A stretch of 64,000 nt of DNA, taken from positions 328,431-392,430 of the forward strand of contig CAVYNH010000004.1 in the NCBI GenBank assembly GCA_963769885.1, in the 5' to 3' direction. The translations under genes and the position numbers were made by a program. The DNA comes from Methanobacteriota archaeon. Its GTDB lineage: Archaea; Thermoplasmatota; E2; DHVEG-1. Shown here one piece after another: positions 1 through 64,000 of this stretch. The notes under the pieces were generated by a model. The model was given only the letters and a program-made list of their open reading frames with translations, made no database searches and was not told the origin of the DNA. Within the stretch, counting starts at the first letter, position 1; the number at the start of each line of letters is the position of its first letter.

Positions 1-736
1 AAACATCAAAACCATCCTACGCGGCATCCAACACCACGTCCCCCACGACGAAATCCTCTCTGCCCTGCGCGCCGGCGGCACCTACCCCCCCGACTACTGG
101 AAACCGCTCCTCGACGAAAGTAAAACCATCGACGACGCCATCACCCACCTCAAAGACACCCCCTACCACGACACCCTCCACGCCATCCAGCCCTTCGACC
201 TCGCCACCGCCGAAAACCACCTCGAACAGCACTACTACACCCACCTCCTCCACACCATCCCGCCAAATAACGAACCCAACCGCCTTTTCCACCACTACAT
301 CCAAACCGAAATCGACCTCGTCAACCTCAAAACCCTCCTCATGACCAAATACGAAAACGTCGAACCAGACAGAATCCACGACATGATCATCCCCGACGGC
401 ACCATCCCAGACAAGACCATGTACCGACTCATCACCACCCCCGACTTCACCCACTTCCTCGCCGAACTCCAACACCTTCCCGTCTACAACCACATCCGCC
501 CCGAAGCAGAAACCATCGCCACCACCGGCTCCCTCGCCCCCACCATCAGAGCCCTCGAAAAACGCCACCTCCTCGACGCCACCAAACAAAGCTACCTCCA
601 CCCCCTCTCCATCCTCCCCGTCATCGATTACCTCACCCGCAAACGCATCGAAGTCCAAAACCTCCGGATCCTTACGAGAGGCAAAGAAAAACACCTCCCC
701 GAACAAACCATCCGAAACCTCATGGTGATCCCATAA
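1..736 (+). CDS. atpC: A/V-type ATP synthase subunit C (5'-truncated by window)
   Basis: Frame 2 is open from the window start (NIKTILRG...IQTEIDLVNLKTLL...EVQNLRILTRGK) and lies directly upstream of subunits F, A, B, D. Confidence 0.85.
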   Translation, partial: NIKTILRGIQHHVPHDEILSALRAGGTYPPDYWKPLLDESKTIDDAITHLKDTPYHDTLHAIQPFDLATAENHLEQHYYTHLLHTIPPNNEPNRLFHHYIQTEIDLVNLKTLLMTKYENVEPDRIHDMIIPDGTIPDKTMYRLITTPDFTHFLAELQHLPVYNHIRPEAETIATTGSLAPTIRALEKRHLLDATKQSYLHPLSILPVIDYLTRKRIEVQNLRILTRGKEKHLPEQTIRNLMVIP

Positions 737-737
737 C

Positions 738-1037
738 ATGGCAGGAATAACCGTCGTCGGCAGCCCCGACTTCATCCTCGGCTTCCGCCTCGCCGGCATC
801 CGCAACGTGTATTCGGAAAAAACCAACATCGAACCCCGCATCAACCAAATCCTCGCCGAAGGCCAAGCCAGCATCCTCATCCTCCACGACGAAGACTTCA
901 CCAAACTCCCCGCCGCCATGAAACGCAAACTACGCGACAGCCGCAAACCCATCGTCATCTCCGTCGGCAGCCACGAAGAAGACGACCTCCGCGCCAAAAT
1001 CAAACGCGTCATCGGCATCGACCTCTACACCAAATAA
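738..1037 (+). CDS. atpF: A/V-type ATP synthase subunit F
   Basis: ITVVGSPDFILGFRLAGI and IKRVIGIDL motifs; operon position. Confidence 0.95.
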   Translation: MAGITVVGSPDFILGFRLAGIRNVYSEKTNIEPRINQILAEGQASILILHDEDFTKLPAAMKRKLRDSRKPIVISVGSHEEDDLRAKIKRVIGIDLYTK

Positions 1038-1085
1038 AAAAAACACACAGACTCAAAAAAAAACAGAAAAAAAGGTGCACCCACA

Positions 1086-2825
1086 ATGGCACAAGAAACA
1101 GGAACCATCTACCGCGTCGCCGGCCCCGTCGTCACCGCAGTCGGCATCAAACCCCGCATGTACGACGTCGTCTACGTCAGCGACCTCAACCTCATGGGCG
1201 AAGTCATCCTCATCAGCGGCAACAAATCCGTCATCCAAGTCTACGAAGACACCAGCGGCATCCGCCCCGGAGAACCCGTCCACGCCACCGGATCACCACT
1301 CCTGGCTGAACTCGGTCCAGGCCTCATCACCGGCATCTTCGACGGCATCCAACGCCCCCTCGTCGTCCTCCAGAAAAAAGCAGGCGACTTCATCACCCGC
1401 GGCATCAGCGAACCAGGCCTCGACCGCACCAAACAATGGCAGTTCATCCCCACCGCCAAAAAAGGAGACAGCGTCGAAGGCGGCACCATCCTCGGAACAA
1501 GCCAAGAAACCAAAGACGTCCAACACCGCATCCTCGTCCCCCCTAACATCACCGGCACCATCGAAGACCTCCACGAAGGCAAATACACCGTCGAAGAACC
1601 CTTCTGCAAACTCACCGGAGGCACAACCCTCACGATGCTGCAGCGCTGGCCTGTCCGTACCCCCCGGCCCTACCGCCAAAAACTCATGCCCGACATCCCC
1701 CTCATTACCGGACAGCGCATCTTCGACACCTTCTTCCCCATCGCCAAAGGCGGCACCGCCTGCATCCCCGGCGGCTTCGGCACCGGCAAAACCGTCATGC
1801 AACACCAGCTCGCCAAATGGAGCGACGCCGACATCGTCGTCTACATCGGCTGCGGCGAACGCGGCAATGAAATGACTGAAGTCCTCACCGACTTCCCCGA
1901 ACTCAAAAACCCCCGCACCGGACAACCCCTCATGGACCGCACCATCCTCATCGCCAACACCAGCAACATGCCCGTCGCCGCCCGAGAAGCCAGCATCTAC
2001 ACCGGCATCACCCTCGCCGAATACTACCGCGACCAAGGCTACGGCATCGCCCTCATGGCAGACAGCACCAGCCGCTGGGCCGAGGCCCTGCGAGAAATCA
2101 GCAGCCGCCTCGAAGAGATGCCCGGCGAGGAAGGCTACCCCGCCTACCTCCCCAGCCGCCTCGCCGCTTTCTACGAACGCTCCGGCCGCGTCACCACCAT
2201 GAACAACAAAGAAGGCAGCATCACCGTCGTCGGCGCCGTCAGCCCACCCAGCGCAGACTTCTCCGAACCCGTCACCCAAGACACCCTCAGAATCACCAAA
2301 GTCTTCTGGGCGCTCGACACCAACCTCGCCCACCGCCGCCACTTCCCAGCCATCAACTGGCTCGTCTCCTACAGCTTCTACCTTAACACCCTGGAGAAAT
2401 GGTTCGACGACCACATGTCACCAGAATGGAACCTAAACCGCGCCAAAGCCATGGAGATCCTCCAAGAAGAAGCCTCCCTCCAAGAGATCGTGCAGCTCAT
2501 CGGCTCAGACGCCCTCCCTGAAAACCAACAGCTCACCCTCGAGATCGCCAGAGCCATCCGCGAAGTCTTCCTCCAACAGCACGCCGGCCACGACATTGAC
2601 TCCTTCTGCCCCATCGCCAAACAATACAAGATGCTCAAAGCAATCCTCGATTACGGGAAGCTGGCCAGCGACGCCCTCGAAGCCGGCATCCCCATCAGCG
2701 ACATTTTGAAGATGAAATCACGCGATCTCCTCGCCAACTCCAAATATGAGACCAACTTCGACGAATACCTCGAGAAAGCCCTGGCTGCGATGCGCAAGGA
2801 ATTCCAGACAGCGGAGGCGGTCTAA
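1086..2825 (+). CDS. atpA: A/V-type ATP synthase subunit A
   Basis: P-loop [28 protein letters not shown]; no intein. Confidence 0.98.
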
Positions 2826-2827
2826 CC

Positions 2828-4210
2828 ATGGTCAAGGAATACCACACCATCACCCAGATCGCCGGCCCCCTCATCTTCGTCGAAAAAACCGAGCCGGTCG
2901 GCTACAGCGAAGTCGTCCGCATCCAGCTCCCAGACGGCAGCATCCGCCGCGGTCAAGTCCTCGACACCAGCGGCGACATCATCGTCGTCCAAGTCTTCGA
3001 AGGCACCGCCGGCATCGATAAAGCCTCAGGCGTCACCTTCCTTGGGGAAACCATCAAGCTCTCCGTCTCACCCGACATCCTCGGCCGCATCTTCGACGGC
3101 TCCGGCAACCCCATCGACGGCGGCCCCCGAATCATCCCCGACGAGCGCATGGACACCACCGGCTCCGCGATCAACCCTTGGGCCCGCGCCAGCCCCCGCG
3201 AGTTCATCCAAACCGGAATCTCCACCATCGACGGCCTCCTGACCCTCGTACGCGGCCAGAAACTCCCCCTGTTTTCAGGGCCAGGGCTGCCGCACAACGA
3301 GATCGCCCTGCAGATCACCCGACAAGCCCGAGTCCTCGGAAAAGAAGAGGAGTTCGCCGTCGTCTTCGGCGCCATGGGCATCACCAACGAAGAAGCCCAA
3401 TATTTCATCAAAGACTTCGAACGAACCGGGGCGCTGAAGCGCGCGATCGTGTTCCTGAACCTGGCCAATGACCCTGCCGTCGAACGGATCATCACCCCGA
3501 GGCTGGCGTTGACCGCTGCCGAATACCTCGCCCTGCGTCAGGACATGCAGGTCCTCGTCATTCTGACCGACATGGTGAACTATGCAGAGTCGCTGCGTGA
3601 GATCGGTGCGGCCCGCAAAGAAGTCCCCGGCAGGAAAGGCTATCCCGGGTACATGTACACGGACCTGGCAAGCATCTACGAACGCGCGGTTCGTATCAAG
3701 GGCAAGAAAGGCTCAATCACCCAAATCCCGATTCTCTCCATCCCAGATGACGACTGGACGAACCCGGTCGCAGACCTCACCGGCTATATCACGGAAGGCC
3801 AGATCGCGGTGTCCCGTGAGCTGTACCGCAAGGGTATCTACCCGCCGATCAACCCATTGCCCTCTTTGTCTCGGTTGATGCGCCTCGGGATCGGCCCGGG
3901 GATGACTCGGGAAGACCATCGCGACGTCGAGCAGGGCTTATATGCGACCTACGCAAAAGGCCGGGATGTCCGAGACCTCATCGCGATCATTGGCAAGGAG
4001 GCGCTCTCTGAGAACGACAAGAAGTTCCTGGCGTTCACGGATGCCTTCGAGCAGCGGTTCATCCGACAGGGGAAGAACGAAGACCGCTCCATTGAGGAGA
4101 CATTAAACCTGGGCTGGGAGCTGCTCAATATGGTGCCGGAGAGCACCCTGACCATGGTCGACCATAAGATCCTTGAGCAGTATTACCCGGAGCATCGGAA
4201 GAAGAAATAA
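2828..4210 (+). CDS. atpB: A/V-type ATP synthase subunit B
   Basis: [40 protein letters not shown]. Confidence 0.98.
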
Positions 4211-4839
4211 TGGTGATACAAGAAATCAAGCCGACACGCAGCGAGCTGCTCGCGATCCAGCGGAGGATCTCCCTCTACGAGCGAGGCCATAAGCTGCTGA
4301 AGATGAAACGGGACGGCCTGGTCATGGAGTTCTTCTCCGTGCTCGCCAAGGTCAAGGACGTCCGCTCGAAGATCATCGAAGATTACAAAAAGGCCGAGGA
4401 GCGGCTGGCGATTGCGACGAGCGTCGACGGCCGGAATGCGGTGCAGTCCGCCGCCTTCGCCATCCGTGACGATCCGCACATCAAGATCGGCAGCAAGAAC
4501 GTCATGGGCGTTGTCGTCCCGACAAGGTTGGAAGGCGGGACGGTGAAGCGCCGTATCGACCAGCGTGGGTACGGGGTCACCGGCATCAGCGTCCGCATCG
4601 ACGAGGCCTCGGATGCCTTCGAGCAGCTCGTCGAGGATATCATCCTGGCCGCGGAGTTTGAGACGACGCTGCGCCGGCTCATCGACGAGATTGAGAAGAA
4701 CAAACGGATTGTCAACGCCTTGGAGTTCCGGATCATCCCTGAGTTGAAAAGACAGGTGTCGTTCATCCGGGCGCGTCTTGAGGAGATGGAGCGGGAGAAC
4801 ATCTTCCGGCTGATTAGGATTAAGGGCAGCCAGGTGTGA
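4210..4839 (+). CDS. atpD: A/V-type ATP synthase subunit D
   Basis: KPTRSELL, GHKLLKMKRDGL, RIVNALEFRIIP, LEEMERE. Confidence 0.97.
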   Translation: MVIQEIKPTRSELLAIQRRISLYERGHKLLKMKRDGLVMEFFSVLAKVKDVRSKIIEDYKKAEERLAIATSVDGRNAVQSAAFAIRDDPHIKIGSKNVMGVVVPTRLEGGTVKRRIDQRGYGVTGISVRIDEASDAFEQLVEDIILAAEFETTLRRLIDEIEKNKRIVNALEFRIIPELKRQVSFIRARLEEMERENIFRLIRIKGSQV

Positions 4840-4846
4840 CGGGCGG

Positions 4847-4978
4847 ATGCGGAAGCGTTTCGAGGAGGCCTGGCGGGATCCGGAGAGGAAGGCGAAGCTG
4901 CTGTTCTGGATCTGGATCCTCTCCCTAGTCATGACCGTAGTCGGCTACGCGATCATCTTTTTCACTTTGCTCCAGTAA
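4847..4978 (+). CDS. 43-aa single-TM microprotein at the end of the atp operon (MRKRFEEAWRDPERKAKLLFWIWILSLVMTVVGYAIIFFTLLQ)
   Basis: ATG 7 nt after the atpD stop, with GGTG upstream; charged N-terminus followed by a TM helix; below the ORF-track size cutoff. Confidence 0.65.
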   Translation: MRKRFEEAWRDPERKAKLLFWIWILSLVMTVVGYAIIFFTLLQ

Positions 4979-5024
4979 AAAGGGAAGAAGAAAGAGTGAA
5001 GGGCCTGTGGCCCTATCTCGTTTT

Positions 5025-7523
5025 TTAGGCTTGTTGTCCGGACATAATCCGCATGCCGTAGAAGCTGCGGTAGACGAAGGTCATGCTGACGGCCAGGAAC
5101 ACGGCGAAGAGGACGTAGTTGAGGTTCGGATACTGGTTGGAGAGGCTCACGGCAAGCGAGACGGCCAGGAGCCCGAACAGGGTGGTGAACTTGATGATCG
5201 GGTTCATGGCGACCGATGAGGTGTCCTTGAAGGGGTCGCCGACCGTGTCGCCGATGACGGTCGCCGCGTGCAGGTCCGTGCCTTTCTCCTTGAGGTCGAC
5301 CTCGACGATCTTCTTGGCGTTGTCCCAGGCGCCACCCGCGTTTGCCATGAAGATGGCCTGGAAGAGTCCGAAAACGGCGATGCTGATCAGGTAGCCTATA
5401 AAGAAGAATGGCTCGAAGAAGGCGAAGGCGAGGGTGGCGAAGAAGACGGCGATGAAGATGTTGAACATCCCTTTCTGGGCGTACTTGGTGCAGATGGCAA
5501 CGACTTTCTTGCTGTCCTCGACGGATGCTCTTTCCACGCCTTCGAGCTTGATGTTCTTTTTAATGAACTCGACGGCCCGGTAAGCACCGGTGCCCACAGC
5601 CTGGGTCGATGCACCCGTGAACCAGTAAATCATGGCGCCACCGGTGATGAGGCCGAGGAAGAACGGAGGGTGCAGGAGGCTGAGGTTCGCAATGTTCGTC
5701 TGCAGGCCGTTCGTCAGCAGGACGATGATGGAGAAAATCATGGTAGTAGCCCCGACGACTGCAGTACCGATAAGGACGGGTTTGGCAGAGGCCTTGAAGG
5801 TGTTACCAGCGCCATCTCCTTCTTCGAGGAGGAGTTTGCCGTGCTCGAAATCTGGCTCGAAGCCGTAATCGCGTTTGATCTCTTCTTTGATGCCTGGCTG
5901 CTGCTCAATCAGTGAGAGTTCGTAGATGGATTGGGCGTTATCCGCCACCGGTCCGTAGCTGTCAACCGCGATGGTGACAGGGCCCATGCCGAGGAACCCG
6001 AAGGCGACGAGCCCGAAGGCAAAGACCGCGTAGATTAAGGGATTGATTGAGAGAGCGGCCAACCCACCTACATTTTCACCAAGAGCGTTAACATGAGCAC
6101 CGTAGGTGCTGACCCCGAATGCGATGCCCATGAGTAGGACGATGGTTAACCCAAGCCAGTAGGCGCTGAAGTTGCCGTCGACGAATCCGGAGAGGATGCC
6201 AAGAGACGGTCCGCTTTTGTCGCTAGTGACGATTTCTTTGACGTGACGGGATTTGGTGGAGGTGAAGACTTTGACGAACTCGGGGATGATAGCACCGGCC
6301 ATGGTGCCGCAGGAGATCACGATGCTGAGTTTCCACCAGAGGGTTGGGTCGGAGAGGTTGCCGAGGAGGAAGTAGGAGGCGATGAAGGTGAAGGCGACAG
6401 AGACGAAGCTGGTGAGCCAGACGAGGGTGGTGAGAGGGGATTCGAAGTTCATGGTCTTGGCGTTGCGGTAGCGGGCGAGGGTGAGGGCGTCGTTGATGAG
6501 GTAGGAGAACATGCTGGAGAAAATCATGAGGATGCGCATCAGGAAGATCCAGACGAGGAGGAGGATCTTGATGGCGGGATCCGCGACCGCGACGATGATG
6601 AAGGTGATGAGGGCGACGCCGGTGACGCCGTAGGTCTCGAAGCCGTCCGCGGTGGGGCCGACCGAGTCTCCTGCGTTGTCGCCGGTGCAGTCTGCGATGA
6701 CGCCGGGGTTGCGGGCGTCGTCTTCTTTGATTTTGAAGACGATCTTCATGAGGTCGGAGCCGATGTCTGCGATTTTGGTGAAGATGCCGCCGGCGATTCT
6801 GAGGGCGGCGGCGCCGAGGGATTCGCCGATGGCGAAGCCGACGAAGCAGGGGCCGGCGTAGTCGCCGGGGATGAAGAGCAGGATCGCGAGCATCATGAAG
6901 AGTTCGACGCTGATGAGGAACATGCCGATGCTGATGCCTGCTTTGAGGGGGATGCGGTTGACTTGGACGGCTTTGCCGGTGAGGCTGGAGAAGGCGCTGC
7001 GGCTGTTGGCGAGGGTGTTGAGTCGGATGCCGAACCAGGCGACGCTGTAGCTGCCTGCGATGCCGATGAGGCTGAAGATGAGGATGATGGCGATTTGGAA
7101 GGGGGCGTAGTTGGAGATGCCGAAGTAGATGACGATGACGATGCCGATGAAGAGTTCGAGGAGGAGGAGGAATTTGCCTTGGGTGATGAGGTAGGTTTTG
7201 CAGGTTTCGTAGATGAGTTCGGAGATGTCGCGCATGGATTTGTGGACGGGGAGGCGTTTGAGGGTGAGGTAGTTGTAGAGTCCGAAGGCGAGTCCGATGA
7301 GGCAGGCGACGAGGCCGATCATGAGGAGGGCTCTGGCGTTGATGCCGAAGTAGGTTTGGGTGCCCAGGTCAGGGAGTTTGAGGCTGGCTTCGCCGCTGGG
7401 TTCGGCGGCGAGGATGCTGGGGGCGGTTGTGAGGAAGAGGATGCTGAGTAGGAGCCCGATGGCGAGGAGTCGGTGGACTTGGTGTCTGTTTTTCTGTGGG
7501 GATCTTCTCATGGTGTGGACCAT
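5025..7523 (-). CDS. hppA: Membrane-bound ion-pumping pyrophosphatase (probably K+-independent H+-PPase)
   Basis: GGIFTKIADIGSDL, EDDARNPGVIADCTGDNAGD, DSYGPVADNA, GNTFKA, GDTVGDPFKDT. Confidence 0.95.
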   Translation of the reverse strand: MVHTMRRSPQKNRHQVHRLLAIGLLLSILFLTTAPSILAAEPSGEASLKLPDLGTQTYFGINARALLMIGLVACLIGLAFGLYNYLTLKRLPVHKSMRDISELIYETCKTYLITQGKFLLLLELFIGIVIVIYFGISNYAPFQIAIILIFSLIGIAGSYSVAWFGIRLNTLANSRSAFSSLTGKAVQVNRIPLKAGISIGMFLISVELFMMLAILLFIPGDYAGPCFVGFAIGESLGAAALRIAGGIFTKIADIGSDLMKIVFKIKEDDARNPGVIADCTGDNAGDSVGPTADGFETYGVTGVALITFIIVAVADPAIKILLLVWIFLMRILMIFSSMFSYLINDALTLARYRNAKTMNFESPLTTLVWLTSFVSVAFTFIASYFLLGNLSDPTLWWKLSIVISCGTMAGAIIPEFVKVFTSTKSRHVKEIVTSDKSGPSLGILSGFVDGNFSAYWLGLTIVLLMGIAFGVSTYGAHVNALGENVGGLAALSINPLIYAVFAFGLVAFGFLGMGPVTIAVDSYGPVADNAQSIYELSLIEQQPGIKEEIKRDYGFEPDFEHGKLLLEEGDGAGNTFKASAKPVLIGTAVVGATTMIFSIIVLLTNGLQTNIANLSLLHPPFFLGLITGGAMIYWFTGASTQAVGTGAYRAVEFIKKNIKLEGVERASVEDSKKVVAICTKYAQKGMFNIFIAVFFATLAFAFFEPFFFIGYLISIAVFGLFQAIFMANAGGAWDNAKKIVEVDLKEKGTDLHAATVIGDTVGDPFKDTSSVAMNPIIKFTTLFGLLAVSLAVSLSNQYPNLNYVLFAVFLAVSMTFVYRSFYGMRIMSGQQA

Positions 7524-7624
7524 CTCCTTTTTGTTTACCCTGAATCTGGTGTTTCTATTTAAAGGAACGTCTTGCGTGGGTTGTAGAATATTGTCTCCCA
7601 GGTATGAAGGATGGAAAATGGGGT

Positions 7625-8968
7625 TTAGGGAGCCGTGGTTCCGATGCTGGCTTTCTTTCTTTTCACATCGACGTAGCGTGCGACCATGAGGAGGCTCATG
7701 GCGACGGCGCTGATAATCATGAATATTAGGACGCCGAGGCCGCCGTAGCGGTCGGAGATGCCGGCGATGGCGGGGATGCCGATGAACATGCCTGCGCTGA
7801 TGACGATGCTGTAGACGGCCATGGTGACGCCTCGCATCGACTCCTTCGCCTCGTCCGCAAGCGAGGACAGCGCGGAGGGCCCGAAGGCGAGGGCCATGAA
7901 CCCGAACAGTGCGAGGAGCGGCCAGTAGGCGATGATGTTGGTCTTGATGGCGCCCTCGGTCATGGGGCTGGCGGTGAGGTAGCCGATGCCCAGGACGGTC
8001 ATGATGCCGACGAAGCCGATGGTGCCGACGACCATGATGGGCAGCCGGCCGTACTTATCGGACAACCTGCCGTAGAAGTACTGGGTGAGGATGAGGAAGG
8101 CACCGCCGCCGGCGATGAGCCCAGCGAGGTATATAGGGGGGATGGTGAGGACGCCTTGGGAGGTGGAGACGGTGAGGAAGGTGAGGGCGGCGCCGATGAT
8201 CATGAAGACGATGAACCAGGGGAGGGTGACGAGGAGGATGGACCGCTGGCGCAGGACCGCAATGATGTTGCGGAACTCGATCTTCTTGGCGAGGATGTCG
8301 TGTTTCTTCGGCTCGGTGATGTTGACGGCGGAGTAGATGACGCCGACCATGGCCATGATGCCGGCGACAGCGAAGGTCATACCAAGGCTGCCTTTGAAGA
8401 ATTCGAGGAAGAGGGCGCCGACCGCGAAGCCGAAGATCCAGCCGAGGAGGTTGAAGGCGTCGAAGGCGCCCATCTCGCGGCCGCGGCGGTCCTCGGGGGC
8501 GTAGTCGGTGAGCAACGCAAGCGATGAGACGAGGATGGAGCCGGCGGCGACGCCGTGGCCGGCGTTGAGGAGGAAGACGGCGTAGAGGTTGGTGGTGAGG
8601 GAGAGGGCGAAGAGGAGGAGGCCGGCGCTGAGGAGGCCGAGGAGGAGGATGATCTTGCGGCCGTAGCGGTCGACGATGGTGCCGATGAACAGGACGGTGC
8701 CCATCTCGAAGAGGGGTGAGGCGGCGGCGACGATGCCGTAGCCCAGGTACGTGGTGGTGATGCCCAGGTATATGGGCAGGGTTGCGAGCATGATTCCGAA
8801 GCTGGCGCGGATGAAGAAGGTGGAGATGTAGAGGGAGGAGAGGAGTCTGAGGGGCGGGTGTTGGGGCATCCTAGTAGTGTGTATTTGGGTGGCGTTTAAA
8901 AAGGGATTCTGTGTGGGGGGGGGGGGTGTTTCTCCTGTTTCTTTCGTTTGCTGTGGTTTTTCCTTCAC
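7625..8968 (-). CDS. MFS transporter (alternative start 8869)
   Basis: About 12 TM segments; motif A twice (GTIVDRYGRK, GRLSDKYGRL). Confidence 0.9.
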   Translation of the reverse strand: MKEKPQQTKETGETPPPPTQNPFLNATQIHTTRMPQHPPLRLLSSLYISTFFIRASFGIMLATLPIYLGITTTYLGYGIVAAASPLFEMGTVLFIGTIVDRYGRKIILLLGLLSAGLLLFALSLTTNLYAVFLLNAGHGVAAGSILVSSLALLTDYAPEDRRGREMGAFDAFNLLGWIFGFAVGALFLEFFKGSLGMTFAVAGIMAMVGVIYSAVNITEPKKHDILAKKIEFRNIIAVLRQRSILLVTLPWFIVFMIIGAALTFLTVSTSQGVLTIPPIYLAGLIAGGGAFLILTQYFYGRLSDKYGRLPIMVVGTIGFVGIMTVLGIGYLTASPMTEGAIKTNIIAYWPLLALFGFMALAFGPSALSSLADEAKESMRGVTMAVYSIVISAGMFIGIPAIAGISDRYGGLGVLIFMIISAVAMSLLMVARYVDVKRKKASIGTTAP

Positions 8969-9136
8969 GGGATGCGAAGCGTTGGGTGTTTTAAATATGG
9001 GTTGTTGTTTTTGGGTGGTTTTGTGTCTTTTTGTTGCATTGGTTAGGGGTGTGGTTTTTAAGCAAAGGCTTTTAAATGTTTATTCGCAATATGCCGGCTC
9101 AGTCCTTGTGGTTGGAACGAAGAGCACGATTCCCCG

Positions 9137-11122
9137 ATGCAGAATGATAACGGTGCCAAAGGTGGTTTGCTTTATCGGATTCGCTGTAAGCTGATTGGCC
9201 GGCCGCGGAACATCAGGGATCCTCTTTTGTTTCAGACGATTTCTCTGATTGCGCTGTTGTCGTGGATCGGGCTCGGGGCGGATGGGTTGTCCTCGTCGTC
9301 GTACGGGCCGGAGGCGGCGTTCAATGAGATCCTCCACCATCCATATATCGCCGTTTTCCTGGCGATCGCGACCGCGGCGACGGTATTCATCATCTCGTAC
9401 ACCTATTCGAAGATCATCGAGGAGTTCCCGCATGGCGGCGGCGGCTACATCGTCGCGACGCACACGCTTGGGCGGGTGCCCGGGGTGGTCTCCGGGTCCG
9501 CGTTACTCGTGGACTACGTGCTGACAATCGCGGTGTCCATCTCAGCATGCGGGGACGCAATCTTCAGCTTCATCCCCCCGGAATATCAGGTATATAAGCT
9601 TTCGGTGAAACTTGGTTTAATCCTGTTTCTCGTCGTCTTGAATCTGCGGGGAGTGAAGGAGTCGGTGAAGGTGCTGGCGCCAATCTTCCTGTTGTTTCTC
9701 GTGATGCATGTGTTGCTGCTTGGCTGGGGGCTGGCGAGTAACGTGCCGCATATCGGGTCGCATGCAGCGAGTGTGACCACGAGCCTACGGTCAGATGTCG
9801 CCGCGATCGGGCTTGTCGGTGTGTTCGCGATTTTCCTACGAGCCTTTTCCTTAGGTGCGGGGACGTACACCGGAATCGAGGCGGTGTCGAACGGTCTGCA
9901 GATCATGCGTCAACCGCGGGTGCAGACTGGGAAGCGGACGATGATGTACATGGCGATTTCGCTGTCGGCGGTCGCCGGCGGCATTCTGCTATGTTACTTC
10001 TTGACCGATATCCAACCAGTGAAGAATCAGACGTTGAACGCGGTGCTGGCGAACACGTTGTTCAGCGGCTGGCCGGCCGGGTACTGGATTGCGGCTCTAA
10101 TCATCTTCTCGGAGGCGCTGCTGTTGATTGTAGCGTCGCAAACCGGGTTTATCGACGGCCCACGGGTCATGGCGAACATGGCCGTAGACTCCTGGTTCCC
10201 GAAGAAGTTCGCGGCGCTGTCAGAGCGACTGACGATCCAGAACGGCGTGCTGGTCATGGGTATCTCCGCGCTACTAGTAGTTGGGTTAAGTCTCGGAAAA
10301 GTATCAATCCTGGTGATTATGTACGCGATCAATGTGTTCGTCACGTTCTCGCTGTCGCAGCTGGGAATGGCGCGGTTCACGCTCAAGAATCGGATGAAGA
10401 ACCCGCATTGGCGGCGGCGGTTCACAATCTTCGCTGTGGGGTTTGCCGTGTGCTTCACGATTTTGATGGTGACGGTCCTTGAGAAGTTCAGGGAGGGCGG
10501 CTATGTGACTTTGGTGGTCACAGCAGTCATCATCCTGATCTGTTATACGATTTACCGGCATTACCAGAAAGTGAGAACCGCGATGAAGAAGTTCGACGAG
10601 GTCCTGATGCTTTCAAATATTCATCTTGCGGACAAGCCGAACACCAAGGCGATTGACCCGACGAAGCGGACTGCGGTGCTGCTCGTCCGGCGGTACGACG
10701 GCTTCAGCGTCAACACCTTCCTACAGCTGATCCGCAACTTCCCAGGGCTGTACAGCAACATCATCTTCACCGCGGTCGCGGAGGTCGACTCCGGGTCGTT
10801 CAAGGGCCGCGAGGAGCTGGAGTCGCTGGAGAAGTCGGTGCGCGGTGACATGATGAAGTATGTGAAGCTGGCGCGGGCGCTGGGGTTCGCCGCGGACTAC
10901 CGCATGGACATCGGTACGGATGTGGTCGCGACCGCGTCCTCGCTGTGCGAGTCGATCGCGCATGAGTTCCCGATCGTCACGTTCTTCACTGGAAAACTGT
11001 GCTTTAGACATGAGACGATCTTCCATAAGCTGTTGCATAACGAGACGGCGTTGGCGGTGCAGCGGCGGCTGCAGTGGGATGGGCTACCGGTCGTTATCAT
11101 CCCCGTCCCCGTCGAAATCTAA
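9137..11122 (+). CDS. APC-superfamily permease (KimA/YdaO-like, with C-terminal soluble domain)
   Basis: GADGLSSSSYGPE, PHGGGGY, DYVLTIAVS, TGIEAVSNG. Confidence 0.85.
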   Translation: MQNDNGAKGGLLYRIRCKLIGRPRNIRDPLLFQTISLIALLSWIGLGADGLSSSSYGPEAAFNEILHHPYIAVFLAIATAATVFIISYTYSKIIEEFPHGGGGYIVATHTLGRVPGVVSGSALLVDYVLTIAVSISACGDAIFSFIPPEYQVYKLSVKLGLILFLVVLNLRGVKESVKVLAPIFLLFLVMHVLLLGWGLASNVPHIGSHAASVTTSLRSDVAAIGLVGVFAIFLRAFSLGAGTYTGIEAVSNGLQIMRQPRVQTGKRTMMYMAISLSAVAGGILLCYFLTDIQPVKNQTLNAVLANTLFSGWPAGYWIAALIIFSEALLLIVASQTGFIDGPRVMANMAVDSWFPKKFAALSERLTIQNGVLVMGISALLVVGLSLGKVSILVIMYAINVFVTFSLSQLGMARFTLKNRMKNPHWRRRFTIFAVGFAVCFTILMVTVLEKFREGGYVTLVVTAVIILICYTIYRHYQKVRTAMKKFDEVLMLSNIHLADKPNTKAIDPTKRTAVLLVRRYDGFSVNTFLQLIRNFPGLYSNIIFTAVAEVDSGSFKGREELESLEKSVRGDMMKYVKLARALGFAADYRMDIGTDVVATASSLCESIAHEFPIVTFFTGKLCFRHETIFHKLLHNETALAVQRRLQWDGLPVVIIPVPVEI

Positions 11123-11130
11123 TCGAGTTT

Positions 11131-11754
11131 TTAGGGAATCCTGGCGAAGTCCTGCAGGGTCCGGGCGCGCAGGGTCTTGTTCGTCTTCTTCTGGTTGCCC
11201 AGCGTATCAAAGGGTTTGTCGCCGTAGTCGTGGCCGGGGTAGACGATGAGGTAGTCCGGGAGTGGGAGTATTTTATGCTGGAGGGTATCGTACATCTGCT
11301 CCAGGCTGCCGTCGCCGAGGTCGGTTCGGCCGCAGTCGCCGATGAAGAGCGTGTCGCCCGTGATGAGCGCCTGGTCGTCGACGAGGAGGCAGATGCCGCC
11401 CGGGGTATGCCCGGGGGTGCTGATGATGGTGATCGAGATGCTGCCCACAGGGAGGGTGCTGCCGTCGGAGACGACGAGGTCGGGGTGGACTCTGAGGTAG
11501 CGGCCGTCGGTTTGGCTGGCGACAACCTTGGCCGAGGGGTGCGCCTTCTTGGCTGTGGGGAGGGCAGCGGTGTGGTCCCCGTGGTAGTGAGTGATAATAA
11601 TATAGAGAAGGGCGAGGCGTTTGTCCGCTATTTGTTTGAGGGCGGCTGTTGCGTCGGTGCCGGGGTCGACGAGGGCCGCCTGCATGTCGCTTGTGATGAG
11701 GTAGCTGAAGTTATCGACGCCGACGCGGATCTGTTCGATGGTCACTCTCGTCAC
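11131..11754 (-). CDS. MBL-fold hydrolase (glyoxalase II-like)
   Basis: THYHGDH, TPGHTPG, GDTLF, YPGHDY. Confidence 0.92.
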   Translation of the reverse strand: MTRVTIEQIRVGVDNFSYLITSDMQAALVDPGTDATAALKQIADKRLALLYIIITHYHGDHTAALPTAKKAHPSAKVVASQTDGRYLRVHPDLVVSDGSTLPVGSISITIISTPGHTPGGICLLVDDQALITGDTLFIGDCGRTDLGDGSLEQMYDTLQHKILPLPDYLIVYPGHDYGDKPFDTLGNQKKTNKTLRARTLQDFARIP

Positions 11755-11785
11755 CCGACGATGATGGGAGAATGGCCTGGGTTCT

Positions 11786-12733
11786 TCAAGCTTTGTATGC
11801 GCTCTGGGGCATCTCCGAGAGCCGAAGGACCCCCTGGAGGTGGTGGTGTCTGCGCAGGATCTTGACCTGGATGGTCTCGCCGCTCTTGTGTTTCCAGAGG
11901 GTGCTGCGGAGGTCCTCGATGCCGTTGACGTCGTGGTCCTCGGCCTGCAGGATGATGTCGCCGGGCTTCAGGCCTGCTTTGTCGGCGGGGCTGTCCTGGG
12001 TGATCTGGACGATCAGCGCACCTTTGTCGGAGCAGAGACGGTAGTAGGAGGCGAGCGTCGGGGTCATGTCGATGCCGATGATGCCGAGCCATGGTCGGAC
12101 GACGCGGCCGTTCTGGATGAGTTCGTTGGCGATGTCGCGGACGGTGTTGGAGGGGATGGCGAAGCCGATGCCGTTGGCGTAGGGGATGATGGCATTGTTG
12201 ACGCCGATGATGCGACCGTCGCTGTCGATGAGGGGGCCGCCGCTGTTGCCGGGGTTGATGGCGGCGTCCGTCTGAATCATGTTCTCCAGGATGCCCTGCT
12301 GGGTGGGGATGTTGCGGCGCAGCGCGGAGACGACGCCGACGGTGACCGAGGGTCCGCCGACGAGGCCGAGGGAGTGGCCGATGGCGATGGCGGTCTGGCC
12401 GAGGCGCAGGTTGTCGGAGTCGCCGAACTCGCCGCTGTAGAAGTTCTCGCCGTCAATCTTCAGGACCGCGATGTCGGTGCTGGGGTCCGTCGCCACAACG
12501 CGGGCGTCGAAGCGGTCGCCGTCGAGGAGGTAGACTTCGGCGGTGCGGGTGTCGGTGACGACGTGGCTGTTCGTAACCAGATAGCCGTCAGGGTTGAGGA
12601 TGATGCCGGAGCCGATGCCGGTGGCCTCGAAGGTGGTGAAGAGGTCGTATTTGAGGAGTAGTTTGGTGCTGATGCTGACGATGCTTGGGCTGACTTTCTC
12701 GACGGCGCGGATGATGCGCTCTTCATCGGACAT
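11786..12733 (-). CDS. htrA: HtrA/DegP-like serine protease with PDZ domain
   Basis: VTNSHVV, DIAVLKI, QTDAAINPGNSGGPL, RPWLGI; GGGGAG RBS before the ATG at 12733. Confidence 0.92.
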   Translation of the reverse strand: MSDEERIIRAVEKVSPSIVSISTKLLLKYDLFTTFEATGIGSGIILNPDGYLVTNSHVVTDTRTAEVYLLDGDRFDARVVATDPSTDIAVLKIDGENFYSGEFGDSDNLRLGQTAIAIGHSLGLVGGPSVTVGVVSALRRNIPTQQGILENMIQTDAAINPGNSGGPLIDSDGRIIGVNNAIIPYANGIGFAIPSNTVRDIANELIQNGRVVRPWLGIIGIDMTPTLASYYRLCSDKGALIVQITQDSPADKAGLKPGDIILQAEDHDVNGIEDLRSTLWKHKSGETIQVKILRRHHHLQGVLRLSEMPQSAYKA

Positions 12734-12854
12734 GGTTCGTGGTCTCCCCCTTAGGGTAGGTATGCTCACTAATCTTATGTTAACAATTGTTAATTAAGGT
12801 TGCGGTTCCAGCAAGACAAAAGACACCTTACGCCAGATCCCTCCACCCGAGAGC

Positions 12855-14069
12855 CTAGAAACGGCCCAGCCGGTCCCGCACGTACCCCGTGAGCGTATGC
12901 CGCGCCACGCTCCACCCGACATCCCGGACCCGCACCGACCCCATCAACAACGCAATCCCATGCGCCTTCAGCACGGGATCCCGCTCGACGATCCGCCACA
13001 GCCGCTCCGTCGGCACCCGCCAAAACCGTGACGCCCGATAATACCGCCGGTTATCGTCCCCAAAATCCTCCATCCACCACCGCTGATACACCGAGAGCGC
13101 CGTGGGGGAGGAATCCCTCGTCTTCATCGCCCGGACAATCGCCTTGGCCGCATGCTCCCCCGACGACATCGCCTCATAGATGCCCTCGCCGGTGAGCGGA
13201 TTCGCCAGCCCCCCCGCATCCCCACACAACAAAAAGCAACTCCCGTACGTCCGCCGCTGCGGCAGCGTCGGAAACACCCCGCCCTTCGGCGAAAGAACAG
13301 AAACCATCTCTGGGACGAGCCCACGGCTCTTGAGAAGATCGATGAACTGGGAGTACAGCTGTCTGAGGTTCTTCTTCGGATGCCCACCGAGCGCATGGTA
13401 GAACTCGCTGACGCCGACGTTCACATGCTCCGCCTTCGGGAAGACCCAGCCGTAGCCCGCTATCCCCAAGACGCCGAAACACACGTGGACGCAGCGCTCC
13501 TCCCCGTACACCTGGTCCATCACCGACCGAGGCACCGGGTACTCCTCCATGACGCAGGCGCCGATATGCCGCCGGCTCAGAGGATAGCCCAGGTCCCGAA
13601 GGATTCGGCTGCCCATCCCCGTCGCCACGATGACATAGGGCGCAGGGAGAAACGAGCCGTCCGACAGCGTCACCTGCGCCCGATGCCCAGAAACGGTCAG
13701 TCGCGTCACCGCAACCCCGGTCCTCAGCTCCGCCCCGCTGTCCGCCGCCAGCCCGACGAGCGCAACGTCGAAGGGCACACGCCGGATCATCGCGAGCATC
13801 GGCGCCGAATGCTCCAGGTTGGTCTGGCTTCGCAGCGACGAGGAATACACGCACATCCGCGAGGAGTACGACTCCACCAGCCCCTTCTTCCCCACGTACG
13901 GAAATCGGCGTAGGACCCGGGCAGGCAGACCGCCGCCACAGGGCTTGTCCCGAGGGAACGAATGCTTATCAACGAGCAACACGGAGACGCCGTTCTCCGC
14001 GAGCACCTTCGCCGCCGTGGACCCCGCAGGGCCCGCCCCGACGACGATCACCTCAGGTTTGGCAACCAC
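12855..14069 (-). CDS. Geranylgeranyl reductase family FAD oxidoreductase
   Basis: VGAGPAGS, RDKPCGG, GYGWVFPK, GDAGGLANPLTGEGI; GTG start at 14069. Confidence 0.9.
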   Translation of the reverse strand: MVAKPEVIVVGAGPAGSTAAKVLAENGVSVLLVDKHSFPRDKPCGGGLPARVLRRFPYVGKKGLVESYSSRMCVYSSSLRSQTNLEHSAPMLAMIRRVPFDVALVGLAADSGAELRTGVAVTRLTVSGHRAQVTLSDGSFLPAPYVIVATGMGSRILRDLGYPLSRRHIGACVMEEYPVPRSVMDQVYGEERCVHVCFGVLGIAGYGWVFPKAEHVNVGVSEFYHALGGHPKKNLRQLYSQFIDLLKSRGLVPEMVSVLSPKGGVFPTLPQRRTYGSCFLLCGDAGGLANPLTGEGIYEAMSSGEHAAKAIVRAMKTRDSSPTALSVYQRWWMEDFGDDNRRYYRASRFWRVPTERLWRIVERDPVLKAHGIALLMGSVRVRDVGWSVARHTLTGYVRDRLGRF

Positions 14070-14126
14070 GCTTCCCTGCTCCAAGGTAACGAACAGCAAG
14101 GAGTTATTTAAAACATTTTGTCCTGC

Positions 14127-14544
14127 ATGCCTAGAAGCAGGCACCAGCGGGACCCTCACCCTCACCTGCACCAGCGTCGACGTCAAACTCTCCGGCTACG
14201 AAGACGCCAGAACCATGATCGGCACCACCGTCACCAGCCAAGTCGACACCACCATGACCGACGCCACCCACCTCACCCTCTACGCCCACACCTCCAGCGG
14301 CACCTACACTTTCTACCTGGCACTCAACGGCGACGCCATGACCGGCGGCGGTGTCTACAGCGGCGCCGCCGGAGAACCCAACACCTGGACCTTCCAATTG
14401 ACCCGCGGCGGCCTCTTCGGCTCCTTCAGCCTTGACAGCCTTACTCCCCTCATGGCCCCCGCCGCCGCCATCGGCGCCATCGGCGGACTTGCCGGCCTCG
14501 CCACCTCAATATCCTCCCTCCTCTCCGCGATCAGAGGATATTAG
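14127..14544 (+). pseudogene. Fragment of a membrane-anchored/secreted protein next to the island boundary
   Basis: Beta-rich segment followed by a hydrophobic tail; the ATG at 14127 is out of frame with the body and the first in-frame ATG is at 14215; ends about 60 bp from the island edge. Confidence 0.35.
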
Positions 14545-14607
14545 AGAGAACAACAAGCCCAGCAAAGCCAACAGTTTTCTTCTTTCTTAAAACACGATTT
14601 GAGGTGA

Positions 14608-14661
14608 CGCCGGGAGGGAGATTTCGATTTAGATTTACTGATAAACAATCAGTTTCTTACC
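14608..14661 (-). repeat. att-like tRNA-Ser 3' fragment plus flanking motif (left junction)
   Basis: 15/16 identity to 31959-31974, followed by tttactgataaacaatcagtttc. Confidence 0.75.
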
Positions 14662-14813
14662 ATAATATCTAAGAAATTTCATCACAAATTAATTATCTTA
14701 GAGATTCAAAAGACTCGAGCGCAATAAAAAAAATGCGTAAAATATTTCATAATTTGTAAACCCAAAGGATTTATTAATGCCATTTTAGGTTATTGAAAAC
14801 AGATAGAGGAATT

Positions 14814-15227
14814 ATGAGATTAGCCGTAGTAGACACAGAACGATGTATTGATTGCCAGAGTTGTATGTTTGCTTGTGCCCGGCGACAGAATGAAGCAGGA
14901 TTATCCAGCTCCTGCATAGGAGTGAAATCGATCGGTGGCATGGAACGAGGGTTTATAGTGTTGGTTTGTAGAGCATGTGATGATCCTCCTTGTTCAAAAG
15001 TATGCCCAACTGATGCTCTCAAACCCAAGAAAGGAGGGGGCGTACTTCTCGATGCTGCAAAATGTATAGGGTGTGGTCACTGCCGTGATTCTTGCATTAT
15101 CGGGGCAATTTTCTGGAATGATGAAATCAATAAACCAATGATTTGCATTCACTGTGGATATTGCACTCAATTCTGTCCTCATGGGGTATTAAAATTAGAA
15201 AAGAAGGAGAGAATAATACATGCTTGA
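14814..15227 (+). CDS. 4Fe-4S polyferredoxin (AOR electron-transfer partner)
   Basis: CIDCQSCMFAC, CRACDDPPCSKVCP, CIGCGHCRDSC, CIHCGYCTQFCP. Confidence 0.92.
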   Translation: MRLAVVDTERCIDCQSCMFACARRQNEAGLSSSCIGVKSIGGMERGFIVLVCRACDDPPCSKVCPTDALKPKKGGGVLLDAAKCIGCGHCRDSCIIGAIFWNDEINKPMICIHCGYCTQFCPHGVLKLEKKERIIHA

Positions 15228-16980
15228 GAATGATACGCTCTCCCGTGTACTGTATATCGATCTTTCAAAGAACGAGTTTTGGATTGAAAAAAAACCAGAG
15301 CTTTTCGAGAAGCATCTGGGCGGAACAGGTGTTGCAATCCAGCTGCTTCATGAAAACTGTCCCAAAGGATGCAATGCGTTTGCACCAGAGAATCCAATTA
15401 TATTCGCCGTAGGACCCTTAACCGGATTATTTCCTCTTGCTTCAAAAACCGTAGCCATGTTTAAATCACCTCATACTGGCAATCTGGGTGAGAGTCATTG
15501 TGGTGGACGAAGCGCTATTGCCATCCGTATGGCGGGATATGGAGCTATCGTGATCAAAGGATCAAGTGCTACCCCATTATATCTATCCATCAAGGACAAA
15601 AAAGTGTTTTTCCGTGATGCCTCTACTTTATGGGGGATGGAAAATTGTTTCACCGTAGGACGTATCATTAGGGAAAATGAGCCTGGCTCGGGTTTAAGAA
15701 CAATTATGCGTATTGGAGGAGCAGGAGAGAAACTTGTTTCATACGCATGTGTTACAACAGAAACATACCGTCATTTCGGTAGACTTGGTTTAGGAGCTGT
15801 TTTTGGAAGTAAGAAACTCAAAGCGGTAGTAATCGCTGGTAAACGCTCGCTCCCTGTACGTGACATGGATCAATATCGGAAGCTGTATGATGATATTTAT
15901 CAATCAGCTGTCACCTCGTCGGTAATGAAGAAATATCATGATCTTGGAACAGCTGAGAATGTTCTACCTTTAAATGAGCTCGGTGGGTTTCCTACAAGAA
16001 ATCTTGAGACAGCAAAATTCGAAGGTGCTTCTAAACTATCAGGTGAGGTATTTGCTGAGCAGTATTTGGGGAGACGGCTTGCGTGTTCTCATTGTCCTGT
16101 AGGATGCATTCATATTGCCGCACTTAGGGAGTCATATGGAGATGAACCGTATTTCTATAAGACGTCTATGATCTCGTATGATTATGAGCCTATCTATGCT
16201 CTCGGTTCCATGTTGGGAATATCCGATGCTGAAGGTTTCTTAAAATTGATGGAGCAGGTAGAAATACGAGGTTTAGATGCAATGAGTACTGGTGTTGTTT
16301 TAGCTTGGGCTACCGAGGCTCAAAAACGAGGTATTATATCTGAGAAGGAAACAATGGGTATCAATCTTCGATGGGGTAATTATAATGCTTACATGGAGGC
16401 GGTACGATGCATTATTGAGCAACCAAATGAGTTTTACAAAGCGCTTGCACATGGAGTTAAACAGGCTGCTTCGCAGTATGGTGGGGCTGATTTTGCTTTA
16501 AGTCTTGGCGGTAATGAAATGCCAGGTTATCACACTGGACCTGGAGCGCATCTGGGGGTCTTGATTGGTTCAAGACATAGTCACTTAGATAACGCAGGTT
16601 ATAGTATTGATCAAAAAATTCTGTTAACAAAACGGATTAGCTCTGAGGAACTTGCAAAAGTGTTATTAGACGAGGAACGTTGGCGTCAGATTTTGTCAAG
16701 CCTTGTAATTTGTTTCTTCGCAAGAGGCATATTTACACCGGATATTGTCTCAAAAGCGTTGCAGGTGGTAGGTTTTGATTTTCAACCCGAAGATCTTCAT
16801 AAAATCGGAGAAGAGATTCATAGAGAAAAATATAAGTTTAAGATCCGAGAAGGTTTCTCATTGGACACACTTCATGCGCCTAAACGAATTTTTGAAACCC
16901 CTTCGCCAGTCAGTAATTTCGATGAGAAGTTCATCCTCGATGCTATAGCCTATGTCAAGAGAGAACTTTTATTAGAATAG
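15220..16980 (+). CDS. aor: Tungsten aldehyde:ferredoxin oxidoreductase family protein
   Basis: KSPHTG..GESHCGG, GRLGLGAVFGSKKLKA, ACSHCPVGC, DYEPIYALG, GLDAMSTG. Confidence 0.9.
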   Translation: MLENDTLSRVLYIDLSKNEFWIEKKPELFEKHLGGTGVAIQLLHENCPKGCNAFAPENPIIFAVGPLTGLFPLASKTVAMFKSPHTGNLGESHCGGRSAIAIRMAGYGAIVIKGSSATPLYLSIKDKKVFFRDASTLWGMENCFTVGRIIRENEPGSGLRTIMRIGGAGEKLVSYACVTTETYRHFGRLGLGAVFGSKKLKAVVIAGKRSLPVRDMDQYRKLYDDIYQSAVTSSVMKKYHDLGTAENVLPLNELGGFPTRNLETAKFEGASKLSGEVFAEQYLGRRLACSHCPVGCIHIAALRESYGDEPYFYKTSMISYDYEPIYALGSMLGISDAEGFLKLMEQVEIRGLDAMSTGVVLAWATEAQKRGIISEKETMGINLRWGNYNAYMEAVRCIIEQPNEFYKALAHGVKQAASQYGGADFALSLGGNEMPGYHTGPGAHLGVLIGSRHSHLDNAGYSIDQKILLTKRISSEELAKVLLDEERWRQILSSLVICFFARGIFTPDIVSKALQVVGFDFQPEDLHKIGEEIHREKYKFKIREGFSLDTLHAPKRIFETPSPVSNFDEKFILDAIAYVKRELLLE

Positions 16981-17000
16981 ATAAGAAGTAACACTGGGCT

Positions 17001-17100
17001 TACAACAAAAAAATAATGCTTTTTCCTCCGTATTTATATTTTGATTAAAAAAATCTATAAAATAGTTCAGAGGAACGAGATGTGAACGTCAATTTACTGG
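17001..17100 (-). repeat. Degenerate att-like junction (flank motif plus tRNA-Leu-type 3' fragment)
   Basis: tagttcagaggaacgagatgtgaac resembles 30813-30833; gagatgtgaacgtcaatttactgg matches 30134-30157 at 17/24. Confidence 0.5.
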
Positions 17101-17198
17101 TTTGCTCCTTAATTCATTGACACCCATCGTATAATGAATGGTTATGTCATCGGCCTGAAAAACTGTATTACATCGATTACAGACATATTTCATGTATT

Positions 17199-17357
17199 TC
17201 AACTAATTATTCCGCTTAATTTATTATTTTTTATGTAAAAACTAGTCATGTAAACTATTTGTCTGCTATATGGCCGTTGTTCTTTCTTCGCGAGTTTTTT
17301 AATGAGCACATTTTCTTCCTTTGTTAAAGATATATTCATTCGCATTCTTTTTTCCAT
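17199..17357 (-). CDS. Small ribbon-helix-helix DNA-binding protein
   Basis: MRMNISLTKEENVLIKKLAKKEQRPYSRQI: beta-strand followed by two helices. Confidence 0.6.
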   Translation of the reverse strand: MEKRMRMNISLTKEENVLIKKLAKKEQRPYSRQIVYMTSFYIKNNKLSGIIS

Positions 17358-17752
17358 GTTTACACAAACATGTAATAACCTTACATACTTATATGCCTTT
17401 CTACACAAAGGTATATACTACCTACGACATACTACTATCATCCGATAAACTTCGGAAAGGACCGCTGAAGTCAATGAAGATCAACGAACAAGTAAAACAA
17501 CCATTGGAAACGCAAACGACTTCAAACTTTGCAATCAGGTCCTTATTTCCAGAGCCGGATACTTAACGCTTACTCTGAAAATGAAAACTAAGAAAATGAG
17601 ATAAACGAAATATCAAGGGCGATCATATCGTCCAAGTCTCTTTTTTTAGTAGGAAAAATAAGGAAAAAATTTGTATATGCTTTGAGCGGAAATTTAGTAA
17701 GAGATAATGACCCCAAAGGTCAAGGAATCGAAGGTTATAAGGAGGGTATATA

Positions 17753-18940
17753 ATGCCATCAGTCTGTCTCTATTTCGAAGTTCATCAGCCAATGAGATTA
17801 AATCGTTTTACGGTATTCAATATAGGTGCAAACCATAATCGACCTTCCGAGTATTTTAATAGTAAACTTAACCAAGAAATCTTTGAAAAAGTTGCAAAAA
17901 AATGTTATCTTCCAACAAATAAAATATTGCTTGAATTAATTAATAAATATGATGGCAAATTTCGGGTTTCATTTAGTTTAACCGGTACATTCATTGAATA
18001 TTGTGAACGTTATATGCCTTCGGTTCTTGATAGTTTTAAGGCTCTGTTTGCCACAGGTGCTGTTGACCTCATCGAGGAGACATATTTTCATTCACTTTCA
18101 AGCTTGTATGACGATCTGGATGAGTTCGAAAAGCAAGTACATATGCATCGGCAGATGATAAAAAGAATATTTAACTATGAGCCAAAGATTTTCAGAAACA
18201 CGGAAACAATCTATGATAACCGTATAGCAAGAAAAATAGCCGAGTTGGGATACAAAGGAATTATCACTGAAGGAGCAGATAAGATTTTAGGATGGCGTTC
18301 ACCAAACTTTGTCTACAAACCAGTGAACGCAAATATCAAAGTACTCATGAGAAACTACAAACTCAGCGACGATGTCGGGTTCCGGTTTTCTTCACGAAAC
18401 TGGCCAGAATTCCCGCTGATGGCAGATAAATACGCGAACTGGATGTCCAACTCCTTTGGTGATGTCATTAACCTGTTCATGGATTACGAAACCTTCGGGG
18501 AACACCAATGGACGGAAACCGGGATCTTTGAATTCCTCAAGCATCTCCCCGGGGAAGTCTTTAAACATGATAACCTTGATTTTGCTACCGTCAGCGAAGT
18601 GGTTGAGCGATATAAACCTGTTGGAGAAATAGATGTCCCCTGGGCAATTTCATGGGCAGATGAAGATCGGAACGTCTCAACATGGCTTGGAAATGATATG
18701 CAAATAGCATGTTTTAACGAATTAAAAAACATCGGTAGAAAACTGAAAGAAAAGGGTAATGAGGTGCTACTCAAAACCTGGCGTCGTCTCCAAACATCAG
18801 ATCATTTGTACTACTGTTCAACAAAAGGTTTTGCTGACGGAGCTGTCCATGCCTATTTTAGCCCATATGATGATCCCTACGAAGGATTTATGAACTACAT
18901 GAATATATTACAAGATTTAAAACAAAGAGTAACTATGTAA
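17753..18940 (+). CDS. Glycoside hydrolase family 57 (alpha-amylase-like)
   Basis: FEVHQP, ETYFHSL, FRNTE, MDYETFGEHQ, LQTSDHLYY; GGAGG RBS. Confidence 0.93.
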   Translation: MPSVCLYFEVHQPMRLNRFTVFNIGANHNRPSEYFNSKLNQEIFEKVAKKCYLPTNKILLELINKYDGKFRVSFSLTGTFIEYCERYMPSVLDSFKALFATGAVDLIEETYFHSLSSLYDDLDEFEKQVHMHRQMIKRIFNYEPKIFRNTETIYDNRIARKIAELGYKGIITEGADKILGWRSPNFVYKPVNANIKVLMRNYKLSDDVGFRFSSRNWPEFPLMADKYANWMSNSFGDVINLFMDYETFGEHQWTETGIFEFLKHLPGEVFKHDNLDFATVSEVVERYKPVGEIDVPWAISWADEDRNVSTWLGNDMQIACFNELKNIGRKLKEKGNEVLLKTWRRLQTSDHLYYCSTKGFADGAVHAYFSPYDDPYEGFMNYMNILQDLKQRVTM

Positions 18941-18976
18941 AGGTTGGTGATTGAAGATCAGAGGAGGTAACGCATA

Positions 18977-19069
18977 ATGCCTAAATGTGAGCGATGTGGT
19001 AAATCCTTTAAAACTAAAAAGGCGCTACACATACACTATACAAAAGCACACAATAAAGGATATGCATGA
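18977..19069 (+). CDS. 30-aa C2H2 zinc-finger microprotein (MPKCERCGKSFKTKKALHIHYTKAHNKGYA)
   Basis: C-x2-C-x3-F-x5-L-x2-H-x4-H; GGAGGT RBS. Confidence 0.75.
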   Translation: MPKCERCGKSFKTKKALHIHYTKAHNKGYA

Positions 19070-19186
19070 ATGCCTAAATGTGATCTTTGTCATAAATATT
19101 TTAAGACAAAGGCACAGATGAAACAACATAGAATAAAAGAACACACTAAGAAAATTTCTGGTACTCAATTTAGGATCCCCAAATAG
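19070..19186 (+). CDS. 38-aa C2H2 zinc-finger microprotein (MPKCDLCHKYFKTKAQMKQHRIKEHTKKISGTQFRIPK)
   Basis: Same C2H2 spacing; paralog of the preceding ORF and abuts its stop codon. Confidence 0.7.
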   Translation: MPKCDLCHKYFKTKAQMKQHRIKEHTKKISGTQFRIPK

Positions 19187-19200
19187 AATTTTTATCTATG

Positions 19201-19235
19201 TGCTGTCAATCATTAGCACAAAACGGGGGGATTCT
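19201..19235 (-). repeat. Highly degenerate att-like copy
   Basis: aatcattagcacaaaacggggggattct resembles aatgattagcgcgggcagggagattct (30115-30141). Confidence 0.4.
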
Positions 19236-19301
19236 CAGAAAGGAATGTTTTTTAAAGAATAAGTTGTTATTTTCTTGTAATTTGGAGGAGGCATAAAGAA
19301 T

Positions 19302-19541
19302 ATGAAAACAAGAAGTAAAACGATATACAAAGGAGAATTACTTAATCTGTATGATATATCCCCCAATACTGAAGACTTATTTGATGGTGTAATAGTAGAA
19401 TATATAATCATCCGAGCCGGTAAAGAGAGTCACCAAATATTCATAGATAGAGCAACATTCAATAACATAATAAAAGAACTCCCCAATGCAATAGCGAATT
19501 ACAAACAATACAAAAATAAATACCCGAAAAGGAAGGCATAG
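19302..19541 (+). CDS. Hypothetical protein
   Basis: 79-aa ORF with a GGAGGAGG RBS. Confidence 0.6.
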   Translation: MKTRSKTIYKGELLNLYDISPNTEDLFDGVIVEYIIIRAGKESHQIFIDRATFNNIIKELPNAIANYKQYKNKYPKRKA

Positions 19542-19753
19542 AGAATTATTGAATGTGCTATTCATGGAACTGAATATGATGCAGTAAATAGTAGGGGCGT
19601 GTGTAACGATTGTAATAGTTTCCTAATAACCAATTTATATCATAATCTACTTTAAATATCAACGAGTGTTTTGAAGATATAATTTGCAAGAGGGAAGGGT
19701 ATGTTTTTAAAGAAAAAGATGCCTTGAAATATTGTAGATTTGAGGGGAGACAA

Positions 19754-19957
19754 ATGAAAGAGAAAAAATATCCCACAACCGAAAGAAGCAGAAAGCGACT
19801 AGGAAGACTAAAAACCGAAGAAAAAATATACGAAGAAACGCAGAAAGAAGAAAAGAAAAGAACACAAAAAGATATTATCCTGGACGAAGAAGAAGACGAA
19901 GAAAAAGAAGAGGAAGAAGACGATGAATATGCGAATTGTTCAAAAAAAGAAACGTAG
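19754..19957 (+). CDS. Small charged low-complexity protein (basic N-terminus, poly-D/E C-terminus)
   Basis: GAGGGG RBS before the ATG at 19754. Confidence 0.45.
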   Translation: MKEKKYPTTERSRKRLGRLKTEEKIYEETQKEEKKRTQKDIILDEEEDEEKEEEEDDEYANCSKKET

Positions 19958-20139
19958 AAGATAAAACTATATAGCCGCCCAGAAAAAGCAGTTATGAAAT
20001 TGTAGGTTTTAGTGGGGGGAATGTGGTAAAAAGAAGATTCCTGAAAAGGATATGATGTGCTTAAGAGGAACACAGACCATTCAAAATTATAAAAATACTC
20101 GCACAAAATTTTATGATCAAGAATAAAAAGAAATATCAA

Positions 20140-20452
20140 AAAAATATTATTTTTTATCTTTCTTGCCGCTATCTATTATTTTTCTAGCTCTATCAACACC
20201 GTGTTCGTAGTCGTCTTTTCTAAGTTTAATTCTTCTCGTTTTTCTTTTATTATAATCTGGATGTTTTTTAATGTGAGGCATATATTTTAGAACATTTGCT
20301 GATTTAAAAAGATATCTGGTGACTGGAAAAATGTTGAATCAATCCAATAATTTTTCTATGCTCATGACCGTTAGTGCAGAGGACAAGAAATTGACACGAT
20401 TTTAAAAGTAAAAAAATTGTGTTTTTCTTCTATTAATTAACCGTGCTAATAA
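20140..20452. repeat. ~300-bp diverged duplication (microprotein, leader, tRNA-Leu-type fragment, flank motif), copy 1
   Basis: Collinear with 29103-29372 plus 30078-30118, e.g. tgaggcatatattttagaacatttgctgatttaaaaa and catgaccgttagtgca. Confidence 0.85.
20147..20281 (-). CDS. 44-aa basic microprotein, copy 1 (MPHIKKHPDYNKRKTRRIKLRKDDYEHGVDRARKIIDSGKKDKK)
   Basis: Diverged paralog at 29245 keeps the reading frame. Confidence 0.65.
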   Translation of the reverse strand: MPHIKKHPDYNKRKTRRIKLRKDDYEHGVDRARKIIDSGKKDKK

Positions 20453-20644
20453 AAACAGGTTAAAATTATACTAAAACCTTCAAACAGAAATCTTTATTTT
20501 ACATTATCGGAGAAACATTAGCATGGTTAAACCCATGTTTTTGTGCAAATGATTATCAAGCAAATAAACGGGTTACCCAAAGGATTTTTTCATATATTTA
20601 CCATCATCGCACTGTATGCGTTCCCGTAATATTATGAATATTTT

Positions 20645-20995
20645 TTACGAATTTTTCTCAGCAATGTCACCAACAACAGGCAATTTCCATTTCTGCCCCT
20701 GGAACGCTTTAATCATCAGAATAACCCACAAGATTATCACAAGGACCCAGAACAGCCAGCTGATCCACCACAGGAAATACCAACCAGGGCCGTAATTGAA
20801 TAACCCGAAAAACCCACCGAAAATCCACCCGAGGATGGATAGTGGCAGAAACACCAAAATAGACTGCATCGCATGAAAACGAATCGTCTTATTTTTATCA
20901 TCGATAAAATAGAAGATTATGCCGGTGATCCAAATCCCAAGGTAACAGAGCGCTGCCTCAACATTTTCCTCAAGTCCTAACGATGTTTTTACCAT
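20645..20995 (-). CDS. DUF4870/Tic20-like small membrane protein
   Basis: TSLGLEENVEAALCY, IRFHAMQS, KAFQGQKWKLPVVGDIAE. Confidence 0.85.
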   Translation of the reverse strand: MVKTSLGLEENVEAALCYLGIWITGIIFYFIDDKNKTIRFHAMQSILVFLPLSILGWIFGGFFGLFNYGPGWYFLWWISWLFWVLVIILWVILMIKAFQGQKWKLPVVGDIAEKNS

Positions 20996-21075
20996 ATTTT
21001 TTCCTTCTGTCCATTCACACTCATCTTTTATTTAATGATTTTCATTCATCGCATGTATCGTTTTTTAAAACGCTA

Positions 21076-21267
21076 TCATAATCCGATACTGTGAAAGATA
21101 CCCACGAGAAAATCGAGTCCGATGAGAGCGATAATTACTATTGCGATGAAGATGAGAACCCATATAGCAAATTTTATTACTCCCCATAGCAGAAACACGA
21201 TCACAAGAATTCCAAGAAGTACCGCCCAAAACGGAATTGTATAACCAAATACATCCATCTCTTTCAC
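21076..21267 (-). CDS. Small 2-TM membrane protein
   Basis: Hydrophobic ORF within a co-oriented run. Confidence 0.6.
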   Translation of the reverse strand: MKEMDVFGYTIPFWAVLLGILVIVFLLWGVIKFAIWVLIFIAIVIIALIGLDFLVGIFHSIGL

Positions 21268-21386
21268 TTCTCCGTCTACAAACGATTATTTTTATTTCTT
21301 TTTTTCTGAAACACCTTCATTTACATCTCTCTTTTATTTATTCATTCTCATTCGGTAAATAGACGAGCGGACAAACTAACCAATAT

Positions 21387-21524
21387 TTAAGTCCTCATTA
21401 TGTTTTTACCTGCTGGACGGTTTTTAACCATCCCCTTTCCACCCGGACGACCGCCTGTCTTTGCTCCTCTTTTAGCTCGGTTTTTGGCTGCCGTCATTCT
21501 GCCGCCTCTGCTTTTCTTTGCCAT
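21387..21524 (-). CDS. 45-aa very basic Gly/Lys/Arg microprotein (MAKKSRGGRMTAAKNRAKRGAKTGGRPGGKGMVKNRPAGKNIMRT)
   Basis: GGAGGT RBS; no acidic residues. Confidence 0.65.
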   Translation of the reverse strand: MAKKSRGGRMTAAKNRAKRGAKTGGRPGGKGMVKNRPAGKNIMRT

Positions 21525-21591
21525 ATTTTATCTACCTCCAAATTTTTTCTTTTTTCATTCTATTTTGTCTCTCATTTTGAGGTCCAAGATA

Positions 21592-21738
21592 TCAAACGAC
21601 TTTTATGATTCCCATTAACACCATGACGATAATTGCCAATACTATCGCTCCGAGAAGACCGAAAATGAACCAACCTGCCAGGAATGCTATTACCGAAAAT
21701 ATTGTGATGTGGGTCCATTCAACTTTTATGGCTGCCAT
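21592..21738 (-). CDS. 48-aa membrane microprotein (MAAIKVEWTHITIFSVIAFLAGWFIFGLLGAIVLAIIVMVLMGIIKVV)
   Basis: Starts 10 nt after the stop of the upstream lipoprotein gene. Confidence 0.65.
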   Translation of the reverse strand: MAAIKVEWTHITIFSVIAFLAGWFIFGLLGAIVLAIIVMVLMGIIKVV

Positions 21739-21748
21739 TTTAATCGTC

Positions 21749-22096
21749 CTATGCTTTGGTTAGCGTGACAGATCCACCGTTAGAATTTGTAAATATCAGT
21801 TGATTATCAGTAGGGAATCTATAATCATAGGTCACACCAAAAGATCCACCAGACTGGGTGAAAGTTATTTTTGCACCTGCAACAGCCCACGTATAGGTTC
21901 CGCTTAATGAGAAGTCTCCAATTTGACCAGTCATCGTCACATTGTTATCATTGGTGAAGGTCATAGTGCCTTCCCCACCGGTAGTTGTCCAGGTTCCAAG
22001 AAATTTACTTTTATCAATTGCGTTCGTGCAACCGCTTAAGCTTATTGTTGTCAACATCACTAGCACAATTCCAACAAGGACGAAATGTTTTTTCAT
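21749..22096 (-). CDS. Small beta-rich lipoprotein (lipocalin-like)
   Basis: Lipobox LSGC and FLGTW motif; GAGGT RBS. Confidence 0.75.
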   Translation of the reverse strand: MKKHFVLVGIVLVMLTTISLSGCTNAIDKSKFLGTWTTTGGEGTMTFTNDNNVTMTGQIGDFSLSGTYTWAVAGAKITFTQSGGSFGVTYDYRFPTDNQLIFTNSNGGSVTLTKA

Positions 22097-22145
22097 CTAA
22101 ATACCTCAGCGTATGGTCCTATCAACTCCCGGTCTATATATAGAA

Positions 22146-22182
22146 ATGACTTAAAAACAATAAAAAAACAGTATAAAAACAG
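22146..22182 (-). promoter_or_regulatory. Conserved promoter/operator motif, copy 1
   Basis: atgacttaaaaacaataaaaaaacagtataaaaacag, about 50 bp upstream of the start at 22096. Confidence 0.65.
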
Positions 22183-22399
22183 TTCAAAACTAATTGATAT
22201 TGAGGAACGACATGTTTGTACGAAAAGAAATCATGTATGCAACGATTAACGTTTTGTCCTCTGGTTTCTTCTGTAATACAGGAATGCAATATAAAAATTA
22301 CTTCTTCCATAAGGCATTGAGGTATCGATTTAGTTTAATAAGAAGAAAGAGGAGGAGGTTCTGGGGAAAAACCCAAAAAACCCCCAATCGATTTTATAC

Positions 22400-22741
22400 T
22401 TATAATGGCCCTATGACGGTGGGTAGGACGAAGCTGACAATGGCTGCGATGATCCATACGATAATAGCTATACATAGTGCTTTCAGCCAGCCGATTTTAT
22501 ACAAAACGCCAAGAGCAATAAGCCAGGCTATTCCCCCAATGAGGGATGCTAACCATCCTAACTCAGGGCGGAGGAAATAGTAGGCAGCTGCATATATTAT
22601 TGCGCCAACAAAGGCAGTTATTAAAGCAGTGCCGAATCCCTCTTTTTCTCCAAATAGTTTCGTTACGACATAGATGATAATTGCCGATATAACAAGACTT
22701 ATTAAAAATACAATTACTGTTGCTAACGTGACATCAATCAT
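22400..22741 (-). CDS. 4-TM small membrane protein
   Basis: Four hydrophobic helices. Confidence 0.7.
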   Translation of the reverse strand: MIDVTLATVIVFLISLVISAIIIYVVTKLFGEKEGFGTALITAFVGAIIYAAAYYFLRPELGWLASLIGGIAWLIALGVLYKIGWLKALCIAIIVWIIAAIVSFVLPTVIGPL

Positions 22742-22844
22742 TTTTTCCGCTCCAGGCTCCAGTACTGTTTATTTACATTTTCTTAGTTTATCTGAGAACA
22801 AGGAATAAGTATTGTGTATTCCGTGAACCAGATAAGGTTAACGT

Positions 22845-23045
22845 TTAATTTTTTTTGCTTGGTATCACTACGCCTACTATAACCAACACAAGCCCACCAA
22901 TGATCAATGGAATCATGTATTGCGCATATGGAGTGCTGCTTGTATTGACTAACCCGAATAACTGGGGGGTAGTTATTACCAAGGCACCCGCTATAAGACC
23001 AATTATAGCTACTACAACTCCGATGGCGACTAAGATGGTATTCAT
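22845..23045 (-). CDS. 2-TM small membrane protein
   Basis: Hydrophobic ORF; GGAGGT RBS. Confidence 0.7.
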   Translation of the reverse strand: MNTILVAIGVVVAIIGLIAGALVITTPQLFGLVNTSSTPYAQYMIPLIIGGLVLVIVGVVIPSKKN

Positions 23046-23136
23046 ATTTTTAACCTCCTTATTTCTTTAGTATCGTGTTTGGTGAGTATAGATGATCGCA
23101 CGCGTTTGTGCGCGCGCCATCTATCTAGATTATGCA

Positions 23137-23436
23137 CTAACGATTTTCTACGTGTTCTATTGGTCTTAAGTACATATGAAGTTGTGCTTTTGAGACCTTC
23201 ATGTTTAGTCCCCTGTCTGTCCAGCGAGCAACCCCTTCCTTCAGTGCTGAAATAGCCAGCATGTTATGTACTCCATATTTCTTTGCCCCTAGCACAGATT
23301 CGGCTACCTCTCTGGTCAATTGGATCTCAAGATGAGTGATGTCCCAACGTTCTGGGTCTATCCCTATTTCCTTAACTGTGCCAATTTTTTCGTCTTGGGC
23401 GAAGACGTCTGCGTTCATAAATTTTTTACTTTCCAT
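23137..23436 (-). CDS. PRC-barrel domain protein
   Basis: DVFAQDEKIGTVKEIGIDPERWDITHLEI; GGTGA RBS. Confidence 0.75.
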   Translation of the reverse strand: MESKKFMNADVFAQDEKIGTVKEIGIDPERWDITHLEIQLTREVAESVLGAKKYGVHNMLAISALKEGVARWTDRGLNMKVSKAQLHMYLRPIEHVENR

Positions 23437-23440
23437 TATC

Positions 23441-23521
23441 TATCACCTTGCTTACTTCATTGTCAGTATGTTATATTATCATATCTTAAAAACAACTAAA
23501 GAACAGTATAAAAACAATGTA
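23441..23521 (-). promoter_or_regulatory. Conserved promoter/operator motif, copy 2, with conserved leader
   Basis: cttaaaaacaactaaagaacagtataaaaacaatgta is identical to 28319-28355. Confidence 0.75.
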
Positions 23522-23540
23522 TTATGGAAAGAAACGAACG

Positions 23541-25196
23541 CTATGCAGTCTGTCGTTTATGCAGCAATGTTTTTCCTTTTTCTGTCACATAGACCGTTCG
23601 ATACTTTCCTTGTTTTTTTAAAAAAATCAGACCTTTTTCTTCAAGGAGATTTAATCGTTTTGCAGCAGTTGAATACGCTACGTTAGAATTGGTTATTATT
23701 TTTTTGAAAGAAACCATTGAATTACTCTGATTTTGTTCATAAACATATTTTAACATATCATAGAGAATATCATCGAGAATAAGACCGTCTAATTTCTGGC
23801 TCGGTAATAATTGAAATTCATTTTCAAAAATCGCCATCTGACTATTATCGACAATCGACGGATCGATACGTAGTACGACAATCAATTGACTCTTCAGAAC
23901 AAGATCGTTAATTTTATACATGGCATCAATAAATTTTTCAAAAGAAAATTTAGTGATAAAATAATGCGCGCCATCTATTGCGATAATTGATTTTTTATTT
24001 CTCAGACTTATTTCTTTCACCATGGCTACTAATTCATCGGGGTTTGCAATTGTTTCAAATCCTTTGATTTTTTCATGACTTAATAATAAAAGCTGGCTGT
24101 TCAAATTATGAGACATGTTACCTGTCATTTCAACACTAGAACGGGAAATAAACATTCCCTCATATCCGGATGTAGTCAAATCTCTATATAAATCTCGTAC
24201 AGAGCTATTATTTTTACTAATGATAAGATAGCTGTTCCCTACAAGTATTTTCCCGTGAGCTTCGATATCTCCTGTGATGTCTCTGCCGATAAAAAGAGAG
24301 CCGATGGTTATCCCATCAGGATTCTTAACCGACGATTCTGATATTCGAATGATCTTTTTTAAATTATTTTTTGTCAGTAACACCAAATCATCATGCCCTT
24401 GGTGAGTACCGTTATTTTTTATAATATCTAATATTTTCGAATGGCCATTAAACACAGATAAATTTTCTATAGATCGATTCATGACCTCTTTTTCGGTATA
24501 GCCCGTAAGCAGTTCCGTTGTTTTATTCCAGGTATTTACTCTATTGTTCGAATCGAATGAAAAAATAATCTCTGATGCACTATCAATGATGTTCTCCAGA
24601 TAATCTTTTGTTTTCACAGTTTCATCTTCTGCTTTTTTCCGCTCCTTCGTTTCACTTGAAAGGTTTTTAGTTGTTGTCTTAAGTTGTGCGGTCCGAGCAT
24701 TAATGAGTTGTTCTAATTTTTTTTGCATTTGTAGCATTTTTTCTTGTTCTTTCTTACGTTCTGTGATATCTCTAATATTACATTGGATTACTTTTGTATG
24801 ATCGACCATGTAGCTATTACTGACAAATTCCACATATCTTAACTTTTTTTGTTTCGTTTGAAGTGGGAGATGTTCATAACGGACGTATGTTTCTTTTTGA
24901 AGTTTTTGAAATAGTTCTATGTTTTCTGCGATATTTTTAAAAGGGCTAATTTCCCAGAGTTTTTTTCCCTTGAGTTCATTCAGAGAATAACCCAGAAGAT
25001 TTTGAACGAATGGATTAGCGTCTGTTATTTGTCCGGTTTCTCCATCCAAAATAAGGATAGCATCTTGAGCTGCTTCAAAGAGTCGCCTATAGCGTAATTC
25101 AGAATTTTTTAATATTTCGTCATCTATCTGATGTTGAGGGTCATTAGATTTTATTCCTGTTTTGAAATTAGTAATGGCGTTATTTTTTGGGACCAT
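23541..25196 (-). CDS. PAS-PAS-DUF835(KaiC-like)-wHTH one-component regulator
   Basis: RYRRLFEAAQDAILILD..IRDITERK, a second PAS, GNSYLI..IAIDGAHY..RIDP, and C-terminal TAAKRLNLLEEKGLI..VYVTEKG. Confidence 0.85.
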   Translation of the reverse strand: MVPKNNAITNFKTGIKSNDPQHQIDDEILKNSELRYRRLFEAAQDAILILDGETGQITDANPFVQNLLGYSLNELKGKKLWEISPFKNIAENIELFQKLQKETYVRYEHLPLQTKQKKLRYVEFVSNSYMVDHTKVIQCNIRDITERKKEQEKMLQMQKKLEQLINARTAQLKTTTKNLSSETKERKKAEDETVKTKDYLENIIDSASEIIFSFDSNNRVNTWNKTTELLTGYTEKEVMNRSIENLSVFNGHSKILDIIKNNGTHQGHDDLVLLTKNNLKKIIRISESSVKNPDGITIGSLFIGRDITGDIEAHGKILVGNSYLIISKNNSSVRDLYRDLTTSGYEGMFISRSSVEMTGNMSHNLNSQLLLLSHEKIKGFETIANPDELVAMVKEISLRNKKSIIAIDGAHYFITKFSFEKFIDAMYKINDLVLKSQLIVVLRIDPSIVDNSQMAIFENEFQLLPSQKLDGLILDDILYDMLKYVYEQNQSNSMVSFKKIITNSNVAYSTAAKRLNLLEEKGLIFLKKQGKYRTVYVTEKGKTLLHKRQTA

Positions 25197-25586
25197 TTAC
25201 TTCGCCCCCGTTTACACAAAATTGAAACTGTTTAGTATGTTTTTATAGTGTCATGCATAAGATAAAATGAAAATACGTTTTATATACTTTTCTCATAAAG
25301 CCAGATGATTTTTAAATTTCTGTCTACAATTTTACATTCTTCAGGAACTGTATAGAATTTTATGGTTTATACTGTTTTTCAATTGATTTTTATATATTAT
25401 TTAGTCATGCCTATATACTTACGAGAACATAGATGGAAGTATCGACCGAGGTTAAAAAATGATAAACGGAATAATAAGATTGCTTGTAGGCGTAGTTGTG
25501 ATCGTCGTTCTAATATGGATAATACTAGCAGTCGTGCACGCATTTTAATTTGAATACGCATAGAGAAACCTGGAGAAAAGGTCAAC

Positions 25587-25784
25587 ATGAGCGATAAAGA
25601 AAAAATAGTCTCAGCACTTCGCCTCATCAACGGAAAAAAGGAGAATGTGGAGAAGATAGCGGAGACGGTAGACAAGTTTTTCGAGAATCTGCACCTTGAA
25701 ATAGAGGACTGGAAATTTTCGATGGAAGAGTTCAGCGATGGCACACGTATCTTTATTCGGTTCCAAATCCTTGTAAAAAAGTAG
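25587..25784 (+). CDS. Small 'WKFS' family protein, paralog A
   Basis: IEDWKFSMEEFSDGTRI matches the ORF at 28090-28269. Confidence 0.7.
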   Translation: MSDKEKIVSALRLINGKKENVEKIAETVDKFFENLHLEIEDWKFSMEEFSDGTRIFIRFQILVKK

Positions 25785-25794
25785 GTGGTTCTAA

Positions 25795-26421
25795 TTGAAT
25801 CCTGATACGAATAAGGCAAAGAGTAAACCCAATACGAAGACGACAAAGTCAGAGCATGTCCTCATAGATCCTGAGGAATGGAAAGATCCTGATGGACGGA
25901 GAGTTGTCGCGGAATACCACAAGAAGAATCTTCCGGAAACACAAGCTGACAATGGAATGCAAGACGAGACGAATGATGAGGTAAAATCATCGGATACAGA
26001 AACCACAGGTGATTCATCAGAACAGAAGTTGCGTATATCACGGATCTTGGATATTTCTACAGTTGAGATGATAACGTACGCTTTGTTCCGCGCCATGTTC
26101 GGTAAAAGTATCCATATACCTTTGAAACGCGAGGGCGTCATAGATATGGATATCGCTATTGAGGATAACGATATCATCCTAAACACCAACGATGTCACAT
26201 TCATACCGCCTGATCTAAAAATCTGGCGCCTCATATTCACATATAAAAATAAACCAATAATAGAATACGGTCGTGGAATCAAACGCGGCATGAAGATTCA
26301 CTACGGCCATGCGATTATCTTCCTCCTTGCAATGTGGTCCGGGGGTAGAAAGACTAGGAAGGCCCAGGAAAAAGCCGCTAAAATCGCAGAATTGGAAAAA
26401 ACCCGCAACAGCGAAGGTTAA
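25795..26421 (+). CDS. Hypothetical protein
   Basis: 208-aa ORF in an apparent operon; GGTGG RBS and TTG start. Confidence 0.65.
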   Translation: MNPDTNKAKSKPNTKTTKSEHVLIDPEEWKDPDGRRVVAEYHKKNLPETQADNGMQDETNDEVKSSDTETTGDSSEQKLRISRILDISTVEMITYALFRAMFGKSIHIPLKREGVIDMDIAIEDNDIILNTNDVTFIPPDLKIWRLIFTYKNKPIIEYGRGIKRGMKIHYGHAIIFLLAMWSGGRKTRKAQEKAAKIAELEKTRNSEG

Positions 26422-26452
26422 AATAAGATAAATAATAAGAAAGGTACAGATA

Positions 26453-27328
26453 GTGATGACCAATAAAACGGGGCAACCTACCCATGAAGCCCATCAGGCC
26501 TTTCTACAGGATATACAGCGCAACATCCGACGGATCCTATCCGAAAATTATAAGATGAAAAAGATTTCCATCGAGTATATTGCTGCAGGCGCCGCTCGAC
26601 TTTCAAATCCGATAAAAATCACAGGGGTGAACGAAAAAGGGGAAAAGATCCGTTACTTCGGCAAGGTCATCGGCAGCAACGATATTTTGTCAGTCCGCTA
26701 CATCCAGTTCCTTAAAAACATCTATCTGGAGATGAATACACAACAACCGCTCTTCGAGATGTACGAGACGACAGAGGACATGGTCCGAGATCAATACGAG
26801 ATGATGCAAACTATTTATAAAAGCGGAATACCAGCGATAAAGCCATATGGCTATCATCAAATAAATCGTTCTCAGTGGCTGCTGGTAGCGGAGTTTCTCG
26901 ATGTAAAACCATTCTCCATGCTTGAGAAGGTCGATCCAAAACAGATAGACTTAGTCTTTTGTTATCTAAAACAGGAACACCGGAAGAAGATCTTCCATGG
27001 GGATATCAAACCCGATAATATATTGGTAGGGGATAAGATTTACATTTTAGATGCCGGCCACTTCCGTAAGGACGCGCCCCCAGCAGAGAAACTGTCCTAC
27101 GATCTCGCCTGTATGATAAGCTCTTTTCTTGAGTACCAGCCTGTTGAAGAAATAGTAAAGATTGCTCAGAAATACTACTCCCAACGGTTTATTCAAGCAG
27201 CTGCGGACTACATCGAACTCATTCAGATGCGCCCGGATATCCATTTTACCAACGAAACAAAACAAAAACTTCTGCTCCTTCTGAAAGGTCAACGAGAAGC
27301 AGGGTATCGAAAAAAGACATCACGCTAA
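26453..27328 (+). CDS. RIO1/Bud32-like protein kinase-fold enzyme
   Basis: LVAEFL hinge, FHGDIKPDNILV catalytic loop, ILDAG. Confidence 0.85.
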   Translation: MMTNKTGQPTHEAHQAFLQDIQRNIRRILSENYKMKKISIEYIAAGAARLSNPIKITGVNEKGEKIRYFGKVIGSNDILSVRYIQFLKNIYLEMNTQQPLFEMYETTEDMVRDQYEMMQTIYKSGIPAIKPYGYHQINRSQWLLVAEFLDVKPFSMLEKVDPKQIDLVFCYLKQEHRKKIFHGDIKPDNILVGDKIYILDAGHFRKDAPPAEKLSYDLACMISSFLEYQPVEEIVKIAQKYYSQRFIQAAADYIELIQMRPDIHFTNETKQKLLLLLKGQREAGYRKKTSR

Positions 27329-27393
27329 CGTACCTTCCTGTTTATCGGGTAGAGATATGTTAACTGCCATAGCATGCAAATATAATACTTGTT

Positions 27394-28014
27394 ATGGTAA
27401 TGGTAATGATAGATATGGAAAAAAAAATTAATGTCGTAGATTTGGATAGCACGTTACTGCCCTATGATTCGTTGATACATTTCGTATGGCTTTTCATGAA
27501 AAATCGGCGATGTTTCCTTCCATTATTATTGTACTTGACACAACGAATGACTGGAAATATAACAAAAGAGGAGTATCTTAAAAAAATTCTGATTACTGCA
27601 AGGAAAACAACGCAATATGAAAAAAAAGTAAAAAAGTTTGGTCTGTCGTTGTATGATGATATTCGTACACCAATGTTACGTTTTATCTTAAAAAATACCG
27701 ATGAGTTTACGACTAACGTACTCTGCACAGCATCACCTCAAGATTATGTTAAATATCTATGTGAAAAACTAGGTTGGTCGTGTATAAGTAGTACACTGGA
27801 TGACAATGACGAAAATTTCATTCATATGTACGGACCTAACAAAGTATCTGCTGTACAAAAAATGTACCCCAAACAAGATTATTCCTATCATTTAGCAATG
27901 TCGGATAACAAAAGTGACCGCGATCTGTTGAAATTATTTGAAACATCGTATCATATAAAAAAAGGTGTAAAAGTACATATTAAAAAAATCAACAAGATAG
28001 AAGTTAAAAGGTAA
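27394..28014 (+). CDS. HAD-superfamily (IB-like) hydrolase
   Basis: VVDLDSTL, CTASP, GPNKV, SDNKSD. Confidence 0.8.
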   Translation: MVMVMIDMEKKINVVDLDSTLLPYDSLIHFVWLFMKNRRCFLPLLLYLTQRMTGNITKEEYLKKILITARKTTQYEKKVKKFGLSLYDDIRTPMLRFILKNTDEFTTNVLCTASPQDYVKYLCEKLGWSCISSTLDDNDENFIHMYGPNKVSAVQKMYPKQDYSYHLAMSDNKSDRDLLKLFETSYHIKKGVKVHIKKINKIEVKR

Positions 28015-28022
28015 AAATTTGC

Positions 28023-28053
28023 TGCACCTTTTTCTAAACATACCAAAGGTGCA
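28023..28053. terminator. Inverted repeat between convergent genes
   Basis: tgcaccttt...aaaggtgca. Confidence 0.4.
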
Positions 28054-28089
28054 ACTTTGATAAAAAATAGAGCGTTATACCTACTGGCT

Positions 28090-28269
28090 TTACTTTTTGT
28101 CCTTTGGATGTTTGATAAGAGCTATCGCGTGCATTTCCACCCGCATACCTTCTTTGGTATCCTCGACGGAAAACTTCCACTGCTCCAGCTTCGCATCCAT
28201 ATCCATGAACCATTTCTTAAGCTCTTGACTCTTCGTCTTCAAATTATCTCCTACATTTTTACTCGCCAT
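28090..28269 (-). CDS. Small 'WKFS' family protein, paralog B (MASKNVGDNLKTKSQELKKWFMDMDAKLEQWKFSVEDTKEGMRVEMHAIALIKHPKDKK)
   Basis: 59 aa; GGTGA RBS; shared promoter motif; homologous to the ORF at 25587. Confidence 0.8.
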   Translation of the reverse strand: MASKNVGDNLKTKSQELKKWFMDMDAKLEQWKFSVEDTKEGMRVEMHAIALIKHPKDKK

Positions 28270-28273
28270 TAGT

Positions 28274-28355
28274 TATCACCTATACATACTCCATTGTTAC
28301 CGTGTTATATCAGTATGACTTAAAAACAACTAAAGAACAGTATAAAAACAATGTA
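28274..28355 (-). promoter_or_regulatory. Conserved promoter/operator motif, copy 3
   Basis: Collinear with 23441-23521. Confidence 0.75.
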
Positions 28356-28386
28356 ATACTTTTAAAAAAATTAGGCCGTTTGAACA

Positions 28387-28998
28387 TTGATTCAAAATTT
28401 CTTGATTGCACAATATGCATTATATAGAACTAATAGTATACCTGCTGCAGAGGAAAAAATGAGGAAAAAACCTTCTGTAAATTCTAAAAAGGATAAGACA
28501 AATCTAGCGAATAAACCATCCCTGATAGACAGCGACATAACTGAAATATCTCAAAGGATTTTATTGGAGCTTGAAACCGCAAGTTCCAAGGATTTATCAG
28601 AAGCCAAATATGCAAAAAAGATTTTACAATTGTCGGATCTTGATTATACAAAAAACTTATTTCGCGAGATAGAAAGTGTTCCATCTGGACCTGAACGCGT
28701 TATCGAAAAAAGAGCGGTGATCCAGGCATTGTTGCTTTCTACATGGTTGCAGAGGCTCTATTTTATTATCAGGGCCGCTCTTATGTCGGTCCTAGGCGCG
28801 GTCGTTACATTCTTTTACGTATTGTTCTTTGGCCAAATAGGTGTTGTTCTAGCAGTTATCATGGGCGTGCTTATTTTTATTATTGGATTGATTGTGACAA
28901 GATTATTTGATACACAAATAGTCAAGGCTACAAAATATATCGTCAGACGTTTGAGTTATCATAAAAAGATTAGGGAATTTATTATGAATCACTTCTAG
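28387..28998 (+). CDS. Membrane protein with C-terminal TM helices (start uncertain, possibly 28459)
   Basis: ORF with two TM segments. Confidence 0.65.
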   Translation: MIQNFLIAQYALYRTNSIPAAEEKMRKKPSVNSKKDKTNLANKPSLIDSDITEISQRILLELETASSKDLSEAKYAKKILQLSDLDYTKNLFREIESVPSGPERVIEKRAVIQALLLSTWLQRLYFIIRAALMSVLGAVVTFFYVLFFGQIGVVLAVIMGVLIFIIGLIVTRLFDTQIVKATKYIVRRLSYHKKIREFIMNHF

Positions 28999-29245
28999 GC
29001 GAAATGTAGGGCCAATTAATTGATAGGATAATGTATGAATTGTAGAGATTATCAGAATGCCTCATGTTACAAAGAAGCTTACAGTTTACACTTATCTCGA
29101 TTAAAAAAATATTATTTTTTTTCTTTTTGCCGGCATCCACTATTTTTCTAACTCTATCAGCGCCGTGCTCGTAATCACCTTTTTCAAGTTGGGTTCTTCT
29201 TGTTCTTTTTTTCATATAATCTGGATGTTTTTTAATATGAGGCAT
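28982..29245 (-). CDS. Basic microprotein, copy 2 (MPHIKKHPDY...; C-terminus extended by a homopolymer slip)
   Basis: First ~44 aa align with 20147-20281. Confidence 0.55.
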   Translation of the reverse strand: MPHIKKHPDYMKKRTRRTQLEKGDYEHGADRVRKIVDAGKKKKNNIFLIEISVNCKLLCNMRHSDNLYNSYIILSINWPYISPRSDS

Positions 29246-29371
29246 ATATTTTAGAACATTTGCTGATTTAAAAAAATGTCTAGTGTCTGAAAAAAATTCG
29301 AATCAATCCAATAATTTTTCTTTAATCATGACCGTTAGTGCAAGTGACGAAACATTGACACGAATTCACTA

Positions 29372-30077
29372 GTAATGAAATAGGGGCAAAGCCCCTATGA
29401 CCCCGTTCCGCCTTCGTTCCTCGGCAAGCCCTTTTGGTCTTGCCGTATCTCACTCGGCGGATAGTCGTTTTTGTCGGTCGTCGATGATGGTCACGTTGTG
29501 ATGTCGTTGCTGATCCCGTAGGTAGGCTGAGGATTCATCGAGGTTGGTCAGGCCGGTGGATTCGTGGTGCTCGTACCCGCTCCAGAATCCACCTCGCGGG
29601 TAGCGTTTGCGAAACCCGGGGTGCGCCCCGAACAGCTTCATAGCGCTGTGGGATTTGAGCATGATCTCAGCGCTCTGAATGGAGTACCGTTTTGGGACAT
29701 TGACCTGGAGGTGGACGTGGTCTTCGGCGAACCCGAGTTCGCCGAACCCGAACCCAAAGCGTTCCAGGTCATGGAACGCCTGGGTGCAGGAGTCGATGTG
29801 GCTTTGTTTGCTGAAGCAATGGTAGCGGTTCTTGGTCACAAACATCATGGTAACCCAGTTATTGCGGGTGTCACCCGCAACCTTTTTAGAGCTATCGCTC
29901 GATACAATCTCCATAAGTTTTTGAACTCCAGTCGCGCCAATACAGGGGCAGGCGGAACGCCTGCCACGCGCGACAAAAAACGAGTATCGAGTGTTTTGAG
30001 AAAAAGACGACGAGCGGCCTTTCATCTGCAGGTCTTACGCTGTTGCTTCAGACCGTGCAGTATTCCCGGCCGCTATT
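29372..30077 (-). mobile_element. IS200-like element (tnpA only) inserted in an att-like junction
   Basis: GC-rich block interrupting the duplicated segment; hairpins aggggcaaagcccct, cggcaagccc..ggtcttgccg and ggcaggcggaacgcctgcc; ends are approximate. Confidence 0.8.
29450..29914 (-). CDS. tnpA: IS200/IS605 Y1 (HUH) transposase
   Basis: MFVTKNRY, EDHVHL, LKSHSA, FWSGY, catalytic AYLRDQ. Confidence 0.9.
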   Translation of the reverse strand: MEIVSSDSSKKVAGDTRNNWVTMMFVTKNRYHCFSKQSHIDSCTQAFHDLERFGFGFGELGFAEDHVHLQVNVPKRYSIQSAEIMLKSHSAMKLFGAHPGFRKRYPRGGFWSGYEHHESTGLTNLDESSAYLRDQQRHHNVTIIDDRQKRLSAE

Positions 30078-30190
30078 GATAAATTGTGTCTTCCTTCTGT
30101 TAATTAACAGTGCTAATGATTAGCGCGGGCAGGGAGATTCTGACTTCATTTTACTAGTAAAAAATTATGTTGCATATCTGTTAAACGATT
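30078..30190 (-). repeat. att-like junction: flank motif, tRNA-Ser 3' fragment, flank motif
   Basis: tagcgcgggcagggagattc matches 31956-31975 at 19/20; the preceding aaattgtgtcttccttctgttaa resembles 31916-31938. Confidence 0.85.
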
Positions 30191-30322
30191 TTTTTCAATT
30201 TTAGAGGTCCCTGTATGGATCTGAGCATCAATTTACCAGTAAATTTATTCATGATTCAATGTGGATAGCGAATATCTTTATTATAGAATGTATTGATTGC
30301 ACAATTGATTCAGGAGCATCGT

Positions 30323-30802
30323 ATGGTGGATGAAGTTCTAATAGATAACCTGGTTGTTTTTTCTGCAATTATCTACTATGCTTTCTTATGTGTAGTTTAT
30401 TTGTTGCGCGCCTATGAGCGCGATAAACTGGAATTGATGCTTGCCCCGGTCTTTAGTTTGCTGCTGGTGCCATTTGTTGCTTTGTGGACGTTGAACCTTC
30501 TCAATGGAAGCGACAGTGGACGCTTGATTACGGGGCTTCCGATAATCATCTATCTGGTCTACGATCTCTGGTATCGTTTAATTACGAAAAAGAAACCTCA
30601 ACATCATCCCGACCGTTGGCCTATTGGTTTGATAGTATACCTCATACTCCTTCAAATTGGGAGTATAGCCTTGAATTGGTACGGGTTCATCGTATCGAAA
30701 TTCTATGGAAATATGCTTATAATCTGCTACTTCGTCATGCTAGGTTGTTTTGGGTTTTACCAAAATAGATACAATAAGAGGAAAAAGATCATTACGAACT
30801 GA
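30323..30802 (+). CDS. Multi-TM membrane protein
   Basis: About five hydrophobic segments; GGAG RBS. Confidence 0.7.
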   Translation: MVDEVLIDNLVVFSAIIYYAFLCVVYLLRAYERDKLELMLAPVFSLLLVPFVALWTLNLLNGSDSGRLITGLPIIIYLVYDLWYRLITKKKPQHHPDRWPIGLIVYLILLQIGSIALNWYGFIVSKFYGNMLIICYFVMLGCFGFYQNRYNKRKKIITN

Positions 30803-30812
30803 TGGCAAAGGA

Positions 30813-30875
30813 TGCAGGGGAAGAGACTTGAACACCAAAATACAAGCAACAAATACAGGTTTCCTCTTTAAACTG
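30813..30875 (-). repeat. tRNA-Leu-type 3' fragment plus flank motif
   Basis: Reverse complement GTTCAAGTCTCTTCCCCTGCA = T-loop, T-stem 3', acceptor 3' and discriminator A. Confidence 0.55.
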
Positions 30876-30890
30876 AAAAAATCTTCTAAT

Positions 30891-31705
30891 TCATTTTGTC
30901 TTAACAAAAGGCTTTTTTAGAAAAGAAAGAGCAGAAGCGTAGATTGAAATTGTAATCAAAGGAATATGCAAGATACCGTTCCACCATAATTGGTCGGGGA
31001 TCATAATAAAATTTACTAAAATGTTATAGAAGGCTAGAATGAGCCCAACAAAACTCGTGACTCTCAGTGTTGCTATGTTAACCCGTGGGTAATAAAAGGT
31101 GAGTATTGCAAGATACACTGGCGTCATCATACAGAAAAATAGACCCGTAGCATTCGAAAAAATGTAAAGAGGATTGAAATCGGGCAGGTAAGTATTTGGA
31201 TTCGCAGGATAACAAAACGCTAGAAACGCGAAGGGAATCACCCAATATTTCCATAAAGGCTGTTTTGAGGTGTGAAATCATTTTTCTGAGCCAGTACCTC
31301 CCAGAACCAAAAAGCAGCGACAATACAAATCGCAACGAGATTGCTTGTGACAATTCCTAAACCATATTCTTCAGTAACGGCAATGTTTTGAAGAAATGCA
31401 AAAAGAACATAGGAGATAGCCACATAAATGCTAAAGAGACGTGTAACCTTGTTTCGGAGAAAGAAAATTGAAAAAATTAAGATGATCGGGATTATTTTAA
31501 AAATTGGATATATTACAGGATAGGAATATATTACACCATCCTTTCCAAGTATCGCACTTGTGAGTTTTCCTATTTCTGTTAAATCAACTCCTTTTGATGT
31601 GTAAAGTGGAATGAATTGTGCAAGGATAATAACGAGAAAAAATCACCATTTTCTGGTTAGTGATTCCAGTTTTGTTTGAATTCTATCAAGATTTTTAATG
31701 TTCAA
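30891..31705 (-). pseudogene. Multi-TM membrane protein with a nonsense codon and a frameshift
   Basis: TTG start with AGGAG RBS; in-frame TGA at 31643-31645; frameshift near 31260 (TPQ/QPLWKYW). Confidence 0.7.
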
Positions 31706-31958
31706 ATAATTTCTCTCCTTAATTACACTGTTTGAGTAAATCAATTATGAGACGGATATTTGTCTGAAGAACTTATAACTTACTGCAATCATTCATCCTC
31801 TCATCTATCAGACAAATAACGCCTCCATTTTTTTGTTCAAAAGAGAGGGAGAATATTTATTTAAAAATAGTAATAAGATTGCACCTTTAGGATCTAAGCG
31901 TCGATGTACCGATAAAAATTGTGTTTTTCTTCTGTTAAATAATTATGCTAAAGAATAG

Positions 31959-32041
31959 CGCGGGGAGGGAGATTCGAACTCCCGAGGTCAAAGACCACAG
32001 GATTAGCAATCCTGCGCCTTACCAGGCTGGGCCATCCCCGC
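31959..32041 (-). tRNA. tRNA-Ser(GCT)
   Basis: GCGGGGA/TCCCCGC acceptor, CAGGA-TTGCTAA-TCCTG anticodon arm, long variable arm, GGGAG-TTCGAAT-CTCCC, discriminator G. Confidence 0.97.
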
Positions 32042-32137
32042 AAACACCGGGCACCCCCAATATAAACCCCCCTCATAAAAACCTTATCACGGAGGCAACT
32101 TAAAATACCCACCACCACCTCCAACACACCACATATC

Positions 32138-33556
32138 ATGGACGACTGGACCGATACACATCGCCCTAAAAGCCTCCGAGATATCCTCGGCAACGACACC
32201 GCACTCTCAGAACTGCGCCGCTGGGCCACCCAATGGACCCAAGGCACCCCACCAAAGAAACGCGCCGTCATCCTCAGCGGCAACCCCGGCATCGGCAAAA
32301 CCATCGCCGCCCACGCACTTGCCGCTGACCTCGGCTGGACCACGCTTGAACTCAACGCCTCCGACGCCCGCAACGAAACCATCCTGCGCCGCATCGCCGG
32401 CGCCGGCGCCGCCAACGAAACCTTCGACGACACCGGCACCTACATCTCCACCAAAACCGGCGGCCGCAAACTCATCATCCTCGACGAAGCAGACAACCTC
32501 GACGAACACGCCAAAGACGCCACCGACGTCATGAACGGCCATGACTTCAGCGACCGCGGCGCCAAAAAAACCATCACCATGCTTGCCAAAACCACCAGAC
32601 AGCCCCTCATCCTCATCGTCAACGACTACTACACCCTCATCCGTGGCGGCGGCGACCAACTCCCCAGCCTCTGCCACCACATCCAATTCAAACCCATCAC
32701 CACCACTCAGATTATCGACCTCCTCAAACGCCTCTGCCGCGCCGAAGGCATCACCACCGACGACAAGACCCTGACCGCCATCGCCGCCAGATCCAAAGGA
32801 GACGTCAGATCCGCCGTCAACGACCTCCAAGCCATCAGCCTCAACCGCACCACCCTCACCATCAAAGACCTCGACGCCCTCGGCTATCGCGATCGCGATA
32901 CCATTATCTTCGACACCATCCGGGAGGTCTTCAAAGCCCGCACCAGCCAGGCTAGCCGTCAGAGCCTGCGTAGCGCGGATGTCGACCCTGAGACCTTCCT
33001 CCTCTGGATCTCCGAGAACATCCCCCGGGAATACCTTGATCCAGCTGACCTCGTCAACGGCTTCGACGCCGTCTCCAGAGCCGACGTCTTCCTCGGCCGC
33101 GTCCAGCGACGAGATTGCTACGACCTCTGGGCCTATGCCTGCGACCTCATGAGCGCGGGTGTCACGTGCGCTAAGACCCACCAGTACGGGAACATGCGCT
33201 ACGCCTACCCCTCGTGGTTGAAGGAGATGAGCGGCAGCAAGCCGCCCCGTCAGCTGCGGGATAGCATCGCCCTGAAGCTCGCCTGCCTGACCCATGCCTC
33301 AAAGCGTAAGGTCCGCGACCAGCTCCTCCCCACCTTCCAACGGCTGTACCGGGACGACACTCTGTTTGCACGTCGGATGACTGCCGTGCTTGGTCTCACG
33401 GAGGGTGAAGCCATATTTCTTCTTGGGAAGGACCAGGATCATCGTCTCAAAGAACTGTTCATGGATGAGGATGCTCCAAGCGAGCGGAAGATCAAAGTGT
33501 CTCAGGAAAAGAGGGAGCCGGAGGAGACTCGGCAGCCGAGCCTCATGGAGTTCTAA
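32138..33556 (+). CDS. rfcL: Replication factor C large subunit
   Basis: WTDTHRPKSL, GNPGIGKT, ELNASDAR, LDEAD, GDVRSAVNDLQ, C-terminal PIP box QPSLMEF. Confidence 0.95.
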   Translation: MDDWTDTHRPKSLRDILGNDTALSELRRWATQWTQGTPPKKRAVILSGNPGIGKTIAAHALAADLGWTTLELNASDARNETILRRIAGAGAANETFDDTGTYISTKTGGRKLIILDEADNLDEHAKDATDVMNGHDFSDRGAKKTITMLAKTTRQPLILIVNDYYTLIRGGGDQLPSLCHHIQFKPITTTQIIDLLKRLCRAEGITTDDKTLTAIAARSKGDVRSAVNDLQAISLNRTTLTIKDLDALGYRDRDTIIFDTIREVFKARTSQASRQSLRSADVDPETFLLWISENIPREYLDPADLVNGFDAVSRADVFLGRVQRRDCYDLWAYACDLMSAGVTCAKTHQYGNMRYAYPSWLKEMSGSKPPRQLRDSIALKLACLTHASKRKVRDQLLPTFQRLYRDDTLFARRMTAVLGLTEGEAIFLLGKDQDHRLKELFMDEDAPSERKIKVSQEKREPEETRQPSLMEF

Positions 33557-33562
33557 GACAGT

Positions 33563-34360
33563 CTATTGTTGGATATTTTCAAGGCGGCGCATGGTGTCGA
33601 CGGCCTGCGCTTTGTACTCCTCTTTTAGCTTCGTATAGGTCTCATCGGAGATGGCCTTCGCGCGGTACCGTTTCTCCAGTTCCTTGAGCAGCTCCAGGAG
33701 CAGTTCTTTTTTCGTCGTCAGCGCCTCGGGGGTGTCGATGGTGCCGACGCGTTTCTTGCGCCGCTGTCGGCGGAGCACGAGGAGCAACATAGTGATGATG
33801 ATGACCACGACGAGGAAGACGAGAACTAGGGTGGTGATTCCTAGGGGTGCTTCTGAGGGGTTGTAGAGTTGGACGACGAGTTCGTTGGATTTGGCGAAGT
33901 TCTTCCCGGAGAACAGCGTTTGGGTGTTGTAGGAGACCGTTGCTTGGGAGGTGTTGTAGAGGAGGTCTTTGATGAACCGGTTGGTGTTCGTCGGCAGTCC
34001 GTAGGAGAGTTTGACTTCGAAGGATCCTGCGGGTGGGATGCTGAGGTGCTTCTCGGTGAGGTTGCATTCGCGGATGTTGCCGTTGACGACCCAGGAGAGG
34101 CTGGTGCCGCTGCTGGTGGCCGTGACGGTGAGGTCTTGTTTGGCTTCGCTTTGGATCCAGAATCGAAGGAGGGAGATGTTTTCGGTGCCGTGGTTGGAGA
34201 CACGGATCGTTTCTTCGACGTGGAGGCCGTTGTTGGCGACGGTGATGGTGATGGTCTGGCTGTCGGTGACGATGCCGGCGTCTGTGAGGGCGGAGGAGGG
34301 GAACGCCAGCCAGCTTAACGAAAGGAGCGCTATGAGAAGGCAGGTGATGAGTCGTCGCAT
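33563..34360 (-). CDS. Membrane-anchored secreted protein with C-terminal SHOCT-like helices
   Basis: Signal peptide, TM helix, ISDETYTKLKEEY. Confidence 0.75.
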   Translation of the reverse strand: MRRLITCLLIALLSLSWLAFPSSALTDAGIVTDSQTITITVANNGLHVEETIRVSNHGTENISLLRFWIQSEAKQDLTVTATSSGTSLSWVVNGNIRECNLTEKHLSIPPAGSFEVKLSYGLPTNTNRFIKDLLYNTSQATVSYNTQTLFSGKNFAKSNELVVQLYNPSEAPLGITTLVLVFLVVVIIITMLLLVLRRQRRKKRVGTIDTPEALTTKKELLLELLKELEKRYRAKAISDETYTKLKEEYKAQAVDTMRRLENIQQ

Positions 34361-34479
34361 AGGGGGTCGGCCGCTACGATACCTTGTTTCCTTATCTACT
34401 TTTCGACCTTGTGGTGAGGAGACAGGGTGGTTTTAAATAATGTCAGTAGCTTGCCGATTCATCAGTGATGTGAGCGCGT

Positions 34480-34977
34480 ATGACGGTTGGAATCATCTTT
34501 TATTCACGGACGGGGAACACCAGGAAAGCTGCGGAGCTGCTTGCGGACAAGATCAAGGCGAAAGGCCATGGGTTGGAGTTCGTGGAGATCGAGGCGGTGC
34601 GTAGGCCTGGTTTTTTTTCAGCGGGTCGCGCAAGTATGCGGCAGACAGAGCTTCCAATCAAGAACGGACCCATGGAACTGGGGAAGTATGAGTTCGTGGT
34701 GTTCGGCGTCCCGGTGTGGGCGGGGAATCCCTCCCCGATGCTGAAGTCGTTTCTTGGGAAGGTCCCTGGGTGCCAACGGATTCCTGCTGCATGTTTTCTG
34801 AATGGTAGCGGGAAGGCGGGGACCCACGACCGCGCCATCGCCGGTGTCAAAGACTTGGTTGTGGGGAAGGGGTTCGATCTGCGCGAGCCGATTCTTGAGG
34901 TGCAGATGGGCCGCAGTGGCATCCTCAGTCAAAACATGTCGTTGGATGAGTTTCTTGCTGCTGTGCTGCCGCGGTAG
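34480..34977 (+). CDS. Flavodoxin family protein
   Basis: FYSRTGNTRK, GVPVWAG. Confidence 0.85.
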   Translation: MTVGIIFYSRTGNTRKAAELLADKIKAKGHGLEFVEIEAVRRPGFFSAGRASMRQTELPIKNGPMELGKYEFVVFGVPVWAGNPSPMLKSFLGKVPGCQRIPAACFLNGSGKAGTHDRAIAGVKDLVVGKGFDLREPILEVQMGRSGILSQNMSLDEFLAAVLPR

Positions 34978-34983
34978 GAGTCA

Positions 34984-35889
34984 TCACATCGCTCGGAGCC
35001 GGCGGATGCGTTCGTCCAGGGGCGGGTGCGTGGACCAGATGGAGTCCCGCAGGGCGCGTTTGAAGGGGTTGGCGATGTAGAGCGGGGCGACGGTGGGGCT
35101 GCCTTTGGGGTCGTCGGGGAGGTCGTTTTTGATTTTTTCCAGCGCGCTGGCGAGGCCTTCGGGGTTCCTGGTGAGGGCGGCGCCTTGGGCGTCGGCGAGG
35201 TATTCCCGGCGCCGGCTGATGGCGAGGTAGGTGAGGCGGCTGAAGATGGGGGCGAGGACGACGAAGATGAGGGCGACGATGGCGATGATGCCTGCGCCGT
35301 TGCCGCGGTCGCGGCTTCTGCCCGCGCCGCCCCAGAAGACTATTCTGATGGCGATTTCGGCGAGGAGGGCGATGGCGCCGACGACGCCGACGGTCACGGT
35401 CATGACGAGGATGTCGTGGTCGAGGATGTGGCTCATTTCGTGGCCGATGACGCCTTCGAGTTCTTCGGTGTTGAGTTGGTGGAGGGCGCCGGTGGTGGCG
35501 CAGATGATGGCTTCGTCGGGGTGGCGTCCGGTGGCGAAGGCGTTGATGTCCCGAGAGTCTTGGACGTAGACTTTTGGGGTGGGCAGGCCGGCGGCGATGG
35601 CCATTTCTTCGACTTTGTAGATGAGGAGTTTTTCTTCGCGGTTGGCGGGGTTGGCGGGGCGTGCTTTGGCGGCGGCGATGACGCTTTGGACGCTGAAGCT
35701 GTAGGTGATGAGGATGTAGAAGAGGCTGACGGCGAGGGCGATGGGGAAGGTGAAGAGTGGTGGTGCGTTGAGGATGAGGCCGATGAGGAAGATGACGGTG
35801 AAGAGGAGGAGGAGCATGACCGTGCAGATGAGGACGGTGATGAGTTTGTTGTGGCGGATTTGGTCTTCGAGGAGCATGCTGCGGGGCAT
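34984..35889 (-). CDS. htpX: HtpX M48 zinc metalloprotease
   Basis: INAFATG, HEMSH, SRRREYLAD, STHPPLDERI. Confidence 0.95.
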   Translation of the reverse strand: MPRSMLLEDQIRHNKLITVLICTVMLLLLFTVIFLIGLILNAPPLFTFPIALAVSLFYILITYSFSVQSVIAAAKARPANPANREEKLLIYKVEEMAIAAGLPTPKVYVQDSRDINAFATGRHPDEAIICATTGALHQLNTEELEGVIGHEMSHILDHDILVMTVTVGVVGAIALLAEIAIRIVFWGGAGRSRDRGNGAGIIAIVALIFVVLAPIFSRLTYLAISRRREYLADAQGAALTRNPEGLASALEKIKNDLPDDPKGSPTVAPLYIANPFKRALRDSIWSTHPPLDERIRRLRAM

Positions 35890-35953
35890 TTTCAGGGTGA
35901 CCTCCTTTTGATGAGTGAGGGAAGAAGAAAGAGAGGAAGAAAAAGGTTGTGGG

Positions 35954-36517
35954 TTAGAATTTGACTTTGGGGGCTTCCCTGCTTGCTTCTGGGATTTGGA
36001 GCATGGGTTTTTCTGTGCGGCCCATGCGGCGGGCGAAGATGACGCCGGGGAAGGTCTCGATGGTGTTGTTGTAGGCGAGGACGCTGTCGTTGTAGTGCTG
36101 GCGGGCGTAGCTGATCTTGTCTTCGGTGTGGGTGAGCTCGTCTTGGAGCTGGAGGAAGTTGGTGTTGGCTTTGAGGTCCGGGTAGTTTTCGGCGACGGCG
36201 AAGAGGGTCTTCAGCGTGCCAGTGAGTATGTTGTTGGCGTCGATGCTCTCCTGGGGGGTCTTGGCGCTCATGAGGCCGGCGCGGGCTTTGGTGACGGCTT
36301 CCATGGTGCCGCGCTCGTGCTGCATGTAGCCGCGGACGGTCTCCATGAGGTTGGGGATGAGGTCTGCCCGCCGTTTGAGTTGGACGTCGATTTGTCCCCA
36401 GTTGTTGTCGATGCGGTTCTCGTAGACGATGATGCGGTTGTAGTAGCTGACGATCCAGAGGATGACGGCGACGACGATGATGAGGACGATGAGGCCGATA
36501 ATCAGAATCCAGTCCAT
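35954..36517 (-). CDS. lemA: LemA family protein
   Basis: [24 protein letters not shown]. Confidence 0.95.
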
Positions 36518-36601
36518 GTGTCTTCTCCTACCCTGTGATGGTTCGTGGGTCGGATGGTGCAATAGGGTTCTTGTATAAAAACGTGTGCCTCAGGGGGGCC
36601 G

Positions 36602-37381
36602 TTAGGAGCCGTGCTTATAGACCTCGTAGGCCTCCTTGGGCGTGGCCTTCTTGTGGACGATGGCGTTGACGGCCTTCACCATGGAAAGGGGGTGGCTGCT
36701 TTGGAAGATGTTGCGGCCCATGTCCACGCCGGCCGCCCCCGCCTGAATCGCGTGATAGGCCATCTCGAGGGCTTCCTGTTCCGGGAGTTTCTTGCCGCCG
36801 GCGATCACGATGGGGACCGGGCAGCTGTCCACGACCTTCTCGAAGTCCTTGACATAATAGGTTTTGACGAGGTGGGCGCCCAGCTCCGCGGCTATCCGAG
36901 AGGCGAGGCTCATGTACCGGGCGTCCCGGACCATCTCCTTGCCGACCGCGGTGACCGCGACAACAGGGATGCCGTAGCGTTCCGCCTCATCGATGTACTG
37001 CGTCAGCCCTAAGATGGTGTCGCGCTCGAACTCCGCCCCGACCATGATAGAGTAGGCGACGCCCGAGGCGTTCAACCGGATCGCGTCCTCCACGGAGCAG
37101 ACCGTGCCCTCATGCAGCAGCTCTTTGCCGATGATGCTGGTGCCGCCGGAGACCCGCAGGACGATCGGGATATCGACCTCAGGCGGGATGTACGTGCGCA
37201 GCGCGCCGCGTGTCAACATCAGGGTGTCCGCGTACCGCAGCAGAGGCAGGACCATCTGATCCAAGTGCTCCAGCCCGCTCGTCGGGCCCATGAAATAGCC
37301 GTGGTCCACCGCGAGCATCACCGTGTGCCCATCCTTAGCGCGAATAATCTTGGATAACCGGTTCTTCAATCCCCAGTCCAT
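36602..37381 (-). CDS. lsrF: LsrF-like thiolase / DhnA-type class I aldolase
   Basis: MDWGLKNRL, LAVDHGYFMGPT, VKTYY, IAGGKK, DMGRNIFQ. Confidence 0.85.
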   Translation of the reverse strand: MDWGLKNRLSKIIRAKDGHTVMLAVDHGYFMGPTSGLEHLDQMVLPLLRYADTLMLTRGALRTYIPPEVDIPIVLRVSGGTSIIGKELLHEGTVCSVEDAIRLNASGVAYSIMVGAEFERDTILGLTQYIDEAERYGIPVVAVTAVGKEMVRDARYMSLASRIAAELGAHLVKTYYVKDFEKVVDSCPVPIVIAGGKKLPEQEALEMAYHAIQAGAAGVDMGRNIFQSSHPLSMVKAVNAIVHKKATPKEAYEVYKHGS

Positions 37382-37491
37382 ACGCAAATTGCCTCCAGCC
37401 GCAAGGAAACCCATGGCTACATATAAGAGTATTGCCAGACACAAACCGCGGCTGAATAAGGTTAATATAAACCGATGAAATACCATGGCCC

Positions 37492-38094
37492 ATGCCAACC
37501 TCACGCACCAATAAGATCCTCACCGCAGTCGTCGTCATCGCCCTCATCGCCGCCATCGCCGTCCTCGTCTTCGCCTACATCCCCTGGGGCGGGTTTCCGA
37601 ACCAAAACGAGAACAAGGGGCCTTCCATCACTGTGTCTATGGATGCGGTCAACCGCAGCTACACCAAGAGCGACTTGCAAGGGATCGGGAACTTCACCGG
37701 AGTCGGCGGCTACCGCACGCAGTTTCCAATGATCAAAGGCATCGGCAACTACACCGGCGTCTACATCGAGAGCCTCATCCATGACTTCTCGCCAAGCCTC
37801 ACCAGCTATAGCCTCAACATCACGGCCATGGACAATGTATCCTATCTCTACAACCTCACGGTCATCCAGGGAGGCGTCGATCTCTATAACGCCTCGAACG
37901 CCACCAACACCACCCCCATTGGTCATGGCGGGGTCAAGATGATGCTGGCGTGGGAATACAATAATCAACCATTGAACAACAGCCGCGATTCCTTCCGGAT
38001 CGCCTTCATCAACAATCCCTCCCAGCCAGTGCCCATCACGGACGCCAGCCTGTGGCTCAAAGACGTCCGCTCCATCCAGGTCATCCCCCGGTAG
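37492..38094 (+). CDS. Membrane-anchored extracellular protein (molybdopterin-binding-like fold)
   Basis: N-terminal TM; YTGV.I..L, MMLAWEYNNQPL, WLKDVRSI. Confidence 0.6.
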   Translation: MPTSRTNKILTAVVVIALIAAIAVLVFAYIPWGGFPNQNENKGPSITVSMDAVNRSYTKSDLQGIGNFTGVGGYRTQFPMIKGIGNYTGVYIESLIHDFSPSLTSYSLNITAMDNVSYLYNLTVIQGGVDLYNASNATNTTPIGHGGVKMMLAWEYNNQPLNNSRDSFRIAFINNPSQPVPITDASLWLKDVRSIQVIPR

Positions 38095-38209
38095 ACCGCC
38101 CAACCCGGCTTCAAATACCCGTAGAAAAAAACCCGGTAGGAAGCCGGGTCCCCAAACCTTTTTTATCCTTTCGCCTGTTACCCAGGGTACCATTTGGGAG
38201 AGGCATCCT

Positions 38210-39658
38210 ATGACAGGACTCGAAAATCTCAAACCGACGCTTGTTTGGGCTCATTTTGACCAGATCCGAAAGATCCCCCGCTGTTCCAAGCACGAAGAGA
38301 AGATCCGCCAATACATCCTCGATTTCGCCAAAAAACAAGGACTACAAACCCGCACCGACAAGGTCGGCAACGTCGTCGTCATCAAACCCGCAGCCAAAGG
38401 CATGGAGAAAAAACCCATCGCCATCCTCCAAGGCCACATGGACATGGTCTGCGAAAAGAACAGCGACGTCACCTTCGACTTCTCCAAGGACCCCATCCAG
38501 ATCACCATCAAAGACGACATCCTCAAGGCCAAGGGGACGACCCTCGGCGGGGACAACGGCATCGGCCTGGCCATGAGCCTCGCGATTCTCGAGGACAAGA
38601 GCCTCAGGCTCGGCCCGATCGAGGCCCTCTTCACCGTCGACGAGGAGACCGGGCTGACCGGCGCGTTCGCCCTCGAGCCCCGCATGCTCAACGGCCGCAT
38701 CATGCTCAACCTGGACAGCGAGGACTTCGGCGTCATCACCGTCGGCTGCGCCGGCGGGGGCGACTCCAAACTCGAACTGCCCCTAATAATCGAGCCTGTC
38801 CCTCAAACCTTCACGGGGCTGAGTGTCACTGTCTCCGGCTTACGCGGCGGGCATTCCGGCGTCGACATCCACGAGCAGCGCGGCAACGCCGTCAAGATCC
38901 TCGCCCGGCTCCTCTGGAAGGCTGGGATGAAGTATTCCCTGGCCATCGTAGACATCAAGGGCGGGGACAAGCACAACGCCATCCCAAGGGAGGCCCACGC
39001 AGCCATCGGCATCCCCAAGGCGGATGCGCCCGCCGTCTCCAAGCTCCTGAAAGAGGAATGCCAGGCGGTGCTTGAGGAAATCAGGTCCGCCGACCCGAAC
39101 CTCAAATGCGAGATCAAGGATCAAGGGCTACCGCCGCAGGCGATCAACCAGTCATCGTCCAAGATGCTGCTGTCTCTTCTCTATGGCCTGCCGCACGGGG
39201 TCGACAAGCGCAGCTATGATATCCCGATCCTGGTGGAGACCTCCAATAATGTGGCGACCGTGTCTATCTCGGGGAAGACCGCGACGATTTCGACGAGCTC
39301 GCGCAGCTCCGTGAAGTCGGAACTGCAGGATATGCGGAACCGCATCCATGCGATCGCGAACCTAGCGGGCGCGAAGGTCTCTGAGGGGGATGCGTACCCG
39401 GGCTGGAAGCCGAACATGGACTCCAAGCTGCTGAAGCTGGCGCAGAATGTCTTCAAGGACATGTTCCATGAGGATGCGAAGGTCGAGGCAATCCACGCGG
39501 GCTTGGAGACCGGAATCGTCGGCGAGAAGTTCCCGGGCATGGACATGATCTCGATCGGGCCGACGTTGAAGAACCCGCACTCACCGGATGAGTACCTCGT
39601 GATCAGCACGGTTGGGAAGACCTACGATTACGTGTTGAAGATCCTGATGAGTCTTTAA
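38210..39658 (+). CDS. pepD: Aminoacyl-histidine dipeptidase (M20C)
   Basis: QGHMDMVCEK, TTLGGDNGIG, DEETGLTGA, GGHSG, IHAGLETG. Confidence 0.95.
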   Translation: MTGLENLKPTLVWAHFDQIRKIPRCSKHEEKIRQYILDFAKKQGLQTRTDKVGNVVVIKPAAKGMEKKPIAILQGHMDMVCEKNSDVTFDFSKDPIQITIKDDILKAKGTTLGGDNGIGLAMSLAILEDKSLRLGPIEALFTVDEETGLTGAFALEPRMLNGRIMLNLDSEDFGVITVGCAGGGDSKLELPLIIEPVPQTFTGLSVTVSGLRGGHSGVDIHEQRGNAVKILARLLWKAGMKYSLAIVDIKGGDKHNAIPREAHAAIGIPKADAPAVSKLLKEECQAVLEEIRSADPNLKCEIKDQGLPPQAINQSSSKMLLSLLYGLPHGVDKRSYDIPILVETSNNVATVSISGKTATISTSSRSSVKSELQDMRNRIHAIANLAGAKVSEGDAYPGWKPNMDSKLLKLAQNVFKDMFHEDAKVEAIHAGLETGIVGEKFPGMDMISIGPTLKNPHSPDEYLVISTVGKTYDYVLKILMSL

Positions 39659-40701
39659 CCGAGGTCGAACGGCTGCTTCGCTGGATGCCAGTCGAGGTTG
39701 ATCCATCGAATCGGCGACTTCAACCAGGGGAATGTTCGGGTTCCGTGGATGATGACGGGCATGCCGAAGGGATGGCGTGCCCAGCAGTTCCCCTGCCAGT
39801 GGTTTTTCGAGGAGTTTTCGAACCAGGCGTCGACCTGATTGTGCAGGAAATTGTTGGTAGTGATGACCGTGCTATTGGAGTAGCGGAGGGAGATGCCAGG
39901 GTTGCTGCCGTTGATCTCGTTGCGGGTGATGACGGTCCCATCGGCATGGGTGAGGACGATGCCGTATTGGGAGTCGTTGATGAAGTGGTTGTCGTGGATG
40001 GAGTTGTTGTTGGCGTGCGTCCAGAGGCCGACGCCGCTGTAGGGGCAGTCAGTGATGGTGTTGGAGTCGACCTCGTTGTTCGTGGAGTTCGGCCAGATGC
40101 TGACACCGGCGTCGTGGTTCTTTGAGAAGGTGTTGTGCGTGACGTGGGTGAGGGTGGACATGGAGATGACGACGGAGCAGTGGCCGTTATGGGTGATAAG
40201 GTTGTTCCGGATGAGAATGGTGGATGAGTTGCGGAGGTAGATGCCTTCGTTGCCGTTGTCGTAGATGGTGTTGTTGTGGGCGGTGCAGTTCTGTGAGTTG
40301 TTGAAGAAGATGCCGACGGCGTAGGCGCCGGCGTCCCTGACGATGGTGTCGTGCACGCAGGAGTTCGCCGTCTGGAGGTAGATGTCGGCGTTGAGCATGG
40401 GGGCGGGGCCGCTGTGCTGGACCGTGAGCCCGGTGATGGTGCAGGTGGTGGCGTGGATGGTGATGACGTCGCCGGTGCCGTTGCCGTCGATGATGGTGGT
40501 TGCTTTGGCTTCGCCGCGGAGGGTGAGGGGGATGGTGACGATGGGGTGTTCGTAGTAGGGTGCGTGGTCGTCGTAGATGTAGACGGTATCACCGGGGGTG
40601 GCGGCGTCGATGGCTGCTTGGATGGTGGTGTAGTTGCAAGGTCCGCTGCCGCCGACGTACAGGATTGTTGGCGTCTGTTGAGCGCTTGGTACTCTAGGCA
40701 T
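39655..40701 (-). CDS. Secreted right-handed beta-helix (NosD/CASH) protein
   Basis: LYVGGSGPCNYTTIQAAID and PbH1 repeats; start uncertain. Confidence 0.8.
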   Translation of the reverse strand: MPRVPSAQQTPTILYVGGSGPCNYTTIQAAIDAATPGDTVYIYDDHAPYYEHPIVTIPLTLRGEAKATTIIDGNGTGDVITIHATTCTITGLTVQHSGPAPMLNADIYLQTANSCVHDTIVRDAGAYAVGIFFNNSQNCTAHNNTIYDNGNEGIYLRNSSTILIRNNLITHNGHCSVVISMSTLTHVTHNTFSKNHDAGVSIWPNSTNNEVDSNTITDCPYSGVGLWTHANNNSIHDNHFINDSQYGIVLTHADGTVITRNEINGSNPGISLRYSNSTVITTNNFLHNQVDAWFENSSKNHWQGNCWARHPFGMPVIIHGTRTFPWLKSPIRWINLDWHPAKQPFDLG

Positions 40702-40789
40702 GAGTGCCGTCGTGAAAAGGAAGAAAAAAAGAAGGAGGGTGGCTGCCGTGTTACAGCTAGGGCTTTGATGAGTATGATGCTGTCTGTGG

Positions 40790-41809
40790 TTAGATGAGCC
40801 GTGGAACGTTGAAGAAGATCCTCCCTGGCGTGACGACGGTTTTGGCGTAGTCCGCTCTGATGGTGACGGTGATGCGGCCGAGGCCGTAGAATGGTCTGCC
40901 GGTGCAGAAGGTGAAGGATTCGCCGGGTGTGAGGCGGGGGATGCTGCCGGCGGAGCCGGCGTTGATGTTGTGGAAGATGCCGCCTTTGACGTCGATGTGC
41001 CAGTGGAGGGATTCGATGGTGGTGTTGCCGATGTTGGTGAGGCTGGCGATGATCTTTCCTTGGGCTGCTTTGATGTCGATGATCTTGATGCCGGTGAGGT
41101 TCATGGTGACGGGGATGTCGAGGCTGCCGGCGTTGCTGGTGAGGGTGATGGTGGTCTCGTAGGCGGTGGGGGTGAGGCCGTTTGTGATAGCGGTGACGTT
41201 GATGAGGTCTGGTTCGCCGATGGAGGAGCCGTTGGTGGGGGTAACCTGGAGCCAGGGGGCGTTTTCTTCGAGGGTGTAGGTGAGGGTGCCGATGCCGAGG
41301 TTTTGGATGGTGAGGAAGGCGGTGGCGTTGGCGCCGTTGGGGACGAAGCCGTAGTCGATGGCGGTGGGGGTGCAGGAGAGGGTGGTCTGTGTGTAGAGGA
41401 CGATGGTGAAGTTGGCCCAGAAGATGCCGTTGCCGCCGTCGGAGGTGATGTTAATGGCGCAGGGGTAGTGGCCAAGGGGTAGGGTTGCGGTGTCGATGGT
41501 GACGGTGATGTTGTCGTGTTCGCCGTCCGAGGTGCCGCTGAGGGGGTAGACGGTGACGTAGGAGTAGTTTTCTGAGAGGCTGTACGTGAGGGTGCAGCAG
41601 CCGCCGCCTTTCCAAATCTGGAAGGTGGTGTTGAGGATGGGTCCGGCGAGGAGGTTGCCGAAGTCGTGGAAGATGGGGTCGTAGACGAGGGCCCCCCGTG
41701 TGGTTGGCGGTTGTGGTTGGCTCGTGGTTTTGGCCATGCCGATGGCGCTGACGGCAGCGATGAGACAGAGCAAGCCTATGGTGCAGGTCTTTATCTTCAG
41801 GTGGGTCAT
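40790..41809 (-). CDS. Secreted Ig-like/BACON-repeat protein
   Basis: Signal peptide; two repeats LTY.L.EN..W/Y..V.P..G.S.GE.D.I.V; C-terminal beta domain. Confidence 0.75.
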   Translation of the reverse strand: MTHLKIKTCTIGLLCLIAAVSAIGMAKTTSQPQPPTTRGALVYDPIFHDFGNLLAGPILNTTFQIWKGGGCCTLTYSLSENYSYVTVYPLSGTSDGEHDNITVTIDTATLPLGHYPCAINITSDGGNGIFWANFTIVLYTQTTLSCTPTAIDYGFVPNGANATAFLTIQNLGIGTLTYTLEENAPWLQVTPTNGSSIGEPDLINVTAITNGLTPTAYETTITLTSNAGSLDIPVTMNLTGIKIIDIKAAQGKIIASLTNIGNTTIESLHWHIDVKGGIFHNINAGSAGSIPRLTPGESFTFCTGRPFYGLGRITVTIRADYAKTVVTPGRIFFNVPRLI

Positions 41810-41825
41810 CGTTTTTCCTCTCCCT

Positions 41826-43706
41826 TTAACGGTGGAAACATCCTCCTTGTTCTTTATTAAATTTTCCGTGAAAACCGGGGGTGTCAGGGGAGAAGAGGGG
41901 GCGGGGGTCGATGTTCCAGCGTAGGGAGGCGGGCTGGCCTGGTGGGGTGTATTTGCCTTGGATGAGGGCGAGGAGGTGGGGGCGGCCCCAGTAGTTGCGG
42001 GTCCAGGTGTTGTGGCAGGCGTCCGAGGTGGGGCCGAGGAAGTAGGCGTTGAGCTTGTAGTTGTCCAAGTTGTTGTGGGTGACGGTGACGGCGGTGGCGT
42101 TGTAGAGGCGGATGCCATACTGGTTGTCCTGGAGGGTGTTGTGGGTGATGGTGACGGTGTGGGTGTTGTGCAGGCTGATGCCGTGGAGGTTCTCCTGCAG
42201 GAGGGTGTCGGTGATGGTGACGTTTGAGGTGGTGAGGGTGAGGATGCCGTAGTGGCCGTTTTGGATGGTGAAGGAGGTGATGGTGCAGTCGGGGTGGGTG
42301 ACGGTGATGCCGTCGTCGTAGCCGGCGCCGTCGATGATCGTGGTCGTTTGGCTTGCGCCTTGGAGGGTGAGGGCCTTGGGCAGGGTGACGCCGCCGGGGT
42401 AGGTTCCGGGGTAGACGTAGATGGTGTCGCCGTCGGAGGCGTTCTCGACGGCGGCGGGGATGGTGGTGTAGTTGCCGGGGCCGCTGCCGCCGACGTACAG
42501 GGTCTTGGGGGTGACGGCGAGGGTGGTTCCAGTGAGGTTCACGGGTGGGACGGCGGCCGGGGTTTTGTCCCAGGTGAGGACGGGGAGGTTGTGGCCGTTG
42601 CGTTTGAGCCGGCCGGGGATGAGGTAGGGGCGGCTGCGGGGTTTTGACCAGTAGTTGTCAGAGAAGTGGGTAGTGCGTTGGAGAAGGGTGGCGGTGATGG
42701 TGTAGGCGTCGTTTTTGAGGTTTTGGAAGGTATTGTTATAGATCTGGGTGTGGTTTGTGTATTCGAGGAGGAGGCCGTCGTCGTTTCCCTGCAGGAGGTT
42801 GAGCGTGATGTTCGTGTGGGTGGATTGTGAGAGGTAGAGGCCGGTGCTGTCGGCGTTGGTGATGGTGTTGTGTTGTATTTGTGTTCCGGTGCAGTCGTAG
42901 ATCCAGGTGTTCATCCAGCGGGCGTTGGTGATGCGGTTGTTGGTGATGAGGAGGTTGGTGCAGAGGATGGCGATGAGGTTGGTGCTGCTGCCGTGGATGA
43001 TGTTGCTGCCGATGGAGGAAGCGTTGAGGTGGTCGACTTGGATGCCGTTCCATTTGCAGGCGAGGGTGTTGTTGTGGATGTTGATGGTGTCGTCGTAGGA
43101 GCAGTAGATGCCGGTGTCGTCGTTGATGAACTGGCTGTCTCTGATTTCGTTGTCTGTGGTATTGAGGATGGTGACGCCTGTTTTGCAGTCTTGGAGGGTG
43201 TTTCCTTTGAAGAAGTTGTGGTCGGCGCCGTTGGCGGCGAGGATGCCGATGGAGGCGTTGGCGATGATGAGGCCGGAAAGCCAGACGACGTGGGCGGGGT
43301 CGACGGTCAGTGAGATGCCGGCGTCCATCGCGGCGAGTCCGCTGTTGCGGATGGTGAAATTGGTGATTTGGACGGCGAGCGTGAGGATGGTGACGACGGT
43401 GCCGGTGTAGTTCCCGTCGATGACCGTGGTCGTGTTCGATTCCCCCTTGAGGGTGATGCCCCAGGTCTGCATGGTGAGGTGCTCGTAGTAGGGCGAGGAG
43501 TCGGCAAAGACGTACACGCTGTCCCCTGTTTGTGCGGCATCGAGGGCGCCTTGGATGGTGGTGTAGTTGCCGGGGCCGCTGCCGCCGACGTACAGGGTCG
43601 TGCTGCGGGGGATTCCGCTCGCGTTTCCTGGCAGAGTAAAGGGTAGCGTACTGACCAGGATGACGAGCACGAAAAAACTTTTGCCGGTTGTCTTCGGGGA
43701 CGCCAT
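41826..43706 (-). CDS. Secreted tandem beta-helix (NosD) protein
   Basis: Two LYVGGSGPGNYTTI modules with PbH1 repeats. Confidence 0.85.
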   Translation of the reverse strand: MASPKTTGKSFFVLVILVSTLPFTLPGNASGIPRSTTLYVGGSGPGNYTTIQGALDAAQTGDSVYVFADSSPYYEHLTMQTWGITLKGESNTTTVIDGNYTGTVVTILTLAVQITNFTIRNSGLAAMDAGISLTVDPAHVVWLSGLIIANASIGILAANGADHNFFKGNTLQDCKTGVTILNTTDNEIRDSQFINDDTGIYCSYDDTINIHNNTLACKWNGIQVDHLNASSIGSNIIHGSSTNLIAILCTNLLITNNRITNARWMNTWIYDCTGTQIQHNTITNADSTGLYLSQSTHTNITLNLLQGNDDGLLLEYTNHTQIYNNTFQNLKNDAYTITATLLQRTTHFSDNYWSKPRSRPYLIPGRLKRNGHNLPVLTWDKTPAAVPPVNLTGTTLAVTPKTLYVGGSGPGNYTTIPAAVENASDGDTIYVYPGTYPGGVTLPKALTLQGASQTTTIIDGAGYDDGITVTHPDCTITSFTIQNGHYGILTLTTSNVTITDTLLQENLHGISLHNTHTVTITHNTLQDNQYGIRLYNATAVTVTHNNLDNYKLNAYFLGPTSDACHNTWTRNYWGRPHLLALIQGKYTPPGQPASLRWNIDPRPLFSPDTPGFHGKFNKEQGGCFHR

Positions 43707-43825
43707 ACCAACCCTTACGAAGAGTAAAACTCCAACTGATTATATATAAATATTTGTTTTAGGATTAATATAAAGGCTTGGGCGAGGGAAAAGGTAAGAA
43801 ACGGGGATTGGTTCCTTGCTAGTAC

Positions 43826-44521
43826 GTGCATGAGGCTTCCCCCAGTATCTCAATCATCGTACCGGTATTGCATGAAGAGAAGGCTATCAACTCCTTCTTG
43901 ACCGAGCTTCGGAAGCTTCAAGGCTTTGAATCCTGCGAGATCATCGTTGTTGACGACAGCTCAAGGCATGAGACTATTGATGTGATCTCGGACACCACTA
44001 TCCAAAAACTCGTGACACATGCTGGTCGAGGTCATCAGATGAACGTCGGCGCCAGTCATGCCCGGGGGGACATCCTCCTCTTTCTCCATGCAGATACCCG
44101 CCTGCCGAGAGAAGCGTTCTCGCTCATCCGAGAATCTCTGCGAGACTTAAGTATCTCTGGTGGAGCGTTCCGTCTCGCTATCGATAGCCCGGACCCGCGC
44201 CTGCGTCTCATCGCCCGCCTGACCACGCTCCGCTCGCGGATCACGAAGATTCCCTTCGGCGACCAAGCCATATTCATCCGCAAAATCGTCTTCGACGCGC
44301 TTGGTGGCTATCGCGAGATCCCGGTGATGGAGGACCTTGACCTCATGCGTCGCCTGCGATTTGCTCGGTATCTAGTGGCTATCTTGCCCCTGGCGGTTTT
44401 CACGTCCTCGCGGCGATGGGAACGTGAGGGAATCGTCCTGGGCACGCTTCGAAATTGGGTTCTCCGCGGCTTGTATTATCTCGGCGTCCCGCCCTTCGTG
44501 CTTGTCGCATGGTATCGATAA
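43826..44521 (+). CDS. GT2 glycosyltransferase, TIGR04283-like
   Basis: GRGHQMNVGA, LFLHADT, FGDQAIF, MEDLDL, TSSRRW. Confidence 0.88.
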   Translation: MHEASPSISIIVPVLHEEKAINSFLTELRKLQGFESCEIIVVDDSSRHETIDVISDTTIQKLVTHAGRGHQMNVGASHARGDILLFLHADTRLPREAFSLIRESLRDLSISGGAFRLAIDSPDPRLRLIARLTTLRSRITKIPFGDQAIFIRKIVFDALGGYREIPVMEDLDLMRRLRFARYLVAILPLAVFTSSRRWEREGIVLGTLRNWVLRGLYYLGVPPFVLVAWYR

Positions 44522-44539
44522 AAAATTATTCTCGTGTTT

Positions 44540-45442
44540 TTACCAGGCGTCTCGCGGATTCCGGGGAATGATGACCCATAGGACCACGTAGCCAAGGATG
44601 AACACGCCGAAAGAAAGGACCGCCCCCAGGACAAAGAGAACGCGGACGATGACCGGGTCGATATGGAGATACTCCGCGATGCCGCCGCAGACGCCGCCTA
44701 GAATCCGCTCTTTCCCTGAACGGTACAGCCGATCCGACGGGACCCATCCTTCAGCCCTGGGTGGTGCCGGCTGGAACGGATGCTCTGGCGGCTGCGGGGT
44801 ACGCGGCGGTGCCGGTGGTGACGGTGGCTCGTGCCACAGCTGAGAAATGAGGAGCCCGACGTACCCAAGAATCAGGATAAGCAACGTCAACGGTATTACC
44901 AGGAGCACGAACTGATCGGCGATCATCGCAAACGTCGAGTTCGACTGCCCTCTCGCAAGCGTCACCAGGAACCGGCTGACGAGCCAGAACAGGATGAAGA
45001 AGATCCCCGCGCCGACAAGAGGGGAAACCCACCGGAAGGGCGGGAATTTCCGTGCGAGGTACGAGCTGTAGCCGCTGATGATCATCAGGCCGAAGAAGAG
45101 CGCGAGGTTCTCCCGAAGGAAAGCCGCGACCTGGGCATCGACTGGCGTCATCGGCGCCAGCGCATCTAGCAGCACAATCACCACAAAGAGGACAATGAAG
45201 CCGATGATGCTGCCGATCAACGGGCCGAAAATGCCGAACGTCCGGTCGTAGCGCGACTCCGCGGCCGTCCGCCGCTCGCGGAACGCATGGTCGATGCGTC
45301 TGCCGAGATGGTCGATCTCCCGGCTCACCTGATCGAGGTTACGTTCGAGACGAGACGTCGTAGACGGTAGGGCTGCCCCACATTTACTGCAGAACAAGGC
45401 ATCCGGCGGACTTTCGGTACCGCACTGCGAACAATAGACCAT
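44540..45442 (-). CDS. Zinc-ribbon + TM + PspC domain protein
   Basis: CSQCG..FCSKCG; C-terminal LYRSGKERILGGVCGGIAEY. Confidence 0.85.
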   Translation of the reverse strand: MVYCSQCGTESPPDALFCSKCGAALPSTTSRLERNLDQVSREIDHLGRRIDHAFRERRTAAESRYDRTFGIFGPLIGSIIGFIVLFVVIVLLDALAPMTPVDAQVAAFLRENLALFFGLMIISGYSSYLARKFPPFRWVSPLVGAGIFFILFWLVSRFLVTLARGQSNSTFAMIADQFVLLVIPLTLLILILGYVGLLISQLWHEPPSPPAPPRTPQPPEHPFQPAPPRAEGWVPSDRLYRSGKERILGGVCGGIAEYLHIDPVIVRVLFVLGAVLSFGVFILGYVVLWVIIPRNPRDAW

Positions 45443-45534
45443 TGCTTCTTAGTGGCACGAATCAGGGAGCCGTCATAAAAAGCCTTTGATATGACCAAGC
45501 TTTAAGTAAACCCCAGAGGTTCTCTCACCGTACC

Positions 45535-46518
45535 ATGGGACCCACGCCACCGCCATCCCAGCCCAACGACTTCCACCAAGTCACCACCCAGCTCCTCACC
45601 ACCCCCCTCACCTGCACCAGCCTCGACACCCTCCAACTCAACCTCGGACGCCGCTGCAACCAATCCTGCACTCACTGCCACCACCAGGCCTCACCAGACC
45701 GCACCGAAACCATGCCACTACAAGTCATCCACCGCATCCTTCGCTTCCTCCCCACCACCCCAGTAAAAGCCGTAGACATCACCGGCGGCGCCCCGGAACT
45801 CCACCCCCACCTCCGCACCCTTATCACCCACCTCACCGAACGAGGCTACCCCGTCACCCTCCGCACCAACCTCACCGCCCTCACCCTCCCCACCTCAACA
45901 GGACTGCCCGAATTCCTCAAAGACCACCACGTCACCCTCATCGCCTCTCTCCCCTGCTACCTCCAAGAAAACGTCGACGCCCAACGCGGCCCCGGCGCCT
46001 ACCACAAAAGCATCGACATGCTCACCGTCCTCAACCGCCTCGGCTACGGCATCGACCCCCAACTCCCCCTCGGCCTCGTCCACAACCCCACCATCCACAC
46101 CCTCCCCACACCACAAGACCAACTCGAAACCGACTACCGCCGAGAACTCCAAGCCCGCCACGGCATCCAGTTCACCAGCCTCCTCACCATCACCAACATG
46201 CCCATCGGCCGGTTCCTCAACAACCTCCAAGCCCACCACCACAACCACCACTACCACCATCTCCTCCGCTCTAGCTTCAACCCCCAGACCCTCCCCGGCC
46301 TCATGTGCCAACACCAACTCTGCGTCCGCTGGGACGGCCGCCTCTACGACTGCGACTTCAACCTCGCCCAAGACCTCCCCATCACCAGCCCCAACATAAC
46401 CATCGACACCGCCACCCTCCACGACCTCATCCCCAGGCCCGTCACCACCGCGGACCACTGCTTCGGCTGCACCGCCGGCCGCGGCTCATCCTGCCAAGGA
46501 GCACTCGTCACCCCATGA
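45535..46518 (+). CDS. arsS: ArsS-like radical SAM protein (DUF3641; arsenosugar biosynthesis family)
   Basis: LQLNLGRRCNQSCTHCH, DITGGAPELHP, ASLPCY, LYDCDFN, HCFGCTAGRGSSCQGAL. Confidence 0.85.
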   Translation: MGPTPPPSQPNDFHQVTTQLLTTPLTCTSLDTLQLNLGRRCNQSCTHCHHQASPDRTETMPLQVIHRILRFLPTTPVKAVDITGGAPELHPHLRTLITHLTERGYPVTLRTNLTALTLPTSTGLPEFLKDHHVTLIASLPCYLQENVDAQRGPGAYHKSIDMLTVLNRLGYGIDPQLPLGLVHNPTIHTLPTPQDQLETDYRRELQARHGIQFTSLLTITNMPIGRFLNNLQAHHHNHHYHHLLRSSFNPQTLPGLMCQHQLCVRWDGRLYDCDFNLAQDLPITSPNITIDTATLHDLIPRPVTTADHCFGCTAGRGSSCQGALVTP

Positions 46519-47216
46519 CCAACCCACCACACGACGACAAGAAGACACGACTCTGGTGGCGCCCCACCAGCCTCCTCCTCGCCGTCATCACCATCTTCAT
46601 CGTCGCCACGATCCTGGGCCTCGACCGCTACCTCCAAGGCATCCAACCCTGGATCACCAACCTGGGTCCATGGGGCGTCATCGCCTTCTTCTTCATCTAC
46701 CTCGCCGCCGTCATCCTCGCCGTCCCCGCCACCCCCCTCGGCCTGCTCGCCGGCGCCCTCTTCGGATCACTGCAGGGCGTCATCCTCATCAGCATCAGCA
46801 GCACCATCGGCGCAGCCCTCACCTTCCTCATCGCCCGCTACTTCGCACGCGACTCCATCACCCAATGGCTCGCCACCAACAACCGCTACCGCCGCCTCGA
46901 CAACCTCACCAAAAAACACGGCATGATCATGGTCGCCATCGCCAGACTCGTCCCCTTCTTCCCCTTCAACATCATCAACTACGCCTTCGGCCTCACCGCC
47001 GTCAAATTCCGCACCTACCTCTTCTGGAGCTGGCTGTGCATGCTCCCCGGCACCATCCTCTTCGTCGTCGGCGCCGACGCCATCAAACAAGGCCTCACCA
47101 CCGGACACATCCCCCTCACCCTCATCCTCATCATCACCCTCGCTGCCATCGCCACCATCCTCCTCGCCCTCCTCGCCAACCGCTACCTCAAACACCGCAC
47201 CCCACCACGAGACTAA
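46515..47216 (+). CDS. TVP38/TMEM64 (DedA/VTT) membrane protein
   Basis: LAGALFG, FLIARY, RLVPFFPFNIINYAFGLT. Confidence 0.9.
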   Translation: MTNPPHDDKKTRLWWRPTSLLLAVITIFIVATILGLDRYLQGIQPWITNLGPWGVIAFFFIYLAAVILAVPATPLGLLAGALFGSLQGVILISISSTIGAALTFLIARYFARDSITQWLATNNRYRRLDNLTKKHGMIMVAIARLVPFFPFNIINYAFGLTAVKFRTYLFWSWLCMLPGTILFVVGADAIKQGLTTGHIPLTLILIITLAAIATILLALLANRYLKHRTPPRD

Positions 47217-47221
47217 CCACC

Positions 47222-48046
47222 ATGACTCGATCCCTCGCCGCCCGCCGCTACCTCCTCATCCGCGGACCACAACAGACACAACGACGCCTCATCCAAGCCA
47301 CCTACACCGCCCTCAAACGCCGCCAGCACCCAGACCTCGCCCCTCTCATGGAATACCCCCTAAAGACCCAAGCTTCCCTCCTCTTCTACCCCGGCTGCTC
47401 CATCTACTCCCCCACCACCACCCGCAACACCCTACGAATCCTTGACCACCTCGACATCCCGTACCAGACCCTCGGCGGCCTCACCTACTGCTGCGGCCTC
47501 CCCCACCGCCTCCAAGGACAAACCAAAAAAGCAGACGCCTGCACCACCAGACTCACAACAGCAATCAACACAGTCAACCCCCAGACCATCATCACCAGCT
47601 GCCTCGAATGCCTCGAAGCACTTCAACACATCAAAACCCAGACCAACGCCCCCTACGAAATCCTCCACACCCTCGAACTCATCCACCAACACCAAGCCAA
47701 ATTCCCCCACACCCACACAGACACGCCGCTCCTCCTCCACGAACCCTGCCGCCTCACCCCCCGCCTCAGAACCACCATCATCGACCTCGCCGCCAGCCTC
47801 GGCCAACACCCCATCCTCCTCCCCCCCACCACCCAAAGCTGCTGCAAACGATGGACCCACAACCCCCGCACCATCGCCACCCACCACCACGCCTACCTCA
47901 CCACCGCAGCCGCCCACCACGCCACCATCATCTGCCCCTGCCTCACCTGCCTCGAAGCCTTCAAAAAAACACACCCCACAGCCCCCCTCACCGACCTCAT
48001 CGACCTCTATGCCACAAGCCTTCCCGCCAAGGAGGCCACACCATGA
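47222..48046 (+). CDS. CCG-domain Fe-S protein (HdrB/GlpC-like)
   Basis: FYPGC, YCCGLP, ITSCLEC, HEPC, SCC, CPCLTC. Confidence 0.7.
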   Translation: MTRSLAARRYLLIRGPQQTQRRLIQATYTALKRRQHPDLAPLMEYPLKTQASLLFYPGCSIYSPTTTRNTLRILDHLDIPYQTLGGLTYCCGLPHRLQGQTKKADACTTRLTTAINTVNPQTIITSCLECLEALQHIKTQTNAPYEILHTLELIHQHQAKFPHTHTDTPLLLHEPCRLTPRLRTTIIDLAASLGQHPILLPPTTQSCCKRWTHNPRTIATHHHAYLTTAAAHHATIICPCLTCLEAFKKTHPTAPLTDLIDLYATSLPAKEATP

Positions 48047-48714
48047 GTGAAACCCGCATCCTCCTCTACGTTAAGTACCCGGACCCAGGCCACGTCAAAC
48101 AACGCCTCATCCCCCTATTGACCCCCCAAGCCGCCGCCGACCTCTACCGCTGCTTCGTCGCCGACACCCTCGCCACCCTCCACCGCCTCCCCCACCCATT
48201 CACCATCTGCTACAACCCCACACACTCGCAACATGACTATGAAGCCTGGCTCGGACCCCATGACTATCAGCCCCAAGACGGCCCCGACCTCGGCGCCCGC
48301 ATGCACCACAGCTTCACCCACGCCTTCACCACAGGTACCGACAAGGCTGTACTCATCGGCAGTGACACCCCCGACCTCCCACCAAAACTCATCCAACAAG
48401 CCGTTGACTGCCTCAACACCCACGACATCGTCCTCGGCCCCGCCCTCGACGGCGGCTACTACCTTATCGCCTGCAAACAAGACCGCTACCTCTCCGACCT
48501 CTTCACCAACATCCCCTGGAGCACCCCCACCGTCCTCCAAACAACACTCGACACTATCCACCGCAACCACCACACCGTCTTCCAGATTCCAACCTGGCAA
48601 GACATTGATACCCCAAAAGACCTCAACCGCCTCATCCAGCGCAACCAACAAACAGCCTTTAAATCCTCACAAACGTTCACTTACCTTACGAACCTGGAAC
48701 AACAACTCCTATGA
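48043..48714 (+). CDS. TIGR04282-like (DUF2064/CofC-fold) transferase
   Basis: KYPDPGHVKQRL, QDGPDLGARM, IGSDTPDL, GPALDGGYYLI, DIDTPKDL. Confidence 0.88.
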   Translation: MSETRILLYVKYPDPGHVKQRLIPLLTPQAAADLYRCFVADTLATLHRLPHPFTICYNPTHSQHDYEAWLGPHDYQPQDGPDLGARMHHSFTHAFTTGTDKAVLIGSDTPDLPPKLIQQAVDCLNTHDIVLGPALDGGYYLIACKQDRYLSDLFTNIPWSTPTVLQTTLDTIHRNHHTVFQIPTWQDIDTPKDLNRLIQRNQQTAFKSSQTFTYLTNLEQQLL

Positions 48715-49175
48715 AAAAACCCCCCACCGACCCCGACATCACCCTCACCCGCCCCCACTTCCTCCTCTACACCGGATTCCTCACCCTGGCCGCCGTCTCC
48801 CTCTACCTCGCCTTCGTCGAAGCCGAACTCGCCTACCTCGGCTATATCTGGAAATACTCCACCCACTACGTCTACCAGATAGGCGTCTACACCGCCGCCC
48901 TCTTCATCGCCGCCGTCTTCCTCATCCAAAGCTGCCTCCTCCTCGCCCGCCACCGACCTTACGCGACCATCCCCGGGCTCTTCGGCTGCCTCATCCTCGT
49001 CGTCTTCCCCGCCTACCTCCTCGCCATCAACCCGGAGCATACCGTCCCCGTCTTCGTCCTCATCGCCCCCGCCCTCCTCCTACTCCTGCTCAGCATCCTA
49101 ATCTGGAAAAAACCGCCCTTAAAGACGCCGCCACCACCAGAGCATCCCAAGAAACACAACACCGGCGAACAGTAA
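48711..49175 (+). CDS. 4-TM membrane protein
   Basis: Four hydrophobic helices; ATGA-type coupling to the upstream gene. Confidence 0.65.
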   Translation: MKKPPTDPDITLTRPHFLLYTGFLTLAAVSLYLAFVEAELAYLGYIWKYSTHYVYQIGVYTAALFIAAVFLIQSCLLLARHRPYATIPGLFGCLILVVFPAYLLAINPEHTVPVFVLIAPALLLLLLSILIWKKPPLKTPPPPEHPKKHNTGEQ

Positions 49176-49988
49176 GCCGACGGCAACGAACGGGTTCAAT
49201 TCTTCTTCGATACTTTGCGTATTTCCGGAAAAAACATTGTCTACCAGACTCACATGAAACAGCGGAGGCGGCACGTGAACTCCGATGTTGTTGCCTTCGA
49301 ATCGATTACCGGTGACGGTAATGTCCGAGGAATCCCGGATATTGATGCCGCAGAAGCCGTTGCGGGCGAAGGTGTTATTCAAGATGCGGTTCCCGTTTGA
49401 CGCCTCATACAGCCCACAGCCGTTGAACGGGTTGTCGGCAAAGGTGTTGCCGCGGATAAGATTGTTTGAGGAATGAGGGAAATAAATCCCGCATCTATGG
49501 TTCGCATAGATATGGTCTGCCTCGAAGACGGCCCCGGATGTCGACCAGCCGAGGATCGCTCCGTAAAAATCATCGGTCAGTGTAACGTCAATGATATGAG
49601 TATGATTTGCCTGGACCATGATGCCGGCTCGAGGGAACATCAGCTGGCTTCCCACGACAGTTAGATTACGGATGATGACGTCATCTGCTGCTACGGTGAC
49701 AACGTTGCCTTGCCTGCTACCGTTAATGATTGTGGAGTTTTGGCCGCTGCCCCACAACTCCAGGGGCTTGTCAATGACGATGGTCTCATGGTATTCCCCT
49801 GGATGAATAACGATACGGCTACCGAGTGTGGCATTGGCGATGGCCTCGGTGATGGTGGTGTAGTTCCCGGCTCCTGAACCCCCGACTTGAAGGATGGTCG
49901 GATCGCTGGCATGGACGGTGGTACTTAGGCTCATGCCGAGGAGAAGGAACAGTCCGATGCCGGTCAGGAGGACGATGTGCCTTGTCAT
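49119..49988 (-). CDS. Membrane-anchored beta-helix (NosD) protein
   Basis: Signal peptide, VGGSGAGNYTTI, PbH1 repeats, C-terminal TM. Confidence 0.8.
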   Translation of the reverse strand: MTRHIVLLTGIGLFLLLGMSLSTTVHASDPTILQVGGSGAGNYTTITEAIANATLGSRIVIHPGEYHETIVIDKPLELWGSGQNSTIINGSRQGNVVTVAADDVIIRNLTVVGSQLMFPRAGIMVQANHTHIIDVTLTDDFYGAILGWSTSGAVFEADHIYANHRCGIYFPHSSNNLIRGNTFADNPFNGCGLYEASNGNRILNNTFARNGFCGINIRDSSDITVTGNRFEGNNIGVHVPPPLFHVSLVDNVFSGNTQSIEEELNPFVAVGLLFAGVVFLGMLWWWRRL

Positions 49989-50102
49989 GCTGGCTGTCTG
50001 GGGTTATCGAATGAACGGACATATAGTTTACCCCGGGCGTGTGCCGCAACCTTTTTCACACGGGAGCCGTTTCCAGGGAGAAAACATTGGGAGTGATTTG
50101 AG

Positions 50103-50438
50103 ATGAAGACAATCATTATCCTACATAGCGAGGTCCTCGGTCGTGGTGATGACAAACTTGGCACGATGATGATGGGCAGTTTCTTGCGGAAGCTGTGGGC
50201 GCACTCGAAGAAGCCTGATGCGATCATCTTCTATAATACGGCGGTGAAGCTGTTGTTGAAGGGCTCGCCGGTGTTGGATGCGCTGACGGGTCTGGCGGAC
50301 GGCGGCGTGGATTTGATTGCGTGTAGTACTTGCATCAACTTTTTTAATGTCAAGGAGGAGATGCGTATAGGGCGCATCGGGGAGATGCCCGAGTTGGTCT
50401 CGCTCCTGCTTGGTTCAGAAAAGGTTATAACCCCTTGA
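50103..50438 (+). CDS. DsrE-family protein resembling the C-terminal domain of YedF-type selenium/sulfur proteins
   Basis: LGRGDDKLG..MMGSFL, FYNTAVKL, LIACSTCINFF. Confidence 0.75.
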   Translation: MKTIIILHSEVLGRGDDKLGTMMMGSFLRKLWAHSKKPDAIIFYNTAVKLLLKGSPVLDALTGLADGGVDLIACSTCINFFNVKEEMRIGRIGEMPELVSLLLGSEKVITP

Positions 50439-50503
50439 CCTTCCTTGTATATGGTACAGTAAACTACTTGAATCATAACCGTATTGGTGGCCGACGGGGT
50501 CAC

Positions 50504-50575
50504 GCGGATATGATCTAGTGGTTATGATATCGGCTTCCCAAGCCGGTCACACGGGTTCGAATCCCGTTATCCGCA
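50504..50575 (+). tRNA. tRNA-Gly(CCC)
   Basis: GCGGATA/TATCCGC acceptor, TCGGC-TTCCCAA-GCCGG anticodon arm, GGTTCGAATCC. Confidence 0.96.
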
Positions 50576-50623
50576 TGAGAAGATCTGCGGGGGAGAAATC
50601 AACTACATTGAAGGTGGTGAAGA

Positions 50624-50830
50624 ATGAAAGCAAGTATTAATGTCGGTAACCGCGTACAGCTTGTGTATATGAACGATTCGTTGACGAAACTGCGGCCTGG
50701 CGATATGGGCACCGTGGTCGACATCGACACCCAGGGCGACGAAGAGACGCTCATCTGGGTGGACTGGGATAATGGGGAGCGCCTCGCGCTGTTGTCTGAG
50801 ACGGATAGGTACAAGGTCATCCGCAGGTAA
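50624..50830 (+). CDS. DUF4314-like SH3-fold small protein
   Basis: GNRVQLVYMND..LRPGDMGTV..IWVDWDNG. Confidence 0.75.
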   Translation: MKASINVGNRVQLVYMNDSLTKLRPGDMGTVVDIDTQGDEETLIWVDWDNGERLALLSETDRYKVIRR

Positions 50831-50857
50831 ACCCCTTTTTCCCTTCTTTCTCTTTTC

Positions 50858-51883
50858 TTAGAAATCGAAGAGATTTCTCTGTTTGAGGAGGTACTCGGCC
50901 TTCTGGAATTTTTCAAGGGCCGGCATGACGCGGTCTTTGGAGAACTGGTGGTCTTCGTGAAGGAGCTGGAGTGCCTTGTCGATGTCCGGAGGCGACCATT
51001 TGAGCGTATAGTCGTTGGTCACGTGTGGATGGAGGAAAATCTCTCGGATTTTCTCTATCTCATCCTGTGGGAGGGTGATCTCGGGGTTGGTCTGGAGGAG
51101 GGTTTCGAGGGTGCCGTGTTCTTTGATGGCGGCGAGGCTTTTTTTGGGTCCGTAGCCTTTGACGCCGTCGTTGAAGTCGGTGCCGAGGAGGATCGCGATG
51201 TCGACGAGTTGTTCCCTGGTTATTTGGTTGGCTTTGAGTCCTTGGTCGAGGCGGAGGAGCTCGGGGAGGACTTTGACGAAGGCTTGTTTTCCGGGGAGTT
51301 TGCGGCGTTCTGAGCTGGTGAGGTTGCGGATGAGGAGAGGGGTGCCGAAGAGGAGGCAGTCGAAGTCCTGGCTGCCGACGGCGTAGGCGTGGTTCTGTTG
51401 GACGATGCGGGAGGCTTGGGCTTCGCCTTCAGAGGGTGCCTGGACGAAAGGTATCCCGAGGGCAAGCAGGAGTTCTTTGCTTTCGGCGATCATGTCGTCG
51501 GTGAGCCGTGAGGTCTGGCTCGCCTTGGATTTGGCGGTGGCGAGGTCGCCGGCGGCGAGGGCGGTTTGGTAGTCGCGTTCTGCCTGTTCTTTGCGTTTGC
51601 GTCGTTCGTCGATGGTGCGTGCTTTGAGGGGATGAGGTTGGCCGTCGAAGACGTAGGCGGGACGGATGCCGGCTTCGACGAGGTTGGAGGTGCGGAAGAG
51701 GAGGCCTGACAAGTGGGAGGTGATGCGGCCGGTGGCGTCTTTGAGGGGTGTGCCGTCGCGCTGGCGGATGATGGCCAGGAATTGGTGGATGACGTTGTGG
51801 GCGTCGATGGCGATAATGCGGCCGCTGAAATCTTGGAAGCTGCAGGTGGTTTTTGGGAAGAGGTCCCCGAGGTCGACGCCCAT
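50858..51883 (-). CDS. fen: Flap endonuclease 1
   Basis: MGVDL, QFLAIIRQRDGTPL, APSEGEAQA, SQDFD, GTDFN, PIP box QRNLFDF. Confidence 0.97.
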   Translation of the reverse strand: MGVDLGDLFPKTTCSFQDFSGRIIAIDAHNVIHQFLAIIRQRDGTPLKDATGRITSHLSGLLFRTSNLVEAGIRPAYVFDGQPHPLKARTIDERRKRKEQAERDYQTALAAGDLATAKSKASQTSRLTDDMIAESKELLLALGIPFVQAPSEGEAQASRIVQQNHAYAVGSQDFDCLLFGTPLLIRNLTSSERRKLPGKQAFVKVLPELLRLDQGLKANQITREQLVDIAILLGTDFNDGVKGYGPKKSLAAIKEHGTLETLLQTNPEITLPQDEIEKIREIFLHPHVTNDYTLKWSPPDIDKALQLLHEDHQFSKDRVMPALEKFQKAEYLLKQRNLFDF

Positions 51884-52015
51884 AGTGGTTGAAGGAGGAA
51901 TTCCTGTGGCGTGTTTTATTGTTTTTGTGTGGGGGTAGCGATAGTTTTAAAGAAACCCTCCCCCGAACATAGCAAAGTTTTTAACATAACAGATAATAGT
52001 AATGCTAGGAAGGTT

Positions 52016-53155
52016 ATGTTAAAGGCAAACCCTATAGACAAATATCTAGAAACATTCGAGAAACAATCTACCATAAAAGGAAACAAGTCTCATCTGAACC
52101 AATATTTCAAAATAATTGAAGCAGACCCACTCACATACTTCCAAGATGGTAGAGACTACAACGCTGATATTGAAAAACTGTGGAAGTCGATGTCTATGTC
52201 GAAGGGTTACTCTCCTGGTTCACGGAAAGGAAGACTTTGTTCAGTCGTCAACTTCTTGGCATACAACGATGTAACAATAAAACCAAGTCTTTTGAAGATA
52301 CTGAGAAACCACACTAAGCAAGTAGAAAACGTCACAGAAGATGTGTTGCCTCAGAAACAACAATTGAAGGAAATCTTGGAAAAAGCTCCAATACTACAAA
52401 GAGCATTGTTTCTGTTTTCAATCAGTAGTGGAATGAGGATAAATGAAATTCTCCAACTGACACCTGACGATATTAACACCGAAGTAAGACCCGTTCGTGT
52501 TCGAGTGAGAGCAGAAACTACCAAGACAAGGAAACCCCGTGTCACCTTTATCTCTGATGAGTGTTATGCTGCTTTGAAAAAGTGGCAACGGATTCGTAAT
52601 GACTATCTCAAAACAGCTGTTGCTCGGTGTGAACAAAAACACTTTGTAAAAGATGCTAATGACCCCAACATATTCCCCCTCAAGTATCAGACAGCACGAG
52701 AAATGTGGATTACTCTTCTCCGCAAAGTAGGATACAATCAGAAAGATAAAGTTGGTCGCTACAAAATCCACATTCACTCTTTGAGAATGTTCCTAAGGAC
52801 GACAATTGCTAATGGGAATGGTGGAGTATCAAGAGATGTGGTAGAGACACTCATTGGTCACAAGCCATATTGTTCTACTTACGTAAGGGTTCCTGAGGAA
52901 GAGTGTCGAATAGCATACCTCAAAGCAATGCCACTGATTACAATCCTCAACATCATCGATGAAAAAGTAGTAGAAGAAAAGGACAACCAAATCACCACTC
53001 TTAAGTCACAGCTGATAGACAACGAACTCAACGAACAGCGCATCATTCAGAAAGTTCTTTCCATCTTAAAGAGTGGCGACCCAACATTGATACAAAACCT
53101 GATGAAGAACGTGCCCACAGCGTTTGTTGCCGATGATGGTTCTACTGAATTGTAG
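52016..53155 (+). CDS. Tyrosine recombinase/integrase
   Basis: SGMRINE (R), TKTRKPR (K), HSLR, LIGH, STY. Confidence 0.92.
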   Translation: MLKANPIDKYLETFEKQSTIKGNKSHLNQYFKIIEADPLTYFQDGRDYNADIEKLWKSMSMSKGYSPGSRKGRLCSVVNFLAYNDVTIKPSLLKILRNHTKQVENVTEDVLPQKQQLKEILEKAPILQRALFLFSISSGMRINEILQLTPDDINTEVRPVRVRVRAETTKTRKPRVTFISDECYAALKKWQRIRNDYLKTAVARCEQKHFVKDANDPNIFPLKYQTAREMWITLLRKVGYNQKDKVGRYKIHIHSLRMFLRTTIANGNGGVSRDVVETLIGHKPYCSTYVRVPEEECRIAYLKAMPLITILNIIDEKVVEEKDNQITTLKSQLIDNELNEQRIIQKVLSILKSGDPTLIQNLMKNVPTAFVADDGSTEL

Positions 53156-53174
53156 TCCCACCATTTCTTTTTTT

Positions 53175-53765
53175 TTATCCAACATCATCTATGTAGTGTA
53201 TATAACCAGAAAACAGGGCGCTCGAGTAAAAAATAGTGATAATAAAAATATTTATCACTATCTCGACATCCAAGAGTGACCACGAATTCATGCTCATTTT
53301 TCCAAAGACTGCATTCGCATAGTATGTAGCGACAAATAAGAAAACAAAAAATATGTATTCGAATGGTTTTCCTCTAATTCTTTTAGGATTTTGTAATGCC
53401 CATCTTCTAATAAATAACCACAATATAGTAGTCATTGTTGTGAAGTAAAATATAGCAAACCATAATGATATTATAAAAGTAGATTTACTTAGTATCCCAG
53501 ATAAAAAGAGAATTAAAAAAACAACAATAAGTATTCCTGAGAAAATCCAGAATACTTTGTATTCACGTTTATATTCTCTACCACTAAAGATATGAGCAAT
53601 TTTTAAACTCACCCAAAAAAAATAAGTTCCAATAATAAGGAACAAGATATTCAAGTTGTCAAAGAAACCTTGATAATACACCCAATCCCAAACAGCCCAA
53701 ATTCCTTTGATTATAAGCATTATTCCTAAAATAATTCCTATCCACGATACTTTTTTAATATCCAT
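53175..53765 (-). CDS. Multi-TM membrane protein
   Basis: About six TM segments. Confidence 0.65.
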   Translation of the reverse strand: MDIKKVSWIGIILGIMLIIKGIWAVWDWVYYQGFFDNLNILFLIIGTYFFWVSLKIAHIFSGREYKREYKVFWIFSGILIVVFLILFLSGILSKSTFIISLWFAIFYFTTMTTILWLFIRRWALQNPKRIRGKPFEYIFFVFLFVATYYANAVFGKMSMNSWSLLDVEIVINIFIITIFYSSALFSGYIHYIDDVG

Positions 53766-54130
53766 TTTTCCCTACCAATATCACATTGTAACGACCCACA
53801 CTTTAAGAACATATCTTAATCCCAAATCATCCAAGTGAACCAACCCAATTTCATTCTATAATTGATTTCTATGCACGTAGAGCGCCGAACGTATCAAAAA
53901 TGAATAATCTCCCATGGTCGAGTCCTCAAACGGTTTACGCGGTGTGAGACGTGACGATGTTTTTCCTTTTATCTCCCCCATTTAAAATTCAAAAAATTAA
54001 GTAACACTAACTATTAATACCCACCAATATATGGGGTACACACAAAGAGAGGCTGTGCGTTTTGTAGACGTGGTCCTACTCGCAATGTCTCCGCTCTGGT
54101 GTCTCTTTTTGAACTTTAGGAGCGGAGATA

Positions 54131-55478
54131 TTGGACAGCAATGAGGACCAAGAAATAGAAAAATTGATGTCAGAAAAAGGCATCGACCGCGAAGCGGCTT
54201 GGATGATTGTACAAGACCGAAAAGAAAGGAAGTTTTTGAAAGAATGTCACACCCAGGCGACGAAGGAGGCATTTGAAAACGTCATCAAGCAAGAGGAAGA
54301 AACTATCAAAAACTCAACTCTTCAAGATGTGTACAAAACCATTGAAAAATGGTTGGGTATTAAGGAGAAAGATAGGAATCGAATAGACACCGTTTTGGCG
54401 GTAGCTCTTAGTAATAAAAAACCAGGGACTCCATTATGGTTGTTCCTCATCGGTGCTAGTGGTGATTGGAAAACAGAACTCACAAGGTCGGTTGGTGGTA
54501 TGTCAAATGTTATCAAGATAGACCTACTCACTGAAAATACTTTGGCGAGCGGTAAGCCTGGAGTTGAGGACCTTGGCTCAGAACTCCAAAATTCCAGTCA
54601 TATTTTATTGTTTCTCGACCTCGCATCGCTCACATCGATGAACAAAGATTTGAAAAGTGCGATTTGGGGGCAGTTTCGAGAGCTCTACGACGGAAACATC
54701 TACAAAAGAACGGGTGGCGGCATTAAAAAGCAATATGAGGGTTGTCATGTGACCATCATCGCATGTTCTACTGAGGCGCTGCGAGATGAGATTCTTTTAC
54801 ATTCCCAATTAGGTACTAGAGAATTACTCTACGACACCGAGGCAAACATAGTGGATAATGATTTCAAGATGAGCAAAGCGATTGAGAACGAACAGTACCG
54901 AGGACCAAATGAGGGAGGAGATTTGTACAGTGGTTCAGAATTTTATCACCTATCACAAGATAAAAGACGTCAAACCTAGCGATGAGATGGTTGGTTTCCT
55001 CAAAAAAGAGGCAAACAGGCTCACCATCCTAAGAGCGGTAGGGAACATTGATTATTATTCGGCGGAGTGTATCAGCCCCATCTATCCAGAAGTACCAACG
55101 CGCACAATCAAGCAATTCGTAAAACTATACCGCTGTCTAAAATCCCTTGACGACGACTATCCAGACGAGAAGGTAAAAGAAATCATCACTCACATAGTAG
55201 ACAGCAGCGGAAACAAAGTCAGGCAGTTGGTCCTCAATATCTTAGAAAAAAATCCAGCGACCCAATACAAAATTTCTGACATACAGCAGCTAATTGGTCT
55301 TGGTCGTAAGCCAGCAAAGATACAGCTTGAAATCCTTTGGAACCTTAGGGTCGTTGAGAAAGAAGTTCGAGTGGAACCTATCGGTGGGTATGGACGAATT
55401 GAGGAGGTCGCCTACTACTCTTACAAACCATCGTTTACCCAAATTCTACTAGACGAAAAAAAAGGACACATCAAGTAG
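54131..55478 (+). pseudogene. Plasmid/virus-type AAA+ ATPase/helicase with C-terminal wHTH, split by a frameshift near 54899
   Basis: PLWLFLIGASGDWKT (atypical Walker A), LLFLD, QFRELYDG; ORFs 54131-54979 and 54882-55478 join as ENEQY-EDQMREEI if one C is removed. Confidence 0.7.
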
Positions 55479-56131
55479 AATCACGGTAAACGACTTTCAA
55501 TATTTTTTAGATTATACAAATTGAATCTAAAAAACGCCGTGATTGAAAAGCCACCCAAGAAAAAATAGAGTGTTCACCCCCCTTGTTTACAGTGTTGAGA
55601 TTTTTGTGGAGAAAGCCTCTCTAACACTAGGCAACACTACATCTTGGTATTGACATATTGAACTAGTTGGTAAGACATAGCGACAGGGGCCGCAATACAG
55701 CTAGCGATATAGGGGGATTATAAGTTAATCAATAAGGGGAAGCAATACAATTAAGCCATACAGCTAAGCCTTATTGTAAGTTAAGAAGAGGTCCTATTCT
55801 GTTATCAATCAATAAACAATAATGGCTAAGTAGAGCTTTCTCGATAGTGTAGAACTTCGCCCCATTTTGGTTTTATGGTGTTTAACACTATAAGAGATTG
55901 GTACGAGTGTAATTATTGATAGTTAGTCAAAGGTATCAGAAGTTTTTGTGGACTTTGCACAAGAAACCGTGCTCTAGATTGCGATTCTTCAAGGCCCCTA
56001 AACACTATTCTATGCTCTGAATTCTCTCCTGGAAAACTCCGTATATCTCAACGAGTTTGTTCTATATTCTTCGAGGGGATTTCCAGTTAATACAATTAAA
56101 ACTGGGTTTTTATCGTTTTTTCCATTAGTTT

Positions 56132-56398
56132 CTATCGAACTGTGCTTTCCCGAAACGGCGCACCGCAATAGGGGCACTTCGAACCCCCGTATTCCTTACC
56201 GCAACGCCAACACTCTGAAACTATCGGGTCTGAAGGACGTTTTGGTCGGGAAGTCCAGGATTCCTTCAACCACTCTGAAAATCCTTCAGGTTTGCCCGCG
56301 AATGCTGCCTCCTCGCTGTAACCCTGTTGTAATCTTCGTTTAGTAATCATCCGGAACCGTTCGAAATCGTGAATCTGAGAATCAGTCCAGTTAGTCAT
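56132..56398 (-). CDS. Small protein with C-terminal zinc ribbon
   Basis: CWRCG..KCPYCG. Confidence 0.65.
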   Translation of the reverse strand: MTNWTDSQIHDFERFRMITKRRLQQGYSEEAAFAGKPEGFSEWLKESWTSRPKRPSDPIVSECWRCGKEYGGSKCPYCGAPFRESTVR

Positions 56399-56401
56399 AC
56401 T

Positions 56402-56938
56402 CTACCAATCTTTAAATTTTTTAATCCGACGACGAAATTTATTTTGTTGCTTGTTGCCCCATCTCGAGACCTGACCCCTTGCTCTATTTAGTCTTTCAAC
56501 AGTTAAAATAATTGCCATGATTCCCGAAATGGTATCAATGACAATCAGAACATCCATTATGATATTCGTTAAACCATTTGTCAATAGAAAAATCGGAATA
56601 AGAATAAAGATGACTCCAACACAAGTCAAACCGATTTTTAAACCAAGATTATCTATGATTTCATCTCGAATCCTCGTTACTGAATGACCTCTTGTTCGAG
56701 TTTCCCCTCGATTGGTATGACTAAAACTGTTGTCATCAGTGATATAGATAGGACCGAGATTTATTCTTTGATATCTTAGAGTTATTCCAATATAAAGGCA
56801 TAAGAAACCAATAAAATAAAGTAATAGCGCGGTAAATCCATAAGTTTGAATGAAGCAAATAGTAATAGAAACGGCAATAAATATTAACCATATAACAAGA
56901 AATTTATAATGTCTACTCAGTGTTTCTTTTAGGTCCAT
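56402..56938 (-). CDS. 4-TM membrane protein
   Basis: Hydrophobic helices; GGGAGG RBS. Confidence 0.65.
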   Translation of the reverse strand: MDLKETLSRHYKFLVIWLIFIAVSITICFIQTYGFTALLLYFIGFLCLYIGITLRYQRINLGPIYITDDNSFSHTNRGETRTRGHSVTRIRDEIIDNLGLKIGLTCVGVIFILIPIFLLTNGLTNIIMDVLIVIDTISGIMAIILTVERLNRARGQVSRWGNKQQNKFRRRIKKFKDW

Positions 56939-56980
56939 TCTTCCTCCCGCCCGTTATGCCAAAAAATCCGATTAATCCTT

Positions 56981-57946
56981 TCATTTTCTTTTCTCTCGCC
57001 ATCTTTGCCAAAACGATAGTTTTGGTTTCTCTTCTGTAGGTGTTGGTATTACTTTCCCGGCATCTCTTTGTTCAGTGTACTTCTTGCAGGAATGCCCACC
57101 ATCAATTCTAGGGGTATTATACAATCGGGGTGCTGAATGTTTATCGCAATACCATTGTCCGCAGTACTGACATCGTTTAACTCCAGTCATCTTCAGACAG
57201 ATATCACACCCTGACGTTGATATTTCATTAAGAGAATTGAATACCTTCTGAGGTTTTACAGGACGTTTTATTTTCTTTTCCTTTATTACATGAACCTTAC
57301 TCAGTGCTTTCAATGACTCAGCATACTGTTTATCCATGATTTTCTCTTGCTCTTTCAAGTAATCATAGAACGGTGGACATGCATGACAGTTAACGGTGTG
57401 CTGATATTCATAGAAATAAAGTTGACCGCCATTCATAGAAGTTGGAACATGAGGTTTAATATGTGTTTGGCAAAAGAATTTCTCGCAATAATCGCACTGT
57501 TGTAAGGTGAATTCACAGTTACAGTCGTGGTGATTGCAGACTCTATCGTTGATGGGGAGTGGTTCATCCTTAAATTCTGGGTGATGTGAGTTCCCCACCT
57601 GCATGTGAAGTCCTGACTTATTCTCGGGTTCCCATACTGCCAAGAGCGAGGAATCAAGCTCCCTGTAGAAATCTGGGTCATGGTTTGGGTCGAATAAATG
57701 TTCCACTTCATGAAAAGCAACCATTCGGATTATTTCAATCCGCATCTCACGAAGGTGGTTCAATGACACGTAAATGATTTCATTTATAGTATCGATTTCG
57801 GCACGTGCTCTAGAGTCTTCAAGAAACCCTTCAATGAATTCCACTCGAGGATATCTTTCGATTCCATTTACTTTTGAAGCCTCTTTAACGAAGTCAATGA
57901 ACGCCTCTTTCTTTGCTGATAACAGGTTCTCATCGAAGTTGGTCAT
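56981..57946 (-). CDS. HExxH metallopeptidase-like domain plus two AN1-type zinc fingers
   Basis: AFHEVEHLFDPNHDPDFY; CDYCEKFFCQTH..HAC; CQYCGQWYCDKH..HSC. Confidence 0.7.
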   Translation of the reverse strand: MTNFDENLLSAKKEAFIDFVKEASKVNGIERYPRVEFIEGFLEDSRARAEIDTINEIIYVSLNHLREMRIEIIRMVAFHEVEHLFDPNHDPDFYRELDSSLLAVWEPENKSGLHMQVGNSHHPEFKDEPLPINDRVCNHHDCNCEFTLQQCDYCEKFFCQTHIKPHVPTSMNGGQLYFYEYQHTVNCHACPPFYDYLKEQEKIMDKQYAESLKALSKVHVIKEKKIKRPVKPQKVFNSLNEISTSGCDICLKMTGVKRCQYCGQWYCDKHSAPRLYNTPRIDGGHSCKKYTEQRDAGKVIPTPTEEKPKLSFWQRWREKRK

Positions 57947-58127
57947 TCCTTTTCCAAACCTCTTCTTAGATTATTGCAACTATAGAGTTCTATTACCTTA
58001 TGCATTATTGCCTCTCCCTTTTCTTAGTAACTAAAATAATGATGCTACTTATTAATTTTTGTAAGAAAAAATTTGTTTAAACCTGCTATAGTAAACATTT
58101 TTAAATCATTTAAGTTATTCTTGCCAT

Positions 58128-59033
58128 ATGGAAGAGAACGAAGACAAATTACCTCCGGCTCGACCTTTAGATGAATATACATTAAATCAACTCGAAGTAA
58201 AAAGAAGGAAATGTCAGGAAGATTTGGAGGATGCTATTAAATATTCTTGGGGTCATCGCGCATCAGAAAAAATTGGTTATAACATCTATAAAATAGCATG
58301 GTATCTAAGTTTAATTGGAATTGTCTTAATGATTACGTCTGTTATCTTTTTAATATTGCCTGCAGTGTTCAATCCTTCGGAAAAAAATCAAATGATATCT
58401 ACCCTAAATCCTTGGACAATAGGTCTTCTTTTTGGCGGAATAATACTATTTATGTTTACTAGTAATATATCTTTAAATGACCCTGCAAGACCATTAAGAA
58501 GAAAACTCGCTGACCTTGAGCAGGTAATCCGGATTAAACAGGATGTTGAACGGGGCGATAATTTTTCAATTGATGAAGATGAACACACTGAATATAAAAC
58601 ATCGTTTAAGTATGATATCCAGACCGGCAATCCTAATACAATATTGGTCAAGGAGGTTGTTATTTCTGTACTTGGATTCCTTAATGCAATTGGAGGAAGA
58701 GTTGTAATTGGCGTTTCTCCTTCAAAAGAAATAGTTGGAATTGAAAATGACCTAAAATTATTTGGTGACTGGGACAAATTTCAGTTGGCAATAATAGATT
58801 CAATCCAAAATCATTCTGATAGACCACTCTCTGAATTCTTTAGTATAAAAAAAGGACAAAAGAATGGAAAAGAACTCTGTATTATTTCATCTAGACCATA
58901 CCCAAAACCAGTCTTTTATATTGATGGAAATAACCAAGAGTTATACGTTCGAGAGGGGAATCGGACAAGGAAACTGTCAACAAAAGAAGCTTTCGATTAT
59001 ATTACGTCGCATTGGGTCGATAAGGGTAAATGA
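58128..59033 (+). CDS. 2-TM plus Schlafen/AlbA_2 domain protein
   Basis: EDEHTEYKTS, VLGFLNAIGGRVVIGV, EIVGIEND, LYVREGNRT. Confidence 0.8.
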   Translation: MEENEDKLPPARPLDEYTLNQLEVKRRKCQEDLEDAIKYSWGHRASEKIGYNIYKIAWYLSLIGIVLMITSVIFLILPAVFNPSEKNQMISTLNPWTIGLLFGGIILFMFTSNISLNDPARPLRRKLADLEQVIRIKQDVERGDNFSIDEDEHTEYKTSFKYDIQTGNPNTILVKEVVISVLGFLNAIGGRVVIGVSPSKEIVGIENDLKLFGDWDKFQLAIIDSIQNHSDRPLSEFFSIKKGQKNGKELCIISSRPYPKPVFYIDGNNQELYVREGNRTRKLSTKEAFDYITSHWVDKGK

Positions 59034-59073
59034 TAAAAAATCAGGATTCATGAAATCTGCTTAGAATAAACAA

Positions 59074-59307
59074 ATGCTAAAAGAAACCGAAAGTCAAACA
59101 TGGGGAATACTCACAAAAGTACTCTTCAGAACGCCAATAACAAACAACGAATTAGATACACTTAAAAAAAGACTCTGCAGCTTTCTAGACATTCTATCCG
59201 CCTACAACATCACCATAGCAGACATACAAAATATTAGTGATATAGACGAATTCATGGTAATCATCAACTTACTCAAACCAACAGACCTCGCTACCATATT
59301 CTACTGA
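59074..59307 (+). CDS. Hypothetical protein
   Basis: 77-aa ORF. Confidence 0.45.
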   Translation: MLKETESQTWGILTKVLFRTPITNNELDTLKKRLCSFLDILSAYNITIADIQNISDIDEFMVIINLLKPTDLATIFY

Positions 59308-59551
59308 CCCCTTGTTTGAAGGGACACCTGGAAAATATCAGAAAAAACTACATTGAAATAGGGAAGACGGTTTTTAGTTGTATTGAGTAAATGAAAGGGG
59401 AGTCCTTTTGGAGGCGACCAAAAAAATATAATAGGATATTCTAGGTTATCAGGATTCCCCATAATCTTATTAATCAATGGATATTACATCTTTTAAATAA
59501 TCTTTAATATTAAATTTCAGGTTCCTGAAAAAAGTACAATCTTGGGGGAAT

Positions 59552-60919
59552 ATGGATAGTCGACCTTTATTGAATGACGCTGACACTATTGGCATTTTAA
59601 TAGATTCCGAAACATTTGCTGATGAACTTAATAAAAAAAATCCATTAGTGAAAGCTATATTAAGTCATAATGACCCAAGATTTTCCAAACCCTACCCTAC
59701 AAAAAATTTAGAGCTTTTTTTCATAAGAACTCCAATTGATTCTGATTATGAGGAATTAAATAATATTTTAAAATATAATCTAATTAAAGATGATGAAGGC
59801 AAAATAAGGTCTGTTGATGTTGAATGGGAAGGTGGTGGTTCTTTTTCACATTTCTATTATAAAATAGAGGACATTGAGAAGGCTTCGAAAAAAATTTTTA
59901 ATAAGACAGCGGTAAATGATGCAGAAAAAAGAATAGTGGAGCCGATTTTTGTCCAAGCATCGTATTGCTCAATTAAGGCTAATGAAAAAGTAACAAGAAT
60001 TTTTGTTACTGAAAATAAACCATTTTTGAAAAATCGTCTTTGGCTTGAATGGCATTTACTTGGAACTCCTATTAATCTAATGGACTGTAGTGAAGCTGCA
60101 AATTTCTTGGATTTATTTTTCAAACAAAAAAACAAATATTATGTTAGAGGTGGCTATATTTTTAATAAGGGATTTTGGTATTGGATTTCTATGAGGTCTA
60201 AAATTCCACATTATAATGTTGGGGATTCTTTGATTGATGCAATGGCTTATCGTCTTCAATATTGTTTAATGGCTTTAGACGAGATTGGAATCCAGCATTT
60301 TTCAGGAGTAAGTAATGATACATTAGATGATGCTCTTTACCATTTCAATTATTTAATAACATTAATAACTGGAATTTTTGATAATTTAGCTTTACAAACT
60401 AATGAAGCACTTGAACTTAATTTTACTGACTACCGAAAGGTAAGTATATCTAACAGCAGCGGTAAAGAATTTTTAATTGCTATTAGAGATAGCAGACAAG
60501 ATATCCGAAGTCATATTAACTCTAATGTGAGTTTTATTAATTTGATTTATCTTCTCAGAGAGCTAGTTGTTCATAGAGAAGGACTGGGTAAAACTACTGC
60601 TGAAATAAATCAAGTAGATACCTCATGGAAATCTTGTTTAATAAAGATTTCAGATGAAATAGAAGAATGTTTAAGACACTTACATGATAGAAATAGAGAA
60701 AATGACCCGTTTACTGAATGGGGATTTTGCCAGTTTGGAACCGATAAATTTATTGTGCCGTTCTATTTTGCAAAAAATTCGATAATTAATTTGATACAGT
60801 TTATCGACCAATACCTTGTCTTATTAGGTTACCCCTCATTTATTGAAGACGAAAAGAAAAAACAAACAAGATTCGCAAGATATGTATCCATTTTTGAATC
60901 TGGAAATCTAGGATTCTAA
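59552..60919 (+). CDS. Hypothetical protein with a putative C-terminal HEPN motif
   Basis: Helical C-terminal half containing LRELVVH (RxxxxH). Confidence 0.55.
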   Translation: MDSRPLLNDADTIGILIDSETFADELNKKNPLVKAILSHNDPRFSKPYPTKNLELFFIRTPIDSDYEELNNILKYNLIKDDEGKIRSVDVEWEGGGSFSHFYYKIEDIEKASKKIFNKTAVNDAEKRIVEPIFVQASYCSIKANEKVTRIFVTENKPFLKNRLWLEWHLLGTPINLMDCSEAANFLDLFFKQKNKYYVRGGYIFNKGFWYWISMRSKIPHYNVGDSLIDAMAYRLQYCLMALDEIGIQHFSGVSNDTLDDALYHFNYLITLITGIFDNLALQTNEALELNFTDYRKVSISNSSGKEFLIAIRDSRQDIRSHINSNVSFINLIYLLRELVVHREGLGKTTAEINQVDTSWKSCLIKISDEIEECLRHLHDRNRENDPFTEWGFCQFGTDKFIVPFYFAKNSIINLIQFIDQYLVLLGYPSFIEDEKKKQTRFARYVSIFESGNLGF

Positions 60920-61103
60920 TCCCTTTTTATACTTTCGAGACCGCGTCTAATACTCCAACTCATCGTCATCCTGGGACAATCCATCCAGATAGATTATTCT
61001 TCCTTTAAACTCCATATTTTTCGTGAAAGCAAACACCTTTCTGTTGAACTTCGGTGGTCCTTATTAAGTGTTAGAACTCGCTCATCAGTGTAAGGTGATA
61101 TGA

Positions 61104-61469
61104 TTGGCAAAACCTAAAGAAGCTATATCGCAGGCGACACTTCTTCAACAACTCGCCAAAGAACAAGCCGCAGAGACACAACCACCAGTCAAAGTGAGCG
61201 ATTCGACAGAGGTGATGAAGACGCTGTTAGCCAAGAAGAAAACAGCAAAGACCACGCCACCGAAGACAGCCACTAAGTCAAAGGCGACAAAGAGTTCAGA
61301 CCATCCACATGTCAAAGACCCTGGCTACTGGTCCTGGTACTACAGGCAACCCGGTGTAAAACAGAAGTACTTAGCTTGGAGTAAAAAGTGGCGTGACAGA
61401 AAGCGAGCTGAGAAACTCGCAGCAGAACAGAAGTCAAAAAAATCAACCAAGAAGACAGCGAAACAATAA
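61104..61469 (+). CDS. Basic Lys/Ala/Thr-rich putative DNA-binding protein
   Basis: TTG start with GGTGA RBS; AKKKTAKTTPPKTATKSKATK. Confidence 0.6.
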   Translation: MAKPKEAISQATLLQQLAKEQAAETQPPVKVSDSTEVMKTLLAKKKTAKTTPPKTATKSKATKSSDHPHVKDPGYWSWYYRQPGVKQKYLAWSKKWRDRKRAEKLAAEQKSKKSTKKTAKQ

Positions 61470-61620
61470 TTCGTTGTTTTCTCTCTTTTTTTCATCGTCT
61501 TATCATAGGTTTTCAGCTGATGGGAGGTTGGACAAAATTGACAGAGATTCTTCCGGCTCAATCTACCTCACATAAGATTTTATAAAGAAAAATAAGATAT
61601 CAACAAGGGAATACAAAAAT

Positions 61621-62568
61621 ATGAATGAACGAAGTGAAGAAATCAAACGGATTGAATCTGAATTTAAAATCTTTCTTAAAAATTTTTATCCAAATAAAAG
61701 AATTAGTGAACAAAAAGACAAAGAACTTAGTGACAAACTTATAGGAATATTTGATTACTGTGCTTATCTTAAAAAGAGAAGCGAGAGTGGAATTTTCATT
61801 TCTCGCAAACAAATATATGATGAATTATTCGAAAAATTGGGTTTGCGTTTTAATGAGAACGAAATGAAAAAATTGATTGACTCAATGAGTTTGACAAGTT
61901 TATTAGATATATATTATGAGGGTGAATTAGGAGACTATATTGTTTTTATGAATAATCTTGTAGAAGTCGCGTATTTTTCAAAAAAAGATAAAGATTTACA
62001 GACGATTTTTTCATGTATTAACATACCTGAAGTGATGGCCTATAATCAATTCCTATGTTCAAAATTTGAGGAAATCAGTTCATTTCTTTTTAAAAAACCT
62101 TTTCGAAGTACCTCATCCATTCAAGAATTATTAGAGTTATACAAAAATCTTTGTGGACATTATGAAACCTTCATCAAATTAATGATATTTGCTTATGAGC
62201 TGGTGTATGAAAGTAAACCTTTTGAAGAAGAAAGATTCAAGCAATTGTCAAAGAAAGATTTTTATTTGATACTACAACTAACTGAGAAAATTCCTGATTT
62301 CGAAGTTTTCCGAGTCCCGTACAATAATAAACTAAGAAATCATCTTGTCCATCCAAGTTTCAAAATAGATTATACCAATAAAATGGTCATCTATTCATCT
62401 ACCAGGATTTCTTTCAAAGATGTATTAACTCAAACAAGAAATCTTCTAGAAGTGTTAGCATCTAACAACTTTATTTATGTATTTATTTCGAGAAAAAAAA
62501 TTCAAGAGGCATACTATTTATTACAAGTGGAAAAGAATGAACACAAGAAACAAAACTTGATGAAATAG
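61621..62568 (+). CDS. Hypothetical protein with a HEPN-like RNxxxH motif
   Basis: NKLRNHLVHP near the C-terminus. Confidence 0.55.
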   Translation: MNERSEEIKRIESEFKIFLKNFYPNKRISEQKDKELSDKLIGIFDYCAYLKKRSESGIFISRKQIYDELFEKLGLRFNENEMKKLIDSMSLTSLLDIYYEGELGDYIVFMNNLVEVAYFSKKDKDLQTIFSCINIPEVMAYNQFLCSKFEEISSFLFKKPFRSTSSIQELLELYKNLCGHYETFIKLMIFAYELVYESKPFEEERFKQLSKKDFYLILQLTEKIPDFEVFRVPYNNKLRNHLVHPSFKIDYTNKMVIYSSTRISFKDVLTQTRNLLEVLASNNFIYVFISRKKIQEAYYLLQVEKNEHKKQNLMK

Positions 62569-62722
62569 AAAAGAAAATTTGGTTCAGAAAGACACACCGT
62601 TTCATTAGAAAAACCACATCTTTAAAAGTGTCTGCTCCAAAGCAGTAATGCTGCCTTCTCTTTTTATTTAATTTTTTATGGCGACGAGCAAATACAAGTA
62701 ATTGTAATCCCATCCCAATTCA

Positions 62723-62923
62723 ATGTTCAGAGTAGGAGAATACACACTGTTCAAATACACAACAAAACCAAGAAAGTCGACGACACACTATTTTTTTAGT
62801 AAAAAGACACCTCGTGCGGGAACACCACTGGATAATATCCCCGAAGGTTACGAAGTAAAACAAAATTCAACCAACAGACTTCCTTATCTTCACAAAATCA
62901 AGAACAATGGGGGCAAACAGTGA
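62723..62923 (+). CDS. Small basic protein (YFFSKK..P.GYEV..N....LPYL type)
   Basis: Motif recalled from Thermoplasmata small proteins; not verified. Confidence 0.6.
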   Translation: MFRVGEYTLFKYTTKPRKSTTHYFFSKKTPRAGTPLDNIPEGYEVKQNSTNRLPYLHKIKNNGGKQ

Positions 62924-63135
62924 CGAAACATCATTTTGACTATAAACGATTCATTTTATCTAAGACAGTTCTGTTGTTTCTTTCAATTATTTTTGGAATG
63001 CTTACATTGGTGTCGCTAAGAGTCCATCCAATTATAGCCTCAATATGTTTCGTAGTCTTTGTTGTTTTCTTTTCTGTGTTGATAGAAAAGGAGCGGGTGA
63101 TTAAACTTCTCGATAAAAAATTCAACAATCGGTAG
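62920..63135 (+). CDS. Small 2-TM protein
   Basis: GTGA overlap with the upstream gene. Confidence 0.55.
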   Translation: MTKHHFDYKRFILSKTVLLFLSIIFGMLTLVSLRVHPIIASICFVVFVVFFSVLIEKERVIKLLDKKFNNR

Positions 63136-63150
63136 CAGGCAACAAGAGGT

Positions 63151-63588
63151 GTGGTCATCCATTGTAGATTCTGTAACAGTAAAACTCAATTAATTAGACC
63201 AAAACAAATTGGACATAACCGTGATATTGATGGCTTCTTTCTCTACTACTGTCCAGTATGTTTTTCTGTCGATAATTTACAGTTGTTGGAAGAAAGGAAT
63301 TTGGTATGTGCGCAGACAATGCAACGAGCACTTTTTTCTAATCATACAAGACGGGAAGTCGTATACCTTCTCGCTTCCAATAATGGACATCATTTTGAGA
63401 GTAACGAGCAAAGGAAGATGTTTATCGCAGATACAATCAAAAAAGCGAGGAACACCACGGATGAGTATGCATGTCGAACAATCGCCGAGTGTTTTAACTT
63501 GAAGGTTACAAAGGTTTTAGAAGTATTTTTTAGAATCCATCGAGTTAAAAACAGATTTTCGTATGAAGTATCGGACAAGATTTTGTAG
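63151..63588 (+). CDS. Zinc-ribbon protein with a possible HTH
   Basis: CRFC..YCPVC; GAGGT near the start. Confidence 0.55.
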   Translation: MVIHCRFCNSKTQLIRPKQIGHNRDIDGFFLYYCPVCFSVDNLQLLEERNLVCAQTMQRALFSNHTRREVVYLLASNNGHHFESNEQRKMFIADTIKKARNTTDEYACRTIAECFNLKVTKVLEVFFRIHRVKNRFSYEVSDKIL

Positions 63589-64000
63589 GACACAGACCAA
63601 ATATAAACGCTGATTTGAGATTACTATTTTTGGAAGTATCAGTAGCTTCATCTCCGAGAGAGGGCAATCCTCTCACATTCTTTAATTTAGAATGCAGAGG
63701 CGTACGCGACCATCCCAAGGGGGGCTTTGCTCAGCGGATGTTACCTCAATCCTGAGTTTTCACCCCCTTATCCTCCAATGTGTTTACGAAAAGAATAATA
63801 GTTCCGGAGAACTATAATTGAAAAAATAATTGTTTGTCATCATTCTAATAGAGAATGCTCTTCAAGAAGACAAGTTTGAGTCCGAATAATAGTCCCTGTT
63901 GTTATAGTATAATGGGCGAATAGTAGATGATTTCAGCATACATACAAAGACGATGAGACAAACAATATTTGGGAAAAATGGTGGAATTTTTACCTGGTTG

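Follow-up and report, generated by a model that had tools for sequence, protein, structure and literature searches.

In vertebrate mitochondria, the A+C-rich strand is the sense strand of most genes, and a minority of genes are mirrored (e.g. ND6). Classical (Lobry-type) replication skew divides a chromosome into two or a few chromosome-scale domains, with sign changes at origin and terminus. GRINS, which are defined as duplicated regions undergoing gene conversion, combine strong, mutually correlated GC and TA skews that peak at third positions and take both signs on one strand with a recoding of Pro/Thr/His/Gln versus Gly/Val/Cys/Trp. In yeast, the leading strand is A+C-rich (PMC3459929), and in the archaeon Haloferax volcanii one of the replication origins is a local maximum of the cumulative third-position and non-coding GC skew (PMC12999951).

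We found the native DNA of an uncultured wetland archaeon (2.09-Mb assembly) to be tiled by ~390 skew domains with a median length of 4.5 kb, in each of which one strand is pushed to C and A and the other to G and T. Across the whole genome backbone, the |GC skew| per kb has a median of 0.17 and a 90th percentile of 0.39. Using a gene caller that takes no account of G/C or A/T asymmetry, we obtained extremes of -0.95 and +0.97 for GC3 skew on the sense strand among all genes, and a genome-wide correlation of -0.85 between the GC3 and AT3 skews of genes. The sense strand is C+A-rich in 72-78% of genes, the majority that an earlier note on this DNA had claimed, and the sign is reversed in 28%. 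The share of Pro/Thr/His/Gln drops from 23% to 13% across genes, in a shift of amino-acid usage that sets these residues against Gly/Val/Cys/Trp. Cumulative skew is without a chromosome-scale trend, and the number and size of the domains exclude a classical replication skew, although neutral sites do show an asymmetry on the G+T/C+A axis that is independent of gene orientation. The skew and recoding traits listed above for GRINS recur here, but the tracts are single-copy housekeeping DNA, extend over the whole genome and have their anchor points in 5' intergenic regions; duplication of the GRINS kind (>500 bp, >80% identity to another copy) was rejected, the window backbone being without a self-hit of at least 200 bp elsewhere in the genome. 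No published account of such a kb-scale strand-skew mosaic was found in the literature. The mosaic points to an undescribed local, one-directional process acting on DNA, not to codon choice.

In the window (the whole stretch of 64,000 nucleotides that was analysed), 1-kb GC skews reach -0.59 and +0.49, compared with a binomial 99.9th percentile of 0.147. The earlier note had placed alternating skew domains at positions 1-51950; they are present there, but nothing is special to that range, as the whole genome backbone has them. Its counts for four 60-base segments are exact (C26/G6 at 1-60, C32/G4 at 46081-46140, G30/C5 at 42121-42180 and G21/T34/C2/A3 at 9001-9060), the nine domains that it named all have the sign that it gave (GC skew -0.53 to +0.41, TA skew of the same sign), and the two AT-rich stretches, at 14.5-32 kb and at 52-64 kb, indeed lack skew. 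The three anti-oriented genes that it listed as covered by the skew (APC permease, flavodoxin and geranylgeranyl reductase) are Pfam-verified and G-rich in sense (Table 1). The tract that starts at 5000 continues straight across the oppositely oriented permease gene, whose orthologues in two congeners have sense GC3 skews of +0.26 and +0.28. The gradient described for the atp operon is real, with GC3 skews of -0.87 (atpC), -0.90 (atpF), -0.72 (atpA), -0.33 (atpB) and +0.02 (atpD). This tract starts ~4-5 kb upstream of the window and reaches zero inside the operon; it does not peak where the operon starts but 4-5 kb further downstream, and the atpC/F peak is also present in two congeners (L029 and L030).

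Table 1. Skew tracts, steps, islands and anti-oriented genes (window positions, except the first line).
Position	Strand	Feature	Basis and composition
C4:316,700-323,300		Anti-oriented tract, distal 6.6 kb of a 13-gene operon	
1..4839	+	C+A-rich tract, A-type ATP synthase operon (atpC, F, A, B, D)	Pfam, skew
5000..12800		Tract G+T-rich on + strand; H+-PPase, MFS, MBL, HtrA, all - strand	GC skew +0.23, TA skew +0.09; - strand genes, sense GC3 skew -0.54 to -0.65
9137..11122	+	APC amino-acid permease, anti-oriented in G+T tract	PF13520; sense GC3 skew +0.19
12770..12855		Abrupt downward step (G+T to C+A, + strand) in HtrA promoter region, between two - strand genes	Step detected at 12807
12855..14186	-	Geranylgeranyl-reductase-like FAD oxidoreductase, anti-oriented	PF01494; sense GC3 skew +0.31, AT3 skew -0.74
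14500..32000		AT-rich island 1, adjoins tRNA-Ser (31958-32041, - strand); genes include AFOR, GH57, PAS-DUF835 sensor, HAD	GC 0.38, unskewed
32138..33556	+	RFC large subunit, C+A tract with sharp onset at island/tRNA boundary	Pfam; GC3 skew -0.56; step at 31988
33600..36500		G+T-rich tract; unknown gene, M48 peptidase, LemA, all - strand	Skew
34480-34977	+	Flavodoxin, crossed by the 33600..36500 G+T tract	Sense GC3 skew +0.32
37500..38700		Weak C+A tract; unknown 200-aa gene and start of M20 peptidase gene	GC skew -0.20; gene at 37492-38094, GC3 skew -0.49
39655..43706	-	Strong G+T-rich (+ strand) tract; NosD, BACON, NosD surface-protein genes	Pfam; sense GC3 skew -0.69 to -0.76; whole-tract GC skew +0.41
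45535..49175	+	Strongest C+A tract of the window; operon of radical SAM, VTT, CCG, DUF2064 and 154-aa genes	Pfam; GC3 skew -0.82 to -0.87; C3 up to 0.82, T3 down to 0.01; abrupt step at onset, 45539
50858..51883	-	FEN1 in G+T-rich tract, which terminates at the integrase gene opening island 2	Pfam; GC3 skew -0.70; step at 51936
52000..64000		AT-rich island 2; first gene tyrosine integrase (51911-53155)	GC 0.36, unskewed

The chance that this map arose from faulty assembly, polishing or binning, or from a chimera joining two organisms, is vanishingly small. The same skew map was recovered from independent assemblies (a same-genus genome, JGI and ENA contigs, and Logan contigs of other runs), with gene-level correlations of r 0.78 to 1.00, and the genes are intact and match Pfam families; together these refute an artefact, and we found no point in its favour. 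Between congeners of 73-87% identity, whose third positions are close to saturated, the GC3 skews of orthologues are correlated at r = 0.78, which suggests that the skew is ongoing and stable in its sites. Among the relatives sampled, it is restricted to this genus and absent from AT-rich members of the family. UDG, EndoV, PolB and NucS are present in skewed and unskewed relatives alike, so that none of these genes explains the difference, and no loss of UDG, EndoV or NucS separates the skewed genus from its relatives.

The skew survives control for gene orientation, which accounts for an R2 of only 0.27 of the variance in + strand GC3 skew. Neighbouring genes on opposite strands have their + strand skew in common, their sense skews showing a correlation of -0.39 to -0.52 whichever gene-score threshold is applied, and intergenic DNA carries the skew of its flanks. 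GC3 skew rises to +0.9 in Pfam-verified genes, and Pfam verifies nine of the ten genes with the most G-rich sense strands, MCM, PcrB and MetE among them. Selection on codon usage or mRNA composition (for C-/A-ending codons or unstructured C/A-rich messages in expressed genes) would account for the prevalence of C/A-rich sense strands and for the lower synonymous divergence of strongly skewed genes, but each of the observations just given speaks against it, as does the gradient that splits atpA from atpB, two subunits of the A-type ATP synthase that are required in equal amounts. Nor is the bias tied to the coding sense strand, as translational codon-usage bias would be.

Substitution rates were obtained at synonymous sites by comparison with a 91-95% identical strain (45 kb, one strain pair, stationarity assumed). 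C-sense genes gave C>T.019, G>A.072, T>C.313 and A>G.061, and G-sense genes gave the mirror image (C>T.063, G>A.027, T>C.080 and A>G.306), with intermediate rates in weak-skew genes. This mirroring rules out codon or mRNA selection as the main cause, and we give it hardly any probability; with the skew of non-coding DNA, it upholds the statement of the earlier note that codon usage alone is insufficient. The deamination-type changes C>T, C>G and A>G strike the C+A-rich strand 2.3-5 times less often than the opposite strand, and neutral sites on the C+A-rich strand therefore drift to ~75% C, 11% A, 10% G and 4% T. Non-coding sites in tracts have the same lean (1.6-fold), and protein composition drifts in the same direction as the neutral sites. 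We consider it highly probable that the mosaic was left by a regional, strand-asymmetric substitution process on the DNA itself and not by codon or mRNA selection.

The likeness to vertebrate mitochondrial strand bias drawn in the earlier note holds: C>T and A>G fall mainly on one strand, the G+T-rich one, at ratios of 2.3-5, and, as in the mitochondrial H/L system, the sense strand is A+C-rich for most genes and mirrored for a minority. Mitochondrial DNA, however, is one replicon with defined origins, whereas here several hundred alternating blocks lie on a 2-Mb chromosome with a GC3 of ~0.8. Strand displacement of the mitochondrial type would give a gradient proportional to the time spent single-stranded from a defined origin; gradients are present here, but the atp tract peaks in mid-operon.

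The skew profile is a sawtooth, with a sharp step from G+T to C+A and a slow return over ~4-5 kb, however far away the next site lies. At the 300-bp scale, there are many more downward than upward steps (22:1 to 35:6), while at 1.5 kb the two are equal. When switch points were compared with gene boundaries, steps were found at promoter-bearing junctions and almost never at convergent ones (two-sided switches: 45 divergent, 23 codirectional and 2 convergent). The genome has two orc1/cdc6 genes, and the DNA upstream of orc1/cdc6 shares the polarity of the steps. Yeast origins and human N-domains (PMC3459929) likewise show an abrupt jump of a single polarity at the start site and a gradual return along the G+T versus C+A axis, with a skew that does not depend on gene orientation, and yeast (PMC3459929) shares the A+C-rich sign of the leading strand. 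They differ in that the amplitude here is an order of magnitude larger (GC3 skew to +/-0.9), the domains measure ~4.5 kb and not tens of kb to Mb, the decay is of fixed length, and the putative start sites are those of an archaeon with two orc1/cdc6 genes. H. volcanii (PMC12999951), also an archaeon, resembles the present case in its neutral-site GC skew, which runs against gene strand bias, and in the polarity at one of its origins, which equals that of the steps; its curves are cumulative over the whole chromosome, and neither a kb-scale mosaic nor a near-complete loss of silent-site G/T is reported.

The same H. volcanii anticorrelation between third-position or non-coding GC skew and gene strand bias (PMC12999951) would also suit a transcription-coupled asymmetry, in which C>T and A>G spare the non-template strand or fall preferentially on the template. 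The strength of such an asymmetry would scale with RNA polymerase traffic, and read-through or antisense transcription would spread it to anti-oriented neighbours. Consistent with this, abrupt steps occur only where promoters exist, most sense strands are C+A-rich, the bias weakens along operons, codirectional sites are one-sided on average, and the reversed skew of MCM lies directly downstream of the convergent S12-S7-EF2 operon. The C+A tract over the geranylgeranyl-reductase-like gene is without a co-oriented gene in this genome, but a close strain has an extra + strand ammonium-transporter (Amt) gene at that 12.8-kb step (L033:6116-7330). The sign, however, is opposite to the familiar one: in E. 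coli and mammals, transcription-associated asymmetry enriches the non-template strand in T/G, whereas in C-sense genes sense C>T (.019 vs.072) and A>G (.061 vs.313) are the rarer changes, a reversal of ordinary transcription-associated deamination that the earlier note had recognised. Nor does the skew follow the transcribed strand and end with the unit. Besides the 28% of genes with reversed sign, tracts cross 40-42% of convergent and divergent junctions, the convergent ones (40%) with little attenuation (flank correlation 0.58 across convergent vs 0.76 across codirectional junctions), 49 of the 439 domains are without any co-oriented gene, and a 20-kb stretch with + strand genes only passes from C to G (6.6 kb) and to C again. 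Anti-oriented genes are also equally common at the supposed source end of tracts and elsewhere (24% vs 22%). We regard a transcriptional cause as unlikely, though a serious contender.

Among the candidates, dispersed or R-loop-primed DNA synthesis leads because of the geometry and sign of the skew. Judging from the sequence pattern, it is a plausible reading, if somewhat short of an even chance, that polarity is set by one-directional DNA synthesis starting in promoter-bearing 5' intergenic regions. Initiation could be dispersed and origin-like, R-loop-primed or recombination-dependent; synthesis would travel outward for ~2-8 kb, and C+A enrichment would build up on the strand whose 5'->3' direction leads away from the start. 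The tracts would disregard gene ends, so that genes pointing to a start site would gain a G+T-rich sense strand, and C+A-rich sense strands would prevail because most genes point away from 5' intergenic regions. Several points count against directional synthesis. No archaeon is known to use some 120-400 start sites per 2 Mb with only two orc1/cdc6 genes; the decay, fixed at 4-5 kb, is unlike the linear origin-to-origin ramp of classical replication domains; the atp tract peaks well past the operon start; and skewed and unskewed relatives have the above repair and polymerase genes in common. Moreover, codirectional junctions have on average no reversed tract upstream, and many sites therefore look one-sided, following promoter direction. 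The simple version in which a displaced, single-stranded sense strand is deaminated predicts the opposite sign. Of the mechanism proposed in the earlier note, the local strand-asymmetric substitution process stands, while dispersed or R-loop-primed replication, deamination and repair are candidates.

The two-sided, mirrored, kb-scale pattern of fixed length could also arise from recurrent breaks or gaps in 5' intergenic regions, where 5'->3' resection would bare the 3'-ended strand on each side. The bared strand would lose C and A by deamination, or the resected strand would be refilled inaccurately, with repair off sister chromosome copies in a polyploid cell. At human meiotic double-strand-break hotspots, the asymmetry is likewise mirrored over 1-2 kb to each side, and sign and mutation types agree (C>N and A>N on the resected single strand; PMC7615360). 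Strain gene content differs exactly at the 12.8-kb step, and the divergence between strains varies widely among genes (d3 0.009-0.26), in line with frequent recombination. The human signal, however, is one of mutation rate (PMC7615360), whereas here it is a compositional equilibrium with total divergence not raised. Extra damage predicts higher divergence in tract cores, but third-position divergence is lower there (0.064 vs 0.082; |skew| vs d3, r = -0.44), and weak-skew regions retain ~80% of the summed rates, which fits breaks only if opposite tracts overlap in them. We consider breaks an improbable source of the mosaic.

Returning to directional synthesis, a bolder version is conceivable, though we would not bet on it: the genus may copy or recopy its chromosome from hundreds of fixed promoter-proximal sites, transcript-primed or recombination-dependent, in 5-10 kb blocks with their own leading-strand polarity, and this may have driven an AT-rich ancestry to ~58% GC with recoded proteins. 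Strand skews are usually faint, chromosome-scale marks of replication; here they rival those of animal mitochondria and are divided into several hundred blocks that open sharply at 5' intergenic regions. Genomes of this kind will mislead gene callers and horizontal-transfer detectors that rely on composition; a gene caller based on amino-acid composition chose the wrong strand for the most skewed genes. Mutation pressure can outweigh codon usage and protein composition, and the skew process accompanies a large GC shift inside one family (genome GC ~58%, against 0.27-0.46 in family relatives). Mutants of Haloferax and Thermococcus are known to replicate without origins. If the blocks record where DNA synthesis or repair begins, composition at silent sites would by itself be a high-resolution map of that process in an uncultured archaeon and would make it possible to study origin-independent replication in a natural setting.

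The strand skew of the window extends over the whole genome. On recount, all four 60-base counts of the earlier note proved exact, and the nine domains it had named each carried the sign it had given them (domain GC skews between -0.53 and +0.41, TA skew agreeing in sign); as it had said, both AT-rich stretches were flat. GC skew per 1 kb reached -0.59 and +0.49 in the window, against a binomial 99.9th percentile of 0.147. Over the whole assembly (2.09 Mb in 7 contigs, with the window at G000:C4:328431-392430), the median absolute GC skew per kb was 0.17 and the 90th percentile 0.39. There were approximately 390 sign domains genome-wide (median 4.5 kb), and the autocorrelation of the skew turned negative at 5-6 kb. 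We found no published account of an archaeal chromosome with a mosaic of near-saturating skew at the kb scale; a 2026 survey of archaeal skews deals with cumulative skews over whole chromosomes and how these correlate with gene strand bias (PMC12999951).

Because the genome-wide gene calls had to be unable to build the skew in, genes were called on a strong/weak (S/W) alphabet only, which is invariant under complementation and thus blind to G/C and A/T asymmetry. This caller chose the correct strand for all 28 backbone genes verified by Pfam in the window. A caller based on amino acid composition was dropped because, at the most skewed operon and at M48 and GGR, it picked shadow ORFs instead of the genes. 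Third positions of the strongly skewed genes consisted of ~70-80% C, 10-19% A, 5-12% G, and 0-5% T, and in other genes G3 equalled or exceeded C3. Across 1496 backbone genes, the sense-strand skew at third codon positions (GC3 skew) ranged from -0.95 to +0.97 with a median of -0.35, being negative in 72%, below -0.5 in 38%, and above +0.2 in 19%. Its correlation with AT3 skew was -0.85; the axis is therefore C+A versus G+T. Of the ten genes with the most G-rich sense strand, nine, including MCM, PcrB, MetE, and a Mur ligase, were Pfam-verified on the called strand.

As a predictor of GC3 skew on the + strand, gene orientation reached no more than R2 = 0.27. The sense skews of adjacent genes on opposite strands were correlated at -0.39 to -0.52 at all gene-score thresholds, and those of same-strand neighbours at +0.65. 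Intergenic DNA was skewed like its flanks, in agreement with the earlier note, and in G-rich-sense genes a skew of +0.2 ran continuously through the promoter and start codon. Given the orientation R2, the neighbour correlations, and the intergenic skew, the pattern does not vanish once gene orientation is controlled for, an outcome that had been named as one that would refute it.

Opposite strongly skewed genes lie long shadow ORFs without a Pfam match (see the table of features), and at 45.5-49.3 kb several reading frames are open simultaneously on the C-rich strand. In the apparent operon of that region, start and stop codons overlap by 4 bases at three junctions, and a 5-base gap separates the genes at the fourth. 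At such shadow ORFs, composition-based callers may choose the wrong strand.

Features of the window, of the source genome (G000, contigs C3 and C6), and of contigs of its close strain (L033) and congeners (L029, L030, L037)
Feature	Coordinates (strand)	Remarks
AT-rich island 1, GC 0.38	window 14500-32041	Adjoins tRNA-Ser 31958-32041 (-)
AT-rich island 2	window 51911-64000	First gene a tyrosine (phage-type) integrase, directly after FEN1
Apparent operon, 5 tightly packed genes	window 45535-49175	Radical SAM/DUF3641, VTT-domain membrane protein, CCG-domain protein, DUF2064, 154-aa protein of no known family
Shadow ORF	window 17-1018 (-)	
Shadow ORF	window 35026-35964 (+)	
Shadow ORF	window 45895-48651 (-)	
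NucS-orc1/cdc6 locus	G000:C6:259505-261630	
Ammonium-transporter gene, close strain	L033:6116-7330 (+)	Corresponds to window ~12800
MCM region, congener	L037:3903-15911	Corresponds to G000:C3 ~45-56 kb
MCM, source genome	G000:C3:49566-51668	
APC permease	window 9137-11122 (+)	
GGR	window 12855-14186 (-)	
Flavodoxin	window 34480-34977 (+)	
M28 peptidase, congener	L029:1-4670	
M28 peptidase, congener	L030:804-4544	

Independent JGI, ENA, and Logan contigs gave the same skew map, and a syntenic genome of the same genus (G001, 73% nucleotide identity) showed the same profile at lower amplitude. An artefact, such as the sequencing or polishing error about which the earlier note had cautioned, is thereby excluded for the mosaic. 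At syntenic loci of five other genera of the family, with a GC content of 0.27-0.46, strong skew was absent. GC3 skews of orthologues were correlated at r = 0.78 (n = 49) for pairs 73-87% identical and at 0.99-1.00 for pairs 91-95% identical. Anti-oriented orthologues agreed as well: +0.19 versus +0.26 and +0.28 for the APC permease, and +0.64 versus +0.40 for the strongly reversed MCM. In the congener, the MCM gene stands in a row with the genes of the PolD small and large subunits, convergent with an S12-S7-EF2 operon. In two congeners, a large M28 peptidase gene, a single ORF, passes from GC 0.37-0.41 without skew to GC 0.57 with a GC skew of -0.5; either the gene is a mosaic or a tract begins inside it.

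The skew profile has the shape of a sawtooth, with roughly 120 step sites. At the 300-bp scale, downward steps, at which the + strand passes from G+T-rich to C+A-rich, stood to upward steps as 22:1 at a threshold of 0.5 and as 35:6 at 0.45; at the 1.5-kb scale the two were equal in number. From strong steps the skew decayed to zero over ~4-5 kb, irrespective of the distance to the next step. Two-sided switches were found at 45 divergent, 23 codirectional, and 2 convergent junctions, and the opposite switch was avoided at divergent junctions (only 3 of 213). Tracts ran across 42% of the divergent junctions and 40% of the convergent ones, 49 of 439 domains were without any co-oriented gene, and anti-oriented genes were no rarer or more frequent at the presumed source end of a tract than elsewhere. 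Directly upstream of the window, a 20-kb run whose genes all lie on the + strand (13-gene operon, Pfam-verified beta-propeller gene, atp operon) has a + strand that starts C-rich (3.3 kb), is G-rich over the next 6.6 kb (G000:C4:316,700-323,300), and then C-rich again for 9 kb. The idea that the orphan tract upstream of the atp operon holds a gene or RNA on the minus strand was rejected: Rfam gave no match, and the supposed gap is the + strand beta-propeller gene itself. In the 91-95% identical strain, HtrA and GGR are separated by an extra + strand ammonium-transporter gene, whose position is exactly that of the 12.8-kb down step of G000; this gives one orphan tract a historical explanation.

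A rearranged ancient replication skew was rejected, as inversions leave the sense skew of a gene unchanged, smooth ramps inside genes are among the boundaries, and the skew is much too strong for it. The sawtooth, the passage through junctions, and the sign fit a directional DNA-level process that would begin in 5' intergenic regions, and we tentatively propose directional DNA synthesis from dispersed starts, a plausible account that falls a little short of probable. Transcription-associated mutagenesis or repair, if it set the strand bias, would account for the steps needing a promoter-bearing junction and for the one-sided look of many sites. In its simple form, however, such coupling predicts a sign opposite to that seen and leaves the junction pass-through and the orphan tracts unexplained, and we consider it unlikely.

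Substitution rates were obtained from four Logan contigs of one run (45 kb, 91-95% identity to G000). Exchanges were counted at synonymous third positions after genes with outlying divergence had been dropped, and stationarity was assumed because even the nearest outgroups share just 73-87% identity and are close to saturation in third-position composition (id3 0.5-0.8). Counts of W>A and of A>W exchanges were roughly balanced.

Rates of exchange at synonymous third positions by class of gene
Class	Genes	Sites	C>T	G>A	T>C	A>G
C-rich-sense	22	6097	.019	.072	.313	.061
G-rich-sense	9	1894	.063	.027	.080	.306
Weak-skew	10	2679	.039	.035	.125	.169

The rates of G-rich-sense genes mirrored those of C-rich-sense genes, and weak-skew genes were intermediate, with rate sums ~80% of the tract sums. 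C>G was likewise 3-5x lower on the C-rich strand, and non-coding sites within tracts leaned in the same direction (1.6-fold). The mirrored rates and the non-coding lean show that the bias belongs to the DNA strand rather than to the message. It is made up of changes of the deamination type that fall mainly on the G+T-rich strand, the signature of vertebrate mitochondria, to which the pattern had been likened from the outset. Selection on codons or mRNA and artefact are excluded, being extremely improbable sources of the skew even taken together, since it persists when orientation is controlled for and is conserved across assemblies and the strain-level rates are mirrored. Break and resection repair has the same geometry and sign (PMC7615360) but predicts raised divergence in tract cores, where none was seen, and we judge it decidedly improbable; a cause outside these readings takes whatever likelihood is left.

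The fit of the sign to a directional DNA-level process rests on three comparisons. The yeast leading strand is A+C-rich, the same sign as here (PMC3459929), and in Haloferax volcanii the cumulative GC skew of third positions and of non-coding DNA peaks locally at an origin (PMC12999951). In G000, the DNA upstream of orc1/cdc6 steps with the same polarity. One of the two orc1/cdc6 genes is directly adjoined on the same strand by the gene of the mismatch endonuclease NucS/EndoMS, and upstream of this locus lies an AT-richer intergenic region (GC 0.44). UDG, EndoV, PolB, and NucS are present in G000, G001, and many unskewed relatives, and none of the genomes searched yielded MutS or a Y-family polymerase. 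None of these repair and replication genes separates the skewed genus from its unskewed relatives, and from gene content no loss was found that would explain it. The mosaic resembles eukaryotic origin skews in shape and mitochondria in mutation signature. GRINS (PMC8256042) are alike in compositional and amino acid signature but are defined by duplication, whereas the present tracts are single-copy.

Both AT-rich stretches look like imports that the skew process has yet to reshape. Island 1 has the look of a metabolic island that was imported and is still in this state, its genes encoding an aldehyde:ferredoxin oxidoreductase, a GH57 glycosidase, a PAS-DUF835-HTH sensor, and a HAD hydrolase; most of the larger ORFs of island 2 had no Pfam match.

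Protein composition tracks the strand bias: across skew bins the Pro+Thr+His+Gln fraction goes from 0.227 to 0.131 and the Gly+Val+Cys+Trp fraction from 0.135 to 0.226. With the skew conserved between relatives whose third positions are near saturation, the skew map must be maintained by an ongoing process acting at stable sites.

Follow-up and report, generated by a model that had tools for sequence, protein, structure and literature searches.

The 64,000-nt window analysed here carries, 3' of a tRNA-Ser(GCT) gene of an uncultured archaeon, a foreign, AT-rich island of ~17 kb (14608-31957; ~36% GC in a 60%-GC host), bounded on either side by copies of the 3' end of that tRNA. The island is probably a tRNA-anchored stack of integrase-less modules, assembled by CIME-like tandem accretion through integrases acting in trans and subsequently decayed. 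In what follows, G000 denotes this genome and G001 a congener, and the family set comprises 108 genomes from 40 genera. Read from the tRNA outwards, the features are:

31958-32041, minus: tRNA-Ser(GCT), the anchor (attB side; ARAGORN; Rfam tRNA, 56 bits)
31914-31957, minus: P' arm directly after the tRNA; GCTA..TAGC palindrome across the tRNA end, then TTAACAGAAGAAAAACACAATTT
31882-31940, minus: J0b, P arm plus degenerate tRNA-like core, ~20 nt from the tRNA end (generic P-arm HMM, 9.6 bits, E 0.03)
30875-31881, minus: cassette A, broken gene for a 271-aa membrane protein (61-aa and 116-aa fragments remain)
30812-30874, minus: J1, P arm plus tRNA-Leu 3'-end core at 30813-30833 (HMM E 4e-8)
30250-30811, plus: cassette B, a single gene for a 169-aa membrane protein (30293-30802), with copies in relatives
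30205-30249, minus: J1b, palindrome TTTACTGGTAAA plus degenerate core at the end of cassette B (only 6 bits)
30081-30189, minus: J2, complete attP-like site of P arm, Ser core (30124-30145) and P' arm (HMM E 6e-22)
29373-30083, minus: IS200/IS605-type insertion sequence with Y1 transposase at 29450-30025 (Pfam Y1_Tnp, E 4e-13)
29100-29372, minus: second copy of a 320-nt module, small basic ORF 29093-29245 (83% identity to 20135-20417)
28403-29109, plus: block with a 203-aa membrane-protein gene (28387-28998; weak Pfam match to DUF2207_C), with copies in relatives
23441-28269: regulator/kinase-like/HAD block (89% identity to G107:C89:34755-39581; Pfam), with a PAS-PAS-DUF835-wHTH regulator (23541-25196, minus), an unknown ORF (25795-26421), a kinase-like ORF (26453-27328) and a HAD hydrolase (27394-28014)
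20592-23071: mosaic of small ORFs, DUF4870-like (20645-20995), lipocalin-like (21749-22096) and others (Pfam)
20135-20455, minus: J3, P' arm (20414-20455) with the Ser core lost, plus the first 320-nt module copy (89% identity to 30081-30117)
19240-20134: block D, 193-aa acidic protein (19558-20139, minus) and 79-aa ORF, matched in part by G112:C27
19200-19260, minus: J4, degenerate Ser core plus P' palindrome (GCTAATGATT..), at a homology switch
17110-19199, plus: block E, 81-aa ORF (17321-17566), GH57 glycoside hydrolase (17753-18940) and two mini C2H2 zinc-finger ORFs (18977-19069, 19070-19186) (Pfam; relatives)
17059-17109, minus: J5, P arm plus degenerate Leu-like core (6 bits, E 0.4-1.7)
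14662-17058, plus: block F, 4Fe-4S ferredoxin (14793-15227) and aldehyde:ferredoxin oxidoreductase (15220-16980) (Pfam)
14608-14661, minus: distal island end (attR), P arm (TTTATCAGTAAA..) plus Ser core (HMM E 9e-9; GC step)

The Ser core corresponds to the final ~21 nt of the tRNA-Ser(GCT) gene. Junction HMMs built from relatives alone, with the window sequence left out, recovered four junctions, all in the same orientation and on the tRNA strand: the tRNA-Ser site itself (31914-31982, E 2e-13), J1, J2 and the distal Ser site (matched at 14583-14656). Every match of at least 6 bits lay on the minus strand, and four matches in the window reached at least 12 bits, compared with none in 60 shuffles. 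The Ser-type copies that a sequence-only reading of this DNA had placed at 14608 and 30121 (here 30124), next to the intact tRNA, were thereby recovered. The distal core copy occupies 14608-14627, beyond which 60%-GC host DNA resumes. The J1 core equals the 3' end of the host tRNA-Leu at 19 of 21 bases, and homology ends there for cassette A as well as for cassette B. Among the four Leu-type sites proposed in that reading, this one (30813) was firm, whereas the site at 17063 (J5) was weak, though it sits on a breakpoint between block homologies ending at 17046 and starting at 17110. The remaining two, at 20371 and 29335, were rejected as tRNA-Leu fragments: they scored a noise-level 3.7 bits and are parts of the duplicated, ORF-bearing 320-nt module. 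A weak Ser-type copy proposed at 19213 (J4) gave no match in the HMM search, but its degenerate core does lie where homology switches, within 10 nt, between G112 (ending at 19240) and G108 (starting at 19231). Core and HMM searches found no Ser core in J3 (20135-20455), and J1b is conserved in G001, where homology ends directly after it.

Ser-type (J2-like) junctions were present in 36 of the 108 family genomes (18 of 40 genera) and in 49 metagenome contigs. A Leu-like core follows 61-80 nt behind the Ser core in 8 of 35 relatives' Ser cores, compared with 0.7% of random positions, and mixed Ser/Leu arrays recur in further genera. The island cores differ from the tRNA at 1-3 positions, which makes the array in the window look old and inactive. 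Each of the four located tRNA-Leu genes of G000 is followed by one or two ~1-kb single-ORF units, delimited by Leu cores with 0-4 mismatches.

Preceding each core is a conserved arm of ~45 nt, with the order ..AACAGrnAAAA.., ATTTTT and a 12-bp palindrome, TTTACYRGTAAA, and then the copy of the tRNA tail. The P arm lies just upstream of the core (14628-14661, 30146-30189 and 30839-30874, with a weaker instance at 31882-31940), and the P' arm was found at 30081-30123 and 20414-20455 as well as beside the tRNA, where the region is 83% identical to 30081-30145. The P arms of Ser-type and Leu-type sites can be aligned with each other, and a tRNA-Ser followed by the same arm was seen in G001, G014, G018, G020 and G053. 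Across the 49 metagenome contigs the arm was conserved, while clustering split the sequences that follow the core into 29 groups and the cargo ends that precede the arm into 28. This arm is the flank motif of the sequence-only reading, which is thus a real, conserved two-part element (P and P'), except that the copy claimed at 17001 was not detected. That it is an integrase arm-binding site, as had also been proposed, we keep only as a suggestion: by Pfam, the candidate integrases described below have SAM-like and catalytic domains only. The P arm of cassette B varies between genomes, and this counts against accretion in trans.

Other genera contain blocks of the island at 80-96% identity; several of these stop at junctions, and some occur at other tRNA anchors. 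Block F is 96% identical to G107:C79:75-2513, from another genus, and the homology ends exactly at the last base of the Ser core. Cassette A is 87-89% identical to intact copies in G077:C77, where Leu-type junctions lie on both sides, and in G118:C134, where a Leu core lies at the end. Copies of cassette B (79-87% identity) were present in at least eight genomes (G001, G120, G083, G070, G012, G004, G103 and G114), and in G083 no other unit stands between it and tRNA-Leu(GAG). Block E recurs at 83-93% identity in G107, G108, G116, G118, G119, G111 and G004, whereas chromosomal GH57 orthologues reach only 72-75%, below the block E copies. Block D, for which a Pfam search returned no family, is 89% identical to G112:C27 over 19240-19594, and the membrane-protein block at 28403-29109 is 86-91% identical in G107, G122, G068, G080, G099, G079 and G001. 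The segment 17144-29109 is collinear with a tRNA-Phe-anchored array in G107 and G108, and what the congener G001 shares with the window at the same tRNA is limited to cassette B, a single Ser junction and the insertion sequence. The description of the island as integrase-less modules joined by co-oriented, tRNA-derived sites with two core types is upheld, and the modules recur as units.

Not all of the island is so organized. The sequence-only reading had also treated the PAS regulon (20.5-29.1 kb) as one cassette; this could not be maintained, since this mosaic interior has numerous breakpoints, lacks att sites and was apparently rearranged by other processes. The regulator block at 23441-28269 lies between 103-nt direct repeats (23423-23524 and 28256-28358). 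The small-ORF mosaic is 88% identical to G001:C43, its sub-blocks match G107:C89, G109:C11, G014:C37 and G122:C220, and homology breaks off at several points inside it, with no att-like site present. The PAS array of metagenome contig L180 is inverted relative to its Ser junction, showing that processes besides site-specific insertion also shape the island. The 320-nt module, encoding a 44-50-aa ORF (44 aa, 20147-20281, in the first copy), is duplicated such that 20135-20455 corresponds to 29100-29372 plus 30084-30117, the second copy being split by the insertion sequence. This element, which sits inside the P' arm of J2 and has at least nine full copies elsewhere in the genome (85-89% identity), had been overlooked in the statement that no block encodes a recombinase; for tyrosine recombinases the statement is true. 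Junctions had been claimed to fall between functional blocks; only 4 of the 8 had a homology breakpoint within 30 nt (p ~0.02; not significant at a tolerance of 60 nt), and 39 of 46 breakpoint clusters lay away from any junction, the other seven being near a junction or repeat end.

No tyrosine recombinase was found in a six-frame PF00589 search of the island, and tblastn with seven integrases and the G107 partner protein gave only E >0.3, i.e., no remnant. In five relatives, 20 Ser junctions and 40 integrase matches had no contig in common, and in six metagenome contigs tRNA-Ser(GCT) was followed by 1.4-2.5-kb units without integrase. Candidate helper elements were present elsewhere, in 18 of 108 related genomes (12 of 40 genera), with the layout tRNA, ~180-aa partner ORF and 313-345-aa PF00589 integrase; this layout was not found in G000 or G001. 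Their targets include Ser(GCT) in three cases, Ser(GGA) and Leu(GAG, CAA and CAG), and the elements that carry the integrases are of the ordinary tRNA-integrating kind, with a wide variety of tRNAs as targets. Most helper elements have an attL with the same palindrome right after the core, and in the Ser(GCT) element G076:C44 it reads TTACTAGTAA, matching the arms in the window. The far end could be read in two elements, both at tRNA-Leu (the complete G070:C27, 9.4 kb, and G097:C291, 17.6 kb), and consists of a cassette-type arm plus a Leu core; among the Ser(GCT) elements examined, none could be recovered complete, with its two ends. A helper integrase of this family, linked to the island sites by shared architecture, may act on them and, as integrases with the right tRNA targets occur only in other genomes, would do so in trans, in agreement with the sequence-only reading.

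In the mechanism that we propose, each well-preserved module has at its end the ~45-nt arm and, after it, a copy of the final ~20-25 nt of a class II tRNA (Ser-GCT or Leu). A tyrosine integrase would recombine the site of a circular module with the identical tRNA 3' end, or with a core already in the array, regenerating the tRNA and allowing modules to accumulate in a single orientation; we infer both the movement as circles and a role for the palindrome. The integrase would come in trans from full-length elements that belong to the same gene pool but are rarer, in which the partner and the Xer-like integrase stand right behind the tRNA and which share the arm-plus-core. Because Ser sites often bring a Leu core ~60-80 nt behind them, a possible second landing pad, the Leu-type modules A and B could have come to lie within a Ser array. 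Decay and reshuffling would have followed accretion, with insertion of the IS200 element, pseudogenization of cassette A, loss or mutation of cores and later rearrangement of the interior (20.5-29.1 kb) by other processes.

The strongest competing explanation, which we nonetheless regard as rather unlikely, dispenses with movement in trans: the modules would be stumps of once autonomous, integrase-bearing plasmids or proviruses at tRNA-Ser, and genomes would share them through transfer of the intact ancestors or through homologous recombination from one island to another. Archaeal elements are documented to lose their integrase after integration and to form tandem arrays (PMC8371274), as is the case for tycheposon islands (preprint 10.1101/2020.12.28.424599), and such decay fits the insertion, pseudogene and mutated or lost cores of this island, its many breakpoints away from junctions and the lack of the helper layout in G000 and G001. 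However, the tblastn search found no integrase fragment in the island, and only one case was seen in 312 kb around 52 metagenome junctions. The same compact units recur in several genera at different anchors with preserved ends stopping at the core or arm, some adjoin the tRNA directly, in the position expected for the integrase module of a full element, and the arm is conserved over at least 28 unrelated cargo ends.

A strong version of the integron-like platform of the sequence-only reading would be a dedicated machine for the capture of promoterless cassettes at class II tRNAs, equipped with structured sites and its own resident integrase or promoter. Stacked ~1-kb one-gene units in one orientation, a conserved cassette-end element and the mixed Ser/Leu arrays of other genera speak for it. 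Against this, no integrase adjoins the array, the candidate integrases reside on ordinary elements with many targets, the blocks range from 0.6 to >8 kb with genes on both strands, and the sites are tRNA copies plus arm that fold no better than shuffles (z -0.1 to -1.9) and are not attC-like. With neither attC-like folding nor a resident integrase nor an attI-like platform, the island is closer to known tandem CIME accretion, and we consider such a machine improbable. An assembly or binning artefact, fusing low-GC DNA of another organism to a high-GC contig, is suggested by the abrupt GC step (60% to 36%) at both island ends but is hardly credible, as the steps fall on the tRNA 3' end and its arm-bearing direct repeat, the corresponding tRNA of G001 carries another island that has cassette B in common, and the genome, assembled in seven contigs, has many such tRNA islands.

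The reading we favour, accretion of integrase-less modules in trans, has its closest parallel in the CIMEs related to ICESt1/ICESt3 of Streptococcus thermophilus, which keep att sites, lack integration and transfer genes and form tandem arrays at the 3' ends of tRNA or other target genes; the matching integrase of an incoming element uses the resident att site, and composites can move in parts (PMC5704250). The island shares the att-bearing elements without integrase, their tandem position at a tRNA 3' end and the composite structure. It differs in being archaeal and free of conjugation genes, in its sometimes very small units (0.6-2.5 kb, often one gene), in a 45-nt arm common to many unrelated cargos and in interleaved Ser and Leu cores. 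Prochlorococcus tycheposon islands grow tRNA-proximally by repeated integration, with scattered partial tRNAs, most material lacking an integrase, and metabolic and environment-facing cargo (preprint 10.1101/2020.12.28.424599). These traits have counterparts here, whereas the integrase family (here small, Xer-like and with a ~180-aa partner) and the domain of life differ, and integrase-less material that keeps a conserved arm and core and recurs as units, ending at cores wherever these survive, is not reported there. Archaeal tRNA-integrated elements, in the accounts of She et al. (2001/2004) cited in PMC8371274, leave tRNA-derived direct repeats, may lose their integrase and become fixed, and gene capture is attributed to SSV-type integrases that split their own gene. 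As far as those accounts describe them, such elements resemble the island in having tRNA-derived direct repeats at an archaeal tRNA gene; unlike in SSV-type capture, this genome gave no PF16795 match and tblastn no split integrase flanking the island. Integrons and CALINs (attC clusters without integrase), including those reported from archaeal MAGs, consist of small, often one-gene cassettes, each with a recombination site, that are drawn from a shared pool, stand in one orientation and are moved by a tyrosine recombinase at attC sites that are folded hairpins. Small integrase-less cassettes with sites, stacked one way, are common to both, whereas the island has no IntI or attI, is anchored at a tRNA gene with tRNA 3'-end copies plus arm as sites, and varies in block size and gene orientation. 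Accretion by a borrowed integrase is a known route of island building, and the island would represent a compact, almost integron-like form of it.

In the window (C4:328431-392430 of the source genome, G000), the GC content drops from ~60% in host DNA to ~36% across 14608-31957, an island that lies behind a tRNA-Ser(GCT) gene. At its far end, the last ~20 nt of the tRNA are copied with one mismatch and one indel, and GC-rich host sequence follows directly. The far-end copy and the anchoring tRNA together are the anatomy of DNA integrated at a tRNA 3′ end. The features of the island, from the distal end towards the tRNA, are:

First: ferredoxin and aldehyde:ferredoxin oxidoreductase (AOR block)
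Second: 81-aa ORF, GH57 and two mini C2H2 zinc fingers (block E)
Third: acidic 193-aa protein
Fourth: small ORFs
Fifth: PAS-DUF835-wHTH regulator with kinase-like and HAD genes
Sixth: membrane-protein gene, between the PAS group and the insertion sequence
Seventh: 29373-30083, IS200/IS605-type element (Y1 transposase, 29450-30025)
Eighth: cassette B, gene of a 169-aa membrane protein
Last, nearest the tRNA: cassette A, broken gene of a 271-aa membrane protein
31958-32041, minus strand: tRNA-Ser(GCT), 3′ end facing the island

The GH57 gene of the island (17753-18940) is a second, foreign copy, with 68% nucleotide identity to the chromosomal GH57 at G000:C6:445967-447153 of the source genome (G000). 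Elsewhere in this genome, G000:C6:687732-690287 has small modules in common with 17129-19920 (81-aa ORF region, zinc finger, and acidic-protein repeats) in changed order and orientation. An AT-rich repeat motif (..AAAAACAACTAAAGAACAGTATAAA..) at 22146-22181, 23423-23524, 25366-25400 (inverted), and 28256-28358 lies ahead of several PAS-block genes and on both sides of the 23441-28269 unit, perhaps as an operator of the PAS-wHTH regulator. A second low-GC island, from ~52000 to the contig end (window 50504-64000), opens with a tyrosine integrase of 414 aa (plus strand, 51911-53155); 1.3 kb separate this integrase from the upstream tRNA-Gly(CCC) (50504-50575), and an opposite-strand 341-aa ORF lies in the interval.

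Copies of the tRNA-Ser 3′ end (Ser cores) were located by repeat finding and self-BLAST at 14608, 30124, and 31959, together with a 65-nt repeat at 30081 and 31916 consisting of a core and its conserved flank (P′ arm), the arm without core again at 20414, and a 280-nt repeat at 20135 and 29103. To avoid circularity, HMMs were trained only on the junctions of other genomes and then run on the window. The Ser-type HMM matched 14583-14656 (E 9e-9), 30081-30189 (E 6e-22), and 31914-31982 (E 2e-13), and the Leu-type HMM matched 30812-30874 (E 4e-8), where the core at 30813 shares 19 of 21 positions with the 3′ end of the host tRNA-Leu. A generic arm model gave four matches of at least 12 bits, every one on the tRNA strand, and none in 60 Markov shuffles. 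Among the eight sites which the sequence-only reading proposed, the Ser sites at 14608 and 30124 and the Leu site at 30813 were recovered; 17063, like 30218-30248, reaches 6 bits, inside the shuffle range, and 19213 is a decayed core with a P′ palindrome. The supposed Leu-type sites at 20371 and 29335 had to be given up: they score 3.7 bits and are part of a ~320-nt module present twice (20135-20455 = 29100-29372 + 30084-30117). The module contains a basic ORF of 44-50 aa, and the insertion sequence interrupts its second copy. A tRNA-Phe origin of these two sites, prompted by the tRNA-Phe anchoring of a collinear array in two relatives (G107 and G108), was rejected because the window has no Phe-like core and the repeat encodes the small ORF.

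The flank motif of the sequence-only reading proved to be a conserved arm that precedes every core and is continuous with the P′ arm of the preceding site. Ser-type and Leu-type arms align, running from ..AACAGrnAAAA.. through ATTTTT and the palindrome TTTACYRGTAAA to a spacer of 4-8 nt and the T-loop-to-acceptor part of the tRNA. The palindrome TTACYRGTAA by itself showed no genome-wide enrichment. A structured-RNA or attC-like reading of the junctions was rejected, as nothing but tRNA exceeded the Rfam gathering score and DNA folding of both strands at three junctions revealed no excess (z -0.1 to -1.9).

DNA searches against 108 genomes of the same family, followed by locus inspection, show that the island consists of blocks, each with its own distribution. 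In G107, a member of a different genus, the AOR block (14609-17046) is present at 96% identity, and the homology ends at the final base of the Ser core. Seven genomes carry block E (17110-19231) at 83-93% identity, chromosomal GH57 orthologues reaching just 72-75%, and the homologies of G108 and G112 change over at 19231-19240. Cassette B is present in at least eight genomes and is the first unit behind tRNA-Leu(GAG) in G083; G077 and G118 have an intact cassette A, which in G077 is enclosed by Leu-type junctions. The stretch 17144-29109 is collinear with the tRNA-Phe-anchored arrays of G107 and G108. A congener (G001) carries a smaller island at the same tRNA-Ser; what the two islands have in common is limited to cassette B, the insertion sequence, and one Ser junction. 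The relation of breakpoints to junctions is modest: four of the eight originally proposed sites lie within 30 nt of a breakpoint (p ~0.02), but significance is lost at 60 nt. Seven of 46 breakpoint clusters are near a junction or repeat end, and the interior (20.5-29.1 kb) has many breakpoints without att-like sequence. The PAS array is inverted relative to the Ser junction in one metagenome contig.

Tyrosine recombinases, fragments included, are absent from the island, with no PF00589 match in C4:342930-360480 and all tblastn matches at E > 0.3. The earlier statement that no block encodes a recombinase thus holds for tyrosine recombinases, but it overlooked the Y1 transposase at 29450-30025. 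The insertion sequence belongs to IS200/IS605 by its Y1_Tnp domain (E 4e-13) and at least nine full genomic copies at 85-89% identity. As a discrete 711-bp multicopy unit inserted into a P′ arm, it was rejected as an HUH-type builder of the array. Its full copies are mostly on contig C7, and ~110-bp MITE-like derivatives comprising the two ends only occur at G000:C4:98972-99079, 114207-114322, and 117523-117630. Integrase gene capture of the SSV type, which leaves Int(N) and Int(C) parts of the gene at opposite ends of the element, was likewise rejected: PF16795 has no match in the source genome, and integrase fragments were not found at 14608 or 31958.

The analysis shows the anatomy, conservation, and distribution of sites and modules. 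Ser-type junctions are present in 36 of 108 genomes and 18 of 40 genera, and in 49 metagenome contigs, where a conserved arm is combined with 29 clusters of downstream sequence and 28 clusters of cargo ends. These contigs came from a second, more general metagenome scan; one with the arm specific to the AOR cassette gave no match, and IMG/VR yielded no P arm with a Ser core either. In six of the 49 contigs, tRNA-Ser(GCT) is followed by 1.4-2.5 kb units without integrase. Mixed Ser/Leu arrays also occur in G107:C119 and G116:C102. A Leu-like core follows 61-80 nt after 8 of 35 Ser cores in relatives, versus 0.7% of random positions, which accounts for Leu-type cassettes within a Ser array. In many metagenome junctions (contigs L149, L162, L169, L171, L176, and L177), an inverted copy of the Leu-like core precedes that core (..AGAGATTTGAACC TGA GGTTTAAGTCTCT..) ~40-75 nt past the Ser core, and this pair could form a hairpin. 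The sole recombinase near 52 metagenome junctions is a 192-aa protein in L136 and L159. In L136 (Ga0209777_10036946, 1939-2517), it consists of a tyrosine-recombinase catalytic domain only (PF00589 E 5e-30; PF16795 28 bits), and its gene points toward a Ser-type junction and ends 95 nt from it.

In the source genome, all four located tRNA-Leu genes bear one or two low-GC single-ORF units of ~1 kb bounded by Leu cores (0-4 mismatches), and one unit is present at two loci with 83% identity. At G000:C6:290456-292370, three Leu cores (0-1 mismatch) form an array within 2 kb of DNA at 24-33% GC that adjoins no tRNA-Leu gene; the cassette for a secreted 400-aa protein known from tRNA-Leu(CAG) is present there a second time, at 83% identity. 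Cassette arrays are also anchored at an intron-containing tRNA-Leu(TAA) and a CAU-anticodon tRNA, both overlooked by ARAGORN (G000:C7:508750-508879; G000:C4:138430-138545); after the latter comes a P′ arm homologous to the Ser-type arm.

Candidate helper integrases were found in relatives. Across five relatives, none of the 20 Ser junctions lies on a contig with any of the 40 integrase matches. The integrase-locus screen returned G107:C81, where a 181-aa ORF and then a 313-aa integrase stand behind tRNA-Ser(GCT); the integrase has PF00589 and SAM-like domains, and Pfam detected no extra arm-binding domain. This family of an integrase with a ~180-aa partner occurs in 18 of 108 genomes and 12 of 40 genera, and was not found in G000 or G001. 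Wherever the locus includes a tRNA, the module sits immediately after the 3′ end of that tRNA. The targets include Ser(GCT) three times (G107:C81, G076:C44, and G044:C13), Ser(GGA), Leu(GAG, CAA, CAG), Gly, Arg, Glu, and Gln, with tRNA-Leu modules in G004, G070, G012, and G097. Two complete Leu elements, of 9.4 kb (G070) and 17.6 kb (G097), terminate at attR in the same arm and Leu core as the integrase-less cassettes. The attL of most such elements has the same palindrome just after the core; that of the G076:C44 Ser(GCT) element reads TTACTAGTAA, matching the window arms. The gene pool thus contains integrases for the right targets with matching site architecture, and none was found in the source genome (92% complete). 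Distal att sites of the G107:C81 and G118:C30 integrase elements were not found inside those contigs, and the arms of an integrase element at tRNA-His of the source genome are unrelated.

The best-supported interpretation is that cis-mobilisable modules without an integrase accreted in tandem at tRNA-Ser through integrases acting in trans, with later decay and reshuffling of the island. Here we infer recombination, circular intermediates, and roles for the palindrome and the partner protein. The array is probably old, since its cores carry 1-3 mismatches. We consider it unlikely that the modules are purely decayed remnants of once autonomous elements, because integrase remnants are absent, the arm is kept over many unrelated cargos, and the same compact units recur at various anchors and right beside tRNAs. 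The island had also been read as an integron-like accretion platform, of which the accretion of integrase-less modules at a tRNA is supported; a true integron-like machine is very improbable, given the absence of a resident integrase, sites without attC-like folding, and candidate integrases that are part of ordinary tRNA-integrating elements.

Building on accretion in trans, we tentatively offer a broader model, itself on balance doubtful. The family might keep integrase-less cassettes as a dedicated pool, most of them 0.6-2.5 kb long and all ending in a conserved ~45-nt arm and a tRNA-3′-end mimic; rare helper elements with a small Xer-like integrase and the ~180-aa partner would capture, stack, and exchange cassettes at several tRNAs, and composite Ser-then-Leu sites would permit anchor switching, making this an independently evolved, archaeal tRNA-anchored functional analogue of integrons. 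If the modules truly move in trans, this lineage of sediment archaea swaps single metabolic and surface genes between genera of very different GC, in the form of small units whose ends are defined; the cargo here includes aldehyde oxidoreductase, GH57, regulators, and membrane proteins. Ordinary tRNA integration, reduced to a 70-nt site, would then serve as the machinery. It would account for the many AT-rich islets at tRNAs of the source genome and provide an archaeal counterpart of integron cassettes and CIMEs. If the modules are mere decay products, the locus is an ordinary yet well-resolved case of tRNA-island growth. The defined site (arm, palindrome, and core) and the defined integrase-partner pair make the idea testable.

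Integrons are arrays adjoining an IntI-type tyrosine recombinase, CALINs consist of at least two attC sites without integrase, and attC sites are imperfect palindromes that fold as single-stranded hairpins. The island differs in that no IntI-type recombinase adjoins it (PF00589, tblastn), and its sites are tRNA 3′-end copies plus arm, without the folding of an attC hairpin (z -0.1 to -1.9). It resembles cis-mobilisable elements (CIMEs), which keep att sites without integration or transfer genes: it has no integrase or transfer genes, its sole recombinase being that of the unrelated IS200 element, bounding att sites lie at the target 3′ end (co-oriented Ser cores at 14608, 30124, and the tRNA; Leu core at 30813), and related integrase-bearing elements have equal att specificity. 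Known relatives are CIME and accretion systems (PMC5704250), tycheposon islands (preprint 10.1101/2020.12.28.424599), and tandem-integrated archaeal elements that have lost their integrase (PMC8371274, PMC6563490). New relative to these systems are the compactness of some units, the common arm, the interleaving of Ser with Leu cores, and the specific family of integrase and partner.
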